Shown here: in pieces, positions 1-64,000 of the stretch
How positions within the stretch are numbered: position 1 is the stretch's first letter
How the letters are laid out: every line of letters begins with the position of its first letter
Notes under the pieces: generated by a model
What the model was told of the DNA's origin: nothing
Databases searched by the model: none
The model's input: the letters and a program-made list of their open reading frames with translations, nothing else
IMG/VR virus record: IMGVR_UViG_3300025572_000001
Coordinates: 1 to 64,000 of that record
Source of the DNA: a virus
Length of the DNA: 64,000 bases
Reading direction: 5' to 3' (one strand)
Position numbers and translations under genes: made by a program

Positions 1-408
1 ATTATCAGCCTGTATTTCCGCTGTAGGAGAAAGGCGGAGAGGGATGGTACACCAAACCCACTGGCAAACCATCCATTGCCGCAGTCTCCACGGAAGAAAA
101 AACGGAATTGGGCTCAAGCACCCAAGAGCAAAACCCTCAAGCAGAAAATCGAGGAACGCAGGGTCCTCCTGGCTGAGATAAAGGAAGATGACGAGTACGT
201 AGATGACGGCATCCCGTCTCTTCATGTTCCTCTTGTCGATTTGAAATCTCGCCATTGTAGGTGGCCGACGAAGAAGGAGGGCGGCGTATGGTTCTTTTGT
301 GGGTTGGACTCGAAGCCTGGGCACTCTTACTGCACTGGCCACTACGATATGTCCACTCGTGATTTCGACTTGAAATTAACTGCACTGCCTGAGAAAGTTG
401 CGATGTAA
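1..408 (+). CDS. GcrA-like cell-cycle regulator family protein, C-terminal part (5' end probably upstream of the window)
   Basis: Track ORF 76..408. The same frame has no stop back to nt 1. The CRWP..FFCG..GHSYCTGH pattern resembles the conserved Cys-rich C-terminal module of alphaproteobacterial GcrA (from memory). Confidence 0.55.
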   Translation: MISLYFRCRRKAERDGTPNPLANHPLPQSPRKKKRNWAQAPKSKTLKQKIEERRVLLAEIKEDDEYVDDGIPSLHVPLVDLKSRHCRWPTKKEGGVWFFCGLDSKPGHSYCTGHYDMSTRDFDLKLTALPEKVAM

Positions 409-434
409 ATAGGGAAGGCCACGGAGGGCAGGGC

Positions 435-620
435 ATGGCGATTGTCATCAAGAAGAAGGCGTCCACGATCAAACTGAAAGGGAAGTGCGAAGAATGCACG
501 AAGTGGAGCCAAACGAACCTGACTCAGGTTTGGGTCAAGAAGAATCTCGGGTGGTGCAAGACTCATGTCTGCTACACGCCTGGAGATGGAAGCTGTTGGC
601 AATTCGAGGCTCGTACATGA
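435..620 (+). CDS. small Cys-rich (zinc-ribbon-like) protein, N-terminus MAIVIKKK
   Basis: ATG 435 lies 7 nt after CACGGAGG (420..427). Contains CxxC plus further Cys residues. Its stop overlaps the next ATG (ATGA). Confidence 0.5.
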   Translation: MAIVIKKKASTIKLKGKCEECTKWSQTNLTQVWVKKNLGWCKTHVCYTPGDGSCWQFEART

Positions 621-691
621 CCCAGATGCTTAGTGAACTTGCCGTGGTCTTAGCCTTCGGCTTCATCATCGCAATGATCCTCTTGGCATAA
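617..691 (+). CDS. 24-aa hydrophobic peptide (one predicted TM helix)
   Basis: ATG 617 overlaps the stop of 435..620. Sequence MTQMLSELAVVLAFGFIIAMILLA. It is very short, so the call is uncertain. Confidence 0.3.
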   Translation: MTQMLSELAVVLAFGFIIAMILLA

Positions 692-702
692 GGGAGTATC
701 GC

Positions 703-1035
703 ATGGAGGTATTTCAGAAGGTTGAGGGTGCTGAGGCAGTCCTCTACGAGAAGGGAGTCTTCAAGTCAGCACCGGTATACACCCGAAACGGGTATCTTCA
801 CGCACAGGTACGAAGCGGATTCATCCGTCTGTCGGCGGACGGTGGTACGTCAAAGAAGGGCTGCGCATTATACTATCTGAGATGGAACGACCCAATTTAT
901 CAGGACGCCTACGGGCGTCTGATTGTGCACAAGACTGAGGGAGCACGAGACCTAGACCCTGGTTCTGTCCGCAGACTCACAGGTGGTCAGTCGTTCCCAG
1001 CGGTGGCTGCATTAACCAATGATCCTTGCAATTAA
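703..1035 (+). CDS. hypothetical protein
   Basis: 110-aa ORF with GGGAG upstream of ATG 703. No recognisable motif. Confidence 0.55.
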   Translation: MEVFQKVEGAEAVLYEKGVFKSAPVYTRNGYLHAQVRSGFIRLSADGGTSKKGCALYYLRWNDPIYQDAYGRLIVHKTEGARDLDPGSVRRLTGGQSFPAVAALTNDPCN

Positions 1036-1040
1036 TTGCA
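1027..1040. repeat. exact 14-bp palindrome TGCAATTAATTGCA
   Basis: Read directly. It straddles the stop codon (1033..1035) of ORF 703..1035. Confidence 0.95.
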
Positions 1041-1205
1041 CAGCGAGGAAAGTTCGTTAGGGTGAAGGGGATCGCAGCACCAATCCATGGAGGGACCATG
1101 AGAACCCCAAGAAGTAACCGAACGGTTTACAGGTGTCCCGACCCCTTCGCACTAAGGTCTAGGGTGATAGACGCTCATCTAAGTAGCAAAACCAAGGAGG
1201 TGTTC

Positions 1206-1628
1206 ATGAGCAAGAACGTTGCAATTCGCCTGTCGGTAGAAGACACGACTGCGCTTCATCGGAAGATCATCAAGCTGGTCGAGACCGCGAATGAATCAAG
1301 TGTCGCAGCTCGAAATGATGCACGAGTTCTTTACGATCTGGTTGGTGATTATCGTACCAGCTTCGAGGGTCTTCTGAACGTGGTGGCCGAGGTAGTGACA
1401 GGCGTTAAGGAACGGCAGGTCGTGGATATCGGTGCGCTTGAGCACAGCATGATTATCGCGAAGGGGGCCATCGAAGAGCTCGACAAGAGGCTCGATGTCT
1501 ACAGCACGCAGCCGTATGCAACCGTCCCGCATGTTGATGATCCCGACCCGTCGCTGGTGAACGCACTGGAATCTGCCTTTGCGGCATCAGACGATGACCT
1601 TCCGAAGTTCATCGACAAGAAAATCTAG
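1206..1628 (+). CDS. hypothetical protein
   Basis: ATG 1206 follows AAGGAGG (1194..1200). The track ORF 1026..1628 begins inside the palindrome and is probably too long. Confidence 0.6.
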   Translation: MSKNVAIRLSVEDTTALHRKIIKLVETANESSVAARNDARVLYDLVGDYRTSFEGLLNVVAEVVTGVKERQVVDIGALEHSMIIAKGAIEELDKRLDVYSTQPYATVPHVDDPDPSLVNALESAFAASDDDLPKFIDKKI

Positions 1629-1639
1629 GGCGGAAATTT

Positions 1640-1675
1640 CGTCAGGGTAGTGAAGTTAATTTCATTACCCTGACG
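1640..1675. repeat. 36-bp inverted repeat (10-bp arms CGTCAGGGTA/TACCCTGACG) enclosing the palindrome variant TGAAGTTAATTTCA
   Basis: Arms at 1640..1649 and 1666..1675. The variant palindrome at 1651..1664 shares the same centre (1657.5). Confidence 0.85.
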
Positions 1676-1690
1676 GCAGCGGAGGGCTGA

Positions 1691-1903
1691 ATGGCAATAA
1701 AAATCGTAAAGAAGCGGAACGCACCGGTAGCGAGGGAGCCTGCCCCTCTCGTGGAAGAAGTGCAAGAAACGCCGAAGACCGAAGCAACAAAGCCCGAACC
1801 GTCAGAATGCAGTTTCTGCGGTCACCTATACATTTACCCGTGTCACGGGAAGAGCGAGACCTGCATGAATGCACGATGGCGGAGGGGCGAAATCACAAAC
1901 TAG
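1691..1903 (+). CDS. small Cys-rich protein, N-terminus MAIKIVKK
   Basis: GGAGG upstream of the start. Contains CSFCG..C..C near the C-terminus and a Pro/Glu/Lys-rich linker. Confidence 0.5.
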   Translation: MAIKIVKKRNAPVAREPAPLVEEVQETPKTEATKPEPSECSFCGHLYIYPCHGKSETCMNARWRRGEITN

Positions 1904-1913
1904 GGGTAGAAGA

Positions 1914-2162
1914 GTGAAGCTCTACAGAGTGGAAATGGTTCTTTCGGCCACCTTGTACGTGAAGGCGGACGATGCTGTGCAGGCCCTGGAAAAGGCGAAG
2001 AAGCTGCACGGGAAGCGTTTGACTCTGGAGGGGACGAAGGACGTTGCAGTCTCCATTGCCGAGTTTGATTCGCTAAAACTGCCTGAGCAATCGTTTACGC
2101 CTATAGCCTGGATTTCTGGGCCGGACCCGAAGTTCGAGCCCGATGTCGTCTATGAGGGTTAG
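1914..2162 (+). CDS. hypothetical protein
   Basis: GTG 1914 is in the frame of track ORF 1869..2162. ATG 1935 is an alternative start. Confidence 0.45.
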   Translation: MKLYRVEMVLSATLYVKADDAVQALEKAKKLHGKRLTLEGTKDVAVSIAEFDSLKLPEQSFTPIAWISGPDPKFEPDVVYEG

Positions 2163-2167
2163 GGTCG

Positions 2168-2581
2168 ATGCCAATCGTCATCAAAAAGAAAGCGGGGGCT
2201 CCGAAACCGGAGCCCCTTATTCCAGAAGCCAAGGCTCCAAAGGCGAAACATCAGCCGAAGCACCTACTTGATCGCGTGTGCCTGAAATTGATTGCAAAGA
2301 ACCGGAACTTGCTGGTCCCGTGGATAATGATGGCGAGCTACGCCTACTACATTGCGGATACGCCCATCATTTCAGACGGGTGTTATGACAGCCTGTGCCG
2401 AGACCTTTTCCGCCACTATGACCAAGTGACCCACCGCCACAAGAGTTTCATTCAGAGGGAAAGCCTGAAGGCTGGCTCAGTCTTCCACCTCAAGGCCGAG
2501 GACTACCCAAGTATCGTCCGTAGCGCGGCGCATAGGCTAATGCAGGCTGCTTCTTCTGGTAGGGCAGATGATCTGCTATAA
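2168..2581 (+). CDS. hypothetical protein with a NAD-ligase domain-Ia-like motif (YYIADTPIISDGCYDSL)
   Basis: 137-aa ORF with N-terminus MPIVIKKK. The motif resembles the YY-x-D-x-P-x-ISD-x-EYD-x-L signature of LigA domain Ia (memory). Confidence 0.55.
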   Translation: MPIVIKKKAGAPKPEPLIPEAKAPKAKHQPKHLLDRVCLKLIAKNRNLLVPWIMMASYAYYIADTPIISDGCYDSLCRDLFRHYDQVTHRHKSFIQRESLKAGSVFHLKAEDYPSIVRSAAHRLMQAASSGRADDLL

Positions 2582-2584
2582 GTT

Positions 2585-2598
2585 TGCAATTAATTGCA
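2585..2598. repeat. exact 14-bp palindrome TGCAATTAATTGCA
   Basis: Lies in the gap after the stop at 2581. Its last base is the A of ATG 2598. Confidence 0.95.
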
Positions 2599-2894
2599 TG
2601 GAGACGACCATGAGCGCAGACAAGGAACTGATTGGCCTGCCGGAGGCCGTCCGGACGATGGCCGACCCGAGGATTACCGTGTCCAGCCTGATGAAGGCAA
2701 TCGAGGAAGGCAGGCTGGTGGCTCAAGATGACCCGAAGAGACCTGGCCGGAAGATGGTCAAGCTCGATGACGTGCAGGCGATGCTCAACCCACCAGCCGA
2801 AGAACCGAAGGTCGAAGAACCGAAGGTCGAAGAACCGAAGGTCGAAGAACCGAAGGCCGACACGGGCATCTTCATCAAGAAGCGTCGCAAGTGA
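2598..2894 (+). CDS. putative HTH DNA-binding protein (excisionase/MerR-like) with an (EEPKV)x4 repeat
   Basis: LIGLPEAVRTMADPRITVSSLMKAIEEGRL looks like a winged-HTH/Xis-type segment. Located two genes upstream of the serine recombinase. Confidence 0.5.
   Translation: METTMSADKELIGLPEAVRTMADPRITVSSLMKAIEEGRLVAQDDPKRPGRKMVKLDDVQAMLNPPAEEPKVEEPKVEEPKVEEPKADTGIFIKKRRK
2799..2858 (+). repeat. 15-bp tandem repeat GAAGAACCGAAGGTC x4 (last unit has 1 mismatch)
   Basis: Read directly. It is in frame and encodes EEPKV x4. Confidence 0.95.
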
Positions 2895-2905
2895 AATTAA
2901 TTTCA
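2892..2905. repeat. perfect variant palindrome TGAAATTAATTTCA
   Basis: A symmetric C-to-A / G-to-T variant of the main motif. It spans the stop TGA 2892..2894 and the first base of ATG 2905. Confidence 0.9.
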
Positions 2906-3051
2906 TGGGCAAGGTCATCAAGCTGACAAGTCGGGGGCCGGAGAAAGTCCCGGCCCCCAAGAAACTCACACCGCAGATGATTGCGCTGATAAAGGCCCTT
3001 GCCAGAGAAGGGGCACGTGAGGACCATAGGGCATCATTGAAAAATGGGTAG
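2905..3051 (+). CDS. small hypothetical protein (48 aa)
   Basis: ATG 2905 is in the frame of track ORF 2728..3051. It ends 3 nt before the recombinase start. Confidence 0.4.
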   Translation: MGKVIKLTSRGPEKVPAPKKLTPQMIALIKALAREGAREDHRASLKNG

Positions 3052-3054
3052 CCC

Positions 3055-4752
3055 ATGAATCGTGCAGCCATCTACGCTCGTTTTTCGACTGACCAGCAGA
3101 ACGAAAAGTCCACGGAAGATCAGATAAAGCTCTGCATGGAGTTCGCCCAGAGAGAGGGTTTGCAGGTGGTCGCCACCTACGAGGACAAGGCCAAGTCGGG
3201 CGGCTCCATCTTCGGGCGAGATGGGCTTTTCAAGATGATGCAGGATGCGCAGGAGCGGAAGTTCGATGTCATCCTGGTCGAGGCCGTGGACCGTCTCTCC
3301 CGCGATATGGAAGACCTCGCGGGGCTCTACAAGCGGATGACCTTCCTCGGCATCTCGATTCGTGCCGTCCATGAGGGTGTGGTCAACACGGTGCTGGTCG
3401 GTTTGCGGGGTCTGGTGGGGCAGCTCTACCGCGAGGACAACGTACATAAGACCAAGCGCGGCATGGCAAGTCTGGTTGACAAGGGGCTGTCAGCCGGTGG
3501 GCGGGCCTACGGGTACAGGCCGGACCCCAACCAGAAGGGCAAGCTCATCATCGTTGAAGAGGAAGCCGAGATCATCCGGCGCATATTCGAGGAGTATGCA
3601 AGCGGGAAACCTCCCCGCAAGATCGCTCACGACCTGAACGAGGAAGGGGTGCCGCCGCCACGGGGGACCAAGTGGAACGCCTCCACGATCAATGGAAACG
3701 CTTCGAGGGGGCACGGCATTCTCCGTAACCACATCTATGCAGGAAAGTTGGTCTGGAATCGCGTCAGGATGATTCGTGACCCTGACACGGGCAAACGGCT
3801 GTCGAGACCCAATCCACCTGACCAATGGCGATTCAAGGACGTTCCTGAGCTTCAGATCGTTCCGACAGAGTTGTGGGAGAAGGTGCAAGAGCTCAAGAGG
3901 GCCACTGCCAATGTTCCCCTTCACGCACAAGCAAGGAAGCCCAAGCGGCTCCTGTCCGGACTTCTGCGGTGTGGCTCATGCGGGGCAGGGATGTCGATCC
4001 AAGGGGCGGACAAGACGAATCGAAAGCGCATCCGCTGCTCAGCGGCAGTGGAGAGCGGCACGTGCCCTGACCCGAAGACCTTCTATCTCGACACGGTTGA
4101 GAACCTGGTGCTTGACGCCTTGGCTGAGGAGCTGACCAACCCAGAGGCCACCGCCGTGTACCTGAAAGAGTACATCGAGGAGCGGAAGAGGTTGGCGAAG
4201 GAAATAGCTGACAACCGTGCCTACTACGAACGGCAGCTGGCCAAGGTGGTCGGTGAGATGGACCGCCTACTGACCCTCTACCAGAAGAGTGTGGTCGAGC
4301 TCGACATGCTGGAGGCCAAAATGCCGCAGCTTAGGGCGGAGCGCGACCGGCTCAGGGGATTGCTCGCAGCTCAACCAGAGGTGCCCAAGACCATTGATTT
4401 GCACCCAATGGCGGTTAAAAAGTTTGAGGAACAACTCAAGAGCCTCAAGAAGGCGGTCGAGGCCGGAGTAACCGAGGGGGACGGTGAGTCGATCAAGGCG
4501 CTTCGGGAGGTGATTGAGACCGTCACCGTCTACAGGGACGACAGCAAGGTTGGTGGCGTTCGCGTGGAAATTCGCGGATATCTCAACCCGTTAGTCGCCA
4601 TCGGGGACGCAACGAAGAAGGCAGAAAAGGAGGTTTCCGATGTGACCGGTAAGACCGTTGGATCGGGTGATGATTTAAGCGGTAGCGGGGGCCTGACTCA
4701 TTCTGAATCATCACTCAAGGTTATCAGGTTCTGCATCTCTCGTGCAGCATAA
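3055..4752 (+). CDS. large serine recombinase (phage integrase type)
   Basis: Resolvase-type N-terminus AAIYARFSTDQQ (Ser nucleophile). Also has a recombinase domain, a Cys cluster CGSCG..C..C and a long coiled-coil C-terminus. 565 aa. Confidence 0.93.
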   Translation: MNRAAIYARFSTDQQNEKSTEDQIKLCMEFAQREGLQVVATYEDKAKSGGSIFGRDGLFKMMQDAQERKFDVILVEAVDRLSRDMEDLAGLYKRMTFLGISIRAVHEGVVNTVLVGLRGLVGQLYREDNVHKTKRGMASLVDKGLSAGGRAYGYRPDPNQKGKLIIVEEEAEIIRRIFEEYASGKPPRKIAHDLNEEGVPPPRGTKWNASTINGNASRGHGILRNHIYAGKLVWNRVRMIRDPDTGKRLSRPNPPDQWRFKDVPELQIVPTELWEKVQELKRATANVPLHAQARKPKRLLSGLLRCGSCGAGMSIQGADKTNRKRIRCSAAVESGTCPDPKTFYLDTVENLVLDALAEELTNPEATAVYLKEYIEERKRLAKEIADNRAYYERQLAKVVGEMDRLLTLYQKSVVELDMLEAKMPQLRAERDRLRGLLAAQPEVPKTIDLHPMAVKKFEEQLKSLKKAVEAGVTEGDGESIKALREVIETVTVYRDDSKVGGVRVEIRGYLNPLVAIGDATKKAEKEVSDVTGKTVGSGDDLSGSGGLTHSESSLKVIRFCISRAA

Positions 4753-4761
4753 GGGTACGGA

Positions 4762-4992
4762 ATGAGAACGGCGACTGATGTTCTTGAGCGTCTTAGGCAG
4801 GTTCTGGACGGCCTGGAGGATGAAATGCCGGAGTGTGGTTTCATGCTGGTGGGGTCGATCCCATACGATGAGGGGTCTGGTGTGGTGTTCGTCACCAATC
4901 TGGATGACGACTCAGTGGAGTCCATAGCAGAAGATATCCTCTGCGAAGAATTAGATGAGGTACATGTCAAGACACACAAATACGATGCGTAG
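4762..4992 (+). CDS. small acidic hypothetical protein
   Basis: 76-aa ORF rich in D/E. Its stop overlaps the next start (ATGCGTAG). Confidence 0.5.
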   Translation: MRTATDVLERLRQVLDGLEDEMPECGFMLVGSIPYDEGSGVVFVTNLDDDSVESIAEDILCEELDEVHVKTHKYDA

Positions 4993-5539
4993 CATAGCGA
5001 TTGTCATCAATGGTTACCCCCGGTCGGGGAAGGACTCGGCTGCGAACCTGATCAGCGCAGCCTTATCGTTCGATTGGGTATACCACTCGGTAAGCAGTGT
5101 TGATCCTGTCCGACGCTTCTTGCAGGACTTGGGGGTCAGCACCAAGAAGAAGGGGCCACAGGAGCGGAAGCTGATGGCCGACATCCAGTCGCTTCTGAAC
5201 ACATATGACTGGCTTCCGATCCGACACACGGCCAAGCACGTGGACCGGCTGTTCAGGGTCAACCCTGACAGGAACTGCGTATGCTTCGTCCATATCAGGG
5301 AGCCTGACGCCATTAGGATGTTCAAGGGTCTGGTGGAGGCGAAGGGGTACACGTGCAAGACCATGTTCGTGGATAGGCAGGTAGCGAGGGAAGAGACCCT
5401 GAGCCTTTACCAGAACCACGCCGACACATCGGTCGAGCAGATGGAGTACGACATCGTGCTCGACAACAATTCTTCAATCGAGCACTTTGCAATTAATTGC
5501 AAAGCTATTGCCAAGATGATCATGGAGGACAAGCTTTGA
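4985..5539 (+). CDS. P-loop deoxynucleoside-monophosphate kinase-like protein (T4 gp1-like)
   Basis: The N-terminal IVINGYPRSGKDS resembles T4 dNMP kinase LSGVKRSGKDT. The C-terminal D-x-V-L-D-N-N-S-S-x-E resembles the gp1 C-terminus (memory). Confidence 0.6.
   Translation: MRSIAIVINGYPRSGKDSAANLISAALSFDWVYHSVSSVDPVRRFLQDLGVSTKKKGPQERKLMADIQSLLNTYDWLPIRHTAKHVDRLFRVNPDRNCVCFVHIREPDAIRMFKGLVEAKGYTCKTMFVDRQVAREETLSLYQNHADTSVEQMEYDIVLDNNSSIEHFAINCKAIAKMIMEDKL
5488..5501. repeat. exact 14-bp palindrome TGCAATTAATTGCA
   Basis: Lies inside the last 17 codons of the kinase-like gene (encodes FAINCK), 35 nt upstream of the ThyX start. Confidence 0.95.
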
Positions 5540-6474
5540 CCACGATTTCAGCCACGACAGTTCTTCGCTCACGTAATGCGGCTCGACCGGAGAAGGTACT
5601 CACGACCCTTCTGCTTCGGTATCCCAGGTTCGTCCATGCGGAGCTGATGACCCACAGGGTGTTCAGCCGCAATGCCGCCAGCTCACGGGCCATTCCGACC
5701 AAGAAGCTGATTCAGGACGTGATAGAGAACCCGGCAATCCCGATCTTCTGGGGCAAGAACCAGCCGGGGATGCAGGCCAGAGAAGAACACGACGCCCTCG
5801 TATTCGCTCCTGTCCCGATGGCCTATGGCGGGAAGCGGCTGGAGCTCGAACAGAACAGGGGCCGGACACCAGAGGAAGCCTGGCTCAATGCCCGAGACCT
5901 CGCCGTCATGTCGGCCAAGGCGTTCGCAGAAGCAGGTTATCACAAGCAGATCGTGAACCGGCTGCTGGAGCCCTTCTCCCACATCACCGTCCTCGTCAGC
6001 GCGACCGAATGGGAAAACTTCCTGGCCCTGCGAGACCATCCGGATGCCGAGCCGCACATCCGCAAGCTGGCCCAGGAAATCCGCAAGGAGCTGGAGCGGG
6101 AGGATAATATTCAGACCCTTCAGCCTAGTGAGTGGCACCTGCCGTTCGTGACGCCGACCGATCCCAAGGAACCAGCGGACAAGCTGACCGGTCCGGAGCT
6201 GGCCAAGGCGATCAAGCTTTCCGTCGCCTGTTGCGCCTCCACCAGCTACAAGACGGTGGACGGCTTTGATATGACCGGAGAGCGGGCCGAGAAGATTTTC
6301 GACAAACTGGTGAGGTCAGAACCGATCCACGCGAGCCCGCTTGAGCACGTAGCACAGGCTGACTGGATCACCCCTCACTCCAAGGCGTGGGCGTACCCAG
6401 AGCAGCACCGCAACTTCGTCGGTTTCCGTCAGTACCGCGCGATTTTCGAGGTGGGTAATGTCGAGGCTGAATGA
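5536..6474 (+). CDS. thyX: flavin-dependent thymidylate synthase ThyX-like
   Basis: ThyX signature region ELMTHRVFSRNAASSR (RHR-x7-S with the first R replaced by T). C-terminal ..FLALRDHPDAEPHIRKLAQEI is typical of ThyX. TTG 5536 lies 7 nt after GGAGG; ATG 5497 is an alternative start. Confidence 0.8.
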   Translation: MTTISATTVLRSRNAARPEKVLTTLLLRYPRFVHAELMTHRVFSRNAASSRAIPTKKLIQDVIENPAIPIFWGKNQPGMQAREEHDALVFAPVPMAYGGKRLELEQNRGRTPEEAWLNARDLAVMSAKAFAEAGYHKQIVNRLLEPFSHITVLVSATEWENFLALRDHPDAEPHIRKLAQEIRKELEREDNIQTLQPSEWHLPFVTPTDPKEPADKLTGPELAKAIKLSVACCASTSYKTVDGFDMTGERAEKIFDKLVRSEPIHASPLEHVAQADWITPHSKAWAYPEQHRNFVGFRQYRAIFEVGNVEAE

Positions 6475-6946
6475 TCGTCAGCGGGTGGAACTCATGCTTC
6501 CCCCGCAGGTCATGCTGGCCGTGTTGCTTGCGGGGGTAGACGATCCTGAACATCCAGACGCTAAACGGTGCCAAGAGCTTCTGCTGCTGGCATCAATGGA
6601 GCCCATCAAGGACCTCACCCATGACCGGCAGAGGCAGATTGCCAACAGGGTGGCGAGGGATCATGCGGAGGCAACAGCCCCCTACCGAAAGGAAGGTGGG
6701 CGGGTCGATAAGATGGGCCTCATCGCCTACTACTGGCTGAAAGCCCTGCTCGATCAGGAGTACCTTGTTCTCGGACCAGAGAGCTATTTCTCGCAGGCGC
6801 TGGATATAATGCTCCCCGCATTGGAGCCAGCTGCCCAAATCGAGAACATGGATAAATCAGCCCAAAAACAGGCGCGGAAATTCCTGATGGGTCTTCAGAA
6901 GATGGGCTATTACAGGGGTGTTGACCCGAATCTGGTAGGAATGTAA
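6458..6946 (+). CDS. hypothetical protein
   Basis: 162-aa ORF overlapping the ThyX end by 17 nt. Confidence 0.55.
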   Translation: MSRLNDRQRVELMLPPQVMLAVLLAGVDDPEHPDAKRCQELLLLASMEPIKDLTHDRQRQIANRVARDHAEATAPYRKEGGRVDKMGLIAYYWLKALLDQEYLVLGPESYFSQALDIMLPALEPAAQIENMDKSAQKQARKFLMGLQKMGYYRGVDPNLVGM

Positions 6947-7001
6947 AAGAGATTCGTCGGACAATAATGGGGATGTCCGGCATATGGTGACTGGCTGACC
7001 G

Positions 7002-7039
7002 ACGCCAAGGGTAAATAAGCCCTTGGCGTTTTTTATTTT
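7002..7039 (+). terminator. rho-independent terminator
   Basis: Stem ACGCCAAGGG / CCCTTGGCGT with an 8-nt loop, followed by TTTTTTATTTT. Confidence 0.8.
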
Positions 7040-7051
7040 CGATTGTAGATT

Positions 7052-7065
7052 TGCAATTAATTGCA
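7052..7065. repeat. exact 14-bp palindrome TGCAATTAATTGCA
   Basis: Intergenic, 13 nt after the terminator T-tract. Confidence 0.95.
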
Positions 7066-7158
7066 TGTCAGGAGACGGCGGTATGCACAAGATCGCTGAT
7101 CATGACGGTAGAGTGTACCAGACCATAAATTGAGGTGGCACGAGTCAAGGAGGATTTT

Positions 7159-7581
7159 GTGTCGGTAATAGTAAAGTACGACAAGAAGGCATCGAACACC
7201 GACGCTTTCGCCATCCTGGCGGAGGCTTGGTACGAAATGGTTCAGGACGGGCTCACACCCGACAACGTGGGTGTTCCACCTTTCACGACTGATTCCGAAG
7301 TCATATACGCCATTTCTAAGGAAGGAGATATTGTTGGTGTTTTGACGTGGGATCGTATGACGGACGGGGCGTTCAATCTCACGGTCGTATATGTCGAACC
7401 TTCAAGCCGTCGCCAAGGCGTTTTCAAGGCCATGGTGAATAAGCTGATTGAAATCGCCAAGAAGGATAACACAAACAGGATTATCGCAGCATTGCCTGGG
7501 GTTGAATCCGTAGTCAGGGCGTTCAGTGCTGCTCAATTCGCCCCCGTTTCCACCCTCTATGAGTTTGAACTTAGGAGGTGA
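7159..7581 (+). CDS. GNAT-family N-acetyltransferase
   Basis: Acetyl-CoA motif A-like VYVEPSSRRQGVFKAMVNKL. GTG 7159 lies 5 nt after AAGGAGG; the track start is 7135. Confidence 0.65.
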   Translation: MSVIVKYDKKASNTDAFAILAEAWYEMVQDGLTPDNVGVPPFTTDSEVIYAISKEGDIVGVLTWDRMTDGAFNLTVVYVEPSSRRQGVFKAMVNKLIEIAKKDNTNRIIAALPGVESVVRAFSAAQFAPVSTLYEFELRR

Positions 7582-7584
7582 GGA

Positions 7585-7833
7585 ATGGCAGCAGGTAGTT
7601 TCTGGGGGGACCTAGTAAGGAACTTACGGGAAGAAAGCGGCATCTCTCAACGATCCCTGGCTGAAAGAGCCAAGGTCTGCCGCTCCACACTTCGGCGGAT
7701 TGAAGCCGGAGAAATCTCCGCCGATGTCGATACTCTTGAGCGTATTCTCAATGTTTTCGGGTATGAACTGGACGCTTTCAGCAGGACTGACGGAGGGCGC
7801 TGTCACGCAGATTCAGCCTATTGCTATCGGTAA
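7585..7833 (+). CDS. XRE-family helix-turn-helix transcriptional regulator
   Basis: SGISQRSLAERAKVCRSTLRRIEAGE is a classic Cro/C1-type HTH. 82 aa. Confidence 0.75.
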   Translation: MAAGSFWGDLVRNLREESGISQRSLAERAKVCRSTLRRIEAGEISADVDTLERILNVFGYELDAFSRTDGGRCHADSAYCYR

Positions 7834-7853
7834 TTCGTAAGTTAGTGTCGGGT

Positions 7854-7869
7854 TGAAATTCCAATTTCA
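7854..7869. repeat. 16-bp near-palindrome TGAAATT-CC-AATTTCA
   Basis: Variant half-sites separated by 2 extra central bases. It overlaps CACGGAGG (7868..7875) just upstream of ATG 7878. Confidence 0.8.
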
Positions 7870-7877
7870 CGGAGGAA

Positions 7878-8396
7878 ATGGAGATGCCTGACATCGAAGC
7901 TCCAGACATCAACGAACTTTACCAGCTGTGCGACTTCGCGGAAACGCGACTGGAGCAGCTCGCTGGTGCCACTGATTTTGATGACGGCGGGGATGATGAT
8001 CCGCCGTCCGAGTGGGAGTGGGGCTGTCTGAACAAGACCCGCGCATGGCTGAAACAGCTCAAGGAAATCACGCCCGAGCAGGAGATCGACATGGCCATGG
8101 CCGTGCTCAAGAAGTACCGGGAAAGCCACGGCGTGATGGTCGTTCTCGACCTTTCGACCGATCATCTGTCCCAGGAAACGAAGCTTGCGTGGCTGGATGG
8201 GAAGCTGGAGCCGTATCTGACCTACAGGTACGATGATACGGGCTGGTGGTTGTGGACCTGCGCCGGGGAGCCGGAGTTAGAGAAGGTCCCCGAGGATTTG
8301 CAGACCATCATTAGGAAAGCCTCGGAGATTGGGTACGAGTGGATACGATTCGACAAGTATTCGCCCCGAGCTCATGGTTTTCCGGTTTACGAGTGA
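7878..8396 (+). CDS. acidic hypothetical protein
   Basis: 172-aa ORF. CACGGAGG precedes the ATG. D/E/W-rich. Confidence 0.6.
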   Translation: MEMPDIEAPDINELYQLCDFAETRLEQLAGATDFDDGGDDDPPSEWEWGCLNKTRAWLKQLKEITPEQEIDMAMAVLKKYRESHGVMVVLDLSTDHLSQETKLAWLDGKLEPYLTYRYDDTGWWLWTCAGEPELEKVPEDLQTIIRKASEIGYEWIRFDKYSPRAHGFPVYE

Positions 8397-8417
8397 AGTT
8401 AATTGCAAGGTATCGTA

Positions 8418-8750
8418 ATGCTGACAGTGATGTCGTTTGGGTTCAAATTTGGGACGCCAAGAGCGGATCACGTGATTGACTGCCGAGATATCGTCAACCC
8501 TCACCGGCACCCGAAGTACAAGCCGCTTACCGGATTGAACAAGGCCGTACAGGATTACGTGATGGCTGACCGGAAGGCGCAAAATATCCTGCGGGAGGCG
8601 TCCGAGCTTTATTTGAAGGATGGGAAGATCGTGGCTTTCGGGTGCCTCGGTGGTCGCCATCGTTCCGTTGCTCTTGCCGAGAAATTCGCCGCCCTGGCTA
8701 CTGAAAGGGGGCTCACTGTGCGGGTGATTCACCGAGAACTTTCCGCTTGA
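8418..8750 (+). CDS. RapZ (YhbJ) C-terminal-domain-like protein, stand-alone
   Basis: MSFGFKFGTPRADHVIDCRDIVNPH..KPLTGL..VAFGCLGGRHRSVALAE parallels E. coli RapZ VSFGFKYGIP..DVRFLPNPH..RPMTGLD..IGCTGGKHRSVYIAE (memory). The N-terminal P-loop domain is absent. Confidence 0.75.
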   Translation: MLTVMSFGFKFGTPRADHVIDCRDIVNPHRHPKYKPLTGLNKAVQDYVMADRKAQNILREASELYLKDGKIVAFGCLGGRHRSVALAEKFAALATERGLTVRVIHRELSA

Positions 8751-8803
8751 TTCGGCAGTATCGGGTGAGAAAGTCGAGGTGTAGAACAAATATTGGTGAG
8801 GCA

Positions 8804-9943
8804 ATGGCAGAGCAGACGACTCTTTTCGGAAAGACGCTGGTTGAGGAGATTCAGGACAAGCTCATCGAGGACATAAAGGAGTATGAGTTTGTAAAGCAGA
8901 ATACGGTCTTGAAGACGCCTGGCAACAAGTGGCGGGTGGCTTCGGCGTTGCAGAAGGCCATTCGTCGCGGTCAGGTGGAGATGGCCCTTAAAACCGCGCA
9001 CGCGATCCACGGGTTTGAACCGGATTATGTGTGGCGGCGACTCTGTACGGTGGTCATGGAAGAAGTCGGCGTTGCTGACATTGATCTTTGCGCTCGATAT
9101 CTCTGGGTGGCCACGAATAAGACGTGGCGGAACAAAAATGGAGGGAGCCTGCAATTCCTCTACATGCTGGTCGAGCAGATGTGTCGGTCACTGAAGGACC
9201 GGAACTCGTGCGATCTACCTGTGATTGGGCAGATTGACCCGGCCATGGAAGAGCATCGTAAGGCTGCCAAGGACCTGACAGCTGATCAACTGGCTGAGGT
9301 TGTGGCTGACAATGACGTGCCAATCGAGAACAGGGCTCTGGCCGCACAGGCACTCGGCTGTTGGGATCACCCGAATTTCACGAAAACTCATGGAGGTCAC
9401 GTTTATCTGGAGGCTCTGAAGGCGGCTGGAATCCCTGATAAGGTTATCGAGGTGGCCAAGATGGGTAGGCAGAAGCAGTACGAGTGGATGCCTTATGGTA
9501 TTCCGTTCGTATGGCAGCTAGCCGAAAAGGCGAAGCAGGAAAATTCCCTGACTTGGGAGCCTGATGAGCTTACGCAGTTGCCGCTGGTGGCAGGTCTTCC
9601 ATCGGAGGCGTTTGACCGGCACAATCAGGAGGGAAACCGCAGCCTTGCCTATTTCTTCAAGGCATGTGAGCCGGTCCGAGAGACTTACATTGAACTTTTG
9701 GGGCCAGATAAGGCCAAGTGCCTGAATGCCCTCGGTGCCGTCCTTTTCCGAGTGGAGGGGCATCAGGTGGATCGAAGGCTGGTTTATCCTGGATCGAAGG
9801 AAATCGACCGGACGGCTCGGATTGGCGATCTTTGGTATAATGGGGTTATCCCCGAACACCAGCAGAAGCTGATGGAAGTCACCGCCGCCCATTTGGATGA
9901 TCTCCACAAGGCAAGGGTGAGAGTGGTATCACCCACCCCATAG
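8804..9943 (+). CDS. protein with a RarA/MgsA C-terminal-like domain, no AAA+ ATPase module
   Basis: ASALQKAIRRGQVEMALKTAHAI..YVWRRLCTVVMEEVGVADIDL resembles the MgsA_C segment [41 protein letters not shown] (memory). No Walker A was seen. Confidence 0.5.
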   Translation: MAEQTTLFGKTLVEEIQDKLIEDIKEYEFVKQNTVLKTPGNKWRVASALQKAIRRGQVEMALKTAHAIHGFEPDYVWRRLCTVVMEEVGVADIDLCARYLWVATNKTWRNKNGGSLQFLYMLVEQMCRSLKDRNSCDLPVIGQIDPAMEEHRKAAKDLTADQLAEVVADNDVPIENRALAAQALGCWDHPNFTKTHGGHVYLEALKAAGIPDKVIEVAKMGRQKQYEWMPYGIPFVWQLAEKAKQENSLTWEPDELTQLPLVAGLPSEAFDRHNQEGNRSLAYFFKACEPVRETYIELLGPDKAKCLNALGAVLFRVEGHQVDRRLVYPGSKEIDRTARIGDLWYNGVIPEHQQKLMEVTAAHLDDLHKARVRVVSPTP

Positions 9944-9981
9944 ACTTTTACCTCTGGACAGACTAGAACCGCATGGTAATT

Positions 9982-9995
9982 TGCAATTAATTGCA
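9982..9995. repeat. exact 14-bp palindrome TGCAATTAATTGCA
   Basis: Intergenic, 26 nt upstream of ATG 10022. Confidence 0.95.
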
Positions 9996-10021
9996 ATAGC
10001 ATGACACGGAGGTTGTAATCC

Positions 10022-10966
10022 ATGCGGGTTCTAGTAGCTGGCGGTGCCGGTTTCATCGGTCTTCACCTTGTAAAGGCTCTCCTCGATGAGGGGCACCAAG
10101 TCAGTGTCATCGACAATTTCCTGACGGGTTGGCCTGTTGAGGATGCGAGGCGTTTCCTCGGGAATAGAGGGCCGGAGGTCGAGTTCCACGATATGGATAT
10201 CAAGGGTCTTTTCGGTCAGTGGGACTTTGATCTGATCTATAACCTGGCTTGCCCTGCCTCGCCCATCCACTACCAGAAGGATCGAGTTGACACGCTCATG
10301 ACGAGCGTTCTGGGGACGTATAACCTGCTTATGTTGGCACACGCGACCGGAGCCAGATTCGTTCAGGCGTCCACGTCCGAGATTTACGGCGACCCAGAGG
10401 TTCATCCGCAGGCGGAGACTTATGTCGGGCATGTGAACCCGATTGGTCCTCGGGCCTGCTATGACGAGGGCAAGCGAGCCGCTGAAACGCTCTGCTTCGA
10501 CTTCCGGCGAGACAGGGGGGTTGATGCCAGGGTGGTGCGCATCTTCAACACCTATGGCCCGTGGATGCACGAGGAAGACGGGCGGCTGGTCAACACGTTC
10601 GTGCAACAGGCTTTGAAGGAAGAGCCGATCACGGTTTTCGGCACCGGTCAGCAGACCCGCTCGCTTTGCTATGTGGATGACCTGGTGCGTGGCCTGGTGA
10701 TGGTCGGAATGATTGACCATCTGGACGTTCCGGTGAACCTCGGCAATCCCGCCGAGTATACGGTTCTCTCCATCGCTGAGCGTGTACGAGACTTCCTCGG
10801 TAGCAAGTCGCCCATCGTATTCAAACCGCTTCCCGCTGATGATCCGAAACAGCGTAGGCCGGACATTTCTAGGGCTCAGAAGATGCTCAACTGGACGCCG
10901 ACAATTCCGTTCGATGTCGGCCTGGAGCTCACGGTATGCTACTTCAAAGAGGTTCTGGATAAATGA
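10022..10966 (+). CDS. UDP-glucuronate decarboxylase (UDP-xylose synthase)-like SDR
   Basis: GGAGFIG Rossmann motif. ASTSEIYGDPEVHPQ, HVNPIGPRACYDEGKRAAE (YxxxK) and VRIFNTYGP are near-identical to conserved UXS blocks (memory). Confidence 0.88.
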   Translation: MRVLVAGGAGFIGLHLVKALLDEGHQVSVIDNFLTGWPVEDARRFLGNRGPEVEFHDMDIKGLFGQWDFDLIYNLACPASPIHYQKDRVDTLMTSVLGTYNLLMLAHATGARFVQASTSEIYGDPEVHPQAETYVGHVNPIGPRACYDEGKRAAETLCFDFRRDRGVDARVVRIFNTYGPWMHEEDGRLVNTFVQQALKEEPITVFGTGQQTRSLCYVDDLVRGLVMVGMIDHLDVPVNLGNPAEYTVLSIAERVRDFLGSKSPIVFKPLPADDPKQRRPDISRAQKMLNWTPTIPFDVGLELTVCYFKEVLDK

Positions 10967-12030
10967 GCACCGTCATTGTTACGGGGGCTGGGGGCCTGAT
11001 CGGCTCCGAGGCCGTTCGTCATTTTGTCAAAGAGCATCGCGTCATTGGCATCGACAATGACGCTCGTGCTTCATTCTTCGGGTCGGACGCTTCGACAGAA
11101 TGGCAGCTGCGTAAGCTGAAGGAAGAGTTCGGGCCCAAGTTCGTCCGGGTCAATCTGGATATCACAGATACTACTGGCGTTGAGGCCCTTTTCTCTGGTT
11201 GCCGGAATGACATTGTTGCCGTGGTTCACTGCGCGGCTCAGCCCTCCCATGACTGGGCGGCCAAGGCACCGCACACGGATTTTCGTGTGAACGCACATGG
11301 CACCTTGAACCTGCTGGAGGCCGTCAGGGTTTTCACCCCGAATGCGGTGTTCGTTCATCTGTCCACGAACAAGGTATACGGCGACCGACCGAACTATTTG
11401 CCGCTGATCGAGAAGGCGACACGGTTCGATCTGCCGTACTCCGATCCGATGTTTGACGGTGTGGACGAGCAGATGAGCATCGACCACACCAAGCACAGCC
11501 TTTTCGGTGTCAGCAAGGCGTCCGCCGACCTCTACGTGCAGGAGTATGGTCGATATTTCGGGTTGAAGACCGTTGCCCTTCGCGGTGGTTGTCTGACCGG
11601 TCCGGCGCATTCAGGCACCAAGCTGCACGGGTTCCTGTCTTACCTGGTTAAGTGCGCAGTGACCGGAGAGACCTACACGATCATCGGTTACGGCGGAAAG
11701 CAGGTTCGAGACAACATTCACTCCGCCGACCTGATTGAGGCAGTGGATCGCATTGTCAGGAAGCCGCCTGAGCCGGGCACCGTGTTCAACATCGGTGGAG
11801 GGCGGGAGAACTCAGTCTCCATCCTCGAAGCCATTGACACGGTGCAGCACATCCTCGGCGTCGAAATGAAGGTAGAGTTCAACCCGACTCCGCGCATCGG
11901 GGATCACAAGTGGTACATCACGAACAACCGTAAGCTGATGGATGCCTATCCTGGTTGGTCACCTAAGACCTCGGTGCGGCAGACCATCGAAGAAATATGC
12001 GAGGCCATGAAGGTTCGTTGGGGTAAGTGA
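10963..12030 (+). CDS. NAD-dependent sugar epimerase/dehydratase (CDP-paratose 2-epimerase-like SDR)
   Basis: TGAGGLIGS Rossmann motif. STNKVYGD, SKASADLYVQEYGRYFGL (YxxxK region) and NIGGGRENSVS blocks. Confidence 0.8.
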   Translation: MSTVIVTGAGGLIGSEAVRHFVKEHRVIGIDNDARASFFGSDASTEWQLRKLKEEFGPKFVRVNLDITDTTGVEALFSGCRNDIVAVVHCAAQPSHDWAAKAPHTDFRVNAHGTLNLLEAVRVFTPNAVFVHLSTNKVYGDRPNYLPLIEKATRFDLPYSDPMFDGVDEQMSIDHTKHSLFGVSKASADLYVQEYGRYFGLKTVALRGGCLTGPAHSGTKLHGFLSYLVKCAVTGETYTIIGYGGKQVRDNIHSADLIEAVDRIVRKPPEPGTVFNIGGGRENSVSILEAIDTVQHILGVEMKVEFNPTPRIGDHKWYITNNRKLMDAYPGWSPKTSVRQTIEEICEAMKVRWGK

Positions 12031-12031
12031 T

Positions 12032-13528
12032 ATGGTCAAGCTTCTGTTCGATCCGATCACGACCAATGACCCGCAGTTCTGCGTCATGAACTTCAAGATG
12101 CAGCAGGCTGCGAGGTTCCTGATTGAGTGGCGGGATGACCTGTTCATCCGCTACATCCTGCCGGAACGTGTCAGTGATGACGCTCAGGAGTGGGTTATTA
12201 ATAATGACTGGCTGTTCCACCACCCGCAGATCGAATACATCAAGGTCCCCACGTTCAAGGATCGCATGAAGGAATACTACCGCTATTGCGACAAGCTGTG
12301 GTGGTTGACGCGGTTCAACGGTCCTCTCTGGGACACAGATATTATCCTGACGTGTCGGGTTCCCATGGTTCCGGCCTACAAGGCCAATATGAAGGGAATC
12401 CGGTCACCGAACCATCGCTTCTCCCGTAAGGTGGTGGTCATCGACGATATGCCGGTCATGTCGTTCAAGGAGAACGTGGGGCAATCTCAGCCAGACGTTC
12501 AGGACCTGCAACATGTAGCGGCGTATCTGGCGTCGGACCTCAACTTGTTCATCAACCCGTGGGAACGGGATCAGATGCTGCAAGTGGCCCGGAAATGGAT
12601 CACACCCAGCCGGGTTCGGGAACTCTCTGAGAAATCCTTGTACTCGATACCGGTTCGCATTGATGCAGTTAATTGCAAACCGGAAGAGATTGTCAGGAAG
12701 ACCCATAACCGGGAAAAGGATTTCGTTCTCGGGTACACGCAGCGGTTCGAGGTGACACACAGGCGCTCGACCGACGTGCTCAAGACCATGGAGAAGCATT
12801 GGATTTACCGTGGTGGTCGGACGAAGGTTCGTTTCGTCTGCACGTCCAACTCCAAAGCTGTGAAGACGGGAGGGGTCGAGACCGAGGGTATTGAGTTCAG
12901 GCGTCCTCCCCGCGAGGAGTTCTGGCGGATGATGCGGGAAGAGGTGGACCTGATCCTCGTTTTCACCCGTGATGATGGATACACGTTATCCCTCATGGAA
13001 CCGCTTGTTCAGGGTACTCCTGCTGTGGTTCACAGGGCTCCATATGCCGAGGCCATGCTCGGAAAGGACTACCCGTTCTTCGTCGGGGGCGACAACGAAG
13101 CCTACGCCCTCGTAAAGGCATTCATGGATGACTACGCGGGGCTCTATGAGAGGTTCAAGGAATGGCAGCAGACCAAGCTTCTGCCGCTCCTGCTTGAGCG
13201 TAATGAGAACTGGTTCCCTCTACAGCTGAAGAAGTTCATCGAGGATTACGACGCTGAGGCTAAGGAAAAAATCAAGGCCGTAACAGCCGAGAACGAGATC
13301 GAACACTTCCTGATGCAGAAGGACGAGTTCGTCATGTTGGATCGCCTTATCGAAGGTAGGGAAGAAGGCGTTATCCGTTCATTGGCCGACGAAACAGCGG
13401 AAAGTAAGCGGTTCAAGGTAGCCACGACTTTCGCAACCGATCTGAACACGTACAGGACTGGCTTGATTTACCGGGAAGGCTATAGGGACGCTTCGATAAA
13501 GCCTGGCCACCTCAAGAGAGTGAAATAA
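12032..13528 (+). CDS. putative GT-B glycosyltransferase-like protein
   Basis: The C-terminal half has DGYTLSLMEPLVQGTPAVV, like the GT4 E-x-FG-x-x-x-x-E-A-x-x-x-G-x-P-V-V block. The N-terminal half is unrecognised. Confidence 0.45.
   Translation: MVKLLFDPITTNDPQFCVMNFKMQQAARFLIEWRDDLFIRYILPERVSDDAQEWVINNDWLFHHPQIEYIKVPTFKDRMKEYYRYCDKLWWLTRFNGPLWDTDIILTCRVPMVPAYKANMKGIRSPNHRFSRKVVVIDDMPVMSFKENVGQSQPDVQDLQHVAAYLASDLNLFINPWERDQMLQVARKWITPSRVRELSEKSLYSIPVRIDAVNCKPEEIVRKTHNREKDFVLGYTQRFEVTHRRSTDVLKTMEKHWIYRGGRTKVRFVCTSNSKAVKTGGVETEGIEFRRPPREEFWRMMREEVDLILVFTRDDGYTLSLMEPLVQGTPAVVHRAPYAEAMLGKDYPFFVGGDNEAYALVKAFMDDYAGLYERFKEWQQTKLLPLLLERNENWFPLQLKKFIEDYDAEAKEKIKAVTAENEIEHFLMQKDEFVMLDRLIEGREEGVIRSLADETAESKRFKVATTFATDLNTYRTGLIYREGYRDASIKPGHLKRVK
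12664..12677. repeat. 1-mismatch palindrome copy TGCAgTTAATTGCA
   Basis: Intragenic; encodes DAVNCK. Confidence 0.9.
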
Positions 13529-14565
13529 TGGAAAAGCCGGAAATCGCAGTGTTGCGACGATTCACACCTGGGATCAGCGTGACTCTTATCGCAGATGAGT
13601 TCACGCGATACTTCAGGGAGAAAGGCCACAAGGTCGTTGAAATAGACACAAAGGACAGAGGCTTCGATTTCAGTCCGTGCCACAAACGGCATGTTCTTTC
13701 ATTGGACGAAGCGGCTCTTCCCGACATGTTGGCTCGAACCCTATACACCTTCCCGAGGCGGGTGGTTTCTCTATGGGTCAACAATTGGGAGGAAATCTCC
13801 CTGATTCAGCAGATGAGCTACCTCAGCTGTTTCATGAAGCCCAAGGTGAACAGCGCCACGGTAGTCCATGTAAGTCATTCGCATTACACGGACAGGATCA
13901 TCAAGGACTTCGCAAGAAAGCATCTGGCTCCCTCGGTCACGAGGGGCCTCGAAAGCCGGATGAAGGTCAATCTGTTCGGGATTGGCAGTGAGTTCCAGTC
14001 AAGACATCAGAACGACCCTGACAAGCTGATCGTACCGTACAACCGTGTGAACCAGTCGCAGAAGAACATTCAGTTGCACGTGGAGGTAACGCGGCAGTAC
14101 CTGGCGATGGAGGCGAGAAGGGGTCGCAAGCCGACCGTCGATTTCTTCTACTCCGCGAAGTTTGCGCCGGATCGTAAGGCGTATGACGTGGGCGGGGATG
14201 TCTACACCTACATCCCGCAGTACGAGCGGCAGAAGTTCGTGGAGGCGATCCCGAATTACGGCATGTTCTTGTCCACGTCGCTGTTTGAGAGCTTCGGTAT
14301 CTACTACCTAGAACTGCTAGCAAGCGGCGTGGTCGGGGTGTTCCTCGACAAACCTTGGGTACGTCAGCTGCTGCCGAACTACCGGTTCATTGCGCCCAAG
14401 GGCGATCTCGCTGGGCTGATGTCGTGGGTGCGGGAGAATTACGAAGAGGCTTCCGCTTATGTCCACGATGAGGTCATCCCGTTCATTCGGGAGACCTATT
14501 CGTTTGAGCGTTTCTGCGCCGACCTCCTGAAGGAAGTGGTTGGTGCTGATGAGCATGGAGGTTGA
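13528..14565 (+). CDS. GT-B (GT1/GT4-like) glycosyltransferase
   Basis: MFLSTSLFESFGIYYLELLASGVVGV matches the GT4 motif S-x-x-E-x-FG-x-x-x-x-E-A-x-A-x-G. Confidence 0.6.
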   Translation: MEKPEIAVLRRFTPGISVTLIADEFTRYFREKGHKVVEIDTKDRGFDFSPCHKRHVLSLDEAALPDMLARTLYTFPRRVVSLWVNNWEEISLIQQMSYLSCFMKPKVNSATVVHVSHSHYTDRIIKDFARKHLAPSVTRGLESRMKVNLFGIGSEFQSRHQNDPDKLIVPYNRVNQSQKNIQLHVEVTRQYLAMEARRGRKPTVDFFYSAKFAPDRKAYDVGGDVYTYIPQYERQKFVEAIPNYGMFLSTSLFESFGIYYLELLASGVVGVFLDKPWVRQLLPNYRFIAPKGDLAGLMSWVRENYEEASAYVHDEVIPFIRETYSFERFCADLLKEVVGADEHGG

Positions 14566-14566
14566 T

Positions 14567-15346
14567 GTGAACATTGTCATTTATGGGAAGGGTGTCACAG
14601 GCTTTGCCACGGGCACTATGCTGGAGAACGCAGGTTGTGCAGTTTTCTACAACGACCCGCCCAAGGGCATTCATGTGTCGGCAGGTGTTGAGCCTGACTG
14701 GGTTTTCATCTGTGTCCCGACCCCGACTGGGGACCTGAGTTACGTCCGAGCCGCTGCGCGTGACGCGGCGAAGAAGTACGAGGGGGTGCCGATTGTGATC
14801 CGCTCCACGGTTCCGCCTGGGACGCATGACATCCTGTGCAAGGATAACCCGCAGGCGGACTTCGTGATGATGCCGGAGTTCCTGCGTGAGAAGACAGCGG
14901 TCGAGGACGCCCTCCGCAAGGATCGTGCGGTGTTCGCTGCACCAAATGTCTATATTGCCTCGCGCTTCTACCGGTTCCTGCTCGACGTTGGGTTCACGGG
15001 CATTCAGGAGGTATCTGTCGCAGAGGCTGAGCTGATCAAGTTCCTGACGAACGGCCTCATCGCCGTGAAGGTGGCTTTCGCCAACGTTATATACTCGCTG
15101 GCCCAGGCGACCGGAGCGGACTACCAGACGCTGCTTTCGCTTCTGGAGGCGGATGGCCGGTTCGGCATGTATGGCCTGAAGGTGCCTGGTGATCACGGCC
15201 TTGGTTACGCCGGAATGTGCCTCCCGAAAGACATGGGGTGGCTGAAGCTGGCGCTCGAACAGTACGGCATCGACCTCGGTGCGGATGTGATTCAGGGCAT
15301 TCAGGACTACAACACTGAGCTTCGTGCGCGGCAGCACTGCAATTAA
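14567..15346 (+). CDS. UDP-glucose/GDP-mannose 6-dehydrogenase-like protein, short form lacking the C-terminal UDP-binding domain
   Basis: VIYGKGVTGFATG Rossmann motif. AELIKFLTNGLIAVKVAFANVIYSLAQATGADY central-domain block. Catalytic-Cys block GYAGMCLPKD. GTG 14567 lies 5 nt after GGAGG. About 259 aa. Confidence 0.72.
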   Translation: MNIVIYGKGVTGFATGTMLENAGCAVFYNDPPKGIHVSAGVEPDWVFICVPTPTGDLSYVRAAARDAAKKYEGVPIVIRSTVPPGTHDILCKDNPQADFVMMPEFLREKTAVEDALRKDRAVFAAPNVYIASRFYRFLLDVGFTGIQEVSVAEAELIKFLTNGLIAVKVAFANVIYSLAQATGADYQTLLSLLEADGRFGMYGLKVPGDHGLGYAGMCLPKDMGWLKLALEQYGIDLGADVIQGIQDYNTELRARQHCN

Positions 15347-15351
15347 TTGCA
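15338..15351. repeat. exact 14-bp palindrome TGCAATTAATTGCA
   Basis: Straddles the stop at 15344..15346, 12 nt before GTG 15364. Confidence 0.95.
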
Positions 15352-15363
15352 AGGGGGACGACC

Positions 15364-15813
15364 GTGATAGCGAGCGGACAGCTTTTGCGAGAACTCCAGC
15401 CGATCAAGCCGTTCTGTGAGCGGACCAAGTTCAACGGGATGACCTACGGCGTTGGTCCGGCTGGTTATGACGTTCGCATTGACCAGAATTTGACGCTGAT
15501 TCCCGGCGACTTCTCACTCGCCTCCACCATGGAAGAGTTCGACATGCCCGACACCCTGTTGGGCATAGTCCATGACAAGAGCACGTGGGCTCGCCTGGGT
15601 CTGGCTGTCCAGAACACCGTGATTGAACCTGGTTGGAAAGGGTTCCTGACGTTGGAGCTCACGAACCACGGGAAGAACTTGATCCGTATCGAGAAGGGTA
15701 CGCCGATTGCCCAGATCATCTTCCACTTCACCGACAGGCCGGTGGAGCACCCTTACGATGGCAAGTATCAGCATCAGGCGAGAGGGCCGCAGCCAGCCAT
15801 TCTGGAGCGGTAA
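15364..15813 (+). CDS. dcd: dCTP deaminase / dUTPase-superfamily protein
   Basis: GPAGYDVRI and HDKSTWARLGLAVQNTVIEPGWKGFLTLELTNHG match Dcd-family blocks (memory). Confidence 0.75.
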   Translation: MIASGQLLRELQPIKPFCERTKFNGMTYGVGPAGYDVRIDQNLTLIPGDFSLASTMEEFDMPDTLLGIVHDKSTWARLGLAVQNTVIEPGWKGFLTLELTNHGKNLIRIEKGTPIAQIIFHFTDRPVEHPYDGKYQHQARGPQPAILER

Positions 15814-15913
15814 GTGGTCTGAGTTTTACGCCAGTTAGGGTTTAGCAGGCTGCCGCAGTCGCGTAGATTGTGGCAGCTTGTCTTTGAAGCTGTCCCTAAC
15901 ATGGAGGTTGGCC

Positions 15914-16840
15914 GTGGAGGCCCTGAAAAAGACCAAAAATCTCTTGAGAATCGACCTTCCGGTCGAGTTGTTGGAGAAGAATAAGGACAACCCGAACAAG
16001 ATGTCCGCCCGCGAATTTGACCTGCTGGTGGACAATATTGAAAAGACCGGGATCACCGATCCGATCCTTGTTCGCCCGCTCGATGTCGGGGCCGTTCTGT
16101 GGGCTGAGAACGATAACAAGGGCGACCCACAAGGCATGATAAACACGCTCATTGAGAACGAGGTGAAATTCCGCATTGTTGGTGGACACCACCGTTTCGA
16201 TGCGGCGTCGTATCTGGGTTTCACGGAGGTTCCCTGCACGGTCATCATGGACCCTGAGTTCGATGAGGAGCAGGAGAAGTTCCAGATCGTCCGTATGAAC
16301 GTCATTCGCGGTAAATTGGACCCGCAGGCGTTCTTCGACCTCTATAGTCAGCTGTCCGAACAGTACACCGACGAAATCCTTCAGGACGCCTTCGGTTTTG
16401 CCGAGGAATCCGAGTTCAAGAAGCTGATCGCCCAGGTCGCCAAGTCGCTGCCAGACAAGAACATGCAGAAGAAGTTCAAGGAGGCGGCGAAGGAGATCAA
16501 GACCATAGACGGCCTGTCGAAGCTGCTGAACGAGATGTTCACCCGCTATGGCGACACGCTGCCGTATGGTTACATGATCGTGGACTACGGTGGGCAGAGG
16601 TCGTTCTGGCTTCAGGTCGAGAAAAAGACCATGAACGCTCTCGATGTGATCGGTGAGCTGTGCATTGAAAAACGGCGAACGATGGACGACATTGTGGGCG
16701 GCATTTTGCAATTAATTGCAAAGGGAGAGTTCAAGGACGCGGTGGACAAGATCATCGGTAAGGCACCGGAGGTAGAAATTCCGGAAGGGTTGTCTGTCGC
16801 TCCAACCAAGGAAACGCTGAGCAAGGTGGCTGATCTATGA
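15914..16840 (+). CDS. ParB/Srx N-terminal-domain (ParB-like nuclease domain) protein
   Basis: FRIVGGHHRFDAASYLGFTEVP is the ParB-N GxxR/HRxxAA block. GTG 15914 lies 6 nt after GGAGG; the track start is 15878. It sits immediately upstream of the terminase genes. Confidence 0.72.
   Translation: MEALKKTKNLLRIDLPVELLEKNKDNPNKMSAREFDLLVDNIEKTGITDPILVRPLDVGAVLWAENDNKGDPQGMINTLIENEVKFRIVGGHHRFDAASYLGFTEVPCTVIMDPEFDEEQEKFQIVRMNVIRGKLDPQAFFDLYSQLSEQYTDEILQDAFGFAEESEFKKLIAQVAKSLPDKNMQKKFKEAAKEIKTIDGLSKLLNEMFTRYGDTLPYGYMIVDYGGQRSFWLQVEKKTMNALDVIGELCIEKRRTMDDIVGGILQLIAKGEFKDAVDKIIGKAPEVEIPEGLSVAPTKETLSKVADL
16707..16720. repeat. exact 14-bp palindrome TGCAATTAATTGCA
   Basis: Deep inside the ParB-like ORF; encodes LQLIAK. 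Confidence 0.95.
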
Positions 16841-17436
16841 AGCTGAAGGTCACTGGTCGAGCATTCAAAAATCTGAAAAGCCTCGGTCAGGACCGTATGG
16901 CCGAGATCGACAGTCGTTTGCTGGCAGGAGAACCTGCCAGCGTCATAGTCAACATCATCCACAATGAATGGGGTAAGCTGAAGAGCGTCAAGCCGCAGAC
17001 CCTCAAAAAGATGCTGGAGCGGTACAGGGAAACCGAGCTCCGCGAGAAGACCATCGAACGGATCGCAAACGCCCAACGCGGGACCAATCTCTCCGTGATC
17101 CAGAAGCGTCTGAACGCCATGGAAGAGTTGGAGCAGATGGCCCGCATCCAGTACGGGCGCATTCAGAAGCTTCTCATGCAGGAAGAGAAGATGCCTGCCG
17201 GTATCGTGAATAAGCAGGTAAATCCCGAAATGCGCCTGTTCAAGGAAATGATCGTGGAGCTGGGCAAGCTTCAGCTTGAAACGGGTGTCCTCGCCAGGGC
17301 TCCGAAGACGATCAAGGGTTCTATGGTTGGGCCTGGTGGGGAGATTCAGGAGTTCGAGTGGACCGAAGAACAGAGCAAGATGCTCAGCGAGCTTGAGGAG
17401 CTGTTGAATCGAGATGAAAGCGCCGCAGCTGTCTAA
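16837..17436 (+). CDS. putative terminase small subunit
   Basis: Called by position: 199 aa directly upstream of and overlapping the large terminase gene. No motif was recognised. Confidence 0.45.
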   Translation: MKLKVTGRAFKNLKSLGQDRMAEIDSRLLAGEPASVIVNIIHNEWGKLKSVKPQTLKKMLERYRETELREKTIERIANAQRGTNLSVIQKRLNAMEELEQMARIQYGRIQKLLMQEEKMPAGIVNKQVNPEMRLFKEMIVELGKLQLETGVLARAPKTIKGSMVGPGGEIQEFEWTEEQSKMLSELEELLNRDESAAAV

Positions 17437-19330
17437 GCACCCGCTGAACATTGCGTTCGACTTGTGTGCGAACCTCGGGTTCATGGGCGAGATCATCTGG
17501 AAGGTGGGCAAGGGTATTCGGGACCTGGACGAACGTCTCGAATACCTACGCTACGCGCTGAAGTGGATTGAGACCAAGGCCAAGGACGAAATGTACAAGG
17601 TGCCTCCGGTCGATTTCCGCACGTTCGTGGAGAGCGAGCACCTTCTGAACAAGCCAACGAGCCAGCCTGGTTCGCTGTACCCGGAGGTGCTGAAGTGCGG
17701 CATAGAGCTCAACTCCGGCAAGTACGTCGAGGCGGTGCTTACTGGGGCTATCGGTGTCGGGAAGACCCACCTCGGCGTCTACACCCAGGCGTACCAGCTC
17801 TATGTCCTGACGTGCATGGAAAACCCCCATGCCACGTTCGACCTCGACCCGGCGTCGGCTATCACCATCATATTTCAGTCGATCAACAAGGATTTGGCTG
17901 CGGAGGTTGGTTATGCCCCATTTCGGGCTCTGATTGATGACAGCCCGTATTTCCAGCAGTATGCCCCCTACGATCAGGGTGTGAAGAGCGAAATGCGGTT
18001 CATCAACCACCGCATCACCGTAAAGCCGGTTACCGGTGCCGAGTCCGGTGCAATCGGTCAGAACGTCATCGGCGGCATCATTGACGAGCTTAACTTCATG
18101 GCCGTGGTCGAGAACTCGAAAGCCAGCCATGATGGTGGGACCTATGATCAGGCCGTGAAGATTTACAACACGCTGGCACGACGCCGTGAGTCCCGCTTCA
18201 TGAAGCTTGGCCAGTTGCCAGGGATGCTCTGCCTGAGTTCGTCCAGAAATTACCCCGGACAGTTTACGGACAAGAAGGAGGCCGAGGCTCGCGAGCAGAT
18301 TCGTCGCCAGGGCTACACGACCATCTACGTCTATGACAAGCGCAGGTGGGAGATTAAGCCTGACGAGTATTGCGGGAAGATGTTCTATGTCTTCAAGGGG
18401 GACGCAACCCGCAAGCCTCGCATTCTGGAAGATGACGAGGAGGTTCCGCCGCAGGATCGCCACCTGGTGATGCCGATTCCGATTGAGCATCGCCATGCGT
18501 TCGAGGCCGATCTTCTTCCGGCTCTCCGAGACATCGCCGGTGTAGCCACGATGGCCCTGCACCCGTTCATCCTGGACACGGATGCCATTTCGGCTTGCTT
18601 TGGGACAGTGCAATCAATTGCATCGCGAGATGATTGCGACTTCAGGGATACCAAGATCAAGGTGTTTCCGAAGCGGATCATGCACCCGCAGGAGCCCCGT
18701 TTTGCACATATCGACTTGGCTATCAGCAGAGACAGCGCGGGCGTGAGCATTGGGCACGTCCCTGGCTTCAAGGAAATGAAGCGCGGCGATACGGTTGAGT
18801 TCCTGCCGATCATCCAATTCGACATGATTCTCGAAGTCCGGCCTCCGCGTGGCGGGGAGATAGAGTTCGAGAACATCCGCAGACTGCTTTACACTTTGCG
18901 CGATACGATTGGTCTGCCAATCAAGTGGGTATCACTCGACAGCTTCCAATCGAAGGACATGATGCAGATTCTGGCGCGACAGGGCTTCATCACTGGGTAT
19001 CAGTCCATGGATAAGGACACCTACGCCTATGACGTGCTGAAGCAGGCCCTGTACGACAAGCGCATCATGGCTCCGGCCCATCCGAAGTGCCACAAGGAGC
19101 TTATTTCGCTGGAGTTCGACACGCAGAAGAACAAGGTCGATCACCCGGATAATGGCTCCAAGGACGTGGCGGACTCCGTGGCCGGTGTTGTCACTGGGCT
19201 GACGCTACGGCGTGAAATCTGGGTTCGCCATCGCATCCCGATGCGGATGATTCCGCAGTCTGTTCTGGAAGGTCGATCCAAGCACAAGGGAGACATCACG
19301 TCGAAGGAACGGGAGTTCGCTTATGTCTAG
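17414..19330 (+). CDS. terminase large subunit
   Basis: Walker A GAIGVGKTH and Walker B-like GGIIDELNF. 638 aa with a nuclease-sized C-terminal half, in the packaging-gene position. Confidence 0.88.
   Translation: MKAPQLSKHPLNIAFDLCANLGFMGEIIWKVGKGIRDLDERLEYLRYALKWIETKAKDEMYKVPPVDFRTFVESEHLLNKPTSQPGSLYPEVLKCGIELNSGKYVEAVLTGAIGVGKTHLGVYTQAYQLYVLTCMENPHATFDLDPASAITIIFQSINKDLAAEVGYAPFRALIDDSPYFQQYAPYDQGVKSEMRFINHRITVKPVTGAESGAIGQNVIGGIIDELNFMAVVENSKASHDGGTYDQAVKIYNTLARRRESRFMKLGQLPGMLCLSSSRNYPGQFTDKKEAEAREQIRRQGYTTIYVYDKRRWEIKPDEYCGKMFYVFKGDATRKPRILEDDEEVPPQDRHLVMPIPIEHRHAFEADLLPALRDIAGVATMALHPFILDTDAISACFGTVQSIASRDDCDFRDTKIKVFPKRIMHPQEPRFAHIDLAISRDSAGVSIGHVPGFKEMKRGDTVEFLPIIQFDMILEVRPPRGGEIEFENIRRLLYTLRDTIGLPIKWVSLDSFQSKDMMQILARQGFITGYQSMDKDTYAYDVLKQALYDKRIMAPAHPKCHKELISLEFDTQKNKVDHPDNGSKDVADSVAGVVTGLTLRREIWVRHRIPMRMIPQSVLEGRSKHKGDITSKEREFAYV
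18609..18622. repeat. 1-mismatch palindrome copy TGCAATcAATTGCA
   Basis: Intragenic, within terminase large. Confidence 0.9.
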
Positions 19331-19703
19331 GTTCGAGTTCCCGTCCGACATCAACCAGAAAGGCTTCGAGGACGAGCTTGACGCCCTCGGAGTATCTTTT
19401 GTTTCCGACAGGATGGGTGGCGTCATTGTAGAGGACGCATCACCCGATATTGAAGTGCTCGCCAAGGAATGGAGTGGGAGACTCGTACATGATTCAGGAA
19501 GAAGTGAACGCACGGGCGGACGATCTTACCATCGTGGAGCAGGCGCTGCCGTCGCAGATGCTCATGATGATGATCGAAGAGGTCCAGAAGGCTGGCTTCG
19601 AGGTTCGCGCGGACGTGATGATGCACTTGCAAAACGCAGTAGCAGCACCCCTATCACGGCTCGATACCTTCAGCGTAAGCAGGATCGCCAAGAGGGTAGA
19701 TGA
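19323..19703 (+). CDS. hypothetical protein (only the first ~55 codons look protein-like)
   Basis: ATG 19323 overlaps the terminase stop. Downstream of ~19490 the translation becomes R/G-rich and overlaps a better ORF. Confidence 0.3.
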   Translation: MSRFEFPSDINQKGFEDELDALGVSFVSDRMGGVIVEDASPDIEVLAKEWSGRLVHDSGRSERTGGRSYHRGAGAAVADAHDDDRRGPEGWLRGSRGRDDALAKRSSSTPITARYLQRKQDRQEGR

Positions 19704-19995
19704 GGCTTCCCGAGCCATTCTGCATGACCTGTCACCTGATGATCCACGGCGTGGTCTGTATTCCTGTGCAACGTTCATCCTGCTCCTGGTTGACGAGGGT
19801 CGATTCTTCGACGTTCGCAATCAGGCGGTTCTCGTCTCGCTCCTGCTTCTGGAAGACGTGAAGGATGAAAAGAAGGACGTTGACGGGCAGGAGGCAGTCT
19901 GGCGTGTCGAGGAAAAGCAATGGCAGCAGGATGCCAAGAAAATGCTGAGGCGGGCGAATTTGCAGGGGTATTATTTGCATACGCTGCGAAATTAA
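19489..19995 (+). CDS. hypothetical protein
   Basis: ATG 19489 follows GGAG/GGGAG. 168 aa with a protein-like composition. Confidence 0.5.
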   Translation: MIQEEVNARADDLTIVEQALPSQMLMMMIEEVQKAGFEVRADVMMHLQNAVAAPLSRLDTFSVSRIAKRVDEASRAILHDLSPDDPRRGLYSCATFILLLVDEGRFFDVRNQAVLVSLLLLEDVKDEKKDVDGQEAVWRVEEKQWQQDAKKMLRRANLQGYYLHTLRN

Positions 19996-20068
19996 TTGCA
20001 AAACCGCTTGCTTCCATCAAATCGGAAGTTAGAGTGCAGATGAAACTACCAATTCACGGAGGAATAAG

Positions 20069-22027
20069 GTGGCAATCAAGATTTTCAGATTTTCGGCAAA
20101 TCATTTTGATTGGGAAAGCACCGATGAGGCGCTGACCAAGAAGACTTTGGGCGGCAAGGGAGCCGCCCTCGTTAAGATGGCTCAGGCCGGTATGCCGGTC
20201 CCGCCTGGCTTTACCATCACGACTGACACTTGCAACGAGTTCCGGCTCCTCAAGGAGACCCAGACCGAGGAAGTCGTCAACAAGTGGTTCGACAAGTTGA
20301 TGGACGAAGTAAACATGAACATGAAGTGGCTGGCCGACCAGTTCGGGTACACGCCTCTGGTGTCAGTCCGGTCTGGGGCCCCCGTATCCATGCCGGGAAT
20401 GATGGATACGATCCTGAACGTGGGGCTGACCTACGACAACCTGCCGGAGTGGGAGAAGCGTCTGGGCAAGCGGGCGGCCATGGACAGCATGAGACGGCTG
20501 ATCCAGATGCTGGGCAGCACGGCCTACGGAGTTCCGCACGAGGTGTTCGAGTTCCAGCTTGCCAAACACAAGAAGGAGGTGGGGGTCGAGAGTGACACTG
20601 ACCTGACGGCTGACGATCTGGAGTTCATAAGCCAGCAGTATCTCAAGGCGTTCTTCGCCAACAAGGGCTTCGATTTTCCGATCAACGACTCCGAGGCACA
20701 GCTACGAGCGGCGGTCAAGGCAGTGTTCGACAGCTGGATGAATCCTAGGGCAATCGAATACCGCAAGCTGAACAACATTCCGGAAGATATGGGCACTGCC
20801 GTCAATGTGCAGGCCATGGTGTTCGGGAATATGGGGGATGACTCGGGCACTGGGGTGCTGTTCACGCGGGACCCTTCGACCGGGCACGATGAAATCATGG
20901 GCGAGTTCCTGCAGAACGCGCAGGGCGAGGACGTGGTGGCAGGGATCAGGACCCCGCGCCCACTAAAAGAGATGGAATCCCTCGGGGGAGCATGGGTGGA
21001 TGTAGCCAACGAAATCCTGATGATCTGCGAGAAGCTGGAAGAAATGTACAAGGACATGGTGGACGTTGAGTTCACCGTCCAGCAGGGAACGCTATTCATC
21101 CTCCAGTCTCGCGTGGGTAAGCGGTCGGCCAAGGCGGCGTTCAGGATTGCAACCGATCTGGTGGAAGAAGGCGTGATCACCGTCGAACAGGCTCTCAAGC
21201 GGGTCACCAAGGACCAGTACAAGGCGGTTCGTCGGCCCCGCATCGACCCATCGTTCAAGGAGAAGCCCAACGTGGTCGGGCTCCCGGCCTGCCCCGGTGT
21301 GGTGAGCGGGAAGCCGGTGTTCTCGGCAGAGGATGCAGTTAATTGCAAAGAGCCCTGCATCCTGATCACGCATGAGACGACGCCCGACGATATCAAGGGA
21401 ATGAATGCCGCCGTGGGCATCCTGACCCAGACGGGCGGGGCGACCAGCCACGCTGCCGTAGTGGCGCGGGCCATGGACAAGCCTTGCGTTGTGGGATGCA
21501 CCGATCTGGATATCAGCTTCCTGAAAAGCAAGTCGATCAAGTCTGCGTTCAATCGGGTGACCATTGACGGTTCAACCGGGAACGTATGGTTCGACATTGA
21601 GGTCCCGGTGGTGGACGATTCGTCCGATCCGGCTGTGCGGAAGATTGTGGAATACTGCCTTGAGGCGCTGGACGTGCATGAGTCCGTATCAGTGCCACAG
21701 GGGGCCGGGGCACCCAAGCATGTGATCCACGTGGCACATTGGTGGGGCTCCGAGGAGGTACTGGTTAGCGTCTTGGATGAGCTTGAGCAGATCGGCTCTT
21801 TCGAGAATGTCATTCTGGACGTGACCTCGCCAAGGGCACTGATGCCGAGCAGTGATTTTGATCTGTACGACTGCTTCGGGCACTCGGAGCCGAGTTTCTC
21901 CCCTCGAATTGGCGAGGAATTGAAGAAGCGAGGCAACAAGCTGAAAGAGCTGGTCACCACGCATTTTGGGTTCGGCCCGAAGGTCATGCCAGCGGATTAC
22001 GCGGTCTTTAAGATGCTCAGCCAGTAA
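20069..22027 (+). CDS. pyruvate-phosphate-dikinase-like enzyme: ATP-grasp nucleotide-binding and phosphohistidine swivel domains, no PEP/pyruvate TIM barrel
   Basis: Collinear with the PPDK N-terminus: LGGKGAALVKMAQAGMPVPPGF, LVSVRSGAPVSMPGMMDTILNVGL, TAVNVQAMVFGN, GEFLQNAQGEDVVAGIRTP, and the swivel-domain motif GGATSHAAVVARAMDKPCVVG. It ends ~130 aa later at 652 aa, whereas bona fide PPDKs have roughly 870-880 aa. Confidence 0.88.
   Translation: MAIKIFRFSANHFDWESTDEALTKKTLGGKGAALVKMAQAGMPVPPGFTITTDTCNEFRLLKETQTEEVVNKWFDKLMDEVNMNMKWLADQFGYTPLVSVRSGAPVSMPGMMDTILNVGLTYDNLPEWEKRLGKRAAMDSMRRLIQMLGSTAYGVPHEVFEFQLAKHKKEVGVESDTDLTADDLEFISQQYLKAFFANKGFDFPINDSEAQLRAAVKAVFDSWMNPRAIEYRKLNNIPEDMGTAVNVQAMVFGNMGDDSGTGVLFTRDPSTGHDEIMGEFLQNAQGEDVVAGIRTPRPLKEMESLGGAWVDVANEILMICEKLEEMYKDMVDVEFTVQQGTLFILQSRVGKRSAKAAFRIATDLVEEGVITVEQALKRVTKDQYKAVRRPRIDPSFKEKPNVVGLPACPGVVSGKPVFSAEDAVNCKEPCILITHETTPDDIKGMNAAVGILTQTGGATSHAAVVARAMDKPCVVGCTDLDISFLKSKSIKSAFNRVTIDGSTGNVWFDIEVPVVDDSSDPAVRKIVEYCLEALDVHESVSVPQGAGAPKHVIHVAHWWGSEEVLVSVLDELEQIGSFENVILDVTSPRALMPSSDFDLYDCFGHSEPSFSPRIGEELKKRGNKLKELVTTHFGFGPKVMPADYAVFKMLSQ
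21334..21347. repeat. 1-mismatch palindrome copy TGCAgTTAATTGCA
   Basis: Intragenic; encodes DAVNCK, the same peptide as the copy at 12664. Confidence 0.9.
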
Positions 22028-22062
22028 GGTAAAACGATAACGAATATCACGGAGTTTTTGAA

Positions 22063-22350
22063 ATGAGCCTGGTACTTGGTCTGAAGCAGGGTGACGATTT
22101 TTGGGTTGGCGACAAGCAGGTAGTCGTCACGAGAATCGAGGACGCCCGCCGTTTCTGGGTAAAGGTCGAAGATAACGACAAGGAATTTGAGGTCACGGAT
22201 ACCTACGCCACGGAGATCATGGATAACGTGTTCGTATCAGCCGGAAACTACTACAAGTACGGTCTGATCAGGATTGCCATAGAGGCTCCACGTGACATTA
22301 AGATTCTCAGAGGCGACCGGTATCGTGAGGAGTATCTGGGAGTATCCTGA
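22063..22350 (+). CDS. CsrA/RsmA-like RNA-binding protein with a ~37-aa internal insertion
   Basis: The N-terminal LVLGLKQGDDFWVGDKQVVVTRI aligns with CsrA [24 protein letters not shown]. The C-terminal IRIAIEAPRDIKILRGDRY aligns with VRIGVNAPKEVSVHREEIY (from memory). Confidence 0.6.
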   Translation: MSLVLGLKQGDDFWVGDKQVVVTRIEDARRFWVKVEDNDKEFEVTDTYATEIMDNVFVSAGNYYKYGLIRIAIEAPRDIKILRGDRYREEYLGVS

Positions 22351-22553
22351 TGGGGTTTCGTGACTACGAAATCACTGATGAAGCTGTGCGGAAGGCCAGA
22401 CTGATAGGCATCGGCGGAGACGTGAGAAAGCGTCTCGCCCGCATGGCCAAACGGGCCGCTCCATATACGAGCGAGTTCGGTAACAAGAGGTTTGAGAATT
22501 TCGTCCTGCGGATAGTTGATGGCCGCTTGGTCGATGTAACTAGGCTGGATTGA
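22350..22553 (+). CDS. hypothetical protein
   Basis: 67-aa ORF. Its ATG overlaps the previous stop (TGATG). Confidence 0.5.
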   Translation: MGFRDYEITDEAVRKARLIGIGGDVRKRLARMAKRAAPYTSEFGNKRFENFVLRIVDGRLVDVTRLD

Positions 22554-22570
22554 AGCGCCAAGGAGTGGAA

Positions 22571-23068
22571 ATGACTGACGATATGATTCCTGGAGCTAAC
22601 GGCTCTCTTACGTTGAATCTTGGTTGGAAAGGGGGGTTCTACACGCTGACGGTTTTTGGCGGCCCATATGATCGTTTCCCGAATGAGACAAACGATTATG
22701 GGGTGTGCGTCAGGGCTGAGAGGGCTCCGAAGAACAAGCTTCATATGCACGTGCCAATCATGGATTTCAGCATCCCGATTGACGATGAGAACGTGAGACT
22801 GGCGTTGCGTGAGGCTTTCCGTGCCGCGATTGATGGCAAGCGAGTCTATGTCGGCTGCATGGGAGGGTATGGTCGCACTGGCCTCTTCCTGGCTCTCATG
22901 GCAAAGGTAGCCGGTGTAGAGGACCCTGTTAGGTACGTGCGTCGGTATTATTCGACACGAGCGGTAGAGACGGTTTTGCAGGAGGAGTACGTCGAGATGT
23001 TTGACGTGACTCAGGTCAGGCAAGAGGTTCGGAAGTACGCCTGGAGAAAGCGGTTTCGGTTCGCTTAA
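22571..23068 (+). CDS. dual-specificity/PTP-like phosphatase, paralog 1
   Basis: CX5R P-loop VGCMGGYGRTG (Cys 22856..22858, Arg 22874..22876). Upstream general-acid-like PIMDFSIP. ATG 22571 follows AAGGAG. Confidence 0.72.
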   Translation: MTDDMIPGANGSLTLNLGWKGGFYTLTVFGGPYDRFPNETNDYGVCVRAERAPKNKLHMHVPIMDFSIPIDDENVRLALREAFRAAIDGKRVYVGCMGGYGRTGLFLALMAKVAGVEDPVRYVRRYYSTRAVETVLQEEYVEMFDVTQVRQEVRKYAWRKRFRFA

Positions 23069-23078
23069 ACCTAGGTGG

Positions 23079-23092
23079 TGCAATTAATTGCA
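23079..23092. repeat. exact 14-bp palindrome TGCAATTAATTGCA (16-bp palindrome with flanks, GTGCA..TGCAC)
   Basis: Intergenic, 61 nt upstream of ATG 23154. Confidence 0.95.
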
Positions 23093-23153
23093 CTTGATCT
23101 TGGTTGGTCTTGTGAGAAGATCAGCCAAGATCATAAACTCCACGGAGGGAACG

Positions 23154-24248
23154 ATGGCTCTCACAGACCCGATAGACACGTTGGCTTATCACAATTCTCG
23201 CGTTCTCTGCATGAAGCGGGATATGAGCCACGTACCGTGCAAGAACGTAGCTAAACAGCTGGAACAGTATCAGGCAGGTCATTCACAATCTGATAATGAC
23301 GGTTGGACTGTGCCTGAGACGCAAGCCCTGTGGTTCTACGGGATGAACCACGGAGTGTCACTCATTTCGAGCAAATTCGATCCGCTTGAGCCGTTACCCG
23401 AGTGGGCACACAAATTTGTTGCTGCGTACCATGATGAGCTGACGCCGAGGGCGGTCCGGGCGTTCTACTACCTGCTGCTGATCTGCACCCGAGAGGCGCG
23501 GCACAACAAGTCGCTGGTCAAGGATTACAAGAAGATTGCCGATCAGTTCGGCAAGTCCGTTGCCGATTTCTTCATGGGCATTTCAGGTGGTGAAAGTAGC
23601 ATCCATCAGAAGTTCGTATCCAAACCGCCGGAAGCGACCATTGGGCAGTACGTGGATGCCATCCGCTGGCAGTTCTATAACTCGAAGTGGAACTCAGGTT
23701 ATGGCGGGCCCGCGTGGGGTAAGGTGACCGACTGCCTGTGCCGGTTCGTGAACGGCGAGTTCTCCGCGGAGATGATGCTCGACACGATCTGGACGCTCGC
23801 ACACAACAACGGGCCGATCTTCAACAAGGGCATCTTCTATAAGATGTACAACTACAACGACATCATCCGAATCCTGGATGTGCAGAGGTCTGGTCAGATT
23901 CCGCAGGCGATCCTCTCTGATGATAAGGTTCAGAAGTACAGCCCTGATGCTTTGAAGTCGTGGATGATTGAGCTCAGGAACAGGTTCCCCAATGCGATTG
24001 GGAACTATGTGGATTGGTATCTGGTGGAATCCCTCGGTGCTGTAGGCTCGTACTGGTCCGAGAAGAATGACCAAGTAGCTAAGCATGGGATATCGCCGGT
24101 TGCCAGCGAGATTGAAAAGAAGAAGCAGGAGGAGGAGCTCAAGAAGAAGGAGCTCGAAAAGAAGAAGCAGGAGGAGTTCCTGAAAACCAATTTCCAGGTA
24201 ATGCCTGGTGTGTTCGTCAAGAAGATCGAAATGGTTCGAGCCGCTTAA
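23154..24248 (+). CDS. hypothetical protein (364 aa) flanked by the two phosphatase paralogs
   Basis: ATG 23154 lies 5 nt after CACGGAGG. Conserved-looking blocks TREARHNKS, GYGGPAWGK and LAHNNGPIFNKG. Lys/Glu-rich coiled C-terminus. No family was recognised. Confidence 0.65.
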   Translation: MALTDPIDTLAYHNSRVLCMKRDMSHVPCKNVAKQLEQYQAGHSQSDNDGWTVPETQALWFYGMNHGVSLISSKFDPLEPLPEWAHKFVAAYHDELTPRAVRAFYYLLLICTREARHNKSLVKDYKKIADQFGKSVADFFMGISGGESSIHQKFVSKPPEATIGQYVDAIRWQFYNSKWNSGYGGPAWGKVTDCLCRFVNGEFSAEMMLDTIWTLAHNNGPIFNKGIFYKMYNYNDIIRILDVQRSGQIPQAILSDDKVQKYSPDALKSWMIELRNRFPNAIGNYVDWYLVESLGAVGSYWSEKNDQVAKHGISPVASEIEKKKQEEELKKKELEKKKQEEFLKTNFQVMPGVFVKKIEMVRAA

Positions 24249-24264
24249 CGTCACGGAGGACAAT

Positions 24265-24918
24265 GTGTCTAAGAAGCTATGGGGCAAAGATAAGTGGGAT
24301 TCGGAATTGTTTGATGGGTGTAATACTGGATCGGGCAAGGGCTTCACAGGCTATAAGTGCTATACGACCCATAAGCCCCTAAAGCTGCCTGGTACTGACT
24401 TTGTAATTTACGGGGGCTCGTGTGGGAGCCCCGTTGTAACCGATGCAGATGTCTATATCGGCTTCGACAAGCATTCGATGTCGTTCACAGATAGGCATTG
24501 GCCGTGGAAAGAGGGTGAGGAAATCCTGTTCCCTGTTACGGACATGTCGGTGCCGAGCAGCGTGGGTGATTACAAGAAGCTGGTCTCCTGGACGTTGGAG
24601 AAGTTGCAGGAGGGTAAGAAGGTCCATTGCGGGTGCATCGGTGGTCACGGTCGGACAGGTATGTTCCTCGCAGCCCTTGTTTGCGAGTGCGGGGAGGCTG
24701 ATGCGATCACCTATGTTCGGGAGAACTATTGCCATAAGGCGGTTGAGTCCAAGTCTCAGGTAGACTTCCTGGTGAAGCATTTCGGTTCAAAACCAGCGAG
24801 TGCAACGAAGGGGTTTGTTTCCTCCACGAAGGGGTATTCGCCCAAATCCTACAAGCCCGTTGCGGCACCAAAGAAGTTCATTCCGCTTCCGAGTAATGGG
24901 CATATCTGGGGCAATTAA
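24265..24918 (+). CDS. dual-specificity/PTP-like phosphatase, paralog 2
   Basis: CX5R P-loop HCGCIGGHGRTG (Cys 24634..24636, Arg 24652..24654). FPVTDMSVP parallels PIMDFSIP of paralog 1. GTG 24265 lies 5 nt after CACGGAGG. Confidence 0.72.
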   Translation: MSKKLWGKDKWDSELFDGCNTGSGKGFTGYKCYTTHKPLKLPGTDFVIYGGSCGSPVVTDADVYIGFDKHSMSFTDRHWPWKEGEEILFPVTDMSVPSSVGDYKKLVSWTLEKLQEGKKVHCGCIGGHGRTGMFLAALVCECGEADAITYVRENYCHKAVESKSQVDFLVKHFGSKPASATKGFVSSTKGYSPKSYKPVAAPKKFIPLPSNGHIWGN

Positions 24919-24923
24919 TTGCA
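24910..24923. repeat. 1-mismatch palindrome copy gGCAATTAATTGCA
   Basis: Straddles the stop at 24916..24918. Confidence 0.9.
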
Positions 24924-24990
24924 ATACGCTTGAAAAAGGGTATCGGGGAGATAGAGTGTTGATGGAAACCATCAGACCACGGAGGGTACA

Positions 24991-25791
24991 GTGGCTATCA
25001 AGATTGTAAGTTTCACCGGAAAGACGCTGCTACAGAAGGTCGGTGTTTCAGAGGATACGCTGAACTCACTGGCAGCTGCGGGGGTCAAGCCCGCTATCAT
25101 CAGCGGTAACCTGATTCTGCAGAACCAGATAACTCTTAAACCCTATGCATCTGTTCAGATTGGTTGGGACAAGATCAGCCAGCTAAAGGCAAACAAGCTG
25201 GCACCGACCGATCTTCAGATACTGAAGGCCAACATAGAGGCGGCGTGTAAGGACGCCCTGTATGCAGCGGGGGTGGCGGCATCCACCGTAGCTTCTACTA
25301 AAGCCGAGAAGTTCAAGGCTGGATTTGAAGCCGGTGTCATCTCCAAGCTTCCTCCGCTGAAGTTGCCGTCGAAGGAAAAGCCGAAGGCACTCGCGGAGGC
25401 TTCTGGGTGGCCTATGTTCGATCTGGCCAAGCTGAAAACGGCACCCACGGTCAAGCTGCGGGACGCCACGATGATGTATCAGCCCGTCATGGGCACCTCG
25501 ACTGGCTCCCGTTACTACCTGGTCGCGGCAAATAAGGACGTGCGGATAGCGGCTCGATACATTGACAAGGGTGGGCAGCTTTCCCTGCGGATAGAGGGCC
25601 CGAATTGGTCGCAGTACACGGATAAGATTCAGGCGTGTGGCATCACCAAGATTGAGTCCGACTATGCCAGCATTCATTTGAATTGCGGGGGAGACTTCGT
25701 TCTTGCGAACAAGACTCTGGGGGCTTTGCTTCTTGGTCTGGGCATCCAGTTCGAGACTCCGCTGCCTGATCTGAAGGTGATTGCAAAATGA
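24991..25791 (+). CDS. hypothetical protein, N-terminus MAIKIV
   Basis: GTG 24991 lies 5 nt after CACGGAGG. 266 aa. Confidence 0.6.
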   Translation: MAIKIVSFTGKTLLQKVGVSEDTLNSLAAAGVKPAIISGNLILQNQITLKPYASVQIGWDKISQLKANKLAPTDLQILKANIEAACKDALYAAGVAASTVASTKAEKFKAGFEAGVISKLPPLKLPSKEKPKALAEASGWPMFDLAKLKTAPTVKLRDATMMYQPVMGTSTGSRYYLVAANKDVRIAARYIDKGGQLSLRIEGPNWSQYTDKIQACGITKIESDYASIHLNCGGDFVLANKTLGALLLGLGIQFETPLPDLKVIAK

Positions 25792-26000
25792 TGACCATTG
25801 AGCAGTTCGACAGCCTGGAGGTCGGAGACCTCATTGAAACCTCGCCCGTTTTCAAGGCCCTTTCAGATGAGCCACTGGTGCTTCATGTGGTCCTCAAGGA
25901 GGACGACAAGGCCGAGTTCGTGGTGACGTACATGGGGGTAACGCTTGGGCGTTGGTCCTGTGGCAAGGTGAACGGGGAGTTGGAGTGGGTGACATGGTGA
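25788..26000 (+). CDS. hypothetical protein
   Basis: 70-aa ORF with ATGA overlap with the previous gene. Confidence 0.5.
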   Translation: MMTIEQFDSLEVGDLIETSPVFKALSDEPLVLHVVLKEDDKAEFVVTYMGVTLGRWSCGKVNGELEWVTW

Positions 26001-26404
26001 ATGATACGCTGGCTTATGCCCTGGCTGATTCGCTGAACATGGCGCTCGAAGCGGGGGTGTCTGATCCGAAGCTTCGTGGTTCGGACACGTTCACCGTTGA
26101 TATTGCCGGTATGGGTATTCCTTTTGCGGTGAGGGTGGTGAGTGCTCTGGTTGAGCGAAATAAGCACATGATCATTGCGAAGTGCCAAGGGAATTTGGCT
26201 TTGTTTCTTGCGGCGGTCGCTGGGAAGAAGGGCGAACCAGATGTTACCCTGTTGATTCTCAACCTCGCGAAAATGACAAATCCGGCAGGATTTCTGGAGA
26301 AAGTGGAACCAGCGTCAGAGAAGATTGTAGAGAGGTTGCTTGAGAAAGCGGTGGTAAAGAAGTACCGCAAGGAAAAGAACAAGTGGATCGAGATCGCTAG
26401 GTAG
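25994..26404 (+). CDS. hypothetical protein
   Basis: ATG 25994 overlaps the previous stop (ATGGTGA). 136 aa. Confidence 0.5.
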   Translation: MVNDTLAYALADSLNMALEAGVSDPKLRGSDTFTVDIAGMGIPFAVRVVSALVERNKHMIIAKCQGNLALFLAAVAGKKGEPDVTLLILNLAKMTNPAGFLEKVEPASEKIVERLLEKAVVKKYRKEKNKWIEIAR

Positions 26405-26408
26405 TGAA

Positions 26409-28796
26409 ATGGGTTCCCTGAAAATATGGACTACGGCAGACACACCACTTCTCAAACAGACCTTCGGACAGAGCCTGCGTAAGTTCAGGCCGGACATCCC
26501 CCCGCATCAATTCATTCCGTTGGACTTCAATGAAGAACCCCCCGTCCCTGATGAAGGAGGGGTTGTTCTTGTTTGCGGAGCAAAGCCTCTGAAGGCTCTG
26601 GAGGAAGCAGGAATCGCGCCGAAAAAGAGAACGGTCACATCAATGCGGGAGAACCCTATCCCGAGAAGTGGTGGGTATTATCTCGTGACGTTCGATCCGG
26701 CTGTTACCGGTTCAGAGCCAGAGAAGATGGACTTGATGGATTGGGATTTGCGTCTGGCCGTTCGGCTGATGAGGACAGGGAAGTTGGACCCCGAGGTCGG
26801 TAAGTACGTGTGGGTCAATGACTATCAGCCCATGATCGACTGGATCGAAGCCCAGTACGCAGAGACCGGCCAGCCGGTTGATGTGGCTTTGGACCTCGAA
26901 ACCATGGGATTTCATCCGTGGTATCCGGAGAAGGACATCGTTTCCATCAGCTTCACGGCTCGTCCTGGTACAGCGGAACTCTTGTATCTCGGGCCACAGG
27001 AGCACCCGATTGAGCTCAATCCGGACGTGCCGCTCTATGACCAGATCAAGTGGCTGATGACCTCACCGAAGGTGAAACTGAGAGGGGCGAACCTGAAATT
27101 CGACCTCGTGTGGATCGCTGAGAAGTGGGGCATCGAGTGCACGAACTTCAAGTTCGATATCTGCCTGGTCGGAAACCTTCTGAACGAAAACCGCTCAAAC
27201 GGCCTGAACACGCTGGCGAAAATCTACACGCCCATGGGCGGGTATGACGACTATCTGGAAAAGAAGTACGACAAGGGCAAGATGGAGCTCATCCCGCCGT
27301 CTGACCTTCTGACCTATGCTGGTGGTGACACGGATGCCTGTCATCAAGTGGCGGACCTTCTGAAGGATGAGCTTTTGGAGGATGAGCAGCTGACGCGGTT
27401 CTACTTGAAGATTTTGCATCCGGCTGCGAGGGCGTTTGAGAAGATCGAGCGTCGTGGGGTCCTGGTTGACGTTGAGAAGTATCATGCCCTGGCTGACGAG
27501 CTTCGGGAGGTGATCAAGGAAAGCCAGAACAAGGCAATGGAGCTCCTGCCGAACCGGATGCGGATCAAGTACAGGGAGAGGATCGAAGCCCAAATCCAGA
27601 AGGGCAAGAGCCCCCTGCTGCCGTCCATCCTGAAAGAATATTTCTTCACTCCGCATGGGCTGAACCTGAAACCCAAGGAGTTCACCGAGAAAACAGGTGA
27701 GCCGTCCATGACCAAGAGCCATTTGCGTCAGTTCGCTGACGTGCCGGAGGCAGCGGCCATGGTCGAGGCTCTGACCGAGATGGACTCGGCGGCAAAGACC
27801 CTGAGCACGTTCGTGGAAGGCTTCCTCGAACATTTGCGACCGGATGGGCGCATCCATCCGACCTACATGCTCTTCCATGGTGGTCTGTATGACGATGACA
27901 GCGAAGAGTCCGGCACGGTGACTGGACGGTTGTCGGCCAAGGACCCAGCGTTCCAAACCCTGCCCAAGAAGACGAAGTGGGCGAAGAAAATCCGCGCCTG
28001 TTATCCGGCTCCGCCTGGCAAGGTCGTCATGCAGTTGGACTACAGCCAGGGTGAGCTTCGCGTGGTGGCTTGTGTGGCGAACGAGAAGAACATGATCGCC
28101 GCCTACGAGGAGGGCAAGGACCTGCACGCGGTGACCGGGGCTCAGCTTGGTGGCGTGAGCTACGAGGAGTTCCTGAGCTGGAAGGGCTGCGAGGATGAAA
28201 AGCTCGCCAAGATGTTCGATGACCTGCGTTCCCGAGCCAAGGCCGGTAACTTCGGCCTGCTCTACGGTATGGGTGTCGAGGGCTTCCAGGCTTATGCGTG
28301 GGCGAACTACGGCCTCCGACTGACTTACGCGGAAGCGGAGAGGATCAGAACCGACTTCTTTGCTCTGTACCCCGGCCTTGTCGCCTACCACGAACGTCAG
28401 AGGGAGTTGGTGCGGTTCAGGGAAATGGTCCGTTCACCACTTGGACGAATACGTCATCTTCCGATGATTCGCAGTTGGGATAAGGCGGTGAAGGCCAAGG
28501 CCGAGAGGCAGGCGATAAATTCCCCAATCCAGTCTTGTCTTTCCGATATGATGTTGTGGGCCATCGCGCTCATTACGGACGCTTATCCGGAGATTGAAAT
28601 TGTAGGCATGATTCACGATGCAATGATCGCCTACGTTCCGGAAGAAAATGCTGCCGAATGGGCTTTACGGGCTCAGGAGGTAATGAGTAATCTCCCGTTT
28701 CATGAAGTTGGGTGGCAACCGCAACTCAAGTTTCCCGCTGATGCGGAAGCCGGGCCCACTCTGGCAGAACTGAAGCCGCTGAAATTCGATGCGTGA
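26409..28796 (+). CDS. family A DNA polymerase with 3'-5' exonuclease domain
   Basis: Exonuclease motifs DLETMG, NLKFDL and YAGGDTD. Polymerase motif A DYSQGELRV, motif B RSRAKAGNFGLLYGMG, motif C GMIHDAMI. About 150 aa of extra N-terminal sequence. Confidence 0.93.
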   Translation: MGSLKIWTTADTPLLKQTFGQSLRKFRPDIPPHQFIPLDFNEEPPVPDEGGVVLVCGAKPLKALEEAGIAPKKRTVTSMRENPIPRSGGYYLVTFDPAVTGSEPEKMDLMDWDLRLAVRLMRTGKLDPEVGKYVWVNDYQPMIDWIEAQYAETGQPVDVALDLETMGFHPWYPEKDIVSISFTARPGTAELLYLGPQEHPIELNPDVPLYDQIKWLMTSPKVKLRGANLKFDLVWIAEKWGIECTNFKFDICLVGNLLNENRSNGLNTLAKIYTPMGGYDDYLEKKYDKGKMELIPPSDLLTYAGGDTDACHQVADLLKDELLEDEQLTRFYLKILHPAARAFEKIERRGVLVDVEKYHALADELREVIKESQNKAMELLPNRMRIKYRERIEAQIQKGKSPLLPSILKEYFFTPHGLNLKPKEFTEKTGEPSMTKSHLRQFADVPEAAAMVEALTEMDSAAKTLSTFVEGFLEHLRPDGRIHPTYMLFHGGLYDDDSEESGTVTGRLSAKDPAFQTLPKKTKWAKKIRACYPAPPGKVVMQLDYSQGELRVVACVANEKNMIAAYEEGKDLHAVTGAQLGGVSYEEFLSWKGCEDEKLAKMFDDLRSRAKAGNFGLLYGMGVEGFQAYAWANYGLRLTYAEAERIRTDFFALYPGLVAYHERQRELVRFREMVRSPLGRIRHLPMIRSWDKAVKAKAERQAINSPIQSCLSDMMLWAIALITDAYPEIEIVGMIHDAMIAYVPEENAAEWALRAQEVMSNLPFHEVGWQPQLKFPADAEAGPTLAELKPLKFDA

Positions 28797-28804
28797 CCCG
28801 AAAA

Positions 28805-28818
28805 TGCAATTAATTGCA
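28805..28818. repeat. exact 14-bp palindrome TGCAATTAATTGCA
   Basis: Intergenic between the polymerase and the portal gene. Confidence 0.95.
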
Positions 28819-28859
28819 GAAGGGAAACGCGGTATGAGTAGGCGTGAAGGGAGATTGAA

Positions 28860-30692
28860 ATGTCGGAGACCAAGGATCAGGCAGAGAATACCACCCAGTC
28901 CGTCACCTTCCGCATGGTTGGATTTGGTGGCGGGGAGAAAACAGCCCTACAGAAGGCGGTTTGGGGCGAGGATGCGATTGGCCCGCAGGCCCTTGAGCCT
29001 GAAGATGAGTTCAAGCAGTTCTACGTCTCAAGCACGGATGACGCGAAAATTCTTCCCCCGCCGTATCCGCTTGATACGCTCGACCGGCTTTGTCAGGAGA
29101 ACAACACGCTGGCACCCTGTATTGAGGCGATGGTCACGAACGTCGATGGTACAGGGTATGACTTCACATCGGCTGATGATGTGGTAGAGGACAACAAGGA
29201 TGACGAGAAGATAAAGGCGCTCAGGGAGTTCTTTATGGAGCCCTGGCCCGGAGAGTCTTTCGTCACCATCCGGCAGAAGCTGCGGCGCGATCTTGAGCGG
29301 GTGGGGAATGCCTACCTGGAGGTCCTTCGTAACCCGAAGGATGAGATCGTCTTCATCCGGCATGTGTCTGCCAAGATGATCCGACTGGTGGAGCTGGGTG
29401 ATCCTGTAGCCACGGAAAAGAAGCTTATCCGTAATGGAAAAGAAGTCACGGTCACTGTGATGGAGCGTCACCGCCGTTACGCTCAGCTGGTGAACGGAAA
29501 GGCCCTGGTTTATTTCAAGGATTTCGGTGTTCCTCTCGATCTGGACAAGAACACAGGTAAGTGGGCTGACAAAGGTCAAAGGCTTCCCGCCAAGACCAGA
29601 GCCACCGAGATCATACATTTCACCTGTGTGCCCGACTCGAAGACGCCTTATGGCGTTCCTCGCTGGATCAGCCAACTCCCATCGGTGCTGGGCTCACGTA
29701 AGGCCGAGGAGTTCAATCTGGAGTTCTTCGACAACGGCGGTATCCCGCCCATCCTGATCATGCTCCAGGGTGGCATGTTGCAGGATGAAACCCGAAAGGC
29801 TCTTGAGCAAAAGACTTCCGGCCCTGCTTCCAAGCTTAACCGTGTGCAGATCATCGAGGTTGAGCCGGTTGGCGGTTCGCTTGACCACCCGACGCAGGCC
29901 AGAGTGACAGTCGAGCGGTTCGGCAGCGACCGCATGAACGATTCCATGTTCGAGAACTACGACGAAAAGTGCGAGTCTCGCATTCGTCGGGCGTTCCGAT
30001 TGCCTCCGATCTTCGTTGGTTCGGCTGAGAACTACAACTACGCCTCAGCCTATGTGTCCTGTACGCTGGCAGAAGCCCAGGTTTTCAAGCCTGAGCGGGA
30101 TGAGTTTGATGAGATCGTCAACATGCGTCTTCTCCCGGCTCTGGGGTACACGGGGTATAAGATGATCTCCAAGCCGCTGAACATCGAGGACGTTCAGACC
30201 AAACTCCAGGCTATTGAACTCTCGATGAACACCGGCGTCGTGGACATGAAGGATATTGTCTACGAGATCAACGAGGCGGCTGGCACCAACATCAAGGTCA
30301 CGGATGAGCCTCTGTACACGCTCAGTCAGCTTACCGTTGATGCGATGGGCAATGTCGTACCTGGTCGGATGAAGACCAAGCCGAATGGCCCCGTGAACGC
30401 CAACGGGGTTCCACAGAGGACTCCGGCCCCTAGCGAAAATGCAAAGAAGTCGGAAGACCTGACGGTCGTAGACCTGGCCAAGGAAGCCATGGAAGCCTTC
30501 CGTAACAGGGATTTTGCTTCCCTATCCAAGACGCTGCAATTAATTTCACGTCTGGATGAACGTGGGCAGCACGAGTTCCGAAAGGCTTGCGCGACCATGA
30601 GGTTCCTGGACGTGGAAAATGATCCGGATGGTCTTGGGGAGCTCCTGGGGTGCACCATGGAAGTCATGGCCCATGAGCATCACGCCCATTAA
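28860..30692 (+). CDS. portal protein
   Basis: 610 aa, directly upstream of the Mu F-like and protease genes. YGVPRWISQLPSV..FFDNGGIPP is reminiscent of PBSX/HK97-type portals (memory). Confidence 0.8.
   Translation: MSETKDQAENTTQSVTFRMVGFGGGEKTALQKAVWGEDAIGPQALEPEDEFKQFYVSSTDDAKILPPPYPLDTLDRLCQENNTLAPCIEAMVTNVDGTGYDFTSADDVVEDNKDDEKIKALREFFMEPWPGESFVTIRQKLRRDLERVGNAYLEVLRNPKDEIVFIRHVSAKMIRLVELGDPVATEKKLIRNGKEVTVTVMERHRRYAQLVNGKALVYFKDFGVPLDLDKNTGKWADKGQRLPAKTRATEIIHFTCVPDSKTPYGVPRWISQLPSVLGSRKAEEFNLEFFDNGGIPPILIMLQGGMLQDETRKALEQKTSGPASKLNRVQIIEVEPVGGSLDHPTQARVTVERFGSDRMNDSMFENYDEKCESRIRRAFRLPPIFVGSAENYNYASAYVSCTLAEAQVFKPERDEFDEIVNMRLLPALGYTGYKMISKPLNIEDVQTKLQAIELSMNTGVVDMKDIVYEINEAAGTNIKVTDEPLYTLSQLTVDAMGNVVPGRMKTKPNGPVNANGVPQRTPAPSENAKKSEDLTVVDLAKEAMEAFRNRDFASLSKTLQLISRLDERGQHEFRKACATMRFLDVENDPDGLGELLGCTMEVMAHEHHAH
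30535..30548. repeat. 1-mismatch palindrome copy TGCAATTAATTtCA
   Basis: Intragenic, near the portal 3' end. Confidence 0.9.
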
Positions 30693-30703
30693 AGGAGGGT
30701 GTG

Positions 30704-31561
30704 ATGGTTGACCTTACCGCCTTTCTCAGTCTGGAAAGGTCAATGGCGGCTCCCGTTCTCAGAGCGTGGGAACGGGTAGCCCGTAACCTTGTCGATCAGA
30801 TTGAACAGCTTGTTGCCGAGGGTCGATGGGATGACGCCCACGACCTTATCAATCACCTGTCTCTGCTTGGCCTGGTTGACAGTCAGCGTAGCCAATTGGA
30901 AGAGGTCGCTGTAGCGGCTCTTCTGTTTGGAGCCCAGAACCTGACCGGAAACGTGCGGTCCACGTCTTACGTGGAAGGCAGAAAGCCTGTTCCGTATGAG
31001 CTTCAGCTGGCCCTAGACCAGTTGACTGACATCGTGGAAGTCAACGGGGCCGAGGCTGTGCGCAATCAATTGCACACGTATGTGCGCGTGAGGGAAGCCA
31101 AAATTTCTGACGCCAAGCCTATGGCTCCGCTTCCACTACTGACTTTCGGAGCCGGTAAGCTGCTTATTGATCTGGCCGCAAATCTCACCACCAGCAGGGT
31201 TGTAAGCCTCGGGTTCCTTTCCGAGGCTGTTGAGAGGGAAGTGTCCAGATACATGGTTTCGGAAGTTCTGGACCATCGAACCTGTGCCATTTGTCAGCAT
31301 ATGCACGGGCGCGTTTTCGAGGTGACCAGAGAGTATTCGAGGATCGTTGAAATTCTTAGCACCCAGGACCCAAACCAGTTGAGAGCATCTGCGCCGTGGC
31401 CAAAGGCGACCAGAGCCACCATAGAACAGATTCGATCCATGTCGGATGCTGAGCTCCAGATGTCTGGGTTTGGTAGCCCACCTTATCATCCCATGTGTCG
31501 TGGTGTTCTCGTGCCTTTAGGGACCGTAACAGAGATCACGACAGCAGAGTTGGTGGCTTAG
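30704..31561 (+). CDS. minor head protein, Mu gpF / SPP1 gp7 family
   Basis: CAICQHMHGRVF ... PPYHPMCRGVLVP is the characteristic Mu F-like C-terminal signature. Confidence 0.78.
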   Translation: MVDLTAFLSLERSMAAPVLRAWERVARNLVDQIEQLVAEGRWDDAHDLINHLSLLGLVDSQRSQLEEVAVAALLFGAQNLTGNVRSTSYVEGRKPVPYELQLALDQLTDIVEVNGAEAVRNQLHTYVRVREAKISDAKPMAPLPLLTFGAGKLLIDLAANLTTSRVVSLGFLSEAVEREVSRYMVSEVLDHRTCAICQHMHGRVFEVTREYSRIVEILSTQDPNQLRASAPWPKATRATIEQIRSMSDAELQMSGFGSPPYHPMCRGVLVPLGTVTEITTAELVA

Positions 31562-31615
31562 GACAAACTGTCTGTCTCGCAGAGACGAAACTGGTACTTT
31601 TCATAGTCCACATAA

Positions 31616-31629
31616 TGCAATTAATTGCA
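31616..31629. repeat. exact 14-bp palindrome TGCAATTAATTGCA
   Basis: Lies in the long gap 31562..31790. Confidence 0.95.
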
Positions 31630-31637
31630 GTTCGTCG

Positions 31638-31665
31638 TTGACGGAGTAGGATGCATCCGTATTCT
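31638..31665 (+). promoter_or_regulatory. candidate sigma70-type promoter TTGACG-N16-TATTCT
   Basis: Read directly, 9 nt downstream of the palindrome. The spacer contains GGATGCATCC. Hexamer match only. Confidence 0.25.
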
Positions 31666-31790
31666 CCGGCTCTGTGTATCGTGCATTGACATCGAGGTTG
31701 GTGGTGTTTCGTAAGGCTGAGGGCATTGCTGGTGAAGGTGGTTTTCCGACCGCGCCTTCTGGCGTGTCCGAAAGACATGGAAACACCCAT

Positions 31791-32381
31791 ATGGCCCCGA
31801 TTAAGAAGGCCGACGACGAATTGCAGATTGTCTGGTCTGAGGTGTACGCCCCAGGTGTCCCCGATAGTCAGGGGGATTTCATGTCTCGTGAGTCCATACG
31901 GGAAATGGCATACGAGTTCATGCGGAAGGGCCTGGTCACGAAAATCGACCTCAATCACACCCAGCAGGAGTCAGGCTGCTATGTCGTCGAGTCCTTCATT
32001 GCAAGGGACGATGATCCGATTTTCATTCCAGGTTCGTGGGTTCTCGGAGTGAAAGTCCCTGACCCCGAAATCTGGCGAATGGTTAAATCGGGGGAGTTAA
32101 ACGGCTTCTCTTTTGATGGTGTAGGGATCAGGCGCGAAACGGAAATCGAGCTTTACATCCCAGAGACCATTGAAGGAGAGACTGACGAGGTGGACGGACA
32201 CAGGCACCGCTTTTTCGTCAAGTATGACGAAGAAGGTCGCTTCCTCGGCGGCTACACCAGTCCCGGTCCAGATGGGCACGTGCACAAGATTCTGCGTGGG
32301 ACGATTACCGAAGAGGAGAACGGCCACGCACATCGCTTCTCGTTCGTTGAGGTAATGGTCAATGCCGAAAGTACGCATTAA
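31791..32381 (+). CDS. XkdF-like prohead protease
   Basis: KKADDELQIVWSEVYAPGVPDSQGDFMSRESIREMAYEFM resembles the XkdF family N-terminus (memory). The start is uncertain; GTG 31674 is the track start. Confidence 0.55.
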   Translation: MAPIKKADDELQIVWSEVYAPGVPDSQGDFMSRESIREMAYEFMRKGLVTKIDLNHTQQESGCYVVESFIARDDDPIFIPGSWVLGVKVPDPEIWRMVKSGELNGFSFDGVGIRRETEIELYIPETIEGETDEVDGHRHRFFVKYDEEGRFLGGYTSPGPDGHVHKILRGTITEEENGHAHRFSFVEVMVNAESTH

Positions 32382-33666
32382 AGCGAACGAGCTGGTCGAA
32401 ACGGACGTGAATTTCGTCTCGCTGGTGAAGCGTGGGGCTAACCGAATCCCGTTTCGGATCACGAAAGAGGACAATGAAATGCTGGACCTTTACAAACTCG
32501 GTCGAAGCCTTTTCAAGAAGGCTGACCCCAAGCCGGAGATCGTAGCCGCCATCCTTCAGAAGGGTGCCAACCTTGAGCAGGTTGCGACCATCTTCAAGGA
32601 AGCGGGACTCGATCCGAAGGATTTCGTCCAGTCTGAAAAGGACGGAATTGTTACGGTCGCCAAGACCGATGCAGATAAGGCTGAGGATACCGTGGTTCTC
32701 ACGGTCTCTGACGATGTTGCCCTGGTTGTCGCCAACGTGAAGAAGGCGTTCGAGGGTTACGCCGGTACGGCAACGGATTTCGGTGTCGTCATGGCCACCG
32801 AAGGCGTCTACCCGTCTCTTTGCGTTGCCAACGAGGCGCTCCACAAGACTATCGGTAACATCCTGTTCAAGGCGTCTTCCCCCGATGAGGCGTCTGCTGA
32901 GGTTGCCAAGGCCATCGACGCATTCAAGGGGTACGTCACTGGCGTTCTCGGTTCCGTACCGGTTCAGGCTTTCAAGGTGGATGTTGAGTTCGCCAAGCTG
33001 CGAGCCGTGAAGGCAGCTGTTGAAGCTGAGGAGACCCAGAAGGCGGACGCGGGCAAGAACGGCACCGGTGCCGGTTTCGAGGAAGGCAAGGGGACGGGCG
33101 TTTCTGCTGCTGCCACCGAAGATGACCGGAAAAACACCGTGTTCGGTGCCCTTCCCGGTGAATCCACCACGGGCAACGAGGATGAGGGGCCTGTTGATGC
33201 CCGTAAGGCGGATACCGGTCTTCCTGACCCGAAGGGTCATGAGCCTGGTGATCCTGGTGGTTTCGCCGCTGCTCCTGCTGATACGGCTCGCGCTACGGCT
33301 GCTGCCACGCAGGACGACAAGAAGATGAATCAGAATGGTGGCGTCGATGGTTCCTCGATCCCGGATGGTGATTCCGGCCTGAACCGTCTTGGCGGCGTCC
33401 GCAAGGAAGAGATTGAGGCCCTGATGAAGGCTCTCGGTGATCTGAAGCAGATCGTTGAGACCTCCGTATCCGAAGTCCGCAAGGAAGTCGGGGCGCTCAA
33501 TACCCGTATCGAGCAGGTTGACCAGCGTGTCCAGAAGGCCGAGGCCGATCTGAGCGGTACGATCTACAACGAGGCCGGTGGTGACACCTTCAGGGCCAAG
33601 AAGTCTGACGGCGGCCACAACTCCATTCCGCCGCTGCTCGACACCGCTTACGACCGCAACGTCTAA
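32362..33666 (+). CDS. putative scaffolding / head-associated protein
   Basis: Lies between the protease and the capsid gene. Has a low-complexity acidic/Gly-rich centre and a coiled-coil C-terminus. Confidence 0.4.
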   Translation: MPKVRIKANELVETDVNFVSLVKRGANRIPFRITKEDNEMLDLYKLGRSLFKKADPKPEIVAAILQKGANLEQVATIFKEAGLDPKDFVQSEKDGIVTVAKTDADKAEDTVVLTVSDDVALVVANVKKAFEGYAGTATDFGVVMATEGVYPSLCVANEALHKTIGNILFKASSPDEASAEVAKAIDAFKGYVTGVLGSVPVQAFKVDVEFAKLRAVKAAVEAEETQKADAGKNGTGAGFEEGKGTGVSAAATEDDRKNTVFGALPGESTTGNEDEGPVDARKADTGLPDPKGHEPGDPGGFAAAPADTARATAAATQDDKKMNQNGGVDGSSIPDGDSGLNRLGGVRKEEIEALMKALGDLKQIVETSVSEVRKEVGALNTRIEQVDQRVQKAEADLSGTIYNEAGGDTFRAKKSDGGHNSIPPLLDTAYDRNV

Positions 33667-33706
33667 GTGCGGAAGAAGAACGCTTTTTAGAAAGGGTACT
33701 GGACAA

Positions 33707-34684
33707 ATGAGCACGAATGGCGAACTCCTCCGCAAGGCTGACCTCGTTATCGAGGACCTGCGCTCAAACGGTGGCGAGCTGCTGCCGGAGCAGGGTGCTG
33801 CCTTTATTCGCAAACTGATCAAGCAGCCGACGCTGATCAAGACCTGCCGCGTCGTGGAGATGTCCTCTCCGAAGCGCAAGATCAACAAGATCGGCTTCGG
33901 TAAGCGCATTCTCCGCAAGGCTACCTCGGGCGTTGCCCTGACCGAGCAGCAGCGTTCCAAGCCGACGACCGAGCAGCTGGAGCTCAACACGAAGGAACAG
34001 ATCGCTGAGGTCCGTCTGCCCTACGATGTTCTCGAAGACAACATCGAGCGGGCGATGGCTGCGAACAACGAACCGTCCAACACCGGTCCGGGCGGTCTCC
34101 GCCAGACGCTGATCGACCTGATTGCCGAGCGTGCTGCGCTCGACATGGAAGAGCTGGCGATCCTGGCCGACACCGACTACACCAACGCCTCCGATCAGGA
34201 CGACGAGGATTACCTCTCGCAGCTGGATGGCTGGATCAAGAACGGTGAGGAAAACGGCAACGTTGTTGATGCCGAGGATGAGACCATCTCTAAGGCCATC
34301 TTCAAGAAGGGCCTGAAGACGATGCCGTCTCAGTACCTCCGCAACCGTGCCGCTCTGACCCACTTCGTGTCGGTGAACAACGAGACCGAGTACCGTGATA
34401 CCCTGGCTGACCGTGCGACCGCGCTCGGTGACCAGATGGTTCAGGGCAACAACCCGGTCTACGCTTTCGGTTCGCCGGTGCGCTCCGTGGCGATGATGCC
34501 GGAGGACAAGGGCATCTACACTGACCCGCTGAACCTGATCTTCGGCATTCAGCGTCGGGTCTCGATGGAGTTCGATAAGGACATCACCGCACGTGTGTAC
34601 ATCATCGTGCTGACCTGCCGCATCGACTTCCAGATCGAAGAGCCCGAGGCGATGGTCGTCTACAACAACATCGGCTCCGAGTAA
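33707..34684 (+). CDS. major capsid protein
   Basis: 325 aa from ATG 33707, in the capsid position after protease/scaffold. Followed by a terminator, which is consistent with high expression. The fold was not verified. Confidence 0.68.
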   Translation: MSTNGELLRKADLVIEDLRSNGGELLPEQGAAFIRKLIKQPTLIKTCRVVEMSSPKRKINKIGFGKRILRKATSGVALTEQQRSKPTTEQLELNTKEQIAEVRLPYDVLEDNIERAMAANNEPSNTGPGGLRQTLIDLIAERAALDMEELAILADTDYTNASDQDDEDYLSQLDGWIKNGEENGNVVDAEDETISKAIFKKGLKTMPSQYLRNRAALTHFVSVNNETEYRDTLADRATALGDQMVQGNNPVYAFGSPVRSVAMMPEDKGIYTDPLNLIFGIQRRVSMEFDKDITARVYIIVLTCRIDFQIEEPEAMVVYNNIGSE

Positions 34685-34692
34685 TAGGAGCC

Positions 34693-34706
34693 TGCAATTA
34701 ATTGCA
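34693..34706. repeat. exact 14-bp palindrome TGCAATTAATTGCA
   Basis: 8 nt after the capsid stop and 4 nt before the terminator stem. Confidence 0.95.
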
Positions 34707-34710
34707 AAAT

Positions 34711-34741
34711 CGGGGTCAGAGTAATAAACTGACCCCGTTTT
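34711..34741 (+). terminator. rho-independent terminator
   Basis: Stem CGGGGTCAG / CTGACCCCG with a 9-nt loop, then TTTT. Confidence 0.7.
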
Positions 34742-34770
34742 CATGAGAACGCACAGCTAGGAGAGCTTTG

Positions 34771-35358
34771 ATGTTTATTGCGAAGCTTATGAAACCCCGT
34801 CGCCTCAACAAGTATGGGCGAGTGTGGGAGAAGGGTATTGAGGTTGTGGTAGACGAAGCCACAGCCCGTATTCTGACTGATGACGAACGCTTTCGCATCG
34901 CTCCCGTGAAAGATACGGTGCACGTCACTGAGGTGGTTTCCATTGTCAAGCAGGAAACCGAAGAGGATGAAAAGCCTGCTGGTCCGGTGAAGCCGACTGA
35001 CAAGAATGAACTCTACGAGGCTATTCGGGCGGCTGCCGATCAGCTCGATCCCGATGACGAGAAGAGTTTCATGGCCAATGGGCGTCCGAACGTCTACGCC
35101 CTGAGTAAGATTCTCGGATACGACATTTCGGCCAAGGAACGTGATGCAGCCCTTGAGGAGGCGGCTCCGCAGGGAAATTTTACGCCGGAGGCCCCGGCAC
35201 CAAAAAAGGGGCTGGTAATCCGAAAAGGCGGAAGCGCAAGCGTAAACGCAAAGCTGGAAAGCGAAGAGGAGGAGACCGACGACCTCGAAGCAGGAGAGGA
35301 AAGCTCATCCTCCGACCCCCGCAATGAGGACGACGATCCGAGTGGCGTAGAGGTGTAA
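34771..35358 (+). CDS. hypothetical virion-module protein, acidic C-terminus
   Basis: ATG 34771 follows AGGAGAG. 195 aa. Confidence 0.5.
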   Translation: MFIAKLMKPRRLNKYGRVWEKGIEVVVDEATARILTDDERFRIAPVKDTVHVTEVVSIVKQETEEDEKPAGPVKPTDKNELYEAIRAAADQLDPDDEKSFMANGRPNVYALSKILGYDISAKERDAALEEAAPQGNFTPEAPAPKKGLVIRKGGSASVNAKLESEEEETDDLEAGEESSSSDPRNEDDDPSGVEV

Positions 35359-35361
35359 GCG

Positions 35362-35928
35362 ATGTTCCTTGCTTCCGTGGACACCATCCGACAGCAGCTT
35401 GGATATGACGAGATGGACGACATCAACGCGGCCATTGAGATGGCGCTTGATGCCGTAACTCCGCAGCTGGAATCCGTCCTGCAAACGAGGTTTCCACGGG
35501 AGCAAGTGACGGACATATTCTATGTTCCGGCACCCACGTACATCCACGGAAGCCACTACGAGACTCAGTTCAAGCTGAGCCGTGGCTTCCTGGCGTCCGA
35601 ACCCGAGACTTCCGTAGATGGGTTGATCTATGACCTCGAAAAGGGGTTTGCGAAGGATTACAAGACCTACTACAGCCGAAGCAGGGTGGAGTTCACCTAC
35701 GAGGCGGGGTTCGACCCCGACCCGAACAACCCGAAATCCTACGATCTGACTCAGGTGCCGAAATGGTTGCAGGAGGCGGCAACGATCAAGGCGCTCACGC
35801 ATCTTGCCACCATGCAGGCCGTAACTGAGGCGGGAATCAAGCTGGATCGTCGTATCCTGCACAGCCAGTACGCAGCCATCATAAACGGAAGGCTCCGGTA
35901 CGCACCGCTGGCCGTTCTGCCTCTGTGA
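35362..35928 (+). CDS. putative head-tail connector (gp6-like)
   Basis: Called by position after the capsid gene and from N-terminal VDTIRQQLGYDEMDD, typical of connector/adaptor proteins (weak evidence). Confidence 0.4.
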   Translation: MFLASVDTIRQQLGYDEMDDINAAIEMALDAVTPQLESVLQTRFPREQVTDIFYVPAPTYIHGSHYETQFKLSRGFLASEPETSVDGLIYDLEKGFAKDYKTYYSRSRVEFTYEAGFDPDPNNPKSYDLTQVPKWLQEAATIKALTHLATMQAVTEAGIKLDRRILHSQYAAIINGRLRYAPLAVLPL

Positions 35929-35936
35929 GGTAGGTC

Positions 35937-36581
35937 ATGGCCACCAGGTTCGAGTTCCGTTTCCAGTTCCGGAACAAGCGTTACTACGATGCCCGCAGAG
36001 GCTTGATCGCCTTTGCGGATGAGCTTGGTAAGAGCTGGGAGGACTCGGCGCAGGTTCTGAGCAAAGAACTGAAGAGCTTTCTTCAGGGCGTAGTCAGGGA
36101 GATTGCGGACAGGCATAGCACTCCATGGCCCCAGGGAACGACCGACAAGACGCTATCGAAACGTTCCGGGAAACTGGTCAATTCCATCCTCAGAAGTGTA
36201 AGGGTAAAGGGCGATAAGATCAGCACCCTCCAGGGCTATATCAGCCTCGGAAATCCCGCGCTTATTCACGAATTTGGGGCGACCATAAAGCCGAAGAGGG
36301 CCAAGTTCCTTACTGTACCATTGCCTGATGCCCTCGATGCCAACGGGAAACCCAGGAAGAAAAGGGCGAGAGATTGGGAAAACACGTTTGTTGCAAAAAC
36401 AAGAGCGGGGAACCTTCTGATCTTTCAACGTAGGGGAGCGCAGATAATCCCGCTTTATGTGCTGAAAAGCAGCGTGACGATCAAACCACGGTTGGGTGTG
36501 CGAGATACCCTGAAGAAGAGTGTGCCGAGATTCGTTGAAAGAGCTGCCGACCAGATGGTCCGCCACATAAGGGTGAAGTGA
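35937..36581 (+). CDS. putative head-tail joining protein (HK97 gp10-like)
   Basis: Called by position plus HEFGATIKPKRAKFLTVPLP, which resembles the gp10-family block (memory). Confidence 0.4.
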   Translation: MATRFEFRFQFRNKRYYDARRGLIAFADELGKSWEDSAQVLSKELKSFLQGVVREIADRHSTPWPQGTTDKTLSKRSGKLVNSILRSVRVKGDKISTLQGYISLGNPALIHEFGATIKPKRAKFLTVPLPDALDANGKPRKKRARDWENTFVAKTRAGNLLIFQRRGAQIIPLYVLKSSVTIKPRLGVRDTLKKSVPRFVERAADQMVRHIRVK

Positions 36582-36582
36582 A

Positions 36583-37047
36583 ATGGTTGAGAGCGTTCGT
36601 CACAAGATTCTCCGCACCATGGCTGAGACCTTCGCGGCGGTCTCTGAGCCTGATTACCCGCTCAAGTTTTCGACCGTTGGCATGGGTCCTCTTAGTGAGG
36701 CCGATCACAAAAAGCGGTTCTCGATTGGCATCGTGCCTGGTCCGGAGCAGTACAAGCACAGCTTCCCGTACATCGAACGATTGCTGGATGTGGCAATCGA
36801 ATTTCGCATCACGGTCAACCGAACGGACCCGGACCCTGGTGAATTGGCGGAAACAGTGCTGACTGTCGTAGAGCAGGTGGTTGCCAAGAACAGGACGTGG
36901 GGCGGGCTGGCCTTAGATACCGACTACAAGACCAGCGAACTCGACATGACGACCTATGATGACAAGACGATCATGGGCGTCCTGTGGGTGACTGTGCATT
37001 ACCGCCATGCACACGGCGATCCGACTGATCCGAACCCGTCCGTGTAG
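36583..37047 (+). CDS. putative tail completion/terminator protein
   Basis: Called by position only. Confidence 0.35.
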   Translation: MVESVRHKILRTMAETFAAVSEPDYPLKFSTVGMGPLSEADHKKRFSIGIVPGPEQYKHSFPYIERLLDVAIEFRITVNRTDPDPGELAETVLTVVEQVVAKNRTWGGLALDTDYKTSELDMTTYDDKTIMGVLWVTVHYRHAHGDPTDPNPSV

Positions 37048-37076
37048 TGGCCTTTCGCTGAGACCAGATTCCTTGA

Positions 37077-37122
37077 CCCGACTCCGCGTTAATGCAATTA
37101 ATTGCAACCTGTTGGAGTCGGG
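37077..37122. repeat. 46-bp inverted repeat (9-bp arms CCCGACTCC/GGAGTCGGG) concentric with an exact palindrome
   Basis: Arms at 37077..37085 and 37114..37122. There are 7-nt spacers on each side of the palindrome at 37093..37106. Confidence 0.85.
37093..37106. repeat. exact 14-bp palindrome TGCAATTAATTGCA
   Basis: Intergenic. Confidence 0.95.
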
Positions 37123-37160
37123 ATAGTCCCGGCGCATCTGAAAGGAAGGATGCTCCAGCG

Positions 37161-37427
37161 ATGAAGCTCAAGCGCAATCATTTCTCTGGTCTCAGCAACA
37201 TCTTCGGAGAAAAGGGCAAGAACCTTGCCGACATTCTGAACACGAAGCCCGACCGTGAGGACTTCGACGAAATCGAGCCGATTGATGACCCGGACACCGC
37301 CACGGCCAAGGACGTTGCGGAAAAGCTGAACGAAATTCTGGCTGTTTTGCAGACTCCGCCTGCCACGGAGCCTGAACCCGAGCCTGAGGAAGGCGATGGC
37401 CAGGGTGACGGTTCGGGTCAGGGTTAA
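37161..37427 (+). CDS. small acidic hypothetical protein
   Basis: ATG 37161. 88 aa with a Pro/Glu/Gly-rich tail. Confidence 0.45.
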   Translation: MKLKRNHFSGLSNIFGEKGKNLADILNTKPDREDFDEIEPIDDPDTATAKDVAEKLNEILAVLQTPPATEPEPEPEEGDGQGDGSGQG

Positions 37428-37457
37428 GGACAGCCCCGTAGGTAAAGGAGAATAGCC

Positions 37458-38696
37458 ATGAGTGTTCTGCTTACTCGTAGGGCTGTTGTTCAGGCGAAGG
37501 TCGAATCCGTCTACGGACAGGCTGAGACCGTTGGCGTCGATGACGGCGTTCTGGTTTCCGAGCCGACCTACACGATTGAACCGAACGTGCTGGAGCGCGA
37601 CTTTGTGCGGGATAGCATCTCGCAGTCCCCACACATCATTGGTCGCAAGCTTGCTCAGATGGAGTTCACGACCGAGCTTCGTGGCAACGGCAAGCAGCAT
37701 TCCGGTAACGCGGCGGATGCCCCGATCATCTCTCGCCTGTTCCGGGCCTGTGGTTACAAGATGACCTCGGAAACCGGTCCGTGGGTGAAGGGCGTATTCG
37801 ACGTTGACGACCATGCCAACCGTGTCACTTGGGTTTCTGACGTGACCCAGGCTGATAACACGGACGTGATCTGCTATTTCATTGAGGTCACGACTGCTGG
37901 TGAGTCCGGTGTCGCGGAAGTCACGATTACTTCGGACACGCAGGGTGAAGGCTCTGCTGCTCAGACCATTGAGTCAGGCACCGACATCAATGTCGGTACG
38001 CATGGCCTGGTCCTGACGCCGACCTTTACCGGAGAGCTGGTCCAGGGTCAGAAGTGGGTTGTCTGGCTGATGCCTGCTGGCCTGCGGCTCGATCCGATCT
38101 CGGATAACTTCGAGTCCATCACGCTCGTCATGTATAAGGACGGCGTGAAGCACGTCATGCCTGGTGCGTTCGGTACGTTCGAGATCACGGCCACCGCCGG
38201 TGAGTTCGCTTCGGTTAGTTGGACGTTCACCGGTATCTGGCAGGCTCCGGTCGATGAGCAGATGCCGACCCCGAACTACGAGCGGACCCTGCCTTCGCAG
38301 GTCGAGCTGGCTCGCCTTCGTGTTGGTGGATTCTACGCCATCGTGGAAGAGTTCACGTTCGATCAGGCGAACGATATCCAGATCAGGCCGGACGTTTCGT
38401 CCAAGGAAGGCTACATCGGCACCCGTATCGTCTCCCGCGCTCCGGAAGGCGGTATCAACCCCGAAGCCGACCTCGTGGCGAACAACGACTTCTGGTCGCA
38501 CCTGGCGAACGCCAGCCGGATGCCGTTCCAGATGCGCGTTGGCCATCAGCCCGGCAATACGGTCTGGATCGTTGCACCGGGTGTCCAGTACACGGGCCTG
38601 ACCTACGCCGACCGGAACGGCATTCTGACCTACGATGCCGGTCTGAAGTTCCCGGCGTACAACTCGAACGACGAAATCATGTTCTTCCTCTGCTAG
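37458..38696 (+). CDS. putative major tail (tube) protein
   Basis: 412 aa, upstream of the chaperone/tape-measure genes, with AAGGAG upstream and a strong terminator after it. Confidence 0.5.
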   Translation: MSVLLTRRAVVQAKVESVYGQAETVGVDDGVLVSEPTYTIEPNVLERDFVRDSISQSPHIIGRKLAQMEFTTELRGNGKQHSGNAADAPIISRLFRACGYKMTSETGPWVKGVFDVDDHANRVTWVSDVTQADNTDVICYFIEVTTAGESGVAEVTITSDTQGEGSAAQTIESGTDINVGTHGLVLTPTFTGELVQGQKWVVWLMPAGLRLDPISDNFESITLVMYKDGVKHVMPGAFGTFEITATAGEFASVSWTFTGIWQAPVDEQMPTPNYERTLPSQVELARLRVGGFYAIVEEFTFDQANDIQIRPDVSSKEGYIGTRIVSRAPEGGINPEADLVANNDFWSHLANASRMPFQMRVGHQPGNTVWIVAPGVQYTGLTYADRNGILTYDAGLKFPAYNSNDEIMFFLC

Positions 38697-38706
38697 TCGG
38701 AGGAAA

Positions 38707-38720
38707 TGCAATCAATTGCA
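38707..38720. repeat. 1-mismatch palindrome copy TGCAATcAATTGCA
   Basis: Intergenic, 6 nt before the terminator stem. Confidence 0.9.
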
Positions 38721-38726
38721 ACGGAG

Positions 38727-38753
38727 AGCGGCCCTCGTGGCCGCTTTCTTTTT
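38727..38753 (+). terminator. rho-independent terminator
   Basis: Stem AGCGGCC / GGCCGCT with a 5-nt loop, then TTTCTTTTT. Confidence 0.8.
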
Positions 38754-38824
38754 GTTGACGCTTTTTGAACGGTCGGTGAAGTAGGTGCCAGGAAATATGG
38801 AGACCAAACAGCATGGAGTAGGAA

Positions 38825-39151
38825 ATGCGATTCATTTTGATCATCCTGGCAATCGCTGGCCTCTGGTATCTGGGGCAGCCAAGTGCGGAGAGTAAAGCAT
38901 GGGGCGAGCACTGCATGAATGGTTGGACCGGCTCGCATCTGAAGCTCGAAGAAGCGGTGAAGAAATCCCTGCGGGACCCCAAGAGCTTCGAACATGTCGA
39001 GACCCGCACCTCGAAGGTGAAGGATGGTGTCAACAAGGTACGCATGGAGTTCCGAGCCAAGAACGGTTTCGGGGGCCTGAATACCGGATACGCTTACGCC
39101 GAGATCGACAACAAGACCTGCAAGCTTCTGTCCTGGCGGCTCAAGGAATAG
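38825..39151 (+). CDS. small secreted/periplasmic protein (moron-like insert)
   Basis: Signal-like N-terminus MRFILIILAIAGLWYLG. GSHLKLEEAVKKSLRDPKSFEHVET recalls a widespread small bacterial periplasmic protein family (memory). Bracketed by terminator-like structures. Confidence 0.62.
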   Translation: MRFILIILAIAGLWYLGQPSAESKAWGEHCMNGWTGSHLKLEEAVKKSLRDPKSFEHVETRTSKVKDGVNKVRMEFRAKNGFGGLNTGYAYAEIDNKTCKLLSWRLKE

Positions 39152-39165
39152 ACCAGTCAGCCTTC

Positions 39166-39225
39166 ACCACCAGTCCTCAGTTGTGAGATAAATGAGGTCT
39201 CACCGAAAGGGCTGGTGGTTTTATT
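39166..39225 (+). terminator. terminator-like compound hairpin
   Basis: Outer stem ACCACCAG / CTGGTGGT encloses an inner GTGAGA/TCTCAC hairpin, followed by TTTTATT. The long loop lowers confidence. Confidence 0.35.
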
Positions 39226-39450
39226 ATGTCTGGCACTGGAAGCAAATTCAGCGTCAAAGTCTACATTGTCCAGAAAGCAGACCGAAAAGGGAACCTTCAG
39301 GGTGAGGTCCTGGCCGCGAAACTCACCCATAGTGCGGCCCACGAGATAGCCAAGAATAACGCTCCCGCAAAAGTAACCTGCATAGTTGCTGACAAGTCCC
39401 CCATTCCGAACGGGCCGGATTACGTTTCAGACCAGCGGAAATGCAATTAA
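39226..39450 (+). CDS. hypothetical protein
   Basis: 74-aa ORF with a GGTGG RBS-like element 7 nt upstream. Confidence 0.4.
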   Translation: MSGTGSKFSVKVYIVQKADRKGNLQGEVLAAKLTHSAAHEIAKNNAPAKVTCIVADKSPIPNGPDYVSDQRKCN

Positions 39451-39455
39451 TTGCG
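39442..39455. repeat. 1-mismatch palindrome copy TGCAATTAATTGCg
   Basis: Straddles the stop at 39448..39450. Confidence 0.9.
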
Positions 39456-39532
39456 CTGGGCTCCTCAGCTGAGTATCTTTACCGCTACCCATAGTGGGAT
39501 ACTCAGCAGCCGAATGGCAGAGGAGTTTGAAA

Positions 39533-40033
39533 ATGGCCCTGATTGCTCTTACCGTGCACGACACGGTTGAATACGTTTCTGACCTCGATCCTGCAAAGAC
39601 CAAGCAGTTCGTGCCGATTGACCCGAGTGACCCGACCAAGGGCGAGGAAGAGCGGGAGGTAATCGGTGAGGGTGCTACCGTCTTCCTGCTTCGCCCGCTC
39701 GATGTGTTCCTGATGGGCCACATCTATGACAGCGCGTCGGTGATTTCCGGCAAGCAGGGTGATGACACGGTTGGTATCCATACCCGCGTGAACCAGACGA
39801 ACATTGATGCTGTTCGCCACGGCCTGGCTGGCTTCAGGAACTTCGCGGACAAGTACGGAAATCAGGTTCGCTTCAAGACCCAGAAGGCGGTCGTCAACGG
39901 GCGCGAATATGAGGTCGTTCACGACGACATCATGAACATGTTCGGTGTCCGACTGATTTCTGAGCTGGCCCAGAAGATCAAGGACATCAGCGAAGTCAGC
40001 AAGGAAGAGGAAAAAAACTCCGCAAGGGCGTAG
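39533..40033 (+). CDS. tail assembly chaperone (gpG-like, zero-frame product)
   Basis: Immediately upstream of the tape measure. Ends 13 nt after a canonical slippery heptamer. Confidence 0.7.
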   Translation: MALIALTVHDTVEYVSDLDPAKTKQFVPIDPSDPTKGEEEREVIGEGATVFLLRPLDVFLMGHIYDSASVISGKQGDDTVGIHTRVNQTNIDAVRHGLAGFRNFADKYGNQVRFKTQKAVVNGREYEVVHDDIMNMFGVRLISELAQKIKDISEVSKEEEKNSARA

Positions 40034-40440
40034 CCGCGATCCGGCTACTGCCCGAACGGCAGTGTGACGGTTGCAAGCGTCAGGACGAATGGGGGTGCTT
40101 CGCAAGGCCATACACGGTGGTGACCGAAAAGGGTGATAAGGAGATCAGGTGGCACAAGCCAGCGCAGCTCCCAATAACCCTTCTTGGTGAGGACATATGG
40201 GCTTGCCCTCGCCAGCACATAAGGGAGAACCCGTTTTATTGGGCGGCGATCCTGAAATACTACGGTATGTACCGCAAAGGGTTTCTGCCTAGTGCCGGAG
40301 GGATTGCAGACCAATCGAACAAGGCCATCGAGGTATTCCGCATTCTGGATGACGCGAATGACGCGTGTGACCGGGAAGAGCTGAACAGGGAGAAAGAGCG
40401 GAAGGCACGAGAGAGTAGGATGCCCCCGAGGCGAAGGTAG
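39533..40440 (+). CDS. tail assembly chaperone frameshift fusion (gpGT-like; join 39533..40018 with 40018..40440 after a -1 slip)
   Basis: The -1 frame continues ..KKLRKGVAAIRLLPERQCDGCKRQDEWGC.. into track ORF 40117..40440. This matches the conserved G/GT architecture upstream of tape-measure genes. Confidence 0.62.
40012..40018 (+). promoter_or_regulatory. -1 programmed ribosomal frameshift slippery site A_AAA_AAC
   Basis: In the G frame the codons read GAA AAA AAC. The -1 frame is open from 39964 to 40440. Confidence 0.7.
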
Positions 40441-40446
40441 GCGGCT

Positions 40447-43400
40447 ATGACGCAGGAAGAGCTCCAGTTCATCATGAAGCTTCAGGATGAAGCGTCCCAG
40501 ACGATCAAGAAGATCGGTGACGCCCTGAAGGGGCTTGGTGGCGGTGCTTCCACGGTAAAGAAGGAAGCAGATGAGGCATCGAAATCTCTCGATAACCTGG
40601 TGACGCAGGCGAAGGCGGCGGGTGCTGCCATCGCCGGAGCTTTCGCATCCAACAAGATGCTCAACAACGCAATCACGACCTTCGCTGGGTACGAAAAGGG
40701 CCTCATCAACGTCCGCAAGACCACGGATATGACCATCAAGGAAATCCGTGAGTTCGAGAGGGAGTTCGACAAGCTCCTGATGACCATGACGGGTGTCCGG
40801 CCAGATGAAATGCTGAACATCGCCGGGGCCATTGGTCAGATGGGTGTCCATGATCCTCAAGATATTCTCAAGATGACCGAGGTCATGGGCAAGCTGTCCA
40901 TTGCTGCACCGACCGTTTCCGGTGAGCAGGGTGCGTCCACGATCTCTCGTATCCTCACCGTCACTGGCGAAGGCATCAAGAACGTCGAGAAATTTGCGTC
41001 CGCTCTGGTTCACCTCGGTAACACTACGGCTGCGACCGAGCACGAGATTCTTTCGATGGCATCTCGTATCGCTCAGTCCACGGCGCAGTTTGGACTGACC
41101 TCTGACGCCATTCTTGGTATCGCGGCTGCGGCCAAACAGCTCGACTTCCGCCCCGAGCTGTTCGGTACGGCGATGGGTCGCCTATTCACTGGTCTGACGG
41201 ACTCGGCCATTAACGCCACGAAGGGTATGGAACGGCTTACTCGCCTTACCGGTATTACGCGAGAACAGTTCCTGCAAATACTGGAGGATAAGCCGGAACA
41301 GGCATTCCTCATCGTTCTGAAGGTATTCAAGGACCTTCGCGATGCGGGCATGTCCACCACCCAGTTCATGAGGGACCTCAGGTTGGAGGGCATCGAGATT
41401 GCCTCGGTGCTTGGTTCGGCGTCGAAGAACATTGAGCTCTTCGATAAAAAGATGGTGGAGTCGGCTCGTGAATACGAGGAGATCAAGGCGCTAACCGAAG
41501 AGTACATGAAGGCCATCGAGGGCCTGTCTGCCCGTTGGGATGGTCTTACTGCGACTGCTACCGTTTTCTCCAAGACCATTGGTGGGGCACTGGCTCCAAT
41601 CCTCAAGCCGATGGTTGATTGGGTCAGAGAGCTGATGAACATGGCTATCCGCACGTTCACGGCTCTGCCTGGTCCGATCCAGACGGTAATTGCCCTGATT
41701 GGTACGCTGTCCACGACCATTCTCGGCATCGGAGCCGCGCTCAGCATTGTTGGTCGTGTTGGTGCCTTCACGGCGGTTGTGAAGGGGTTCACCACGGCGA
41801 CCGCTGTTGCGCTCAGGTTCAGCGGAGTCCTCCTGGCACTAAGGGGGACCATGGTCGCTTTGTCTGCCATCTGGGCCGTTATGTGGATGCCTGCTGGCGC
41901 GGCTATCGCTGGCGTGATCACCGGCATCAAGGCTGTTGGCACGGCCTTCAAGGCCATGGGTGCCATGGCGCTCCTGATGAGCCGCCAGGTCATCGCGGCG
42001 ATGATCCGGCTTGGTGCGGTGGTGTTGGCCACGTCCGGCGCGGCTATCACGGCTGTCCGGAACTTCAGCCTCTTCGCTGTTGGTGTGGCTGCTGTCCGCA
42101 AGCTGACTGCTGCTTTTGTGCTTCTGCGGGTGGCGATCCTGTCGATCCCGCTCGCGATCGCGGCCATCCCGGCGCTTCTCGCCTCTCTGCCTGTCATCGT
42201 GCCCGTGGCCATTGGAGCGGCCATGGTGGCGCTGGGTGCGCTCATCTATTCCAAGTGGGATGAGATAAAGGCGTTCTTCAGCCAGAGCTGGTCCGAGATC
42301 GGAGAGGGCATGAAGACCGCCATATCCAACGCCTGGGACGCCACGATTGATTACCTGAAGGACGGGTGGAACAGGTTCGTGAACTGGCTCGCGGGCGACG
42401 ATGTTGCCGCGGCCCTCGAAGAGGCCGAGAAGGCTGCTACGACTGGTAGCCAGAGCGTGGCGGGAGCCATAGAGACCAATATCGGAAAGGGTCTGAGTGA
42501 AAAGGCATTCAATACCCTCGACGACATGTTCAACTTCCGCGAGGCGAGGAGGATAATCAAGGACCAGAAGGATGCACTGGAGGAGCTTCTGAGTCTCGAT
42601 GTGGAGGTGCAGGTACAGTCTGGTTTCGAGGACAAGGATATTCGACGCCTGAAGGCGATGATCAAGCAGGCCGAGCGTGAGCTCGATCCGCTACAGATCA
42701 AGATTGACGACCTGACGGATGAGCTTGAGACGGCCCGTGCGATTACCAAGGACCGGCAGAACACCCTCGAAGTGGACCGCGCGATCCGTGACATTCGACG
42801 GGACATCATCGATCTGACCGAAGAGGAAGAGGCCCAGGTCCGTAAGATCATCCGTGCCCGCCAGCAGGCCGAGCAGGATAAAGCCTACGAAGACATGATC
42901 CGCACTCTTCGCCGGGGCTTGGAGGATGCCCGTGCCCTGACCGAGGAGCGGAAGACCGAGCTCATGATCCTGCGTCAGATCGAAGACGCGGAGCGCGATA
43001 TCGGCTCCCTGACTCGTGAGCGCAAGAACGAGATTGCGCAATTAATTGCACAGACGCGGCAGCTTGAGCTCTTCAGGGCGTTGGAAGAGCAGCTGGACCC
43101 GATCACAGCGGCGGTTCGCGAGTACGAGCAAGGGGTACGGACCCTGAATGATGCTTTCGCCAGCGGTCTGATCAGCGCAGAGCGGTACTACTGGCTGCTC
43201 CAGAGACTGAATGATACCACGCTTACCTCCCGTAATCCGATCCTTGAGCGGGTGCGGACGATGCGCGAGGAGCTGGCTCTGTTCGGCCTCCGCGGCAAGG
43301 AACTGGAGATCGAGCGCACTGTCCAGCAGGAGATCAACTCGCTTCGCAGCCAGGGCGTACCGATCACGAGGGAGCTTACGCAGGCAGTCCGCGAGTACGC

Positions 43401-45381
43401 TACGGCGCTGGCCGAGGCCAACGAGCAGGGCAAGAGTGGTATCCGGCAGTGGCTCGATGAAATCGGCACGTTCGAGGAAGCGATAGAGAAGCTGAAGAAG
43501 GACACCATCGGCGGCCTGGCTGATGCCCTGACCGAGGCGTTCACCGGAGGCAAGGACGCTCTCCGGAACTTCGGCCTGCAGCTGGGCAAGATGATGGTAC
43601 GCTTCGCCGTGGAGAACACGATGCGGCAGCTGTTCCAGCCGTTCGCCCAGCAGCAGAAGCAGGACTCGGCCACCCGCATCGAGAACGCGATCAGCAAGAT
43701 CGAATCGCTGGCCCAGTCGGGCATTCATACGCCGCAGGCCGTGGTCAACGCCGGGCAGGTCAGCATCAATGGTCAGCCTTTCGGTTGGCCTGGCGCTCAG
43801 GACCAGTCGGCCTACGCGGCTCCGGTGTCTCCGGTCGAACGAGCTCCGCTTCCGGCCAATACCAACATGGCACCCACGACCGGAGCGGCTCCGGGATCGT
43901 TCCGTGCTGCTCAGGAAGCCGGTTTGACCCTGAAGCAGACTGCCGACCAGATGACCACTGCCGGTAACCAGATGACGCAGGCCCTGAGCTCGGCCACACA
44001 GAAGATCAATTCGGCCTTCAACACGGCTGGTCCTGGCTCGCTGAGCATCCCTGACCTGACGAGCACCGCCCAGACGGCGCTCGATAAGGTGACCCAGGCT
44101 GTGTCCAATGCCACGTCTTCGGCGGTGGATACCGTGACTGCGTTCCTTGGGATGCACGAGCGGACGAACCGAAGCCAGATCAACAGCTTCCTGAAGGCGG
44201 GTGGCATCGACATCGACGCCGCCCAGACGGCCTGGTGCGCAGCCTTCGTCAACTCCGCTCTGGAGCAGGTAGGTGTGACGGGCTCCGGGTCGCTGGTCGC
44301 CGCCGACTTCCTGAAGTGGGGCCAGGCCGTCCGGCCCGAGGATGTGCTGAGGGGTGACGTTCTGGTTGCCCACCGTGGCCGCCAGCCTGGCCAGACGGGT
44401 GCGCATGTGGGCTTCGCCACCGGCAACACCCGCATGGGTCCGAATGGCCTCCAGCTCGAAATGCTGTCGGGTAACGAGAGCAACCGGGTCCAGACCTCCT
44501 GGTACGATGCGAACCAGCTGGCCATCCGCCGTGCGACCGAGGACATGCAGAAGCTGGGTCAGCAGACGCAGCAGACCGTCCAGCAGATGAACCAGCAGTT
44601 CCAGCAGCAGGGCATGACCATGCAGACGGCTCATCAGCAGGTGCAGCAGAGCGCCACGACCGCATCGCAGGCCATGCAGATGTCCGGCCAGAACATGCAG
44701 CAGCTGGGCTACTCGACTCAGAATGTCGGGCAGCAGGCGAGCCAGGCCGCCCCGCAGATCGACCAGGCCGGTACGGCCCTCCAGAACGCCGGTATGCGGG
44801 CACAGCAGGCCGGTCAGCAGGCGAGCAACGCCAACCCCGGATTCAGCGCCATGCAGAATGGCATTCGCGGCCTGCTTGGCCCGCTTGATCAGGTCGTGCC
44901 TGGTCTTGGCAGCTTCGCTCAGGCTGTCTTGCAGCTGATCCAGCAGCTCATGTCCGGCATTGGAGGTGGTGGCCTCTTCGGCGGCATTCTGGGCTTCCTG
45001 TTCCACAGCGGTGGTGTTGTTGGTCGGACGAGCGCCACGAGAGCCATGCCGATCACGGCCTGGGCTGGTGCTCCGCGCTTCCATAAGGGTCTGTTCAAGA
45101 AGGATGAGTACCCGGCCATCCTGAAGCGCGGCGAGAGGGTCCTGACCGAGAGCCAGAACAAGAAGAACCTCGCCATCATCGACGGCCTGAGCCGTCAGGT
45201 CGAGGAGATGGGTAAGGTGCTTCAGTTCAGCCGCAATGGCGGTCGCCGGTATGGCGAGGTCAACCAGACCGTGGTGAACAACATCAATGTTCGTGACGCC
45301 AACGGCTTCCGGAAGTCTGAGGGACAGATTTTCGCAGATACGCTGATCAAGATGCAGCGTATGGCTGTACGAAACAACTGA
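40447..45381 (+). CDS. tape measure protein with an embedded NlpC/P60-like (TIGR02594-like) hydrolase domain
   Basis: 1644 aa with long coiled-coil regions and a central cluster of hydrophobic helices. AAQTAWCAAFVNSALEQ...GAHVGFATG forms a Cys/His block. Gln-rich C-terminal region. Confidence 0.88.
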   Translation: MTQEELQFIMKLQDEASQTIKKIGDALKGLGGGASTVKKEADEASKSLDNLVTQAKAAGAAIAGAFASNKMLNNAITTFAGYEKGLINVRKTTDMTIKEIREFEREFDKLLMTMTGVRPDEMLNIAGAIGQMGVHDPQDILKMTEVMGKLSIAAPTVSGEQGASTISRILTVTGEGIKNVEKFASALVHLGNTTAATEHEILSMASRIAQSTAQFGLTSDAILGIAAAAKQLDFRPELFGTAMGRLFTGLTDSAINATKGMERLTRLTGITREQFLQILEDKPEQAFLIVLKVFKDLRDAGMSTTQFMRDLRLEGIEIASVLGSASKNIELFDKKMVESAREYEEIKALTEEYMKAIEGLSARWDGLTATATVFSKTIGGALAPILKPMVDWVRELMNMAIRTFTALPGPIQTVIALIGTLSTTILGIGAALSIVGRVGAFTAVVKGFTTATAVALRFSGVLLALRGTMVALSAIWAVMWMPAGAAIAGVITGIKAVGTAFKAMGAMALLMSRQVIAAMIRLGAVVLATSGAAITAVRNFSLFAVGVAAVRKLTAAFVLLRVAILSIPLAIAAIPALLASLPVIVPVAIGAAMVALGALIYSKWDEIKAFFSQSWSEIGEGMKTAISNAWDATIDYLKDGWNRFVNWLAGDDVAAALEEAEKAATTGSQSVAGAIETNIGKGLSEKAFNTLDDMFNFREARRIIKDQKDALEELLSLDVEVQVQSGFEDKDIRRLKAMIKQAERELDPLQIKIDDLTDELETARAITKDRQNTLEVDRAIRDIRRDIIDLTEEEEAQVRKIIRARQQAEQDKAYEDMIRTLRRGLEDARALTEERKTELMILRQIEDAERDIGSLTRERKNEIAQLIAQTRQLELFRALEEQLDPITAAVREYEQGVRTLNDAFASGLISAERYYWLLQRLNDTTLTSRNPILERVRTMREELALFGLRGKELEIERTVQQEINSLRSQGVPITRELTQAVREYATALAEANEQGKSGIRQWLDEIGTFEEAIEKLKKDTIGGLADALTEAFTGGKDALRNFGLQLGKMMVRFAVENTMRQLFQPFAQQQKQDSATRIENAISKIESLAQSGIHTPQAVVNAGQVSINGQPFGWPGAQDQSAYAAPVSPVERAPLPANTNMAPTTGAAPGSFRAAQEAGLTLKQTADQMTTAGNQMTQALSSATQKINSAFNTAGPGSLSIPDLTSTAQTALDKVTQAVSNATSSAVDTVTAFLGMHERTNRSQINSFLKAGGIDIDAAQTAWCAAFVNSALEQVGVTGSGSLVAADFLKWGQAVRPEDVLRGDVLVAHRGRQPGQTGAHVGFATGNTRMGPNGLQLEMLSGNESNRVQTSWYDANQLAIRRATEDMQKLGQQTQQTVQQMNQQFQQQGMTMQTAHQQVQQSATTASQAMQMSGQNMQQLGYSTQNVGQQASQAAPQIDQAGTALQNAGMRAQQAGQQASNANPGFSAMQNGIRGLLGPLDQVVPGLGSFAQAVLQLIQQLMSGIGGGGLFGGILGFLFHSGGVVGRTSATRAMPITAWAGAPRFHKGLFKKDEYPAILKRGERVLTESQNKKNLAIIDGLSRQVEEMGKVLQFSRNGGRRYGEVNQTVVNNINVRDANGFRKSEGQIFADTLIKMQRMAVRNN
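43037..43050. repeat. 1-mismatch palindrome copy cGCAATTAATTGCA
   Basis: Intragenic in the tape measure; encodes AQLIAQ. Confidence 0.9.
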
Positions 45382-45384
45382 GTG

Positions 45385-45398
45385 TGCAATTAATTGCA
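45385..45398. repeat. exact 14-bp palindrome TGCAATTAATTGCA (16-bp with flanks)
   Basis: Intergenic, 12 nt before ATG 45411. Confidence 0.95.
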
Positions 45399-45410
45399 CG
45401 GGAGTGAACG

Positions 45411-46517
45411 ATGTCTTTGCTTTGGCTCGACGGATTTGATGCCTACAACATCGGAACGGCGAACCCGCCCCCCACCAGTGGCAATCAGTATGACGCCACC
45501 AACATCATGTTGAGCTCGGGGTACGTCGCGGCCAATGACTGCATGGTGACCACGGAAACCCGCACGGGCCGTGGCTGCGCTCTTCGCTTCAGGGCTGACT
45601 CCGGTGGTGCGGAGAGCCAGGGTTGGTTCCGGAAGGTGGTCGATATCCGGGATGAGCTCGTGGTGGGCTTCGCCTTCAAGTATGTGGCCACGCAGCTCGA
45701 TCTGCTTTGCCGGTTCGAGTACGACAACCTGTACGGCACCCGCTCGACCGCGATGGCCGTCTACATCAACGGCACGGGCGGACTTACCGTGTCTGTAGGT
45801 GGCCAGCCGATTGCCTACAGCCCATCGAACATCATCTTCCCGAACGTCTGGCACTATGTGGAGGTCAAGTACAAGCCGAGGGCGGCGGGTGGGCGGATCG
45901 TTGTCCGCGTCGATGGCGTCACATTCATCAACTTCACGGGCAAGACCAAGCCTGACAGCTTGCCCGAGTTCGTGAACGTCCTCTGGGTCGGGCAGACCTC
46001 GAACGACTACTTCAACAGCTCCGACATAGCAGTGTACCAGTGGATTGACGACCTCTATATCCTCGATACGCAAGGCGATCTGTTTAACGACTTCCTCGGT
46101 GATGTCGTCATTCATTCGATGATGCCCACCAAGGACGCAGGACCAAATCAGGGCAACCAGTTCGGCGGTGGTCTGGCCAAGTTCACGGCAATTGACGAGA
46201 TCGGACCGGACGACGACCAGTCTTACATCTACGCCAACACGGTAGGCGTGAAGGAGATGTTCGGCATCGACCCGCTGCCGTCCAACGTCATCGACGTGCT
46301 GGCCGTAGGCATCAATGTCCGTGCCAAGAAGGACGCTGCTGGCGTTTCCAATTACTCGATCTGCTGCAAGGTGGACGACACCGAAGAGCAGTCCGATCAC
46401 CTGACGGCTCCGACGCAGTATGTCACCAGACAGTTCATTCTGGAAACGAAGCCGGGTGGCGGTTCCTGGACCAAGGAAGACGTTGAGGCAATGAGCTTTG
46501 GATTTGAGCTGAAGTAA
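45411..46517 (+). CDS. tail protein (N-terminal LDGFDAY family)
   Basis: Lies after the tape measure. Its N-terminus is paralogous to that of 54773..55846. Confidence 0.5.
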   Translation: MSLLWLDGFDAYNIGTANPPPTSGNQYDATNIMLSSGYVAANDCMVTTETRTGRGCALRFRADSGGAESQGWFRKVVDIRDELVVGFAFKYVATQLDLLCRFEYDNLYGTRSTAMAVYINGTGGLTVSVGGQPIAYSPSNIIFPNVWHYVEVKYKPRAAGGRIVVRVDGVTFINFTGKTKPDSLPEFVNVLWVGQTSNDYFNSSDIAVYQWIDDLYILDTQGDLFNDFLGDVVIHSMMPTKDAGPNQGNQFGGGLAKFTAIDEIGPDDDQSYIYANTVGVKEMFGIDPLPSNVIDVLAVGINVRAKKDAAGVSNYSICCKVDDTEEQSDHLTAPTQYVTRQFILETKPGGGSWTKEDVEAMSFGFELK

Positions 46518-47800
46518 TGTCTGTCGCGGTTACGCACATAAGGACCGATGTTGCCAGCGAGGAGGATGCGAACCTTCGGGTGACGCAGGTTGAAGGTCGT
46601 GCCTGTTCAACCGCTGCCAACCCGCGTTTCCGGGCCACGCAGGCATACGTCAACTACATCGGAATCCAGCGAAATCGCCCGTACAAGCCGAATGATCCGG
46701 AAAACCCCGATCCGGGCGATCCCGGCTATCAGCCTCCACCTACGCCGGGAGGTCCGCCGCCTGACCCAATCTATGGGACGCCCTCGACCAGCGACAACAT
46801 CTACGTCACGCAGGTCATGGTGAATGTCCTCATGACGTTCGCACCCAACTTCGAGTGGATCGACATGTTCATCAACGAAGAGTTCCCGCACGATATCAGC
46901 TACAACTCGATTGGTGCGACCCGTTACCAGACGGACGTTGTGATGGTGGACAGCGGCCACACGCAGCGCAACAGCCGCTGGGACCAGCCGCTCATGGAAT
47001 ATGACGTGGCCTACGGCGTTCGCACCCTTGAGCACCTGCACGACCTGATCGCTTTCTTCCGGGCGATGCAGGGCCGCAAGCACGCTTTCCTGTATCATGA
47101 CGTGGTGGACCACACCTCGACGCTGGCCACCCGCGAGGAGGCCCGCAGCACCCCGCCGATCACACCGTTCGACCAGCTCATCGGCGTTGGCGACAACGCG
47201 ACGAAGCAGTTCCAGCTGGTAAAGCGTTACCCGACGCCCTCCGGGACGCATTACGCTACCCGACCGATCTACAAGCCTAAGCCTGGCACGGTCAGGATTG
47301 CCGTAGGCGGGGACGAGATTTCGGGCTTCGTTTGTGACTATGACACGGGAATGATCACGCTGACCCCGCGTCATGGCATCAACAATCTCATGAACGCTTC
47401 GATCATCCGGCAGGGCGTATCCAATTCGACCCGCTGGAGGATCACCGCCGACAATGCGGACTTTAGCGACTTCCGGGTGGGGGAGCGCGTCCTGACCATC
47501 GGATGGCTGAATGCCGAGAACAACCTCAGTGAGGCCGTCAACGCCCCGATCCTCGAAAAGGGCCTGAACTGGATAGACATCCAGCTGCCTCCGGACAAGG
47601 GCATGAACGAAAGCGGGCGCAACGGTGTGTCCGTCTACACGCACCCGGCCCCCGCCACCGGTGTGGAGGTGAGGGCTGGCTATGAGTTCTGGGTTCCGGT
47701 TCGTTTCGACACTGACCGACTTCCGGTTTCATTGGAGGAGTACGGCATTGGTGGTGCGGCGGATGTGAAGCTCGTTGAAGTGCGGCCTGGGGAGGAATAA
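46517..47800 (+). CDS. distal tail protein, DUF2460-like (RcGTA g12-like)
   Basis: FPHDISYNSIGATRYQTDVVMVDSGHTQRNSRWDQPLMEYDVAYGVRT matches my recollection of the DUF2460 core. Has a Pro-rich N-terminal extension. Confidence 0.65.
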   Translation: MSVAVTHIRTDVASEEDANLRVTQVEGRACSTAANPRFRATQAYVNYIGIQRNRPYKPNDPENPDPGDPGYQPPPTPGGPPPDPIYGTPSTSDNIYVTQVMVNVLMTFAPNFEWIDMFINEEFPHDISYNSIGATRYQTDVVMVDSGHTQRNSRWDQPLMEYDVAYGVRTLEHLHDLIAFFRAMQGRKHAFLYHDVVDHTSTLATREEARSTPPITPFDQLIGVGDNATKQFQLVKRYPTPSGTHYATRPIYKPKPGTVRIAVGGDEISGFVCDYDTGMITLTPRHGINNLMNASIIRQGVSNSTRWRITADNADFSDFRVGERVLTIGWLNAENNLSEAVNAPILEKGLNWIDIQLPPDKGMNESGRNGVSVYTHPAPATGVEVRAGYEFWVPVRFDTDRLPVSLEEYGIGGAADVKLVEVRPGEE

Positions 47801-47803
47801 CTC

Positions 47804-49093
47804 GTGAAGAAGGTAAGCCAGGAGCTCTTTGACGAGCTGCGCAAAACCACGACCTACATTGTTGCAGCCTGGAAGGTGACGCGGAGGGACGGCGTTGTTC
47901 TCGGCTTCACGTCCGGGGACCAGCCGTTCGTCTATGACGGGGTGCAGTACATTCCGGCCAACTCGTTCTCGGCATCGGCCCACATCTCCCGCAACAACTT
48001 CTCGGTGGACAACATGAACGCCATCGCCCTGACGGGCGACCACATCACCGAGCGGGACCTGCTGGGTGGTGTCTACGATGGTGCGAGGGTCGAGCTCTTC
48101 TGGATCAGGCCGGACAAGCCCGAATGGGGCACGGTTCCGATCCGCAGTGGCCGCATTGGCGAGATCAAGATCACGAATGGCCAGTTCGAGACGGAACTCC
48201 GCGCCCTGACCCAGCTGCTCCAGCAGGACTTCGGTGAGTTCTACACGCTCGAATGTGCGGCCTCACTTGGCGATGCACGCTGCCGCGTGAATATGAACCC
48301 GCCTGTGTGGTCCCCTGGTATGCAGTGTACGGCGGAGATCATTTCTGACGCGAGTTTCGGGACAGTCGTTCGGCCTTCCACGCCGAACGGCTTCTGGTAC
48401 TACTGCGTGAACGGTGACAAGTCCGTCCGGACCGACGCCCCGAAGGACGACCCGTATTTCCTGAGTGAGCATTTCCAGAGCCTGCCCGTGTGGCTGATGG
48501 CTTTCGGGGTGATCTTTTCCGTCATGATGATGTTCTTCTTCTTAGATGAGTTCTTCAGGGGCCGAGTGAGTGTGCCGACTCCTGCTGTTAGGACCCTTCG
48601 GTACGGAAAGGCAGGCAACACTGAGCCGAACTGGCCGACCACGGAAGGGGCAACTGTTCGGGACGGTGAGGTCATCTGGGAAGCCCGCCTGGCACGTGAG
48701 GCGGAAGGAACGGTAACTGGTATCTACGACCGGGCGTCCTTCGACTGCCGGGATTTCAGCAAGGCTTACGATCCGAATTTCTTCCAGTACGGCTATTTGG
48801 AATGGCTGACGGGGGATAACGCTGGCTTCAAGATGGAGGTCCGCGAGTACCGCAAGGTGCCCCGCCCTCATTTCAAGCTGGTCGAGTCCATGCCGTATCC
48901 GATCAAGAAGGGGGACACCTTCAGGGTTTGGCAGGGCTGCCCGAAGACGCGGTACGCCTGCAAGGAAATCTTCCGCAACCTCGACAACATGCGGGCCTTC
49001 CCCGACATGCCGACCGAGGACAAGGCGCTGTCCACGCCGAACTATTCGCAGCAGGGCAAGTCAGTGGAGAGCAGCGGTGGAAAGGGTCGATAG
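47804..49093 (+). CDS. tail hub protein, DUF2163 / phage BR0599-like (RcGTA g13-like)
   Basis: AAWKVTRRDGVVLGFTSGDQPFVYDGVQYIP and the C-terminal CPKTRYACKEIFRNLDNMRAFPDMP blocks. Confidence 0.68.
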   Translation: MKKVSQELFDELRKTTTYIVAAWKVTRRDGVVLGFTSGDQPFVYDGVQYIPANSFSASAHISRNNFSVDNMNAIALTGDHITERDLLGGVYDGARVELFWIRPDKPEWGTVPIRSGRIGEIKITNGQFETELRALTQLLQQDFGEFYTLECAASLGDARCRVNMNPPVWSPGMQCTAEIISDASFGTVVRPSTPNGFWYYCVNGDKSVRTDAPKDDPYFLSEHFQSLPVWLMAFGVIFSVMMMFFFLDEFFRGRVSVPTPAVRTLRYGKAGNTEPNWPTTEGATVRDGEVIWEARLAREAEGTVTGIYDRASFDCRDFSKAYDPNFFQYGYLEWLTGDNAGFKMEVREYRKVPRPHFKLVESMPYPIKKGDTFRVWQGCPKTRYACKEIFRNLDNMRAFPDMPTEDKALSTPNYSQQGKSVESSGGKGR

Positions 49094-49529
49094 TATCATT
49101 CGGCGTGATGAGATCATTGCTCGCGCTCGCGAGTGGATTGGCACGCCCTACAGACATCAGGGCCGAAAAAAAGGCGTTGCAGTTGATTGCATTGGCCTGG
49201 TCTACGGTGTGTGGCTCGACCTTGGTTTGCCTCAGATCACCATCCCGGCGAACTACACGGAGAGCCCGTCCGGCACGATGCTTCAGCAGAATGCCGAGAA
49301 GTACCTCGTGCCGACCGACCGGAAGGACTTCTACCCAGGCGACGTGGCCGTCCTGTGGGGTTGGAAACAGGAACCGCAGCACTTTGCAATTGTGGGCGAG
49401 TACGCGGGCCGCACGACCATGATCCACGCCTTCTCGAAGCGCGGCTTGGTGGTCGAACACGGTTGGGATGACTTCTGGATGCAGCGCCTGGTGCGCATCT
49501 ACGAGTTTCCGGGGACGGAGGCGGTCTGA
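49077..49529 (+). CDS. NlpC/P60-family cell-wall peptidase (RcGTA g14-like)
   Basis: GTPYRHQGRKKGVAVDCIGLV (catalytic Cys) and a downstream HFAIV (His). Confidence 0.78.
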   Translation: MERVDSIIRRDEIIARAREWIGTPYRHQGRKKGVAVDCIGLVYGVWLDLGLPQITIPANYTESPSGTMLQQNAEKYLVPTDRKDFYPGDVAVLWGWKQEPQHFAIVGEYAGRTTMIHAFSKRGLVVEHGWDDFWMQRLVRIYEFPGTEAV

Positions 49530-52099
49530 TGGCTCAGCTTGCGATTGGTCTCGCCATTGGTGTTGGCGGTTACTTCCTGGTTCAGGCGTTGATGCCGAAG
49601 CCGAAGCCCATCGAAGGGCCTCGCATTTCGGACATTAACATTACGGCTGTAAGCCCCGGTAACCCCATCATCAGACATTGGGGTACGATGAAGCTTCCGG
49701 GTCAGCTCATCTGGACCTCGAAGCTCATTGAGACGCGGCACGAGGAAGAAGTCGGCGGCAAGGGTGGCCCACCCAAGCAGAAGATGATCACATACACCTA
49801 CTCGGTGTACTGTGCTGTCGCTGTCTGCCAGGGTCCGGTGCATCGTATCCGGCGCATCTGGGCGAACCAGAAGCTGCTCTGGCAGAACCCCGAAATTGCC
49901 GGTGAGGCAAAGAAGGATTTCGAGAGGGCGTATTACGAAGAGGGTGAGCGGTTGCTGGCGGCTGGCGTGGACGTTGATGAAGCTCACGTCAGTGCGTTCG
50001 TGTTTGCGTTTAACAACTACGAGATCGGGGAATATACGCTTCAGACGCCACAGCAGGCGATCAACTGGGTCATGAGCCACCCTATTGGCGGGACCCAGCC
50101 GAGCCGCCGTGGTGTGGCGGAGGTCGTGGACCGCATGTTCTCCGGCCTCGACAAGGAGAAAGAGTACCTGCGGTTCAAGAGCCGCTTCGATGCGATCCGT
50201 CTCTATCTGGGTACGGAAGTTCAGACGCCTGACCCGACCCTTGAGAAGTACAAGGGCGTGGGCATGGTTCCGGCGTTCAGGGGCACCTGCTACATCGTCA
50301 TCGACAACCTTCAGCTGGAAGACTTCGGTAACTCGATACCCACGTTCAACATAGAGGTAGAGAAGACGCCGGAGGAGCCCCAGCTCCGGGATATCCTGGC
50401 GGATATTTGCCGTGAAAGCGGCATGACGGACGACGAATTTGCGGTTGACGACATTCCGGATGTGACTGTTCCCGGCTACGCGATCACGCAGGCCACGTCT
50501 GCCCGCCGTGCGATTCAGGACCTACAGATGATTTATCCGTTCGACGGCGCGGAGACGGCCTTCAAGCTTCGCTTCTCGTGGTTGGATAAGAAGCCTGTCG
50601 CCATCCTTCGTCCGGAGGACTTCGGGGCTCATGAAACCGGAGACGATCAGCCGCCGACACAGACACTGGTTCGAGCGCAGGAGTTCGATCTGCCGCAGAA
50701 ACTAACGCTCACGTATCAGGAGCCTGGACGAAACTATTCGCTGAATACGATGACGGCCCAGCGCATGGTGACGGAATCGAACCGTGTGCAGGAGGTGGAT
50801 GTCACGATTGCCCTCACGCGAGCGGAGGCAAAGTCTCGCGTTGAGGAAACGATGTCCACGCTTTGGAAGGCCAGGCGTGAGTGGACCTACCAGCTGCCCC
50901 GGAAGTACATCATTCTGGAGCCTGGCGACTTCGTGCTGATCCCTGACCCGGTTGGTACGAGGTATTTCAGGGGTGCTCGCGTGATCGAGGTGAACACCGG
51001 TGCAAACGGCATCCTCGAAATGAAGATGATCGACCACCACAGGTCGCAGTATGTCGGCGCGAACGCATCGACCGACTTAATCGTGGATGATGACATGGAA
51101 GACGAGCCGCCGCAGTCTTCCATCACGGTGCCGTACTTCCTAGACATTCCGCTGCTGACGGACAACGAGGCGGACAATATCGGCTTTTACTCGGTGATGG
51201 GTGGAACCCGATCCGGATGGAACGGTGGCTTCCTGATGTTGGACCTGTCGTCCGGTGGCACTGTCCCGGTATTCGGTGTGGAGCCGGTACAGGATAGCTC
51301 TGGTGCGGACTGGTACACGGTTGCCTACAACAATACCGACCCCGCTCACGGGTTCACGCTGGGCACCCTCGGGCCCGCTCATCCTGGTATCTGGGATCGA
51401 TTCAATCGCATCCGCATAAGGCTGCGTAACCCGTATCGGGTGCTTTTCAGCCGGACGGAACAAGAGCTTCTGCGGTCTCCGGTGAACGTTGCCATCATCG
51501 GGGACGAGATTGTCCAGTTTGCCAACGCGATTGATCTGGGCAACGGCCTGTGGGAGCTGCACACGTTCCTCCGTGGTCTGAGGGGGACCGAGTGGGCAAT
51601 CAACAGGCACGAACCCGCCGACCGGTTCGTTATTCTGACCAGAGAAGGCGTGGAGCGCATAACCCACGACATCACGCTGTTGAACGTGGAAGGGCGGTTC
51701 CGGGCTCTCTCGCAGGGTCAGGACGTGGAGTCCGCCATGGAATACACGTTCAAGAACACGGGCAATTCGCTGCGCCCATACGCTCCGTTCATCAAGAAGA
51801 AGCTGCGGAGGGATAACGGCGCGATTGAGCTAGAATGGCTTCCCAGGGTCCGGCAGAAGGGTCTGCTGGTCAACGGCATGGGCACCGAGCTCGATCAGGA
51901 CGAAGAGAAATATGAAATCGAAGTCCTCAACGGTGACACGGTAGTTCGCACGGTCGCTTTGTCGGAGGTTCGCAGCTGGACTTACAGCGCAGCCAATCAT
52001 TCGGATGACTTCGGGTCGATCCAAGACAAAGTGCACTTTAGGTTGTATCAGATAGGTCGTGTCGTCGGCAGAGGATTTGCCGCGGAGGTTTGGGTCTGA
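49529..52099 (+). CDS. host-specificity / central tail fibre protein (gpJ-like, RcGTA g15-like)
   Basis: 856 aa following the peptidase. The N-terminal GPRISDINITAVSPGNPIIRHWGTMKLPGQLIWTS is typical of this family (memory). Confidence 0.72.
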   Translation: MAQLAIGLAIGVGGYFLVQALMPKPKPIEGPRISDINITAVSPGNPIIRHWGTMKLPGQLIWTSKLIETRHEEEVGGKGGPPKQKMITYTYSVYCAVAVCQGPVHRIRRIWANQKLLWQNPEIAGEAKKDFERAYYEEGERLLAAGVDVDEAHVSAFVFAFNNYEIGEYTLQTPQQAINWVMSHPIGGTQPSRRGVAEVVDRMFSGLDKEKEYLRFKSRFDAIRLYLGTEVQTPDPTLEKYKGVGMVPAFRGTCYIVIDNLQLEDFGNSIPTFNIEVEKTPEEPQLRDILADICRESGMTDDEFAVDDIPDVTVPGYAITQATSARRAIQDLQMIYPFDGAETAFKLRFSWLDKKPVAILRPEDFGAHETGDDQPPTQTLVRAQEFDLPQKLTLTYQEPGRNYSLNTMTAQRMVTESNRVQEVDVTIALTRAEAKSRVEETMSTLWKARREWTYQLPRKYIILEPGDFVLIPDPVGTRYFRGARVIEVNTGANGILEMKMIDHHRSQYVGANASTDLIVDDDMEDEPPQSSITVPYFLDIPLLTDNEADNIGFYSVMGGTRSGWNGGFLMLDLSSGGTVPVFGVEPVQDSSGADWYTVAYNNTDPAHGFTLGTLGPAHPGIWDRFNRIRIRLRNPYRVLFSRTEQELLRSPVNVAIIGDEIVQFANAIDLGNGLWELHTFLRGLRGTEWAINRHEPADRFVILTREGVERITHDITLLNVEGRFRALSQGQDVESAMEYTFKNTGNSLRPYAPFIKKKLRRDNGAIELEWLPRVRQKGLLVNGMGTELDQDEEKYEIEVLNGDTVVRTVALSEVRSWTYSAANHSDDFGSIQDKVHFRLYQIGRVVGRGFAAEVWV

Positions 52100-54771
52100 T
52101 GGTTACGACGCCGAAACTCGGAGTGAACCTTCTTGCCACTAATACGGTGAACAAGGAGGTCGTCATCAATGAAGGATTTGTCACCTTCGATGCTCTCATC
52201 GCAAGGGTGGCCAAATCTATTTCCAATACGCCCCCGGCAGAGCCGCAGGATGGTGATGTCTATATCGTCGGCACCAGCCCGATCAACGAGTGGAACGGTT
52301 ACGCGAACCATATCGCTTTCTGGTTCAACGGCTGGCACCTGATCAACCCGCCCGACAAGATCAAGATGTGGGTGGAGTCCACGGGCTCGTACTGGACCAA
52401 GCAGACCCTCAGCTGGACGGAAGACCCTGCCGGTACGCCTTCGGCCCTGAACGACCTGACGGACGTTTCTGGTAACACGCCCGATCACGGCGACTTCCTG
52501 ATGTGGGACCAGACGGCTGGCAAGTGGGTCCCGGCCCCGCTGGCCAACCCAGACCTTGAAATCGGGGAGCTGTCCAATGTCGTGATCACGAATGCCGAGG
52601 CTGGTCAGGCGCTGGTCTACGACAGCATTGATGGCGTGTGGCGTAACCAGACGATCAGCGCAAGCGGCGGGGCCTCCACCCTGGCGCAGCTGAACGATGT
52701 CGATATGTCCGGCGCAGATGAAGGGCACGTGCCCTACTGGGACGGCGAAAAGCTGAAGTTCAAGTCCCCGCAGCAAGTCATCCCGCTGCCGCATCTGCGC
52801 GATCTGCCGGATGTGTACGTGAACCATCTACTGGTGGGTGACGTGCTCGCCTGGAACGGTGCCGCTTGGGTACCGTCTCAGGCTGCGGTTACCTACAGCT
52901 TCCTCGGCATGGTGGACGGCCCCCAGACGTTTGAGGGTAACGCCAACAAGTTCCTGGTGGTGGACCCGACCGAGAGCGAGCTTGTCTTCAAGAGCCTTGA
53001 TGACCTGATAAACATCAGCGAGATGAAGCTCATCGAGCTGGCTGACACCCCGAACAGCTACGGCAACCAAGGGCAGGTGCTGGTCGTCAACTCCAACAAG
53101 ACCGGCTTCGTTTTCGCATCTATGCCGCCGACCATTACGGTCAAGGTGGGTGGTAGCACCATCACGACTGAGCTCAACGAACTTGAGTTCGAGGGCCTTA
53201 CGGTCACTTCGTCTGGCTCCGGCAAGGCGAAGGTCAAGTTCGAGATGCCGCCCATCGACTTCCCGCAAATTGATTTCAGGGTCAACGATCAGCTTTTGGC
53301 GGACCCTATTGCAATTAATTTCACAGGTGCGGGTGTCGTCGCGGTCGAAGACGAGGAGAATCCGAACCATTACATCGTCACCATAGACAGCGGTGGCGGG
53401 GCCCTGCATTCACTGGAGGACGTGGACTTCAGCGAGCAGTCGCCGCAGGACGGGCATACGCTGGTCTATGACGCCCTGAAGGGAAAGTGGAAGCCTGGTC
53501 AGGCGGCGGGAAGCGTTGGCGTGGTTGACGGGACTGTGGAACCGGCGCTCTACGAGTTCGGCCCCTTTGCGCCTCCTCGGCCCAACATGTTCCCGGACCG
53601 CTTCAATGCGCCGTCCGCGATTGTGATGGATATCAAGAACCGGGGCATGGTGGTCCAGCCCGGTTCGCAACCGTCTGGCGTCAAGCACTGTCTGGTCTCC
53701 CGCTCCCTGATCAACACCATTGCCCCGTGGCAGGTCACGGCTCGCGTGGCTCCGACCGGTTTCGAGGCGGGGGGTCATGCCGGTGGCATCGCCATTCAGC
53801 GTGCTGCCAATGGTGCGATGGTTTTCCTGGTGCTGGGCAACTCGAACTCGGACACCCAGTACAGCATCCGATTCGGTTATGTGAACGCATCGGGTGCCGA
53901 GACCATCGTCACCACCGAGCCGAATCATTACCAGTGGCTCCGCCTGGTGTTCGACGGCAATAACATCCGTGCCTACGTCTCCTATGACGGCCTGATCTGG
54001 CACCAGTTCGGACAGGTGAGCGCCGCCACCGTCCTCGGCGGAGCTCCGAACAAGGTGGCTATCGACAACCGCGTCCAGTCTGCCACGACCGGCGAGGTGG
54101 GTGTGCTCGTCACCTACTGGGATGACCCGGACTTCCCGGCTGAGACCCGGACCCGACAGGGTGTGGTCAATGTCACCGTTGGCGGCTTGCAGGACGTTGA
54201 TCTGGGGGATCAGCCTCTGGAAGACGGTCAGGCTCTCGTCTGGGACGCCGACAGGCAGGTTTGGACCGCAGGCAATCCGGTTGGCGGCGGCGGGCCTGGT
54301 GGACCGGTTGTGGGTGAGCTCGATGACCTGACGGACGTGGACACCTCCAACTACCCGCCGCAGCATGGTCAGGCACTCGTCTGGGACGAAATCAACAACG
54401 TCTGGAGGCCGGGGGCCCAGGTTGGTGGCCAGGGCCCTGTCGAGGTGGACATCTCGTGCTTCATCCCCGGTGAGCCGGAAGCCGATGAGATCGTGGCCCG
54501 GTTTATAGCCGTCAGGTCGCTCACGTTGCCGTCCGGTTTTATGGGAAGCAAGGCGTTCGCTCAGGAAGCCCCGAGCAACACGGTGATTTTCAACGTCGCC
54601 AAGAACGGATCGGTCATCGGCACGATCCAGTTCGACGCTGACGAAAACGAGGGCGTATTCGCTTCGTTGGACGGGGCAACACTGGATGCGGGGGACCGAT
54701 TGGACATCGTTTCCCCGCCCAACGTCTACGGCATCTCCGACATAGGCATCACTTTCGCAGGGAGTCGCTAA
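52099..54771 (+). CDS. tail fibre protein with a DUF2793-like N-terminus
   Basis: ATG 52099 overlaps the previous stop (TGATG). TPKLGVNLLATNTVNKEVVINEGFVTFDALI..PQDGDVYIVG resembles DUF2793 (memory). Confidence 0.58.
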   Translation: MVTTPKLGVNLLATNTVNKEVVINEGFVTFDALIARVAKSISNTPPAEPQDGDVYIVGTSPINEWNGYANHIAFWFNGWHLINPPDKIKMWVESTGSYWTKQTLSWTEDPAGTPSALNDLTDVSGNTPDHGDFLMWDQTAGKWVPAPLANPDLEIGELSNVVITNAEAGQALVYDSIDGVWRNQTISASGGASTLAQLNDVDMSGADEGHVPYWDGEKLKFKSPQQVIPLPHLRDLPDVYVNHLLVGDVLAWNGAAWVPSQAAVTYSFLGMVDGPQTFEGNANKFLVVDPTESELVFKSLDDLINISEMKLIELADTPNSYGNQGQVLVVNSNKTGFVFASMPPTITVKVGGSTITTELNELEFEGLTVTSSGSGKAKVKFEMPPIDFPQIDFRVNDQLLADPIAINFTGAGVVAVEDEENPNHYIVTIDSGGGALHSLEDVDFSEQSPQDGHTLVYDALKGKWKPGQAAGSVGVVDGTVEPALYEFGPFAPPRPNMFPDRFNAPSAIVMDIKNRGMVVQPGSQPSGVKHCLVSRSLINTIAPWQVTARVAPTGFEAGGHAGGIAIQRAANGAMVFLVLGNSNSDTQYSIRFGYVNASGAETIVTTEPNHYQWLRLVFDGNNIRAYVSYDGLIWHQFGQVSAATVLGGAPNKVAIDNRVQSATTGEVGVLVTYWDDPDFPAETRTRQGVVNVTVGGLQDVDLGDQPLEDGQALVWDADRQVWTAGNPVGGGGPGGPVVGELDDLTDVDTSNYPPQHGQALVWDEINNVWRPGAQVGGQGPVEVDISCFIPGEPEADEIVARFIAVRSLTLPSGFMGSKAFAQEAPSNTVIFNVAKNGSVIGTIQFDADENEGVFASLDGATLDAGDRLDIVSPPNVYGISDIGITFAGSR
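53310..53323. repeat. 1-mismatch palindrome copy TGCAATTAATTtCA
   Basis: Intragenic, within the fibre gene. Confidence 0.9.
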
Positions 54772-54772
54772 A

Positions 54773-55846
54773 ATGGCCATCCAGTTTTGCGACGGATTTG
54801 ACCAGTACAGCTCGCAGGCTGACGTTCAGCAGGTGTGGAACCGTTTCCAGCAGGAAATGGCCATCACGCTTGAAGATGACACGCCCTACGGACGGGGGAA
54901 GGCCATCAAGTTCGGCAAGGCCGGTGCGTCGCACCCTGGTATTTCCATCCAGGTACCCAACCCGGTGAACCAGGTAGGGTGCTCGTTTCATCTGAAGGTG
55001 TTGGAGTATCCAACGTCCAGTTATTATCGCGGTTTGATTGAGTTCAAGGACGGTACGTCAAGCGACACGCACTGCACGCTCAGCCTGAACGCTAACGGTA
55101 CCTTGAGGTTCAATGCCAGAGACGCTTCCTCAAGCATTAGCAACTACGTGATCGTGGCCGAAACCATTGAGAGCATTCCACTGAACACGTGGGTGCACGT
55201 TGAGGTTAGGGTGCTCATATCCAATTCTGGTACGGTGGAAATCCGGATCAACGGAAACTTCGCAGGGTCGGGTTCTGGCGACACATACACCGGTAACTCT
55301 GCCGTGGTGAATGTCATCACAGCGGGTAGGCAGGTTTACTCCGGTGCCAACTCCGCAGGTATCATCCTGATGGACAACTTCGTGTTTTGGGACACCACCG
55401 GCTCCACAAACAACACTTTCCTTGGTGAAGTTGAGGTGGCTACGCTGGCTCCAGTGGCTGACGTAGACATTACCGACTGGACACCCTCAGAGGGCAGCGA
55501 TGGTTACGCCATGATCGTTGATGAGGAGGGTTTCGACGGTGACGACACCTACATTGCGTCGGACGTGGAGGACGCCGTGGCGGTGTTCGAGCTTGGCAAC
55601 CTGCCGTCTGTGAACATGCGCGTTCTCGGGGTGCAGGCATTCGCTGTGGCCCGCAAGGACGAAAGCGGTGACCGCAGCCTGGCCCTTGGGGTTGACTCCG
55701 ATGACGAGGTTGTTGACGCCAGTCCATCACCGCTGTCGAACGTTTACACCGGCAAGATGGCGTTTTTCGAGAATGATCCTGCCACCGGCATTGCCTGGCA
55801 GAGAAGCGCCGTCAATGCCGTGAAGCTGAGGACGAAGGTGGTCTGA
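54773..55846 (+). CDS. tail protein (N-terminal CDGFDQY family)
   Basis: Paralogous N-terminus to 45411..46517. Jelly-roll/lectin-like composition. Confidence 0.45.
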   Translation: MAIQFCDGFDQYSSQADVQQVWNRFQQEMAITLEDDTPYGRGKAIKFGKAGASHPGISIQVPNPVNQVGCSFHLKVLEYPTSSYYRGLIEFKDGTSSDTHCTLSLNANGTLRFNARDASSSISNYVIVAETIESIPLNTWVHVEVRVLISNSGTVEIRINGNFAGSGSGDTYTGNSAVVNVITAGRQVYSGANSAGIILMDNFVFWDTTGSTNNTFLGEVEVATLAPVADVDITDWTPSEGSDGYAMIVDEEGFDGDDTYIASDVEDAVAVFELGNLPSVNMRVLGVQAFAVARKDESGDRSLALGVDSDDEVVDASPSPLSNVYTGKMAFFENDPATGIAWQRSAVNAVKLRTKVV

Positions 55847-58800
55847 TGACGGAAGCGCGGATCACAAAAGCCGGTGGTCAGGCTGTAATTAAGAACGAGG
55901 CAAAAGCCCGGACTACGGTTGCCGGGGCTCTTGTTCCGTTCAAGGGTCAGGAGGCTGCTGCCCGCGTATCCGCTCTGGCGGCGAATGTTGTCTTCCGGCC
56001 AAAAGCTCCCCGTGTTCCGAAGGGTCCGGTGTTCATGAACGCGATCTACTCGGAGGACCGAGGGATTGTAGGTGACCAGGTATATGACAAGGTTGAGCTG
56101 CTTTTGACGGCGGACCATAAGGGCATCAGGGACTTGAGCCGCAAGCGGCGTGGATTGCTCACTTCGATATCGGGTGGTCCCGGCCTTGAGTCCGGCCTGG
56201 CCCGTTTCGGTACGCATTGCATGAGGTTCGCGTGGCTATACCGTGGTTCTCTCGAAGCTGCAGTTCCATACATTCGCGCCGACAACAGCGACGGGGCTTT
56301 TCTTTTCGGCAGCCAGCCATTCACGGTTGAAGTGTGGGTGAGGGTGGACAACAGCTCCCCCAACAGCAAGCCCGTTGTCGGTGTCTGGAGTGATGATTCG
56401 ACCAACAAGAGCTGGCTTCTGAAGCTTCAGTCCGGTTCAGTGCAGTTCCTCATGTCGCCTGACGGCACGACCGTGGATACCATCCAGGGTACGATTGTCG
56501 AGTTTAACGAGTGGAACCATATCGCCGTTGACAGGGACAAGACCGGCAAGGTCCGCTTGTACCTTAACGGCCAGATGGTCGCCTCTGAACAAGTGAACTA
56601 CTCGTTGAATCAGGCAGTGAATCGAGACCTGACAGTTGGTTACATCGGCGGATTCGATCCTGAGTCCAGCATAGCCACAGACCAGAGCCTGGGGTCGTTT
56701 GTCGGGTACATGGATGATCTCAGGATCACGCGGGGTTGGGCCCGTTATGAGTCCGACACAACCTATCAGGTGCCCGACCAATCGTTCCCGTTTGAGCCGT
56801 TCGAGGTCCCTGACTACTTCGATGACGGTGACCCGTACTACAACAACGTGGTGCTTCTGCTTGACCCCCTGGCGAACGCCAACGTACAGGATTTCAGCCC
56901 GAATCCTGCTCCGGTCTCGGGTAACATGTCCACCACCACCCTGACCCTGTGCGGCATCAGCGATGCCCGCGTATTTGCAGACAATGGTACGGTGGTTTCG
57001 TTTGCTGGCAACGGGGAGCGGTTCAACCTCAATGGTCCGGTGACCATTGAGGTGGTGTGTATGTATCAGGACACCGCAATCACTGGCTACAACATCTTGC
57101 AAGTGCCGAACCACTTCCGTGTCAGGGTGGCCCGAAACACCACGTGGGTACAGGCGTACAAGAACGGAGCCTGGATGACCCTATATGGCGGAAGCTCTGA
57201 CTGGGGTTATTGGAGGCATTTCATCGTCACTCGCGACGAGCAGAACACGACCCGCATCTACTACAACGGCAGGTTCGTGGCGAAGTACGAGAACGATGTG
57301 TGGGATGATCCGGGGACTGATGCTCCACTGATGCTCACGCCGGATGCGTACATATACAGCGGTGTGCGTATAGGTCCTGCCCGCATCACGAAGGGTGTGG
57401 CCCGCTGGACGCACGAGACGCCTTACGGTGACGTTGAACTATACCGTATCCCGCTAAAGACTCAGGCCGTCATTCCGACGCCGCCTGAGCCGACTTACCC
57501 GTACCAGTTGCCGGTGATCAATCCAGGTGCCGAAAATGCCTCGAACAGGATGTGGTCGGTTGTCACCGGCACCAGACCGGACATTGTGTCCTCCCCGACC
57601 CCGCATGACGGAGATTACGCCTATGACTCCGGGCAGGCTCGGTTCAATTGGTATTTCCAGCACATTGAAATACCGAAAGCCTACTGGGCGGATATTGACG
57701 CTGGGCTTGTGCAATTAATTGCAAATGCCTGGGCAACCGGAACACTCACCGGAGACGACCGGGGTGGTCTGAATGTCATCGCCTTGGATGAGGGGAATAA
57801 CATTCTGCACCACCGGCTTGTGCTGGCTGAAGACGTGGATGACTGGACCGAGATCAGCCATGATTTTCGCCTCCCGAAGGGGGCGAGAGCCATCCGCATC
57901 GGTGTCCGGTCCTACCGCGACCCGGAGAACGAGGCTTTGCAGCTCTACTGGGACGACTTCAGCCTGACGCTGGAGAAAGAGACGGAGCCACTGGATAGCA
58001 TAGAGCTTCTGCGCCTTGGCAGGCTTGGGGTGGGCCCCTGGCGTCCGGCCCTTGGTGGGGACCTGGTGGAAGTCGTGTCCCGGTACGGGCTGATGTCTGT
58101 AGGCGTCCACGCTGGTCTGGCGGCCTATTTTGTCGATATTCCGATCCCCGATGAACTGTGGGAGGACATTGACGATGAAGAGACGCCTCTGACGGCAGTG
58201 GTCGATTATCACCTGGTCGGCCAACTCAATATGACTGGTGCAGTGGGCCGTTTCTTCATTGACGCTAGAGACGAGCACTACGATCCAATTGGGCGCATCT
58301 ATGACGCTGAGGAGCCGTACTCGGTCGATGCCTTTGGTGAGGACCGGACGCTGGAGGTAAAGCTACCGGCTGGAACCAGATCGCTGTCGGTAGGCATCAT
58401 CGCGGAGCAGAACGACCTTGAGTTTCTGGCCGGTCACCCGGTGACCTACATTGCTGCCCGCATAGAGCGTAGGGGTAGCAGCAATATGCTTGGCCCGGTT
58501 GATATACCGATGTACCCGCTCTATGACTACCTGAAGATTGAGTTCGCCAACTACAACGTCCACCCGCTGATAACCGATGGGGCGAACCCAGGTGGCGTTA
58601 TTGTTGCCGATGATGCTGATTCTGAAATCGGCACCACGGTTTCCCTGCGTATGCCGCCGATAACTCACAACCAGACGGCTTATATAGACCTCCCCATATG
58701 GTCATACCCTGGTTTCGATACGGTGACGATAAGGTACCGAACGGACAGCGAGAACAATTGGGACTGGTTCCAGGTCTTCGTTGATGGCGTCCAGCAGATG

Positions 58801-59034
58801 CAGGCGTCGGGCCAGCAGACGGACTACCGCGAATTTTCGGTGCAGGTTCCCTACGGCCAGCACACGCTTCGTCTGCAATACTCGAAAGACGGCAGCACCA
58901 GCACCGGCACTGACACAGTGTACTTCAGCCGGATCGTGATCCCTGTCCGTAACGAGAACACCACAGTTCGCTTGATGGAGGACGGGACGATTCGTCGGCT
59001 GGAGAACGACAAGCCAAGGTATTTGGAGAACTGA
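55846..59034 (+). CDS. large tail fibre/receptor-binding protein with a LamG (concanavalin-like) domain
   Basis: FTVEVWVRVD..WLLKLQSGSVQFLMSPDG..WNHIAVDRDKTGKVRLYLNGQMV is a Laminin-G_3-type pattern. Confidence 0.58.
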   Translation: MTEARITKAGGQAVIKNEAKARTTVAGALVPFKGQEAAARVSALAANVVFRPKAPRVPKGPVFMNAIYSEDRGIVGDQVYDKVELLLTADHKGIRDLSRKRRGLLTSISGGPGLESGLARFGTHCMRFAWLYRGSLEAAVPYIRADNSDGAFLFGSQPFTVEVWVRVDNSSPNSKPVVGVWSDDSTNKSWLLKLQSGSVQFLMSPDGTTVDTIQGTIVEFNEWNHIAVDRDKTGKVRLYLNGQMVASEQVNYSLNQAVNRDLTVGYIGGFDPESSIATDQSLGSFVGYMDDLRITRGWARYESDTTYQVPDQSFPFEPFEVPDYFDDGDPYYNNVVLLLDPLANANVQDFSPNPAPVSGNMSTTTLTLCGISDARVFADNGTVVSFAGNGERFNLNGPVTIEVVCMYQDTAITGYNILQVPNHFRVRVARNTTWVQAYKNGAWMTLYGGSSDWGYWRHFIVTRDEQNTTRIYYNGRFVAKYENDVWDDPGTDAPLMLTPDAYIYSGVRIGPARITKGVARWTHETPYGDVELYRIPLKTQAVIPTPPEPTYPYQLPVINPGAENASNRMWSVVTGTRPDIVSSPTPHDGDYAYDSGQARFNWYFQHIEIPKAYWADIDAGLVQLIANAWATGTLTGDDRGGLNVIALDEGNNILHHRLVLAEDVDDWTEISHDFRLPKGARAIRIGVRSYRDPENEALQLYWDDFSLTLEKETEPLDSIELLRLGRLGVGPWRPALGGDLVEVVSRYGLMSVGVHAGLAAYFVDIPIPDELWEDIDDEETPLTAVVDYHLVGQLNMTGAVGRFFIDARDEHYDPIGRIYDAEEPYSVDAFGEDRTLEVKLPAGTRSLSVGIIAEQNDLEFLAGHPVTYIAARIERRGSSNMLGPVDIPMYPLYDYLKIEFANYNVHPLITDGANPGGVIVADDADSEIGTTVSLRMPPITHNQTAYIDLPIWSYPGFDTVTIRYRTDSENNWDWFQVFVDGVQQMQASGQQTDYREFSVQVPYGQHTLRLQYSKDGSTSTGTDTVYFSRIVIPVRNENTTVRLMEDGTIRRLENDKPRYLEN
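57710..57723. repeat. exact 14-bp palindrome TGCAATTAATTGCA
   Basis: Deep intragenic; encodes VQLIAN. Confidence 0.95.
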
Positions 59035-59035
59035 C

Positions 59036-60649
59036 ATGTCCAGAATTTCTCAGATGCCGCCTGCCAATCCCCTTGTAGGCGATGAGCTGATCGAGGTGGT
59101 GCAGGATGGGCAGAATCGTAAAGCCTATGTTGCTGCTCTCGGTACTGGCGGGGGTGGCCATAGCGATTACATCGTTCTGCCTGGTCTTCGCACCGGGTAT
59201 CTCTCCTATATCAGCAGCTCTGGTTCTACTTCCGCGTATGCCATGAAAGGTAACATCTTCGACGCTGTTGAAGATGTGCGGCTGGCTGCCTGGATCATGA
59301 GGCTGATGCCCTCTTCGACTAGCGAACGTTACAAGCTGGTGATCTACCGTATCTCCAAGGATACGGGTCAGATCGAAGAAGTCGTGTATGAATCAGGCAC
59401 GTATGTGCCGAGCACCACCGGTACTTACGACCTTACATTTGCGTTCAAGCCTACCCTGCTGCTTGAAGCAGGAAATAGGTACGTTTTCGTTGCCGTGAGG
59501 ACGGATGGCTCAGCCTCATCGGCCTGCCGCTGCGCCTTCCCAGGTTCGCCTCCGGCAGTTACCATACCGGGCCTGAGCTACTATGGGTGCATTCGCCAGG
59601 CTTCCCTGGTGCTTGGCGTTGGAGGGACCGTCGAGCTCTACACTACGGACAGCCATGTCGGTATGGACTTCATCCTGGTCTCTGATGACCAAATCATGTC
59701 GCTCCACAAGATAAAGGACCTGTCCATTGCCAACGGCGATTTCGAGGAAGAAGAGCTCGAAGGCTGGACGGTCACCAAGGGTACGCCCACGAACGGGGAG
59801 CCTGATAACAGCAGCTATGCCAACATTGCCGCCAAGACCGGGTCAGAGTTCCTGAAACACGGGAATGAGGATGGCCAGGACTTCGAGGTGGAGCAGGAGC
59901 TCGACCTGGTATTACCCCAAGGCGGCGTAATGCAGATCAGCGCCTACGCGGCGACTGCCGACCTGGCGGATCAGGCATACTGCGAAGCAGAGTTCATAGA
60001 CCCCTACGATCAGTCCATTGAGACGCAGCGCAAGCCCATGCCGACCCCGGCTGTGGACCTGTGGTTCCCGCAGCAGTGCCTGTTCCGGGTCCCTGAGAAG
60101 ACCATGAAGGTCAAGCTTCGCCTTGGCGGTCAGAATGGCAATGGTGACGTGACGGACGTTGCCATTGATCAGGTTTCCGGGTGGTACGCGCCGGTGCTGC
60201 CTGCCACGCCATCGAGGAAATTTCGAGGGGCGCTGGCCCGGTTATCGGCCAACAAGAACGTAGGTACGACGCCGGTTTTTCCGATACCGTGGGACTACAC
60301 GGAGTATGATACGGACGGCTTCTGGGACCTGTCTCAGCCTGGGCGCTTCACGATCCCCAAGGGCGTGTCGATGATCAGGCTCCACGTAACGATTGATGGG
60401 CCTAGCAACACGTTCAGCTCGGAGCAGAACTGGGTGCTCCACTTCGCCAAGAACGGCAGCACAAGCTTTTACGGTTCGGCCAACATGGGTGGCAGAAGCG
60501 GTTACAGCGATTTCGGTCTGACCACCATCTCGCCGGTCATTCCCGTGGTCGAAGGGGATTATTTCGAGGTCCGGTTCAACTCGGGGCACACCGCTAATAT
60601 CACGCTGGAAGCGGCCACCTCGTGCTTCTCAATCGAAGTGCTTGAATAG
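59036..60649 (+). CDS. tail fibre / receptor-binding protein
   Basis: Called by position: it is the last virion gene. 537 aa. Confidence 0.42.
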   Translation: MSRISQMPPANPLVGDELIEVVQDGQNRKAYVAALGTGGGGHSDYIVLPGLRTGYLSYISSSGSTSAYAMKGNIFDAVEDVRLAAWIMRLMPSSTSERYKLVIYRISKDTGQIEEVVYESGTYVPSTTGTYDLTFAFKPTLLLEAGNRYVFVAVRTDGSASSACRCAFPGSPPAVTIPGLSYYGCIRQASLVLGVGGTVELYTTDSHVGMDFILVSDDQIMSLHKIKDLSIANGDFEEEELEGWTVTKGTPTNGEPDNSSYANIAAKTGSEFLKHGNEDGQDFEVEQELDLVLPQGGVMQISAYAATADLADQAYCEAEFIDPYDQSIETQRKPMPTPAVDLWFPQQCLFRVPEKTMKVKLRLGGQNGNGDVTDVAIDQVSGWYAPVLPATPSRKFRGALARLSANKNVGTTPVFPIPWDYTEYDTDGFWDLSQPGRFTIPKGVSMIRLHVTIDGPSNTFSSEQNWVLHFAKNGSTSFYGSANMGGRSGYSDFGLTTISPVIPVVEGDYFEVRFNSGHTANITLEAATSCFSIEVLE

Positions 60650-60652
60650 CCG

Positions 60653-60666
60653 TGCAATTAATTGCA
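60653..60666. repeat. exact 14-bp palindrome TGCAATTAATTGCA
   Basis: 3 nt after the fibre gene stop. Confidence 0.95.
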
Positions 60667-60670
60667 AACG

Positions 60671-60714
60671 GGGGTTGGGTCATCACCTGACCCGCCTCCG
60701 TGCTTTGTTGTTTT
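60671..60714 (+). terminator. probable rho-independent terminator
   Basis: Imperfect stem GGGGTTGGGTCA / TGACCCGCCTCC (one mismatch, two G-T pairs), then a T-rich tract GCTTTGTTGTTTT. Confidence 0.5.
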
Positions 60715-60751
60715 AATAGCAGTTTCGTTGAGCTATGTTCCGCCCAGACTG

Positions 60752-60765
60752 TGCAATTAATTGCA
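60752..60765. repeat. exact 14-bp palindrome TGCAATTAATTGCA
   Basis: 19 nt upstream of endolysin ATG 60785. Confidence 0.95.
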
Positions 60766-60784
60766 ACTACCCGGAGTTTTTATC

Positions 60785-61858
60785 ATGCGGGCAGACATTG
60801 CGGGTGTCATAACCAACTACGCTAAGAAGTACGGGTATGAACCAGCGGCCCTGAAGGCTGTTGCCTGGGTAGAAAGTGCTGGGACGTTCTTCTGGACCGT
60901 GAACGGGGAAGAGCTGCCCCCGATCCGCCCCGAGGTGCACAAGTTCTATCAGTTCCTGTCAGGGGCGAAACGTGACAAGGCCGTAAAGGCTGGCCTGGCA
61001 CACCCACAGATGAATGGCGTGAAAATCCCCAGCAGCTGGTCTGGGCGTTACGAGTTCTTCAAGAAAATGCACGCCATCGACGCCGATGCGGCCATTCAGG
61101 CCACCTCGTGGGGCATCGGCCAGGTCATGGGCTTCCACTGGAAGTTCCTGGGCTTCAAGTCTCCACAGGAGATGATGACCTACGCCAAGTCTGGCATTGA
61201 CGGCCAGATGGAGCTCATGTGCCGGTTCATCCAGAAGAACCAGAACCTCGATACGGCCCTGAAGAACCGTAACTGGGCGGCATTCGCCCATGGATACAAC
61301 GGCCCCGCCTACAAGAAGAACCAGTATGACAAGAAGCTGAAGGAAGCCTACGAGAGGTTCCGCAAAGCTCCGGTGGATGCCGATGTACGCATGATTCAGG
61401 AGCGTCTGAAGGCGCTGGGCTTCTACACGGGCATCGTGGACGGGTACAAGGGACCCCTCACGACCGAAGCCGTGAAGAAGTTCCAGAAGGCGGCTGGTCT
61501 CGTAGTTGATGGAAACGTATCGACCATCACCGTTGAAATGATCGAGGACTACATTGCCGCCCAGAACTCACAGAAGGCACGAAACCAGATTCCCACCATA
61601 GGAGCTGCCGGTGCTGCTGTCACGACTGTGGCCAAGCCCCTCGTGGAAGCCATCACTGACGGAGACCTGGCCGACGCAATCGAGAAGACCCAGGGTATTG
61701 CTGACGGGCTGTACAAGCTACTGGCCCTGATCAATCTCCCCACCGTCTTCACCGCCGTGATCATGGCCTGTGTCGTCGGCTTCGTGCTGTATCAGTTGCT
61801 CACCCGAGTGGGTGACGATGAAAAAATCCAGAAGTTGAAGGAGGCGGCTGAGGCATGA
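60785..61858 (+). CDS. endolysin: DUF3380-type N-acetylmuramidase + PG_binding_1 domain + C-terminal TM helix
   Basis: ALKAVAWVESAG, SWGIGQVMGFHW and WAAFAHGYNGPAYKKNQYDKKL blocks. PG-binding region IQERLKALGFYTGIVDGYKGPLT. C-terminal LPTVFTAVIMACVVGFVLYQLL. Confidence 0.83.
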   Translation: MRADIAGVITNYAKKYGYEPAALKAVAWVESAGTFFWTVNGEELPPIRPEVHKFYQFLSGAKRDKAVKAGLAHPQMNGVKIPSSWSGRYEFFKKMHAIDADAAIQATSWGIGQVMGFHWKFLGFKSPQEMMTYAKSGIDGQMELMCRFIQKNQNLDTALKNRNWAAFAHGYNGPAYKKNQYDKKLKEAYERFRKAPVDADVRMIQERLKALGFYTGIVDGYKGPLTTEAVKKFQKAAGLVVDGNVSTITVEMIEDYIAAQNSQKARNQIPTIGAAGAAVTTVAKPLVEAITDGDLADAIEKTQGIADGLYKLLALINLPTVFTAVIMACVVGFVLYQLLTRVGDDEKIQKLKEAAEA

Positions 61859-62109
61859 CCAGCCTGGTTGCTTTCCTTATTGGAAATCGAGTGGGTCGGT
61901 TGATTGCTACCGGCCTACTCATTGCTGGCATCGTGGCGCTCATCCTCTGGAGGGTGTTCACTGCCGGAAAAAATGCTGCGGTCGTTGACCAGAAGCTGAA
62001 AGAGCTTCAGTCGATCAAGACCAAGGTGGAGGTAGACAATGAGATTGCTCGTCTTCCTGCTTCTGAGCGTCGTGAGCGTCTTCGCCGTTGGGTGCACGAC
62101 GAAGGGTGA
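61855..62109 (+). CDS. membrane protein of the lysis cassette (i-spanin-like or holin-like)
   Basis: N-terminal TM segment LIATGLLIAGIVALILW followed by a charged helical region. ATGA overlap with the endolysin gene. Confidence 0.45.
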   Translation: MTSLVAFLIGNRVGRLIATGLLIAGIVALILWRVFTAGKNAAVVDQKLKELQSIKTKVEVDNEIARLPASERRERLRRWVHDEG

Positions 62110-62245
62110 CTTCTGTACGTTAGCCTTTCCCCACTACTACTCGGCCAAGACCATTGAAGTCATGACCGACAGGGAAGTGGAGCAGGCTCTTAGACATAAC
62201 GAGTTGGGTGAACGCCTGTGTGGTTGGAAAGCAAGAAAGAATTAG
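62039..62245 (+). CDS. o-spanin-like lipoprotein, start embedded in the previous gene
   Basis: GGAGG lies 6 nt upstream of the ATG. Signal plus lipobox-like segment LLLSVVSVFAVGC. Overlaps 61855..62109 by 71 nt in another frame (Rz/Rz1-like). Confidence 0.5.
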   Translation: MRLLVFLLLSVVSVFAVGCTTKGDFCTLAFPHYYSAKTIEVMTDREVEQALRHNELGERLCGWKARKN

Positions 62246-62289
62246 GGCCAGAAGAAATAGGTGGGCAGGGTAAAGGCACAGGTGATGAC

Positions 62290-62676
62290 ATGCAGGTAAA
62301 GGAACAAGTAAGAAGCGTTGCGGATCACGTGATCACCGTGGCCTTGGCTCGTGCGTCAATGGTGCTGGCGCTGCCGCTCATCAGCCTGCTGTTCTGGTCT
62401 TACGAAGGCAAGAGAAACGCTGAACTTCAGGACATCAAGGATGAGGTCGTTCGCGTTGAGAAGCTTGCTGTAGAGGCAAGAGCGAAGGCCGTAGAAGTCA
62501 GTGACAGATTGATCATAGTGGAGACCCGCCAGCATAGGGACGCGGCAGACGGGGAGAAGTTTCAGCGGGAAACCCTGTCGCGGCTGGATCGGATGCAGGA
62601 TGCTCTGATTCAGCTGTCGAACTCGGTAGCCGCCCTCAACGCTACCGTGAAAAGCCTGGCTGAGCGCCAGCGATAA
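62290..62676 (+). CDS. membrane-anchored coiled-coil protein (lysis-cassette associated)
   Basis: ATG 62290 follows AGGTGAT. One TM segment VLALPLISLLFW followed by a coiled coil. Confidence 0.4.
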   Translation: MQVKEQVRSVADHVITVALARASMVLALPLISLLFWSYEGKRNAELQDIKDEVVRVEKLAVEARAKAVEVSDRLIIVETRQHRDAADGEKFQRETLSRLDRMQDALIQLSNSVAALNATVKSLAERQR

Positions 62677-62680
62677 CTTT

Positions 62681-62694
62681 TGCAATTAACTGCA
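62681..62694. repeat. 1-mismatch palindrome copy TGCAATTAAcTGCA
   Basis: Intergenic, 4 nt after the stop at 62676. Confidence 0.9.
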
Positions 62695-62728
62695 TTCCAG
62701 CTTGATTCTGGGTAACTCTTGGCTAGAG

Positions 62729-62761
62729 TTTGATCATCACCAAGGAGTGGTAGTGATCAAA
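62729..62761 (+). promoter_or_regulatory. hairpin presenting the Shine-Dalgarno AAGGAGT in its loop, ending at the start codon
   Basis: Arms TTTGATCATCACC / GGTAGTGATCAAA (one mismatch, one G-T pair). The loop is 62742..62748. ATG at 62761. Confidence 0.5.
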
Positions 62762-63990
62762 TGTTGGACCTAGCAATCAAAGCCAGAATACCGATTATCG
62801 CAGTAACGACGCGAGATGTTTCCTCGCTACCTGATGTCATCTACGAACTGACCAAAAAGAAGGCCACCAAGATTCCTTCGCTCGCTGCAATTGGAAGCGG
62901 CAAGGGATTGATGGTGTTCAACGCCAACCATAAGGATGTGGATGGCTCGATTACCGACCTCTACAACAAGATGGTGGCGAATGAGAGCTCGCTGATCATC
63001 GTCAACCCCAAGAAGATCGTGGAACCAATGTTCAATGCCGGTGAGGTGCCGGTTCCTCGGTCCCTGATCTTCAAGCTGATGAAAGAGGTCATCGGGGACG
63101 ACAAGAAGGCACAGGAGCTTGTCCGATGCCTTGGCGGGTGCACCCTCAGCGAAGCAGCTGCAATCGCCCGCCTGACGATGACTCGGGACAATTCTCTGAC
63201 CCCAAGGGGCGTGATCCAGACGCGCAAGAGCATTTTCCATGGGTCGAACGGTCTGACCCACGTGGACACGTTCCAGCACTTCTATCAGCCGCCAGTGGAG
63301 CTACAGCGATGGGTTGAGCGGGAGAAGTGGTTCTTCCTCAACTGCGATGATCGCCGGTTGATCCCTCGCGGTCTGCTGTTCGATGGGCCGCCTGGTGTAG
63401 GCAAGACTTCCGGTGCGAAGTGGCTGGCCTCCCAGCTCGGTGTCCCGCTGTTCCGCATGGATATCGGCGGCACCAAGAACAAGTACGTGGGTGAGTCAGA
63501 GCACAACATGCTCATCAATCTGTCCCGCGTGGACAATGAATCCCCCTGCGTGGTCCTGATTGATGAGGTCGAGAAGGTGTTCTCGGTCGGAGTGCACGAT
63601 TCGTCGGGGACCACCACGACCATGCTTTCCCAGCTCTTGTGGTGGTTGGCAGAGCGTCAGTCCCGCGTCCTGGTCATCATGACCACGAACAACGCCGACA
63701 AGCTACCGAAGGAACTCTGGCGCGAAGGACGCATCGACAAGAAGATGTGGTTCGGGGGCCTGGATATCACCGAAGCACGGGCATTCGTTCAGAACCTGCT
63801 TGGTACATTCAATGACGTGGGGGTGACAGGAGCACTGATCGAAAAGGTGGTCCACGAAGCCTTCCAAACGTCAGCCCTGCCGAGGAACGACCCCTCGGAG
63901 CCCAAGACGGTTTCTCACGCGGCTCTTACGGAGAAGACCTACAACGCGGTCAAGCAGATGGTGCTCAAGAAATTGTCAGACGATGAATAG
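62761..63990 (+). CDS. AAA+ ATPase (classical AAA family)
   Basis: Walker A GPPGVGKTS, Walker B VVLIDEVEK and a second region of homology-like TTNNADKLPKELWREGRID. Confidence 0.83.
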   Translation: MLDLAIKARIPIIAVTTRDVSSLPDVIYELTKKKATKIPSLAAIGSGKGLMVFNANHKDVDGSITDLYNKMVANESSLIIVNPKKIVEPMFNAGEVPVPRSLIFKLMKEVIGDDKKAQELVRCLGGCTLSEAAAIARLTMTRDNSLTPRGVIQTRKSIFHGSNGLTHVDTFQHFYQPPVELQRWVEREKWFFLNCDDRRLIPRGLLFDGPPGVGKTSGAKWLASQLGVPLFRMDIGGTKNKYVGESEHNMLINLSRVDNESPCVVLIDEVEKVFSVGVHDSSGTTTTMLSQLLWWLAERQSRVLVIMTTNNADKLPKELWREGRIDKKMWFGGLDITEARAFVQNLLGTFNDVGVTGALIEKVVHEAFQTSALPRNDPSEPKTVSHAALTEKTYNAVKQMVLKKLSDDE

Positions 63991-64000
63991 TCTGACAGAC

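What the first reader, a model, noticed from the sequence alone, without database searches (positions are those of the whole stretch)
1027..62694. Genome-wide perfect 14-bp palindrome TGCAATTAATTGCA concentrated at gene boundaries (operator/stoperator-like network)
By eye I find exact copies at 1027, 2585, 5488, 7052, 9982, 15338, 16707, 23079, 28805, 31616, 34693, 37093, 45385, 57710, 60653 and 60752 (16 copies). One-mismatch copies are at 12664, 18609, 21334, 24910, 30535, 38707, 39442, 43037, 53310 and 62681 (10 copies). Weaker copies lie at 8394, 19987, 31061 and 49178. A given 14-mer is expected about 64000/4^14 = 0.0002 times, and this one is AT-rich in a GC-rich genome. Thirteen of the 16 exact copies lie in the short gaps between + strand genes or straddle a stop or start codon. 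Several abut rho-independent terminators (7052, 34693, 38707, and the pair around 60671..60714). No conserved flank, transposase or promoter hexamers accompany the motif, so a dimeric DNA-binding protein site is the simplest reading. Precedents for many dispersed sites controlling a whole replicon are the gp71 stoperators of mycobacteriophage L5 and the KorB OB operators of plasmid RK2. A unidirectionally transcribed, integrase-bearing phage would suit stoperator-type silencing. Candidate binders encoded here are the XRE-HTH (7585..7833), the HTH proteins upstream of the integrase (2598..3051) and the ParB-like protein (15914..16840). Alternative readings are transcript-processing sites (weak 5-bp stem/tetraloop RNA hairpin), sites of nicking or modification, or a host-factor site.
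Basis: partly seen in the sequence, partly recalled or inferred. Interest (0 to 1): 0.85.

Follow-up and report, generated by a model that had tools for sequence, protein, structure and literature searches.

The report
Phage-lineage palindromic DNA punctuation sites
A 14-base palindrome really is scattered at even intervals along this phage genome, mostly at gene ends and just upstream of promoters, and the same site is kept across a large group of related phages, so it is most likely the docking site of a still unidentified phage DNA-binding protein that controls or insulates transcription.

Summary
There are 16 exact and 10 one-mismatch copies at the stated coordinates, against none expected, and they are strongly biased to gene junctions.

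The 14-mer is this phage's version of a lineage-wide site. Its core is TGCA-N6-TGCA with an A+T-rich centre. I found it enriched 8- to 20-fold in nine more isolated siphoviruses of Rhodobacter, Rhizobium, Stenotrophomonas and Vibrio, and in 61 metagenomic loci. Orthologous copies are conserved (91% identity) while their flanks drift (64%).

Sites sit on or just after stop codons, before terminators, and 5-10 bp upstream of the -35 of sigma-70-type promoters. Extra copies inside long genes keep the gaps below about 4-5 kb, so spacing is far more even than chance.

The best reading is a genome-wide operator or roadblock network for a phage-encoded dimeric DNA-binding protein. The binder is not identified.

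- The XRE-HTH family is absent from the gammaproteobacterial relatives.
- The putative HTH proteins by the integrase have no detectable domain or homologue.
- The ParB-like protein is absent from two Vibrio phages that keep the motif, and present in an Arthrobacter phage that lacks it.

No accessible paper mentions the motif. I rate it a new variant of a known kind.

The parts
1027..1040 (.). exact copy; its central TAA is the stop codon of ORF 703-1035
2585..2598 (.). exact copy, 4 nt after the stop at 2581 and directly 5' of the Shine-Dalgarno sequence of the next gene (start 2610)
5488..5501 (.). exact copy inside the 3' end of ORF 4955-5539, just upstream of the ThyX-like gene
7052..7065 (.). 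exact copy in an intergenic gap, 22 nt after terminator 7001-7030 and upstream of the GNAT/XRE gene pair
9982..9995 (.). exact copy, intergenic, 27 nt before the start at 10022
12664..12677 (.). one-mismatch copy (TGCAGTTAATTGCA) inside the glycosyltransferase-like ORF 12032-13528
15338..15351 (.). exact copy; central TAA is the stop of ORF 14540-15346; 13 nt before the start at 15364
16707..16720 (.). exact copy inside the ParB-like gene. A copy lies at the same place in the TM16 and DLP5 orthologues, and orthologous copies are kept in IMG/VR relatives
18609..18622 (.). copy with a centre variant (TGCAATCAATTGCA) inside the large-terminase gene; conserved in relatives
21334..21347 (.). one-mismatch copy inside the PPDK-like kinase gene; identical in three relatives
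23079..23092 (.). exact copy, 11 nt after the stop at 23068
24910..24923 (.). one-mismatch copy; central TAA is the stop of ORF 24208-24918
28805..28818 (.). exact copy, 9 nt after the DNA polymerase stop and upstream of the portal gene
30535..30548 (.). one-mismatch copy inside the portal gene
31061..31074 (.). two-mismatch copy (CGCAATCAATTGCA; one arm mismatch) inside ORF 30701-31561
31616..31629 (.). exact copy, intergenic, 8 nt upstream of a promoter-like site
31638..31665 (+). sigma-70-like promoter TTGACG-16-TATTCT downstream of copy 31616. It is the only promoter-like site, on either strand, that the scan found in 28000-47000
34693..34706 (.). exact copy, 9 nt after the major-capsid stop, followed by a GC hairpin and TTTT
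37093..37106 (.). exact copy, intergenic (46 nt after the stop at 37047), followed by a hairpin
38707..38720 (.). centre-variant copy, 11 nt after a stop, followed 2 nt later by a terminator
38723..38749 (+). intrinsic-terminator-like hairpin with a T-run
39442..39455 (.). one-mismatch copy; central TAA is the stop of ORF 39226-39450; the orthologous copy in relatives is a perfect match
43037..43050 (.). one-mismatch copy in the middle of the 4.9-kb tape-measure gene; lost in one relative
45385..45398 (.). exact copy, 4 nt after the tape-measure stop and 13 nt before the next start
49178..49191 (.). two-mismatch copy (TGCAGTTGATTGCA), 85 nt after the stop at 49093; inside the longest-ORF call 49077-49529
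53310..53323 (.). one-mismatch copy inside the tail gene 52090-54771
57710..57723 (.). exact copy inside the 3.2-kb tail gene 55846-59034
60653..60666 (.). exact copy, 4 nt after the stop at 60649, followed by a hairpin
60752..60765 (.). exact copy, about 20 nt upstream of the muramidase-like gene start at 60785
62681..62694 (.). one-mismatch copy, 5 nt after the stop at 62676
2283..2296 (.). weak copy (TGAAATTGATTGCA) inside ORF 2168-2581
2892..2905 (.). weak copy (TGAAATTAATTTCA); its TGA is the stop of ORF 2568-2894
8394..8407 (.). weak copy (TGAAGTTAATTGCA); its TGA is the stop of ORF 7878-8396
19987..20000 (.). weak copy (CGAAATTAATTGCA); its TAA is the stop of ORF 19450-19995
7001..7030 (+). 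intrinsic-terminator-like hairpin preceding copy 7052
15914..16840 (+). ParB-like protein gene. The fold resembles ParB/Noc/KorB, but box II reads GGHHRF. Candidate binder, now disfavoured
7585..7833 (+). XRE-type HTH gene following a GNAT gene. Candidate binder, disfavoured as the lineage-wide factor

Best explanation
The 14-mer is this phage's version of a lineage-wide palindromic DNA site. Its core is TGCA-N6-TGCA. The two half-sites lie one helical turn apart, and the centre is A+T-rich and differs between phages.

It is most likely the recognition site of a phage-encoded homodimeric DNA-binding protein. Together the copies would form a genome-wide operator or roadblock ('punctuation') network on a genome that is transcribed in one direction only.

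The sites mark the downstream end of transcription units. They lie on or just after stop codons, ahead of terminators, and 5-10 bp upstream of the -35 element of sigma-70-type promoters. Additional copies inside long genes keep inter-site distances below about 4-5 kb.

When bound, the protein would stop or insulate read-through transcription and/or damp the adjacent promoters. This would give global silencing in an episomal or integrated prophage, or temporal shut-off.

Shown: the sites, the selection acting on them, their placement, their even spacing and their spread across the lineage. Inferred: that a protein binds them, that it is phage-encoded, and that the output is transcriptional.

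The binder is not identified. The candidate that best fits the phylogenetic profile is a lineage-specific all-helical, DUF3102-like protein (phrog_17202). Its gene lies outside the window.
For: Non-random and selected.
- 16 exact copies against 0 expected.
- Orthologous copies in relatives that are 66-79% identical keep 91% identity, against 64% in the 25-nt flanks. This includes intragenic copies read in different frames.

Lineage-wide. Sites with at most one arm mismatch, observed / expected:
- extended genome 49 / 2.5
- RcZahn 26 / 2.4
- TM16 24 / 2.2
- DLP5 41 / 2.8
- RcTiptonus 49 / 4.7
- KarBoss 37 / 3.3
- PG28 37 / 2.3
- PJ32 17 / 2.1
- SIO-2 26 / 1.3
- the unrelated Arthrobacter phage KellEzio 0 / 0.6
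. In addition, 161 sites occur in 390 kb of 61 IMG/VR loci. Hosts span the Alpha- and Gammaproteobacteria, which argues for a phage-encoded factor.

Site anatomy fits a dimeric HTH-type protein.
- TGCA...TGCA are the invariant columns and the centre varies by phage.
- Half-site variants break the RNA pairing.

Placement.
- 11 of 16 exact copies touch non-coding DNA against 0.76 expected.
- The motif start is typically -8 to +11 nt from the last base of a stop codon.
- Terminators follow or precede some copies.
- A motif followed 5-10 nt later by a -35 element recurs in ten cassettes left of the window, at 31616, and upstream of the phrog_17202 gene in RcZahn, DLP5, RcTiptonus, PG28, KarBoss and about 17 metagenomic loci.

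Even spacing.
- The coefficient of variation of the gaps is 0.49-0.68 against about 0.95 for random placement.
- The largest gap is about half the null, also with gene-aware nulls and with junction sites held fixed.
Against: - No binding protein has been tied to the site.
- No small HTH family is shared by all genomes that carry the motif.
- The phrog_17202 protein is only weakly DNA-binding-like. Its PDB fold hits to sigma factors are not significant, and its viral-library hits are to DUF3102 proteins of unknown function.
- PJ32 and L142 lack a motif in front of that gene.
- The promoters next to the site have near-consensus hexamers and a variable 5-10 nt offset. The regulatory logic (repression, insulation or activation) is therefore open.
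- Several members are reported as, or look, lytic. A silencing role would then be less obvious.
- Even spacing would equally suit a non-transcriptional, architectural or replication-linked role.
Confidence: 0.5

Rival explanations
1. The sites are loading or binding sites of the phage ParB/Noc/KorB-like protein (window 15914-16840). This protein would spread or slide from evenly spaced sites to silence transcription, as KorB does at the OB sites of RK2, or to organise or partition the genome.
For: - The AF2 model (pLDDT 82) matches Noc, ParB and KorB over about 215-230 columns, including the DNA-binding domain.
- It is one of the few predicted DNA-binding proteins shared by the window phage, RcZahn, TM16, DLP5, RcTiptonus, KarBoss and PG28.
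- A motif copy sits at the same codons inside the gene in the window phage, TM16 and DLP5, as parS does in some parB genes.
- Even spacing suits a spreading protein.
- PJ32, which lacks the gene, has the most eroded set of sites.
- DLP5 lysogenises as a phagemid (PMC7326821).
Against: - SIO-2 has no ParB-like ORF (HMM E<10) yet keeps 26 sites against 1.3 expected, with even spacing. PJ32 lacks it and still has 17 against 2.1.
- tblastn at E<=1e-8 finds the ParB-like protein in only 4 Vibrio phage records, while the phrog_17202 protein matches 34 at E<=1e-6.
- Arthrobacter phage KellEzio has a 33%-identical homologue in the same glycosyltransferase/ParB-like/terminase context, and no site at all.
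- The CTP-binding box GERRxR is replaced by GGHHRF, which is sulfiredoxin-like.
Confidence: 0.12
2. The sites serve a non-transcriptional, genome-wide DNA function linked to the conserved replication/recombination or packaging machinery. Examples are architectural bridging or compaction, centromere-like sites of an episomal prophage, or start or pause sites for replication or recombination proteins.
For: - Even spacing, with intragenic gap-filling copies, is seen in six genomes.
- The gene families that co-occur with the motif in all seven genomes profiled are mostly replication/recombination and head genes: DnaB, primase, SF2 helicase, RecA-like, Cas4-like, PolA, an AAA ATPase, TerL, portal and capsid.
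- A lambda O-like initiator, a type that binds palindromic iterons, is encoded next to DnaB.
Against: - The strong preference for gene junctions, and the recurrent position just upstream of -35 elements, are not expected for a purely architectural or replication role.
- There is no iteron-like cluster of sites at the initiator gene.
- The O-like family is not detected in RcTiptonus or the Vibrio phages.
Confidence: 0.15
3. The sites are operators of the XRE-type HTH protein (7585-7833), acting as a Cro/CI-like repressor.
For: - The layout of a conserved outer 4 bp and a variable A+T-rich central 6 bp in a 14-bp site resembles operators of 434-type Cro/CI proteins (my own knowledge).
- The protein is a clear HTH_3 domain.
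- It is conserved next to an acetyltransferase gene in RcZahn and TM16 at 52-55% identity.
Against: - The family is not found in DLP5, KarBoss or PJ32 by jackhmmer, although these keep the same half-sites. PG28 and SIO-2 were not searched for it.
- The gene pairing and the best NCBIfam match point to a toxin-antitoxin-type antitoxin.
- A non-orthologous change of binder with an unchanged site is unlikely.
Confidence: 0.08
4. A host factor common to Proteobacteria binds the sites. One example is the RNA polymerase alpha C-terminal domain, which would use the A+T-rich centre as an UP element. Another is a nucleoid-associated silencer.
For: - At promoters the motif spans roughly -58 to -45, which is the position of the distal UP subsite (UP-element geometry from my own knowledge).
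- Conservation across host classes could reflect a conserved host protein.
- PJ32 has an A+T-rich tract instead of the motif at one such promoter.
Against: - The invariant part is the G+C-containing TGCA arms, not the A+T centre.
- Most copies have no promoter nearby, and many are intragenic.
- A capped scan of bacterial genomes showed only scattered single copies.
Confidence: 0.07
5. The sites act at the RNA level, as a small hairpin or a processing or translation signal in intercistronic mRNA. Alternatively they are targets of a sequence-specific DNA modification or restriction-type enzyme; the core contains GCA-N6-TGC.
For: - All copies are transcribed in the sense orientation, and many abut Shine-Dalgarno sequences, especially in DLP5.
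- The bipartite core resembles type I/IIB recognition sequences (my own knowledge).
Against: - The hairpin is only -2.5 kcal/mol and no better than shuffles. Frequent variants abolish it. The arms are conserved in sequence with no compensatory changes.
- There is no Rfam match in the window.
- Phages normally avoid restriction sites rather than accumulate them, and the inner positions are conserved too.
Confidence: 0.06

Closest known systems
Stoperators of mycobacteriophage L5 and other cluster A phages (bound by repressor gp71)
   Same: Dozens of copies of one short site are dispersed over a phage genome, concentrated in short intergenic gaps. The proposed action is to block transcription throughout the genome.
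   Different: - L5 sites are asymmetric and oriented with transcription (my own knowledge). Here the sites are palindromic with no consistent polarity.
- Here copies also fill long genes at even intervals.
- The site is conserved across phages of two proteobacterial classes.
- The binder is unknown and the link to lysogeny is uncertain.
KorB and its OB operators on plasmid RK2 (a ParB-family regulator)
   Same: Both involve a 13-14 bp palindrome in about a dozen or more dispersed copies. Some copies lie immediately upstream of -35 elements, others far from promoters or inside genes. A ParB-fold protein is encoded here too.
   Different: The presence of the ParB-like gene does not track the motif: SIO-2 and PJ32 lack the gene, and KellEzio has the gene without sites. 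The CTP-binding box is not conserved. There are 2-4 times more sites, and they are evenly spaced.
C1 operators of phage P1, and the conserved inverted repeats (CIRs) bound by the phiC31 repressor
   Same: One phage repressor has about 17-20 operators scattered over a large temperate phage genome, often next to promoters (my own knowledge).
   Different: Those sites are tied to promoters of specific operons and are confined to close relatives. Here there are many promoter-less and intragenic copies, even spacing, and deep conservation across the lineage.
Noc binding sites (NBS) and dispersed centromere sites (N15 SopB/sopC)
   Same: Both are 14-16 bp palindromes distributed along a replicon and bound by a ParB-family dimer (my own knowledge). 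DLP5-type relatives are episomal prophages.
   Different: No ParA partner has been identified. The ParB-like gene is dispensable for keeping the motif. The sites show a strong gene-junction and promoter-proximal bias.

Membership tests
Stoperator network (L5 gp71 type) | Many dispersed copies of one site, far above chance | tested here: met
Stoperator network (L5 gp71 type) | Sites concentrated in short intergenic gaps | tested here: met
   11 of 16 exact copies touch non-coding DNA against 0.76 expected. However, about a third of the copies are intragenic.
Stoperator network (L5 gp71 type) | Asymmetric site with a fixed orientation relative to transcription | tested here: not met
   The site is a perfect palindrome. 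Arm-variant polarity differs between genomes: KarBoss 26:9, RcZahn 4:13, DLP5 5:5.
Stoperator network (L5 gp71 type) | Bound by the phage immunity repressor and blocks elongating RNA polymerase | not testable with these tools
   This needs ChIP or EMSA and transcript mapping.
ParB/KorB/Noc protein with parS/OB/NBS sites | A ParB-family protein (N-terminal NTPase domain plus HTH domain) is encoded by the replicon | tested here: inconclusive
   Fold matches to Noc, ParB and KorB have E of about 1e-6 over 215-230 columns. However, box II reads GGHHRF instead of GERRxR, and Pfam sees only a short ParB_N stretch.
ParB/KorB/Noc protein with parS/OB/NBS sites | Protein and sites co-occur | tested here: not met
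   SIO-2 and PJ32 keep the sites without the gene. KellEzio has the gene without sites.
Sigma-70-type promoter | -35 and -10 hexamers with 16-18 bp spacing within or at a fixed place relative to every copy | tested here: not met
   Only a subset (11 copies in the 82.7-kb extended genome) has a promoter 8-9 nt downstream. The other copies have none.
Intrinsic terminator or structured RNA element | A stable stem with compensatory variation; a T-run for terminators | tested here: not met
   The hairpin is -2.5 kcal/mol with z between -0.9 and -2.0. Variants abolish the pairing. There is no Rfam match in the window.
Miniature mobile element or repeat with conserved flanks | Conserved sequence beyond the core, target duplications, a transposase | tested here: not met
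   No flank consensus exists. Flank identity is 64% against 91% for the motif.

The most novel reading that the evidence does not exclude
The palindrome is the site of a new family of phage DNA-binding proteins, possibly the lineage-specific DUF3102-like phrog_17202 protein. This family would 'punctuate' a unidirectionally transcribed 80-100 kb genome at even intervals of about 2-4 kb. It would insulate every transcription unit, or organise the chromosome. The system would have been kept unchanged across siphoviruses of Rhodobacterales, Rhizobiales, Xanthomonadales and Vibrionales.
Probability: 0.3. Interest if true: 0.75.

Novelty: new variant of a known kind. Interest (0 to 1): 0.62.

Why it matters
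If a single phage protein reads these sites, it would be a master regulator or organiser for a widespread group of 80-100 kb siphoviruses. The group includes Delepquintavirus, RcZahn and RcF-cluster phages, TM16-like rhizobiophages, and the SIO-2/VHS1-like vibriophages used in aquaculture phage-therapy work. Their gene regulation is essentially unstudied.

The site gives an immediate handle in several ways:
- It is a bait for identifying the protein.
- It is a marker for recognising members of the lineage in metagenomes.
- It provides a map of transcription-unit boundaries.

The even spacing, with intragenic 'filler' copies, is unusual for operator networks. It would make testable the idea that phages use protein roadblocks or insulators at regular intervals.

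Tried and rejected
- megablast of the window against INPHARED found no close relative.
- Literature searches for the exact 14-mer, the DLP5 variant and the 12-mer core found nothing relevant. The RcZahn and DLP3 papers do not mention a repeat. Searches on SIO-2/VHS1, the Mur box and DUF3102 were unhelpful.
It gave no host information.
- The idea that the right arm TTGCA acts as the -35 element of a promoter was rejected for the window, because there is no -10 element at 16-18 nt. It does seem to happen at a few RcTiptonus sites.
- A sigma-54 promoter, CRP/FNR, PurR/LacI-type boxes, the TraR box, ArgR, IHF, Fis and H-NS sites were considered from memory. All were rejected on spacing or on the invariant positions.
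- ParB-like protein as binder: initially favoured, then weakened by KellEzio, PJ32 and SIO-2.
- Lambda O-like initiator (gp51-like) and the small gp59-like and MerR-like families: none is present in all motif-bearing genomes.
- The structure prediction of the phrog_17202 protein gave only non-significant sigma-factor-like PDB hits, plus DUF3102 hits.
- Polarity of arm variants: not consistent across genomes.

Full report

Yes. An exact scan finds 16 copies of TGCAATTAATTGCA at exactly the coordinates given, with none in 100 dinucleotide-preserving shuffles. Allowing two mismatches gives 33 copies against 0.12 expected. Three more two-mismatch copies (371, 2283, 2892) were overlooked.

The window is about 56% G+C and is coding on the + strand throughout. 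Under a deliberately generous gene model (96% coding), 11 of the 16 exact copies touch non-coding DNA, where 0.76 would be expected (p<2e-4). The figure is 15 of 26 for copies with at most one mismatch.

The copies hug the upstream gene's stop codon.
- In five cases the central TAA of the motif is the stop codon.
- In two weak copies the leading TGA is the stop.
- Otherwise the motif usually begins 4-11 nt after the last base of the stop codon.
- The distance to the next start codon varies from 0 to about 105 nt.

Only 16707 and 57710 among the exact copies are deep inside genes.

The scan tool confirms the terminator directly after 38707 (38723-38749) and one just before 7052 (7001-7030). The hairpins after 34693 and 60653 are visible but fall outside the tool's loop and T-run criteria.

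**2. What genome is this?**

PHROG and Pfam scans identify the following:
- a large serine integrase (3055-4752);
- a ThyX-like enzyme;
- nucleotide-sugar enzymes;
- a ParB-like protein (15914-16840) just upstream of the large terminase (17414-19330);
- a PPDK-like kinase;
- family A DNA polymerase, portal, protease, capsid and tail genes.

There is no close nucleotide relative among deposited phages. By protein, the nearest are Rhodobacter phage RcZahn (portal 61%), Rhizobium phage RHph_TM16 (51%), the Stenotrophomonas phages DLP_5, DLP_3 and Summit (41%), and the ~80-kb SIO-2/VHS1-like Vibrio siphoviruses (35-40%). All of these are 80-100 kb and transcribed in one direction.

Exact-protein look-ups extended the window by 8.7 kb on the left and 10 kb on the right with 100% overlap. 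The source contig is about 92 kb. A GcrA-like gene and alpha-type promoters point to an alphaproteobacterial host.

**3. The motif is a signature of the whole lineage.**

An IMG/VR scan for the exact 14-mer recovered many contigs with several copies. All of them proved to be relatives.

In complete genomes of isolates I counted sites of the form TGCAA-N4-TTGCA with at most one arm mismatch, and compared them with first-order Markov simulations:

| Genome | Sites | Expected |
|---|---|---|
| extended genome | 49 | 2.5 |
| RcZahn | 26 | 2.4 |
| TM16 | 24 | 2.2 |
| DLP5 | 41 | 2.8 |
| RcTiptonus | 49 | 4.7 |
| KarBoss | 37 | 3.3 |
| PG28 | 37 | 2.3 |
| PJ32 | 17 | 2.1 |
| SIO-2 | 26 | 1.3 |
| KellEzio (unrelated Arthrobacter phage) | 0 | 0.6 |

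The centre differs by phage: TTAA here, TCAA/TTGA in DLP5, TCGA in RcTiptonus, CATA in TM16. The columns TGCA...TGCA are nearly invariant everywhere. Sixty-one further IMG/VR loci of the lineage carry 161 sites in 390 kb.

In alignments with relatives that are 66-79% identical, the motif columns are 91% identical and the 25-nt flanks 64%. Twelve of 14 orthologous copies are kept, including the intragenic ones in the ParB-like, terminase and kinase genes. Intragenic copies use different reading frames, so the constraint acts on the DNA.

I found no paper that mentions the motif.

**4. Anatomy and placement.**

The two TGCA half-sites are 10 bp apart centre to centre, so they lie on one face of the helix. 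This is the classic layout for a dimeric helix-turn-helix protein.

As RNA, the hairpin is worth only -2.5 kcal/mol and is no better than shuffles. The frequent half-site variant TGAAA removes it, and there are no compensatory changes. Rfam finds nothing in the window.

(a) Promoter proximity.
- In the 4.2 kb left of the window, ten small genes are each preceded by stop codon, then motif, then 9 nt, then (C/A)TTGCA-N16/17-CTAGWGA, with the start codon about 72 nt after the motif.
- Inside the window, copy 31616 lies 8 nt upstream of TTGACG-16-TATTCT, the only promoter-like site the tool reports in 28-47 kb.
- The same arrangement, a motif 5-10 nt upstream of a near-consensus TTGACA...TAnnnT promoter, recurs in front of one conserved gene (phrog_17202). 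It is seen in RcZahn, DLP5, RcTiptonus, PG28 and KarBoss, and in about 17 metagenomic loci.
- At these promoters the motif spans roughly -58 to -45.
- Most copies, however, have no promoter.

(b) Even spacing.
- The gaps between sites are much more regular than random: coefficient of variation 0.49-0.68 against about 0.95.
- The largest gap is about half of that expected: 4.1 against 8.1 kb in the window, 5.2 against 9.9 kb in DLP5, and 4.4 against 8.5 kb in RcTiptonus.
- For the coefficient of variation, p is at most 0.006 in all six genomes. For the largest gap, p is at most 0.013 in five of them and not significant in TM16.
- The regularity holds with a null that respects gene junctions.
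- It also holds when the junction sites are fixed and only the intragenic copies are randomised. That last test is not significant in TM16.
- Intragenic copies therefore sit preferentially in long genes and fill the gaps.

**5. Who binds?**

- The XRE-HTH (7585-7833) is a clear HTH_3 protein. It sits behind a GNAT gene and most resembles antitoxins. It is found in RcZahn, TM16 and, as generic XRE hits, RcTiptonus, but not in DLP5, KarBoss or PJ32. PG28 and SIO-2 were not searched for it.
- The ORFs upstream of the integrase have no domain. The ORFs called there (2568-2894) have no homologue in relatives.
- The ParB-like protein was attractive at first.
  - Its model (pLDDT 82) matches Noc, ParB and KorB over both the N-terminal and DNA-binding domains.
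  - It is shared by seven motif-bearing genomes.
  - A motif copy sits at the same codons of the gene in three of them.
  - However, an HMM finds no such protein in PJ32 or SIO-2, and both keep the motif. SIO-2 has 26 evenly spaced sites.
  - tblastn at E<=1e-8 finds it in only four Vibrio phage records, whereas the phrog_17202 protein matches 34 at E<=1e-6.
  - Arthrobacter phage KellEzio has a 33%-identical homologue in the same gene context, with no site.
  - Its box II is GGHHRF rather than GERRxR.
- Families present in all seven profiled motif-bearing genomes and absent from KellEzio are TerL, PolA, portal, capsid, an AAA ATPase, DnaB, primase, an SF2 helicase, a RecA-like protein, a Cas4-like nuclease and phrog_17202.
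- phrog_17202 is all-helical with a conserved HTH-like segment. Its fold hits are DUF3102 proteins and, non-significantly, sigma factors.
- phrog_17202 is the best remaining candidate, but the evidence is thin. Its gene lies beyond the part of this phage's genome that I could reach.

**6. Mechanism.**

The data fit best a genome-wide operator or roadblock network for a phage-encoded dimeric protein.
- The sites sit at the ends of transcription units and immediately upstream of promoters.
- Filler copies mean that no stretch longer than about 4-5 kb is free of a site.

That is what one would design to stop read-through, or to silence a long genome transcribed in one direction. DLP5-type relatives are known to persist as episomal prophages.

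The offset to the -35 varies between 5 and 10 nt, and the promoters are near-consensus. These two points argue for insulation or repression rather than face-of-helix activation.

I put this reading at about 0.5. The rivals are:
- ParB-like loading sites (0.12);
- an architectural or replication-linked role (0.15);
- XRE operators (0.08);
- a host factor or UP element (0.07);
- an RNA-level or modification target (0.06).

**7. Comparison and novelty.**

The closest known systems are the L5 stoperators, the KorB-OB system of RK2, the P1 C1 operators, the phiC31 CIRs and the Noc or SopB site arrays. This case differs in four ways:
- it is palindromic and has no polarity;
- it is evenly spaced, with intragenic fillers;
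- it is conserved almost unchanged across phages of two proteobacterial classes;
- it lacks an identified binder.

It fails the stoperator criterion of oriented asymmetric sites. It also fails the ParB criterion that protein and sites co-occur.

I rate it a new variant of a known kind, with interest about 0.6.

Noticed in passing
window 5497-6474, 10022-15346, 15364-15813, 20069-25791: A conserved set of nucleotide and sugar enzymes is shared with RcZahn, TM16, DLP5 and the Vibrio relatives. It comprises a ThyX-like enzyme, a dCTP deaminase/dUTPase, a PPDK-like kinase, two phosphatase-like proteins, epimerases, a glycosyltransferase and a UDP-glucose dehydrogenase. It suggests hypermodified DNA or glycan synthesis.
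   Followed up: no
window 76-408 (3' part of the gene; full gene in L128 6350-6892): A phage-encoded GcrA-like cell-cycle regulator (PF07750) points to an alphaproteobacterial host.
   Followed up: no
L130 322-4173 (the 4.2 kb immediately left of the window): Ten tandem cassettes each consist of a stop codon, the motif, a sigma-70-like promoter and a conserved 5'UTR, in front of small genes. They look like duplicated early-gene expression units.
   Followed up: partly
window 7135-7833: A GNAT acetyltransferase gene is followed by an XRE-HTH gene. The pair resembles a toxin-antitoxin module (sub-threshold NCBIfam match to a Y4mF/HipB-type antitoxin). The pairing is conserved in RcZahn and TM16.
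   Followed up: partly
window 3055-4752: A large serine integrase is present here. Nothing is annotated as an integrase in the RcZahn, TM16 or DLP5 records (1-2 kb at the end of the first two were not retrieved), so the lysogeny strategy seems to vary within the lineage.
   Followed up: no
window 15914-16840: The ParB-like protein has GGHHRF (sulfiredoxin-like) in place of the ParB CTP-binding box GERRxR. The glycosyltransferase / ParB-like / terminase gene order is kept even in Arthrobacter phage KellEzio.
   Followed up: partly
L131+L132 (RcTiptonus); L135+L136 (KarBoss); L119+L120 (RcZahn): Arm variants show strand bias within single genomes. TACAATCGATTGCA runs 12:3 with transcription in RcTiptonus, and the variant arm is upstream 26:9 in KarBoss. 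In RcZahn the bias is 4:13 the other way. The cause is unexplained.
   Followed up: partly
L120 8369-9586 (RcZahn gp66) and its homologues; the gene lies outside the window: The lineage-specific protein phrog_17202 (DUF3102-like, all-helical) has a near-consensus promoter. In many genomes the motif lies 5-10 nt upstream of that promoter's -35 element.
   Followed up: partly
all copies: The core contains GCA-N6-TGC. From memory, this is the recognition sequence of the type IIB restriction enzyme AlfI. I could not check this here.
   Followed up: no

Follow-up and report, generated by a model that had tools for sequence, protein, structure and literature searches.

A phage gene annotated as pyruvate phosphate dikinase (PPDK) has kept the phosphotransfer machinery of that enzyme and lost the part that handles pyruvate. 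With a probability of roughly 0.55, its product is best read as a catalytically competent, PPDK-derived phosphotransferase that works through a swivelling histidine, acts on an acceptor other than pyruvate and belongs to a fixed module with X, an enzyme-like protein, and two DSP-type phosphatases. The gene lies in a window of 64,000 nucleotides, the whole stretch of DNA analysed here (positions 1 to 64,000 of IMG/VR record IMGVR_UViG_3300025572_000001), and its features and neighbours are listed in Table 1.

Table 1. Features of the dikinase gene and the surrounding module, with positions in the window.
Feature	Position	Strand	Remarks
Conserved ORF, 181 aa, directly upstream of the dikinase	19450..19995	+	No family assigned; syntenic in relatives
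Barrel-less PPDK-derived dikinase, 652 aa	20069..22027	+	GTG start; end coordinate counts the stop codon
ATP-grasp nucleotide/Pi-binding domain, residues ~18-385	20120..21223	+	
Swivelling phospho-His (PEP-utilizers mobile) domain, residues 427-504	21347..21580	+	PF00391, E 7e-25
Catalytic His461 codon CAC within GGATSH	21449..21451	+	Invariant, 114/114 relatives
Inter-domain linker, residues 505-534	21581..21670	+	Last PPDK-homologous segment; conserved VPVxDxS motif
Lineage-specific acidic alpha/beta C-terminal domain, residues 535-652	21671..22024	+	Stands where the TIM barrel would be
Conserved small ORF, 95 aa	22063..22350	+	CsrA-like motif at C-terminus
Conserved small basic ORF, 67 aa	22350..22553	+	
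PTP1, DSP/PTP-fold Cys phosphatase, 172 aa	22550..23068	+	
X, 364 aa, basic, all-alpha, enzyme-like	23154..24248	+	Obligate dikinase partner
PTP2, second DSP/PTP-fold Cys phosphatase	24265..24918	+	Likely start GTG 24265 with GGAGG Shine-Dalgarno; longest ORF from 24208

The dikinase start is preceded by a GGAGG Shine-Dalgarno sequence at 20057-20061. Terminase, portal and PolA genes around the dikinase, together with synteny with Rhodobacter phage RcZahn, confirm the phage origin. The module is embedded in a block of replication and nucleotide or sugar-nucleotide genes, including dCTP deaminase, ThyX, dNMP kinase, SDR epimerases and PolA, as well as a UDP-Glc-DH-like and a GT-like gene. A PADLOC search for a defence or anti-defence assignment gave 0 matches, and a promoter and terminator scan found signals no better than chance.

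Similarity to PPDK extends over residues ~18-534, covering the ATP-grasp domain, the swivel domain and the inter-domain linker. Pfam PPDK_N (PF01326) matches residues 25-297 and a second stretch (E 7e-50), residues 21-513 match PPDK structures in the PDB such as 5jvn and 1kbl (E ~1e-124 to 1e-126), and NCBIfam TIGR01828 aligns residues 17-549 with positions 9-538 of its 865, scoring 579.3 bits, below the curated equivalog cut-off of 843.45. These alignments agree with an earlier note, made from the sequence alone, that had described the first ~520 residues, swivel domain included, as collinear with PPDK; its placement of an intact GGATSH histidine proved exact. K30, R101, G110, M112, R143, D332, E334, Q346 and R348 are kept in at least 113 of the 114 relatives. 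They presumably correspond to PPDK catalytic residues, a mapping made by motif and from the Clostridium symbiosum enzyme. Across the family, median identity in the swivel domain is 73%.

Beyond the linker, the resemblance to PPDK ends. Pfam found no PEP-utilizers_C domain (PF02896) anywhere in the dikinase, and profile-profile comparison (hhalign) with one, and then four, genuine PPDK C-terminal halves aligned the linker alone, to about residue 534. The remaining tail is far shorter than a real PPDK barrel (~118 versus ~340 residues). The earlier note had proposed that the barrel was replaced by unrecognisable sequence of ~130 residues; the replacement stands, with its length corrected to ~118 (535-652). 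A cryptic PEP-utilising barrel at the C-terminus, which the note had named as a refutation of its own reading, was looked for with hhalign, with hmmsearch against the PDB and with Foldseek on a model of pLDDT 91, and none was found. A split PPDK with its barrel encoded elsewhere is also ruled out for the window, in which tblastn with a real barrel returned nothing and the positive control matched only 20138-21592. Because the PEP/pyruvate barrel has been lost, the dikinase, as predicted from its domain content, cannot interconvert pyruvate and PEP.

In place of the barrel stands a domain that appears to be peculiar to these dikinases. An exhaustive profile search of 1.84e9 proteins recovered it in 86 clusters, always at the C-terminus of a barrel-less dikinase, and a word-index search with the C-terminus alone as query returned nothing. 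Short matches that seemed to represent stand-alone copies are fragments starting inside the swivel domain. The domain has no sequence relative (hmmsearch) or fold relative (Foldseek) in the PDB and no match in Pfam. An insert in the long class of the domain ("TVADLL...VIGG..A") bears a superficial likeness to a helix-hairpin-helix, for which Pfam gave no support. The region evolves fast (median identity 33%), its motifs persist in over 90% of relatives, and its AF2 model reaches a pLDDT of 91.4. The signature comprises W558, W559, G560, D584, P588, D596, F603, F610 and Y644, and the conserved W-W-G, D, D, F and Y sit at the C-terminal ends of predicted strands, which in the model would be a typical position for a ligand site. 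The domain is acidic (family median pI 4.5) and no Arg or Lys is among its conserved residues, which argues against its binding DNA or a phosphorylated or otherwise anionic substrate directly.

Between terminase and DNA polymerase, the dikinase is followed by two small ORFs, one DSP-type phosphatase (PTP1), X and then the other DSP-type phosphatase (PTP2), and this order is rigid in RcZahn, in Rhizobium, Stenotrophomonas and Vibrio phages, in metagenomic contigs and in prophages. The CX5R motif is intact in both phosphatases, as is the general-acid Asp: PTP1 carries C103-x5-R-T (CMGGYGRT; Cys codon 22856-22858) with PIMDFSIP, and PTP2 carries CIGGHGRT (Cys codon 24634-24636) with PVTDMSVP. In isolates, X and the barrel-less dikinase occur together 1:1. 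X looks like an enzyme, with ~70 near-invariant polar or aromatic residues and a model pLDDT of 93.5. Pfam, NCBIfam and PDB searches by sequence and by fold gave no match for X, BFVD gave orthologs only, and it could not be equated with aGPT-Pplase or another known DNA-modification enzyme in Pfam, NCBIfam or the PDB. An X-like protein also occurs in a megaphage, where its neighbours are uninformative.

The barrel-less form is confined to one siphophage and prophage lineage. It is found in ~41 isolates, namely Vibrio, Stenotrophomonas, Rhizobium and Rhodobacter phages, all annotated "PPDK", and in hundreds of metagenomic relatives labelled pyruvate phosphate dikinase. One architecture is common to more than 110 full-length relatives with identities of 50-70%, and the module is kept across phages of alpha-, beta- and gamma-proteobacteria. 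Since this synteny was inherited within a single viral lineage, the co-occurrence carries less weight than associations that had arisen independently. Apparent independent contexts in Acinetobacter, Listeria, Enterococcus and "Bacteriophage sp.", and in MAG loci L013-L019, turned out to be ordinary full-length PPDK, ppsA or ptsI.

By homology with PPDK and on the precedent of VadK, a barrel-less PPDK derivative of actinobacteria, His461 would be expected to become phosphorylated by the protein's own ATP-grasp domain. This domain would pass the beta,gamma-pyrophosphoryl group of ATP to His461, and the gamma-phosphate would leave either to Pi, as in PPDK, yielding PPi, or to water. The swivel domain would then carry phospho-His461 to a second site made by, or docked through, the acidic Trp/Asp-rich C-terminal domain, where the phosphoryl group would be handed to a non-pyruvate acceptor. 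The suggestion of an ATP-dependent phosphotransferase with such an acceptor, made in the earlier note, is the best-supported reading, with VadK as its precedent (PMC13400623).

As for its pathway, the dikinase probably acts in phage nucleotide, sugar or DNA modification or, alternatively, in a protein phosphorelay; because the C-terminal domain and X have no recognisable relatives, this assignment draws on genomic context and analogy. Our preferred, tentative proposal is that the acceptor would be a hydroxyl on a nucleotide-, sugar- or DNA-linked intermediate of phage genome modification; its phosphorylation would serve as activation, X would be the next enzyme and the phosphatases would strip residual phosphate. 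The boldest version is rather unlikely as it stands: dikinase, X and the two phosphatases may form an unrecognised phage genome-modification pathway, or a sugar-donor route for one, in which a His-swivel dikinase takes the place of a P-loop kinase and (pyro)phosphorylates a hydroxyl on DNA, a nucleotide or a sugar. In phage DNA hypermodification, (pyro)phosphorylation by a P-loop kinase is an established activating step (PMC8989533, PMC5889632). Such a pathway would explain why the DNA of some members is refractory to restriction: Stenotrophomonas phage DLP3, for instance, has the same module, and its DNA resisted all 15 restriction enzymes tested (PMC7326821). DLP3 also carries other candidate genes for its DNA modification, for example a glycosyltransferase. 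A 2026 paper on 5-hydroxycytosine arabinosylation concerns another phage named DLP3, from Acinetobacter, which has no dikinase, and was set aside.

The strongest competitor, which we consider a real though minority possibility, is that phospho-His461 serves regulation. The phosphoryl group would go to a protein (X, the active-site Cys of a PTP-fold partner or a host enzyme) rather than to a metabolite, rewiring host or phage processes, and the DSP-type phosphatases would reverse or relay the mark. The EI-HPr-EIIB chain of the PTS provides a model for phosphotransfer to the active-site Cys of a PTP-fold partner. DSP-type phosphatases act mostly on proteins, which counts towards this idea, and the acidic C-terminal domain is complementary in charge to X and the phosphatases, all of which are basic (pI 8.3-9.3). 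Supporting this, the one barrel-less PPDK to have been characterised, VadK, is autophosphorylating and works through protein partners (PMC13400623), and the dikinase scores 438.7 bits over residues 20-542 against the NCBIfam model of the VadK class (NF004531), marginally under the curated cut-off of 456. Nevertheless, the conservation of X resembles that of an enzyme active site more than that of a mere substrate, and the phage family keeps a dedicated, conserved C-terminal domain that VadK lacks. We also know of no phosphorelay of this type, which counts against the proposal.

An improbable sub-case of the favoured explanation would make the protein a glycan or sugar dikinase, by analogy with plant alpha-glucan water dikinase (GWD) and the DSP glucan phosphatases SEX4 and laforin. 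The acceptor would be a phage-made nucleotide sugar, a DNA-attached sugar or a cell-envelope glycan, which the two phosphatases would dephosphorylate. A His-swivel dikinase alongside DSP phosphatases parallels the partnership of GWD with SEX4/LSF2, and the phage brings sugar-nucleotide genes of its own together with a conserved GT-like protein. Moreover, Trp, Phe, Tyr and Asp abound in the C-terminal signature and basic residues are missing from it, a composition typical of carbohydrate-binding sites, but the conserved aromatics may simply be core or interface residues. Searches of the dikinase with Pfam and Foldseek found no similarity to CBM45, CBM20 or any other carbohydrate-binding module, and the match to the GWD phospho-His domain (GWD1_pHisD, PF22973) is insignificant (E 0.043; 13.8 bits against a cut-off of 27).

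That the gene encodes a genuine PPDK, an auxiliary metabolic gene (AMG) boosting host glycolysis or gluconeogenesis, is very improbable. Similarity to PPDK is strong over the first ~510-534 residues, GenBank and several phage papers annotate it so, and a structural model in one paper gives a homolog a four-stranded "TIM-barrel" domain for PEP binding at residues 524-691. The searches described above recovered no such barrel, the superposition in the J26 paper ends at residue 527, and a PEP site needs Arg or Lys, of which the conserved tail residues include none. The opposite view, that a captured bacterial PPDK gene is here decaying and has no function, as its truncation and fast-evolving C-terminus might suggest and as the earlier note had allowed, can practically be discounted because His461 and the other catalytic residues are invariant in all 114 relatives, and the common architecture, the conserved C-terminal domain with its predicted fold, the good Shine-Dalgarno sequence and start, and the module shared among phages of three proteobacterial classes likewise stand against it.

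The distinction matters for how these phages are interpreted. Several papers rest AMG arguments, and even PEP docking, on the label "pyruvate phosphate dikinase"; judged by sequence, neither this annotation nor that of a glycolytic AMG can be right for the phage gene. Once found, the acceptor of the favoured phosphotransferase could reveal a new route of phage nucleotide, DNA or glycan modification, which would be relevant to restriction evasion and to phage-therapy candidates among Vibrio and Stenotrophomonas phages. Alternatively, it could reveal a new His-based phosphorelay in host takeover.

PPDK (EC 2.7.9.1) shares homologous ATP-grasp, swivel and linker segments (~47% identity over dikinase residues 19-510), the GG(A/M)TSH histidine and the conserved ATP/Pi-site residues. 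In the phage protein, however, an unrelated acidic alpha/beta domain takes the place of the TIM barrel, and the gene sits in a module of kinase, phosphatases and X. Because the pyruvate site is absent, the reaction ATP + Pi + pyruvate <-> AMP + PPi + PEP is predicted to be negative for the dikinase. PEP synthase models (TIGR01418/NF005057) score 118-134 bits against cut-offs of 598-740, and the dikinase lacks their barrel.

Rifampin phosphotransferase (RPH) and PigC/RedH are His-swivel dikinases that phosphorylate non-pyruvate small molecules, and in PigC/RedH phosphorylation activates the substrate for condensation. Their weak NCBIfam matches stem from shared domains: NF041857 (RPH) gives 55 bits against a cut-off of 999, with the swivel domain alone aligning, and the prodigiosin ligase model (PigC/RedH) gives 71 against 1300. 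In both, unlike in the phage protein, the swivel domain is C-terminal, and the acceptor domains differ. GWD and PWD also combine ATP-grasp and phospho-His with a non-pyruvate acceptor and are opposed by DSP-type phosphatases (SEX4, LSF2, laforin). GWD has N-terminal carbohydrate-binding modules and another domain order, whereas the order in the phage dikinase is PPDK-like, so that the resemblance would be an analogy of logic, with homology confined to the shared engine. The phage kinase 5-HMUDK (pyro)phosphorylates a DNA hydroxyl for substitution and works with dedicated downstream transferases (PMC5889632, PMC8989533), the role tentatively proposed here for the dikinase module. The analogy is one of function only: 5-HMUDK has a P-loop kinase fold rather than ATP-grasp and swivel domains, its partners aGPT-Pplase and PLP enzymes are absent here, and no solved structure, those partners included, matches X.

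The closest characterised analogue is VadK/Rv1127c, a group of actinobacterial barrel-less PPDK derivatives (NF004531/PRK05878; EMBO Rep 2026, PMC13400623). Like the phage dikinase, VadK has PPDK-derived ATP-grasp and swivel-His domains and no pyruvate domain, and the Mycobacterium tuberculosis protein autophosphorylates its swivel His422 with ATP/Mg2+ (PMC13400623). The paper makes no mention of phage homologs. VadK (~490 residues) stops at the end of the swivel domain, but the phage protein continues into its conserved C-terminal domain; VadK lies beside methylcitrate-cycle genes and Rv1126c, whereas the dikinase lies in a phage and prophage module between terminase and PolA. The phage gene is the viral counterpart of the recently recognised VadK route, in which the phosphotransfer engine of PPDK has been redeployed to new targets, here coupled to a new dedicated domain, the enzyme-like X and two phosphatases.

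At the level of its sequence, the phage dikinase keeps a PPDK-type phosphotransfer engine intact but lacks a pyruvate site. Its ORF follows a GGAGG at 20057-20061, and Pfam recognises PPDK_N (E 7e-50) and assigns residues 427-504 to the PEP-utilizers mobile domain (E 7e-25), with no domain in the final ~150 residues. Residues 17-549 align with positions 9-538 of the 865 in TIGR01828, the NCBIfam PPDK equivalog, at 579 bits (below the cut-off of 843), and residues 21-513 align with solved PPDKs (E ~1e-124 to 1e-126). A full PPDK used as a tblastn query against the window matched only dikinase residues 19-510. The His codon that the earlier note had located in a GGATSH motif was borne out as His461. 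Eleven sites were scored in 114 intact relatives, namely the ATP/Pi-site residues K30, R101, G110, M112, R143, D332, E334, Q346 and R348, plus T459 and H461. All are kept in 114/114 except K30 and M112 (113/114 each).

Joined to this engine is a C-domain (residues 535-652) that is conserved, folded and specific to the lineage, and is acidic across the family (median pI 4.5). All 120 relatives collected at 50-70% identity carry PF01326 and PF00391 only, span 630-745 aa and align with the query over its full length. The tail after the catalytic His is either ~180-215 aa long, as in the present dikinase, or ~250-270 aa, as in RcZahn; in genuine PPDKs it is ~425 aa. An alignment of 41 tails contains the conserved blocks VPVxDxS, AAxWWG, LDxxxP, D..L..cFG and P.DYAxFxxL, and its profile found no match among PDB sequences. 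When compared by hhalign with real PPDK C-halves, first one and later four, the tail alignment matched over its first ~35 columns only. These represent the swivel-domain end and linker, so PPDK homology stops near residue 534. A real barrel as tblastn query had no match anywhere in the window. The Foldseek and AlphaFold check suggested in the earlier note points to a folded domain without a barrel: AlphaFold2 predicts a small alpha/beta domain for residues 500-652 (pLDDT 91.4, pTM 0.81), and Foldseek of the C-domain model against PDB gave nothing under E 0.05 (top TM-score 0.30) and no PEP-utilising barrel among its matches. Overall C-domain identity among the 114 relatives is only ~33%, and the signature residues W558, W559, G560, D584, P588, D596, F603, F610 and Y644 are each present in 87-97% (99-111/114). 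The region is therefore neither a cryptic barrel, which hhalign, the PDB profile search and Foldseek on the AlphaFold2 model rule out, nor the product of decay. The latter is effectively excluded by the invariant or near-invariant catalytic residues and the retained signature, so both objections that the earlier note had raised against its own reading fail.

The C-domain profile, run exhaustively with HMMER against 1.84 billion representative proteins, recovered only 86 clusters; in almost all of them the domain lies at ~480-720 of a 650-740-aa dikinase. Short matches are fragments beginning within the swivel domain, while two longer proteins are dikinases with an N-terminal extension. One 574-aa metagenomic protein, P0305, joins a FAD_binding_3 (aromatic monooxygenase-like) N-terminus to a PEP-utilizers swivel and the C-domain, without an ATP-grasp; this could be a genuine variant architecture or else an assembly chimera. 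Within the phage collection, the barrel-less form occurs in 41 isolates (34 Vibrio, four Stenotrophomonas, two Rhizobium, and RcZahn), annotated as "pyruvate phosphate dikinase" or "kinase". Remaining matches there are full-length bacterial PPDK, ppsA or ptsI on unverified contigs. MAG loci of the genome scan are likewise full-length PPDK, ppsA or ptsI, except for a Thalassobaculaceae chromosome (L020) bearing the phage-type module.

Features of the dikinase region and its upstream genes
Feature	Position (nt)	Strand	Remark
Large serine recombinase	3055-4752	+	upstream
dNMP-kinase-like P-loop protein	4955-5539	+	upstream
Extended ThyX-like protein, 325 aa	5497-6474	+	upstream
Nucleotide-sugar and nucleotide block	8747-15813	+	upstream
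Two SDR sugar-nucleotide epimerase/dehydratases	10022-12030	+	upstream
GT-like protein, 498 aa	12032-13528	+	upstream
Short UDP-glucose-dehydrogenase-like protein, 268 aa	14540-15346	+	upstream
dCTP deaminase/dUTPase-like protein	15364-15813	+	upstream
Large terminase	17414-19330		flanks dikinase
Dikinase ORF, 652 aa	20069-22027	+	GTG start
Catalytic His461 codon CAC, GGATSH motif	21449-21451	+	sequence
PTP1, DSP/PTP-fold Cys phosphatase	22550-23068	+	Pfam, motifs
X, 364 aa, basic	23154-24248	+	conserved in module
PTP2, DSP/PTP-fold Cys phosphatase	24265(24208)-24918	+	Pfam, motifs
PolA	26409-28796		flanks dikinase

Judged from gene content, the element is a phage: a portal gene also flanks the dikinase, and Rhodobacter phage RcZahn has a syntenic region. 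Gene order runs ParB-like, ORF, TerL, small ORF, ~170-aa ORF, dikinase, two small ORFs, PTP-like 1, X, PTP-like 2, three ORFs, PolA and portal. Module order is identical in every phage-type locus inspected (RcZahn, Rhizobium RHph_Y1_11, Stenotrophomonas DLP3, Vibrio V-YDF132, two metagenomic contigs and the Nitratireductor OM-1 chromosome). Since bacterial chromosomes also carry homologous modules (Nitratireductor OM-1, L008; Thalassobaculaceae, L020), the lineage includes temperate members. The ~9.5 kb of non-structural genes (dikinase module and PolA) between terminase and portal, within 17414-30692, form an unusual split common to RcZahn and relatives. The same ribosome-binding context, CACGGAGG, precedes the starts of the dikinase, X and PTP2. 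Immediately after the dikinase comes a 95-aa ORF (22063-22350, +), conserved in relatives, with a C-terminal CsrA match (PF02599, E 4e-6, residues 67-87). The upstream genes additionally include a GNAT and, in the 8747-15813 block, conserved 398-aa and 345-aa proteins without assigned function. In related phages the sugar genes vary while the GT-like gene is retained, suggesting that glycosylation is variable.

The dikinase belongs to a fixed module that also contains two intact Cys phosphatases and the enzyme-like protein X. Both phosphatases match DSP/PTP Pfam families, are nearest to small archaeal or atypical DSPs (Tk-PTP, SsoPTP, DUSP23), and keep the CX5R(T) motif and general-acid Asp. 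The "thymidylate synthase" label given to this family by PHROG 17568 and the GenBank records of DLP3/DLP5 appears to be a propagated mis-annotation. X has 760 relatives, all hypothetical, without Pfam domains and on dikinase-bearing contigs, and in phage isolates tblastn shows a 1:1 co-occurrence of X and the barrel-less dikinase. With ~70 near-invariant positions, mainly polar or aromatic, and a predicted all-alpha structure (pLDDT 93.5), X looks like an enzyme of undescribed fold. PDB holds no sequence relative and no fold relative (top TM 0.18), Pfam, NCBIfam and PADLOC gave no match, and BFVD returned orthologs only. A remote X-core domain occurs in a 949-aa ORF (L012:6431-9280; hhalign probability 95% to X residues ~164-306) of the uncultured 595 kb megaphage LR756511, outside the dikinase lineage, with no dikinase nearby and uninformative neighbours.

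The earlier proposal of an ATP-dependent phosphotransferase with a non-pyruvate acceptor is supported by the intact engine and missing pyruvate site. By homology and the VadK precedent, His461 would be autophosphorylated from ATP, and the phosphoryl group would then pass to a non-pyruvate acceptor, for which the favoured candidate is a hydroxyl on an intermediate of a genome-modification pathway, linked to a nucleotide, a sugar or DNA. Such a hydroxyl is favoured because replication, nucleotide and sugar-nucleotide genes lie nearby, because X is enzyme-like and because phosphatases are present, which are typical of pathways with phosphorylated intermediates. It is also favoured because DNA of DLP3, which carries the same dikinase module, is refractory to 15/15 restriction enzymes tested, including SmaI and ApaI with GC-only sites (PMC7326821). 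The C-domain signature, rich in Trp, Asp, Phe and Tyr, lacking basic residues and placed by the model at strand ends, is consistent with the binding of a sugar, which would parallel the logic of GWD and SEX4. The main rival is a VadK-like phosphotransfer or relay directed at protein, for which VadK itself is a precedent; DSPs are usually protein-specific, and the acidic C-domain and basic partners (X and the PTP-like proteins, pI 8.3-9.3) have complementary charge. A true PPDK or AMG role is effectively excluded. In phage papers the gene has been regarded as a glycolytic AMG (PMC9229204), and residues 524-691 of the J26 homolog were modelled as a four-stranded "TIM barrel" with docked PEP, in a study whose own superposition on PPDK stops at residue 527 (PMC12038007).

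Known thymidine hypermodification employs a P-loop kinase and aGPT-Pplases via phosphorylated or pyrophosphorylated 5-hmdU (PMC5889632, PMC8989533), and the literature searched contained no link between a dikinase and DNA hypermodification. The closest characterised analogue is VadK (M. tuberculosis Rv1127c), a PPDK derivative without the pyruvate domain that is autophosphorylated on His422 with ATP/Mg2+ and interacts with methylcitrate-cycle enzymes (PMC13400623). The phage dikinase scores 438.7 bits on the VadK class NCBIfam model (cut-off 456) and, unlike VadK, has the extra C-domain and phage context. The finding, which corrects a widespread annotation, is not categorically new, as barrel-less PPDK derivatives and alternative-acceptor His-swivel dikinases are already known; the dikinase stands apart as a variant specific to phages, to which two unrecognised folds are attached.

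Follow-up and report, generated by a model that had tools for sequence, protein, structure and literature searches.

A virus-derived stretch of DNA of 64,000 nucleotides (in the following, the window) contains a gene for a protein of 364 amino acids that is bracketed by two genes for proteins with a CX5R(S/T) P-loop and lies downstream of genes resembling those for a dikinase and CsrA. This arrangement raises the question of whether these genes act together and, if so, what they phosphorylate and dephosphorylate. The original prediction had proposed that the two P-loop proteins are divergent paralogs of the PTP/DSP fold, that the protein between them belongs to no recognised family, and that the pairing of a dikinase with phosphatases follows the logic of reversible glucan phosphorylation, with a glycan, a nucleic acid, or a host protein as conceivable substrates. 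The genes concerned are the following:

20069..22027, plus strand: dikinase, truncated and PPDK-like, 652 aa, with PPDK_N and PEP-utilizers matches in Pfam
22063..22350, plus strand: CsrA-like small RNA-binding protein with an insertion, 95 aa, matched by Pfam CsrA
22350..22553, plus strand: small basic protein, 67 aa, with tblastn matches in 26 loci
22571..23068, plus strand: PTP1, minimal Cys-phosphatase, 165 aa, start codon ATG
23154..24248, plus strand: X, orphan all-alpha protein, 364 aa, start codon ATG
24265..24918, plus strand: PTP2, Cys-phosphatase paralog, 217 aa, start codon GTG
24991..25791, plus strand: Y, conserved protein, 266 aa, with tblastn matches in 58 of 69 loci
26409..28796, plus strand: family A DNA polymerase (PolA), the conserved downstream neighbour of the cassette, given for context only

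Judged by their sequences, PTP1 and PTP2 are paralogous SsoPTP/VHZ-like cysteine phosphatases. The P-loops VGCMGGYGRTG of PTP1 and CGCIGGHGRTG of PTP2, the accompanying motifs VYVGCMGGYGRTG, PIMDFSIP, and YVRRYYSTRAVETVLQ in PTP1 and HCGCIGGHGRTG, PVTDMSVP, and YVRENYCHKAVESKSQ in PTP2, as well as the blocks TREARHNKS, GYGGPAWGK, and LAHNNGP of X, are all present in the window where they had been reported. A BLASTP comparison of PTP1 with PTP2 (35% identity over 80 aa, E 7e-18) goes far beyond a chance occurrence of CX5R and thus identifies the two as true paralogs. Where the flanking sequence was long enough, a phosphatase motif preceded X in 74/74 loci and followed it in 71/73, and the Cys, the Arg, the general-acid Asp some 30 residues before the P-loop, and the water-positioning Gln of AVETxxQ are kept in the related loci in the same numbers (74/74 for PTP1, 71/73 for PTP2). 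The PTP1 family follows the pattern of a GCMGGxGRTG P-loop, an acid Asp in PIxDFSxP, and a Gln in AVETxxQ, while PTP2 is extended at its N-terminus, has GCIGGHGRTG as its invariant P-loop, and closes with a basic C-terminal tail whose end forms a conserved P..x..IWG motif. Throughout the PTPs, Asp, Cys, Arg, and Gln do not vary, and D65, P69, and Q137 (PTP1 numbering) are shared by PTP1, PTP2, and the PTPs of a sister lineage; from this residue conservation, both enzymes are predicted to be catalytically competent.

A profile built from the two PTP families matched 239 PDB sequences at E<=1, the best being ShufPTP (9E9L, E 5.3e-13), followed by Tk-PTP (5Z59), SsoPTP (2I6I), and DUSP23/VHZ (4ERC), with E-values for these four between 5e-13 and 4e-6. 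All share a minimal domain of about 150 aa with the arrangement D...CxGGxGR(S/T)G...AVETxEQ; the AVETxEQ block is aligned in these matches, and the acid Asp and Gln blocks line up with their counterparts in Tk-PTP and ShufPTP. In contrast to these small archaeal and atypical PTPs, the phage proteins form a phage-specific pair of paralogs, one member of which, PTP2, is set apart by its N-terminal extension, its invariant P-loop His, and its conserved C-terminal IWG tail. Together, the BLASTP result, the PDB matches, and the conserved catalytic residues bear out the proposed fold assignment. In Pfam, PTP-SAK and Tc-R-P scored just below the cut-off of 27 bits for PTP1 (26.8 and 26.5) and lower for PTP2 (24.0 and 23.5). 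Both proteins match phrog_17568 (E 1e-24 for PTP1, 1e-28 for PTP2), which is wrongly labelled "thymidylate synthase" after an annotation in phage DLP5; this name was rejected for PTP2.

The dikinase-like gene is matched in Pfam by PPDK_N (170 bits, E 7e-50) and PEP-utilizers (87 bits, E 6.6e-25), in the PPDK-like order of an ATP-grasp domain (residues 25-297) followed by a His domain (427-504), and the CsrA-like protein reaches 27.2 bits against the Pfam CsrA model (cut-off 27), in agreement with the original naming of both. The phospho-His swivel domain of the dikinase carries GGATSHAAVVAR; the swivel motif GGATSHAAV is present, and TSH is kept in 65/70 loci. An ATP-grasp domain combined with a swivelling phospho-His domain and the motif GGxTSHAAVVAR is likewise found in the PPDKs of Clostridium symbiosum (1KBL) and maize (1VBG), and the N-terminal and His domains of the phage protein are about 50% identical to those of true PPDK. 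Unlike PPDK, however, the phage dikinase has a short variable tail in place of the TIM barrel, and the proposed acceptor site lies on a separate protein of orphan fold, X. PPDKs in the PDB align to residues 21-513 only (E 1e-124 to 1e-126), the similarity ends near residue 513-549, and the TIGR01828 match covers only profile positions 9-538 of 865, the whole-protein score of 579 bits being below the equivalog cut-off of 843. The PEP/pyruvate TIM barrel of about 340 aa is missing from the dikinase and from all 68 homologs measured, homologs being 632-744 aa long (two shorter outlier estimates aside), and the C-terminal tail of about 140 aa that is left is the least conserved part. The protein further matches phrog_18609 (E 4.5e-158) and, weakly, the NCBIfam models Rph, PigC, and RedH. 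The evidence says that the phage "PPDK" cannot be a PPDK; by its domain composition, it would be the charging half of a split dikinase.

X was described as conserved and without recognised family, and both statements held. Invariant residues are distributed over its first half (F61, Y62, N65, H66, Y92, Y106, E114, R116, H117, G184, G185, W188) and its second half (G201, E206, D210, L215, H217, N218, K225, L241, D242, Q244, W288, V291, G295), and W213 is nearly invariant. The family comprises 2417 clusters at 50% identity in a search of a representative library, in which, among the matches listed, only close full-length relatives and no new architectures were seen; a search seeded with the X protein of a Vibrio phage returned five homologous proteins only. 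None of 951 homologs has a functional name or a Pfam domain. Pfam gave no consistent match for X alone or for all 123 members of its alignment, NCBIfam and PADLOC gave none, and the X profile produced only noise (E >= 0.05) against PDB sequences, while phrog_20946 was matched with an E-value of 7.5e-72. An alignment-based AlphaFold (AF2) model is all-alpha with a pLDDT of 93.8; the alignment was needed, since single-sequence prediction (pLDDT 40) was useless. Foldseek found no fold match for the model in the PDB (best E 0.34, TM about 0.1), and in BFVD it retrieved its own family only, namely four full-length proteins and one partial protein of 143 aa. The substrate is therefore not readable from the structure, and heme-oxygenase-like, di-iron, and HD-domain interpretations of the ExxH and HN motifs were dropped because a fold match was lacking. 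The annotation "putative membrane protein" in phages Summit and J26 was rejected as well, as X has no hydrophobic or transmembrane segment (maximum KD19 0.64) and the model shows a soluble, helical protein. Members of the family occur in phages and prophages only, and no source gives a functional annotation for them. X seems to provide what the truncated PPDK-like enzyme encoded next to it lacks, a part that handles the substrate.

This assignment draws on the genomic context. The gene order dikinase, PTP1, X, PTP2, PolA does not vary among about 70 phages, metagenomic ones and isolates, and extends from phages of Rhodobacter, Rhizobium, and Stenotrophomonas to Vibrio phages at 30% identity. 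The dikinase is present in 63/63 related X loci, and PolA, which the annotations of RcZahn, Summit, TM16, and J26 list as DNA polymerase, lies downstream of the cassette in 67/68. Median identities to the window are 49% for the dikinase, 40% for PTP1, 40% for X, 51% for PTP2, 46% for PolA, and 47% for the portal protein. The dikinase, X, and the PTPs are thus conserved to the same degree as PolA and portal, and together they form a module that belongs to the conserved core of a large phage lineage. In a sister lineage, dikinase and X form a fusion protein, with X at the C-terminal end in the place of the barrel, and a PTP gene comes next. In one such contig, L077, an ORF of 692 aa (8255-10333) consists of the ATP-grasp domain, the His domain, and X, directly followed by a PTP; it is matched by PPDK_N (32.8 bits), by the dikinase of the window (BLASTP, 5e-7), by X (hhalign, 94.8% probability, E 5e-8), and by both phrog_18609 and phrog_20946. 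The fusion family comprises six proteins on separate contigs (42-100% identical) which keep the E-R-H, GG..W, and HNN..FNK residues, and in this lineage the cassette is flanked by an SNF2 helicase on one side and a Toprim-DnaB primase-helicase on the other. An X-like protein followed by a PTP occurs in two further architectures (L076 and L075). The functional tie between cassette and dikinase, originally argued from proximity, is supported by the fixed-order co-occurrence and by the fusion, which is new and the stronger argument. Two outcomes that would have spoken against the original prediction, loss of the catalytic Cys and Arg in homologs and a lack of co-occurrence across genomes, were thus not observed.

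The CsrA-like gene lies between dikinase and PTP1 in 47/69 related loci, and the 67-aa basic protein, for which Pfam and PHROG profiles gave no family match, is kept in closer relatives only. Y is located between PTP2 and PolA in all 58 positive loci; its conserved core is the C-terminal part of about 115 aa (LYQPVxGTSxGSRY...AAR), and neither Pfam nor a profile search of the PDB yielded a match. The label "pyruvate decarboxylase" on its homolog in Vibrio phage J26 was rejected as a mis-annotation. The 8-mer CACGGAGG precedes the dikinase (20055), X (23141), PTP2 (24252), and Y (24978) by 6-7 nt, the corresponding context being CACGGAGT for the CsrA-like gene and AAGGAGTGG for PTP1, and the start sites chosen earlier are supported by this Shine-Dalgarno context. 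With 10 copies in the window against 3.1 expected, a number reached in 0/100 shuffles, the 8-mer is enriched; as it is likewise located before unrelated genes at 7868 and 10005, the ribosome-binding context that the cassette was said to share is real but represents a general flavour of ribosome-binding sites rather than a mark of the cassette. A scan of 19.3-29 kb for promoters and terminators gave no signal above shuffles, which is consistent with a single transcription unit but uninformative. The isoelectric points of the proteins were not discriminating.

We favour, with a probability of roughly 40%, the reading that the cassette functions as a single unit, a dikinase split into three parts together with phosphatases dedicated to it, and that its target is phage DNA or nucleotide precursors. 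In a first step, the truncated PPDK-like enzyme would load its swivelling His with a phosphoryl group from ATP, probably with Pi, as inferred from the identity to true PPDK in these domains. The His~P domain would then dock on X, a new all-alpha domain replacing the PEP/pyruvate TIM barrel, and phosphorylate whatever substrate X binds; the role of X as acceptor is suggested by the gene fusion, the strict co-occurrence, and the missing barrel. Subsequently, one or two PTPs with differentiated P-loops may hydrolyse the phosphate from the product or a later intermediate, in which case phosphorylation would be transient (activating or "cryptic") or reversible. In the last and weakest step of the scheme, the target would be phage DNA or nucleotide precursors, the module adding to the heavy DNA modification of the lineage.

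This target is favoured because of the replication-gene context and the heavily modified DNA of two members of the lineage, phages DLP3 and DLP5, of which DLP5 DNA was cut by 4/36 and DLP3 DNA by 0/15 endonucleases, with no mention of 7-deazaguanine genes for either (PMC5834331, PMC7326821). In its favour count PolA on the 3' side, the helicases flanking the fusion, a dCTP deaminase gene immediately before that of the dikinase in Vibrio phage V-YDF132, and KOW repeats carried by one protein with an X core. Against it, sugar-nucleotide and glycosyltransferase genes are present in the DLP3/DLP5 context, and other genes could make the modification; resistance at GC-only sites (SmaI, ApaI) would need a modification of G or C, for which no precursor enzyme was evident; and the adjacency of PolA may only mirror a frozen gene order in the lineage. 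Giant multidomain phage proteins contain the X core, too, with no dikinase or PTP nearby, so X may be a generic binding module; searches of these proteins against Pfam and PHROGs gave only a PcfJ-like domain and the KOW repeats. If a kinase and phosphatases act on the same group, the cycle is futile as long as the two activities are not kept apart in time or position, a separation that the main reading has to assume, and the PTP P-loops resemble those of protein phosphatases, which also speaks against the main reading.

A cassette of this kind has partial counterparts. Rifampicin phosphotransferase, PigC/RedH, phenylphosphate synthase, and alpha-glucan water dikinase follow the same principle of an ATP-grasp domain, a phospho-His carrier, and a family-specific substrate domain, but there the acceptor is of other folds and on the same polypeptide, whereas in the phages it is usually a separate gene without fold match and always accompanied by Cys-phosphatases. 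Phage thymidine hypermodification, reportedly described by Lee and co-workers in 2018 with the 5-hmdU DNA kinase 5-HMUDK and aGPT-Pplase, would be similar in that phosphorylation activates a substituent of a DNA base, that the genes are phage-encoded and near replication genes, and that the DNA of the lineage is heavily modified. It differs in that the kinase is a P-loop enzyme, not a dikinase, and that no PTPs take part in the known pathways. A Pfam scan of the cassette and the scanned upstream genes of the window, which covers about two thirds of the genome, revealed no P-loop 5-hmdU DNA kinase, aGPT-Pplase, or ThyA-type hydroxymethylase, the only finds being one ThyX-like gene and one generic gene resembling P-loop kinases. 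We found no paper on dikinase-based phage DNA modification or a corresponding anti-defence function, and the cassette genes are not involved in the Thanatos pentose-cytosine paper or the jumbo-phage survey.

The similarity of the PTP P-loops (CxGGxGRTG) and of the best PDB matches (Tk-PTP, SsoPTP, VHZ, and KAP-like enzymes) to protein phosphatases leads to a different, rather improbable explanation, in which the dikinase passes His~P, as PTS enzyme I does to HPr, to X or to a protein of host or phage origin that X binds, and the PTPs reset this relay or erase host kinase signalling in a take-over of the cell. Both systems would have in common a PEP-utilizer swivel His domain that hands phosphate to a separate protein partner, X contains invariant His residues (H66, H117, H217), and the KOW fusion suggests a tie to the transcription or translation machinery; a long X protein also adjoins an R2K ATP-grasp, from a clade for which protein modification has been predicted (PMC7824862). 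The donor here is ATP via the ATP-grasp domain, however, X is much larger than HPr, and the fold search shows no similarity to HPr or EIN. Moreover, about 25 invariant residues including Gly-rich loops make the conservation of X enzyme-like rather than carrier-like, no target is evident, and the PADLOC defence models gave no match.

Reversible phosphorylation of host glycogen, as by GWD/PWD with SEX4/LSF2 or laforin, would explain why one dikinase is combined with two differentiated DSP-fold paralogs, which would remove in a position-specific manner what dikinase and X add; the CsrA-like carbon-storage regulator encoded between them would halt glycogen synthesis, and the mobilised carbon would feed phage growth. 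The invariant aromatics F61, Y62, Y92, Y106, W188, and W288 of X (and the nearly invariant W213) could stack on sugars, and the His domain weakly matches GWD1_pHisD (E 0.043). In GWD, the His domain is N-terminal to the nucleotide-binding domain, whereas the phage enzyme has the order of PPDK. No CBM20/45/48 or other carbohydrate-binding domain was detected in dikinase, PTP1, X, or PTP2 (Pfam, E<=0.1), and bacterial glycogen is soluble and is not known to require phosphorylation. The conserved neighbours in two independent lineages are replication genes (PolA, helicases, and a dCTP deaminase rather than glycan enzymes), and conservation at the level of core genes is unusual for a metabolic accessory gene. 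The glucan analogy of the original prediction is therefore not supported so far, and we regard it as unlikely.

Still less probable is a remodelling of RNA or DNA ends (repair or 5'-end chemistry), in which dikinase and X add phosphate to the ends of polynucleotides and the PTPs, comparable to baculovirus BVP, PIR1, or the "Swiss-army-knife" RNA-repair DSP domain, serve as RNA 5'-tri/diphosphatases or 3'-phosphatases. It agrees with the replication gene context, with the DNA ligase and RNase H encoded in relatives, and with PTP-SAK (the RNA-repair Swiss-army-knife DSP) and Tc-R-P as top Pfam models of both PTPs, but their scores are under the gathering threshold, the HCTHGxNRTG signature that marks RNA triphosphatases is missing from the P-loops, and the cassette includes no RNA ligase or polynucleotide kinase partner. 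Finally, that the dikinase is a bona fide PPDK serving pyruvate/PEP metabolism as an auxiliary gene, with X and the PTPs as unrelated neighbours, is poorly supported and hardly credible despite the existing annotations and papers, the about 50% identical domains, and the docking of PEP into a proposed small C-terminal "TIM barrel" of the J26 protein (PMC12038007), as the PEP/pyruvate domain is absent in 68/68 homologs, the tail concerned is the least conserved part, and neither the co-occurrence with X and the PTPs nor the fusion is explained.

The split-dikinase reading concerns a gene that papers on Vibrio, Stenotrophomonas, and Nitrosospira phages have repeatedly reported as "PPDK", an auxiliary gene of central carbon metabolism, and the acceptor half would be an orphan-fold family of about 2,400 sequence clusters. 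The lineage with the module infects alpha-, beta-, and gamma-proteobacteria, and since the module is as conserved as portal and DNA polymerase across it, its function is probably essential for these phages. In a more specific and doubtful version, X is a new phospho-acceptor domain on which the ATP-driven phospho-His carrier phosphorylates a group on phage DNA or a deoxynucleotide, and the PTPs strip an activating or cryptic phosphate. If true, this would represent a previously unknown route of DNA hypermodification that explains restriction resistance of the DLP3/DLP5 type, and the X core would be a module for targeting DNA or nucleotides that jumbo phages have put to use again in their giant multidomain proteins. 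Identification of the substrate would extend the dikinase enzyme family by a new acceptor domain, would give a first function for phage-encoded minimal PTPs of the PTP1/PTP2 type, and might uncover a new DNA modification or nucleotide pathway.

The phage genome around the window is approximately 92-100 kb in size and carries all genes on the plus strand. Its closest isolates, RcZahn (Rhodobacter), RHph_TM16 and Y1_11 (Rhizobium), and the Stenotrophomonas Delepquintaviruses DLP3, DLP5, and Summit, share only 65-68 % nucleotide identity with it. The cassette region is organized as follows:

17414-19330, plus strand, terminase, upstream bound of the cassette region
20069-22027, plus strand, PPDK-like dikinase gene, 652 aa
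22063-22350, plus strand, CsrA-like gene
22350-22553, plus strand, 67-aa ORF
22571-23068, plus strand, PTP1 (Cys-phosphatase)
23154-24248, plus strand, X
24265-24918, plus strand, PTP2 (Cys-phosphatase)
24991-25791, plus strand, Y
between Y and the polymerase gene, plus strand, two small ORFs
26409-28796, plus strand, family A DNA polymerase (PolA)
28860-30692, plus strand, portal, downstream bound of the cassette region

The motifs quoted for the cassette genes in the original prediction are all present in the window, and the gene starts chosen there have a good Shine-Dalgarno context. The ribosome-binding motif CACGGAGG, proposed as a shared feature of the cassette, occurs in the window more often than expected (10 copies versus 3.1), but is not cassette-specific, as it precedes unrelated genes too. 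Copies lie just 5' of several genes, some within the cassette and some beyond it (7868, 10005, 20055, 23141, 24252, and 24978) and may mark a class of co-regulated or highly translated genes. A large serine recombinase gene (3055-4752; Resolvase, Recombinase, and Zn ribbon) suggests a temperate lifestyle, and persistence as a phagemid has been reported for DLP5 of the same lineage. The upstream early region also encodes a GNAT acetyltransferase and a DUF5983-domain protein (7135-7581 and 7878-8396).

The dikinase matches true PPDKs with an E-value of about 1e-125, only within residues 21-513, which comprise the ATP-grasp and the phospho-histidine swivel domains. The TIGR01828 alignment covers the profile only to position 538 of 865, and its 579 bits fall short of the cut-off of 843. 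The lengths of the 68 homologs cluster at 632-744 aa, two of the 68 being shorter outlier estimates, compared with about 870-915 aa for true PPDKs; the homologs retain the TSH catalytic motif. The remaining C-terminal tail of about 140 aa has been claimed to be a functional PEP-binding TIM barrel in a phage PPDK (PMC12038007); it is the least conserved stretch of the protein, which argues against such a function. As the ATP-grasp and histidine domains are kept and the tail is apparently not a barrel, the dikinase can probably charge its own histidine from ATP and would have no acceptor site of its own. Lacking the TIM barrel, it failed the test for PPDK membership and, judged by its sequence, is not a PPDK. 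In the literature searched, phage PPDK is described throughout as an auxiliary metabolic gene (including PMC12038007), and no paper was found there that handles the cassette as one unit or doubts the PPDK assignment.

Protein X had been described as having conserved-looking blocks but no recognised family, and this held in profile and structure searches. None of its 951 homologs in a 5.8-billion-protein collection is named for a function or has a Pfam domain, and no match turned up by profile search in PDB sequences, Pfam, NCBIfam, or PADLOC; a 50 %-identity library contains 2,417 clusters at E<=1e-3. X is essentially confined to phages: 185,579 species genomes hold only seven loci, on MAG-binned contigs of about 60-96 kb or inside larger bacterial contigs or chromosomes, where they presumably represent prophages, and all 41 isolate-phage matches belong to this lineage or to 80-kb Vibrio phages resembling SIO-2, VHS1, and SSP002. 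The AlphaFold model, based on a 123-sequence alignment, is confident (pLDDT 93.8, pTM 0.86) and predicts an all-alpha core (approximately residues 1-312) followed by a long helix and a beta-hairpin. Foldseek found no PDB match for it (best E 0.34, TM about 0.1) and, in BFVD, nothing but members of the X family, four of them full-length and one a 143-aa partial. The 25 invariant residues, such as E114-x-R116-H117, E206, D210, H217-N218, K225, D242-x-Q244, and a Gly-rich GYGGxAWG loop at a helix N-terminus, form a pattern that in sequence terms is enzyme-like or ligand-site-like. The N-terminus MALTDPxDTLAYHxSR is likewise invariant, and the C-terminal hairpin VMPGxxVKKI...RAA is conserved. The core motif [YF]GG[KP]AWG ... 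HNxGxxFxK ... LDxxR recurs in very large proteins encoded by phages (360-3,100 aa), with KOW repeats in one and a PcfJ-like domain in one, among them those of the following related loci:

L074, 9323-12850, large X-core protein
L096, 3393-12692, large X-core protein
L122, 6873-12773, large X-core protein
L101, 4026-8543, large X-core protein

A single 212-kb jumbo-phage contig (IMGVR_UViG_3300037067_015211) carries three copies (L093, L101, and L103). X may belong to the uncharacterised modules that are widespread in polyvalent or giant phage proteins.

The proposed paralogy of PTP1 and PTP2 is borne out by 35 % identity over 80 aa (E 7e-18). Their joint profile matches the solved minimal PTPs ShufPTP, Tk-PTP, SsoPTP, and DUSP23/VHZ (E 5e-13 to 4e-6) in an alignment spanning the acid-loop Asp, the P-loop, and the AVETxEQ block, with scores for Pfam PTP-SAK and Tc-R-P slightly below threshold. 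The catalytic Cys and Arg are conserved in related loci, the P-loop reading GCMGGxGRTG upstream of X (74/74) and GCIGGHGRTG downstream (71/73); with sister-lineage PTPs included, Asp, Cys, Arg, and the Gln further downstream still do not vary. In the PTP mechanism, Asp and Gln have a role in hydrolysis, and their conservation argues for true hydrolytic phosphatases. The C-terminal tail of PTP2 is basic and of low complexity, and its last residues form the conserved motif P[LM]xxxxxIWG, in some cases IFK or IWK (24800-24918; homologs in L001, L002, and L004). This tail and the two termini of X might act as docking peptides when the proteins form a complex.

The 73 IMG/VR loci, seven genome loci, and the isolates share the gene order dikinase, (CsrA-like), PTP1, X, PTP2, Y, PolA, portal; the Vibrio phages have the same order with one PTP only. 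The suspected tie to the dikinase was confirmed across genomes, the gene being located upstream in all 63 loci with enough flank, and PolA follows downstream in 67 of 68. Median identities to the window (dikinase 49 %, PTP1 40 %, X 40 %, and PTP2 51 %) are comparable to those of PolA (46 %) and portal (47 %), which places the cassette at the conservation level of a core gene block. Locus L077 encodes a natural fusion protein of 692 aa composed of a reduced ATP-grasp part (Pfam PPDK_N 32.8 bits; BLASTP to the window dikinase 5e-7), a PEP-utilizer-like histidine domain containing …STGSLHCHGVVLAKGYGKAYI…, and an X domain (hhalign probability 94.8 %, E 5e-8; motifs GEVRHW, GYGGKAWG, and HHNNAVFFNK). 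It independently matches the PHROG profiles of both the dikinase (phrog_18609) and X (phrog_20946), has a PTP gene directly 3', and with it forms a unit between an SNF2 helicase and a Toprim-DnaB primase-helicase. Six such fusions of 667-699 aa (42-100 % identical) occur on separate contigs and keep the invariant X residues. In this predicted domain order, X stands where PPDK has its PEP/pyruvate barrel, and X is likely the acceptor half of a split dikinase. In L076, a 590-aa X-containing protein is followed by a PTP, and in L075/L086 an R2K-clade ATP-grasp gene (L075 8746-9414) precedes and lies near a 912-aa X-containing protein, which is directly followed by a PTP; the R2K ATP-grasp may be an alternative ATP-using partner of X in place of the dikinase.

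Y is constantly located between PTP2 and PolA (loci L001-L085), has its conserved core in the C-terminal 115 aa or so (LYQPVxGTSxGSRY...AAR), and matched nothing in Pfam and PDB. The public records of these genes are systematically misannotated (DLP5/DLP3 gp141-143, phrog_17568, Summit gp145, J26 ORF101/ORF102), with the truncated dikinase labelled PPDK and Y 'transporter' or, in Vibrio phage J26, 'pyruvate decarboxylase', an annotation without support. The 'thymidylate synthase' label of the PTP profile phrog_17568 and the DLP5 annotation of PTP2 behind it are errors, and 'putative membrane protein' has no basis for X, which lacks a hydrophobic segment.

In the model that we propose, with a probability of roughly 0.75 at the level of the module, the swivel histidine would be charged from ATP/Pi, as homology suggests; the charged dikinase would dock on X and pass the phosphoryl group to an X-bound substrate, as suggested by the fused protein, the co-occurring genes, and the absence of a barrel; and PTP1 and PTP2, whose catalytic residues are present, would hydrolyse a phosphate on a presumed substrate. 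A kinase and phosphatases in one operon would be sensible if phosphorylation were a passing step that activates or protects, or a switch that can be reversed. By enzyme design, the cassette groups with dikinases having a swapped acceptor domain (GWD, rifampicin phosphotransferase, PigC/RedH, and phenylphosphate synthase), but with three differences: its acceptor would be an orphan-fold protein in its own right, minimal Cys-phosphatases are obligatory companions, and it is a core module of one phage lineage.

As target of the phosphorylation, DNA or nucleotide metabolism is our tentative first choice, at somewhat below even odds. PolA is the constant neighbour of the cassette, although the frozen synteny of the lineage weakens this argument; the independent fusion lineage is also found in a replication context, phage V-YDF132 has a dCTP deaminase gene directly upstream of the dikinase, and one X core is fused to KOW repeats, but X cores also occur in 360-3,100-aa multidomain phage proteins, some on jumbo-phage contigs, with no dikinase or PTP nearby. 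DLP5 DNA is cut by 4/36 endonucleases and DLP3 DNA by 0/15, in reports that did not identify the modification and do not mention 7-deazaguanine genes (PMC5834331, PMC7326821), but sugar-nucleotide and glycosyltransferase genes could explain it. Components of a thymidine-hypermodification pathway were not found by Pfam among the cassette and upstream window genes scanned. The P-loops of the PTPs resemble those of protein phosphatases, which speaks against DNA or nucleotides; a protein target is nevertheless unlikely. Phosphorylation of a glucan, the analogy originally drawn with GWD and SEX4/laforin, is rather more doubtful and proved unsupported, since Pfam found no CBM in the dikinase, PTP1, X, or PTP2 and the domain order is a different one, and polynucleotide ends are an improbable target. 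That the dikinase is a metabolic PPDK after all is, with its barrel missing, very hard to credit.

Outside the cassette, two NAD-dependent epimerase/dehydratase genes and a UDP-glucose/GDP-mannose dehydrogenase-like gene (10022-12030 and 14540-15346) flank two large ORFs without assigned function (12032-13528 and 13528-14565). This region looks like a nucleotide-sugar pathway, possibly from UDP-GlcA to a pentose; relatives contain WcaG, WecE, PIG-L deacetylase, and glycosyltransferase genes. A P-loop kinase-like gene (4955-5539; AAA_18, weak dNMP-kinase match) runs into the 5' end of a long ThyX-like gene (5497-6474, 325 aa) with the signature THRVFSRNAASSR in place of RHR...S..R, and a dCTP deaminase/dUTPase gene is located further downstream (15364-15813); the three might form a pyrimidine-nucleotide set feeding a modified base. 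The nucleotide-sugar genes could serve DNA glycosylation or modification of the host envelope. For the cassette itself, what is new beyond the original prediction is the role of X as the probable acceptor half of a split dikinase.
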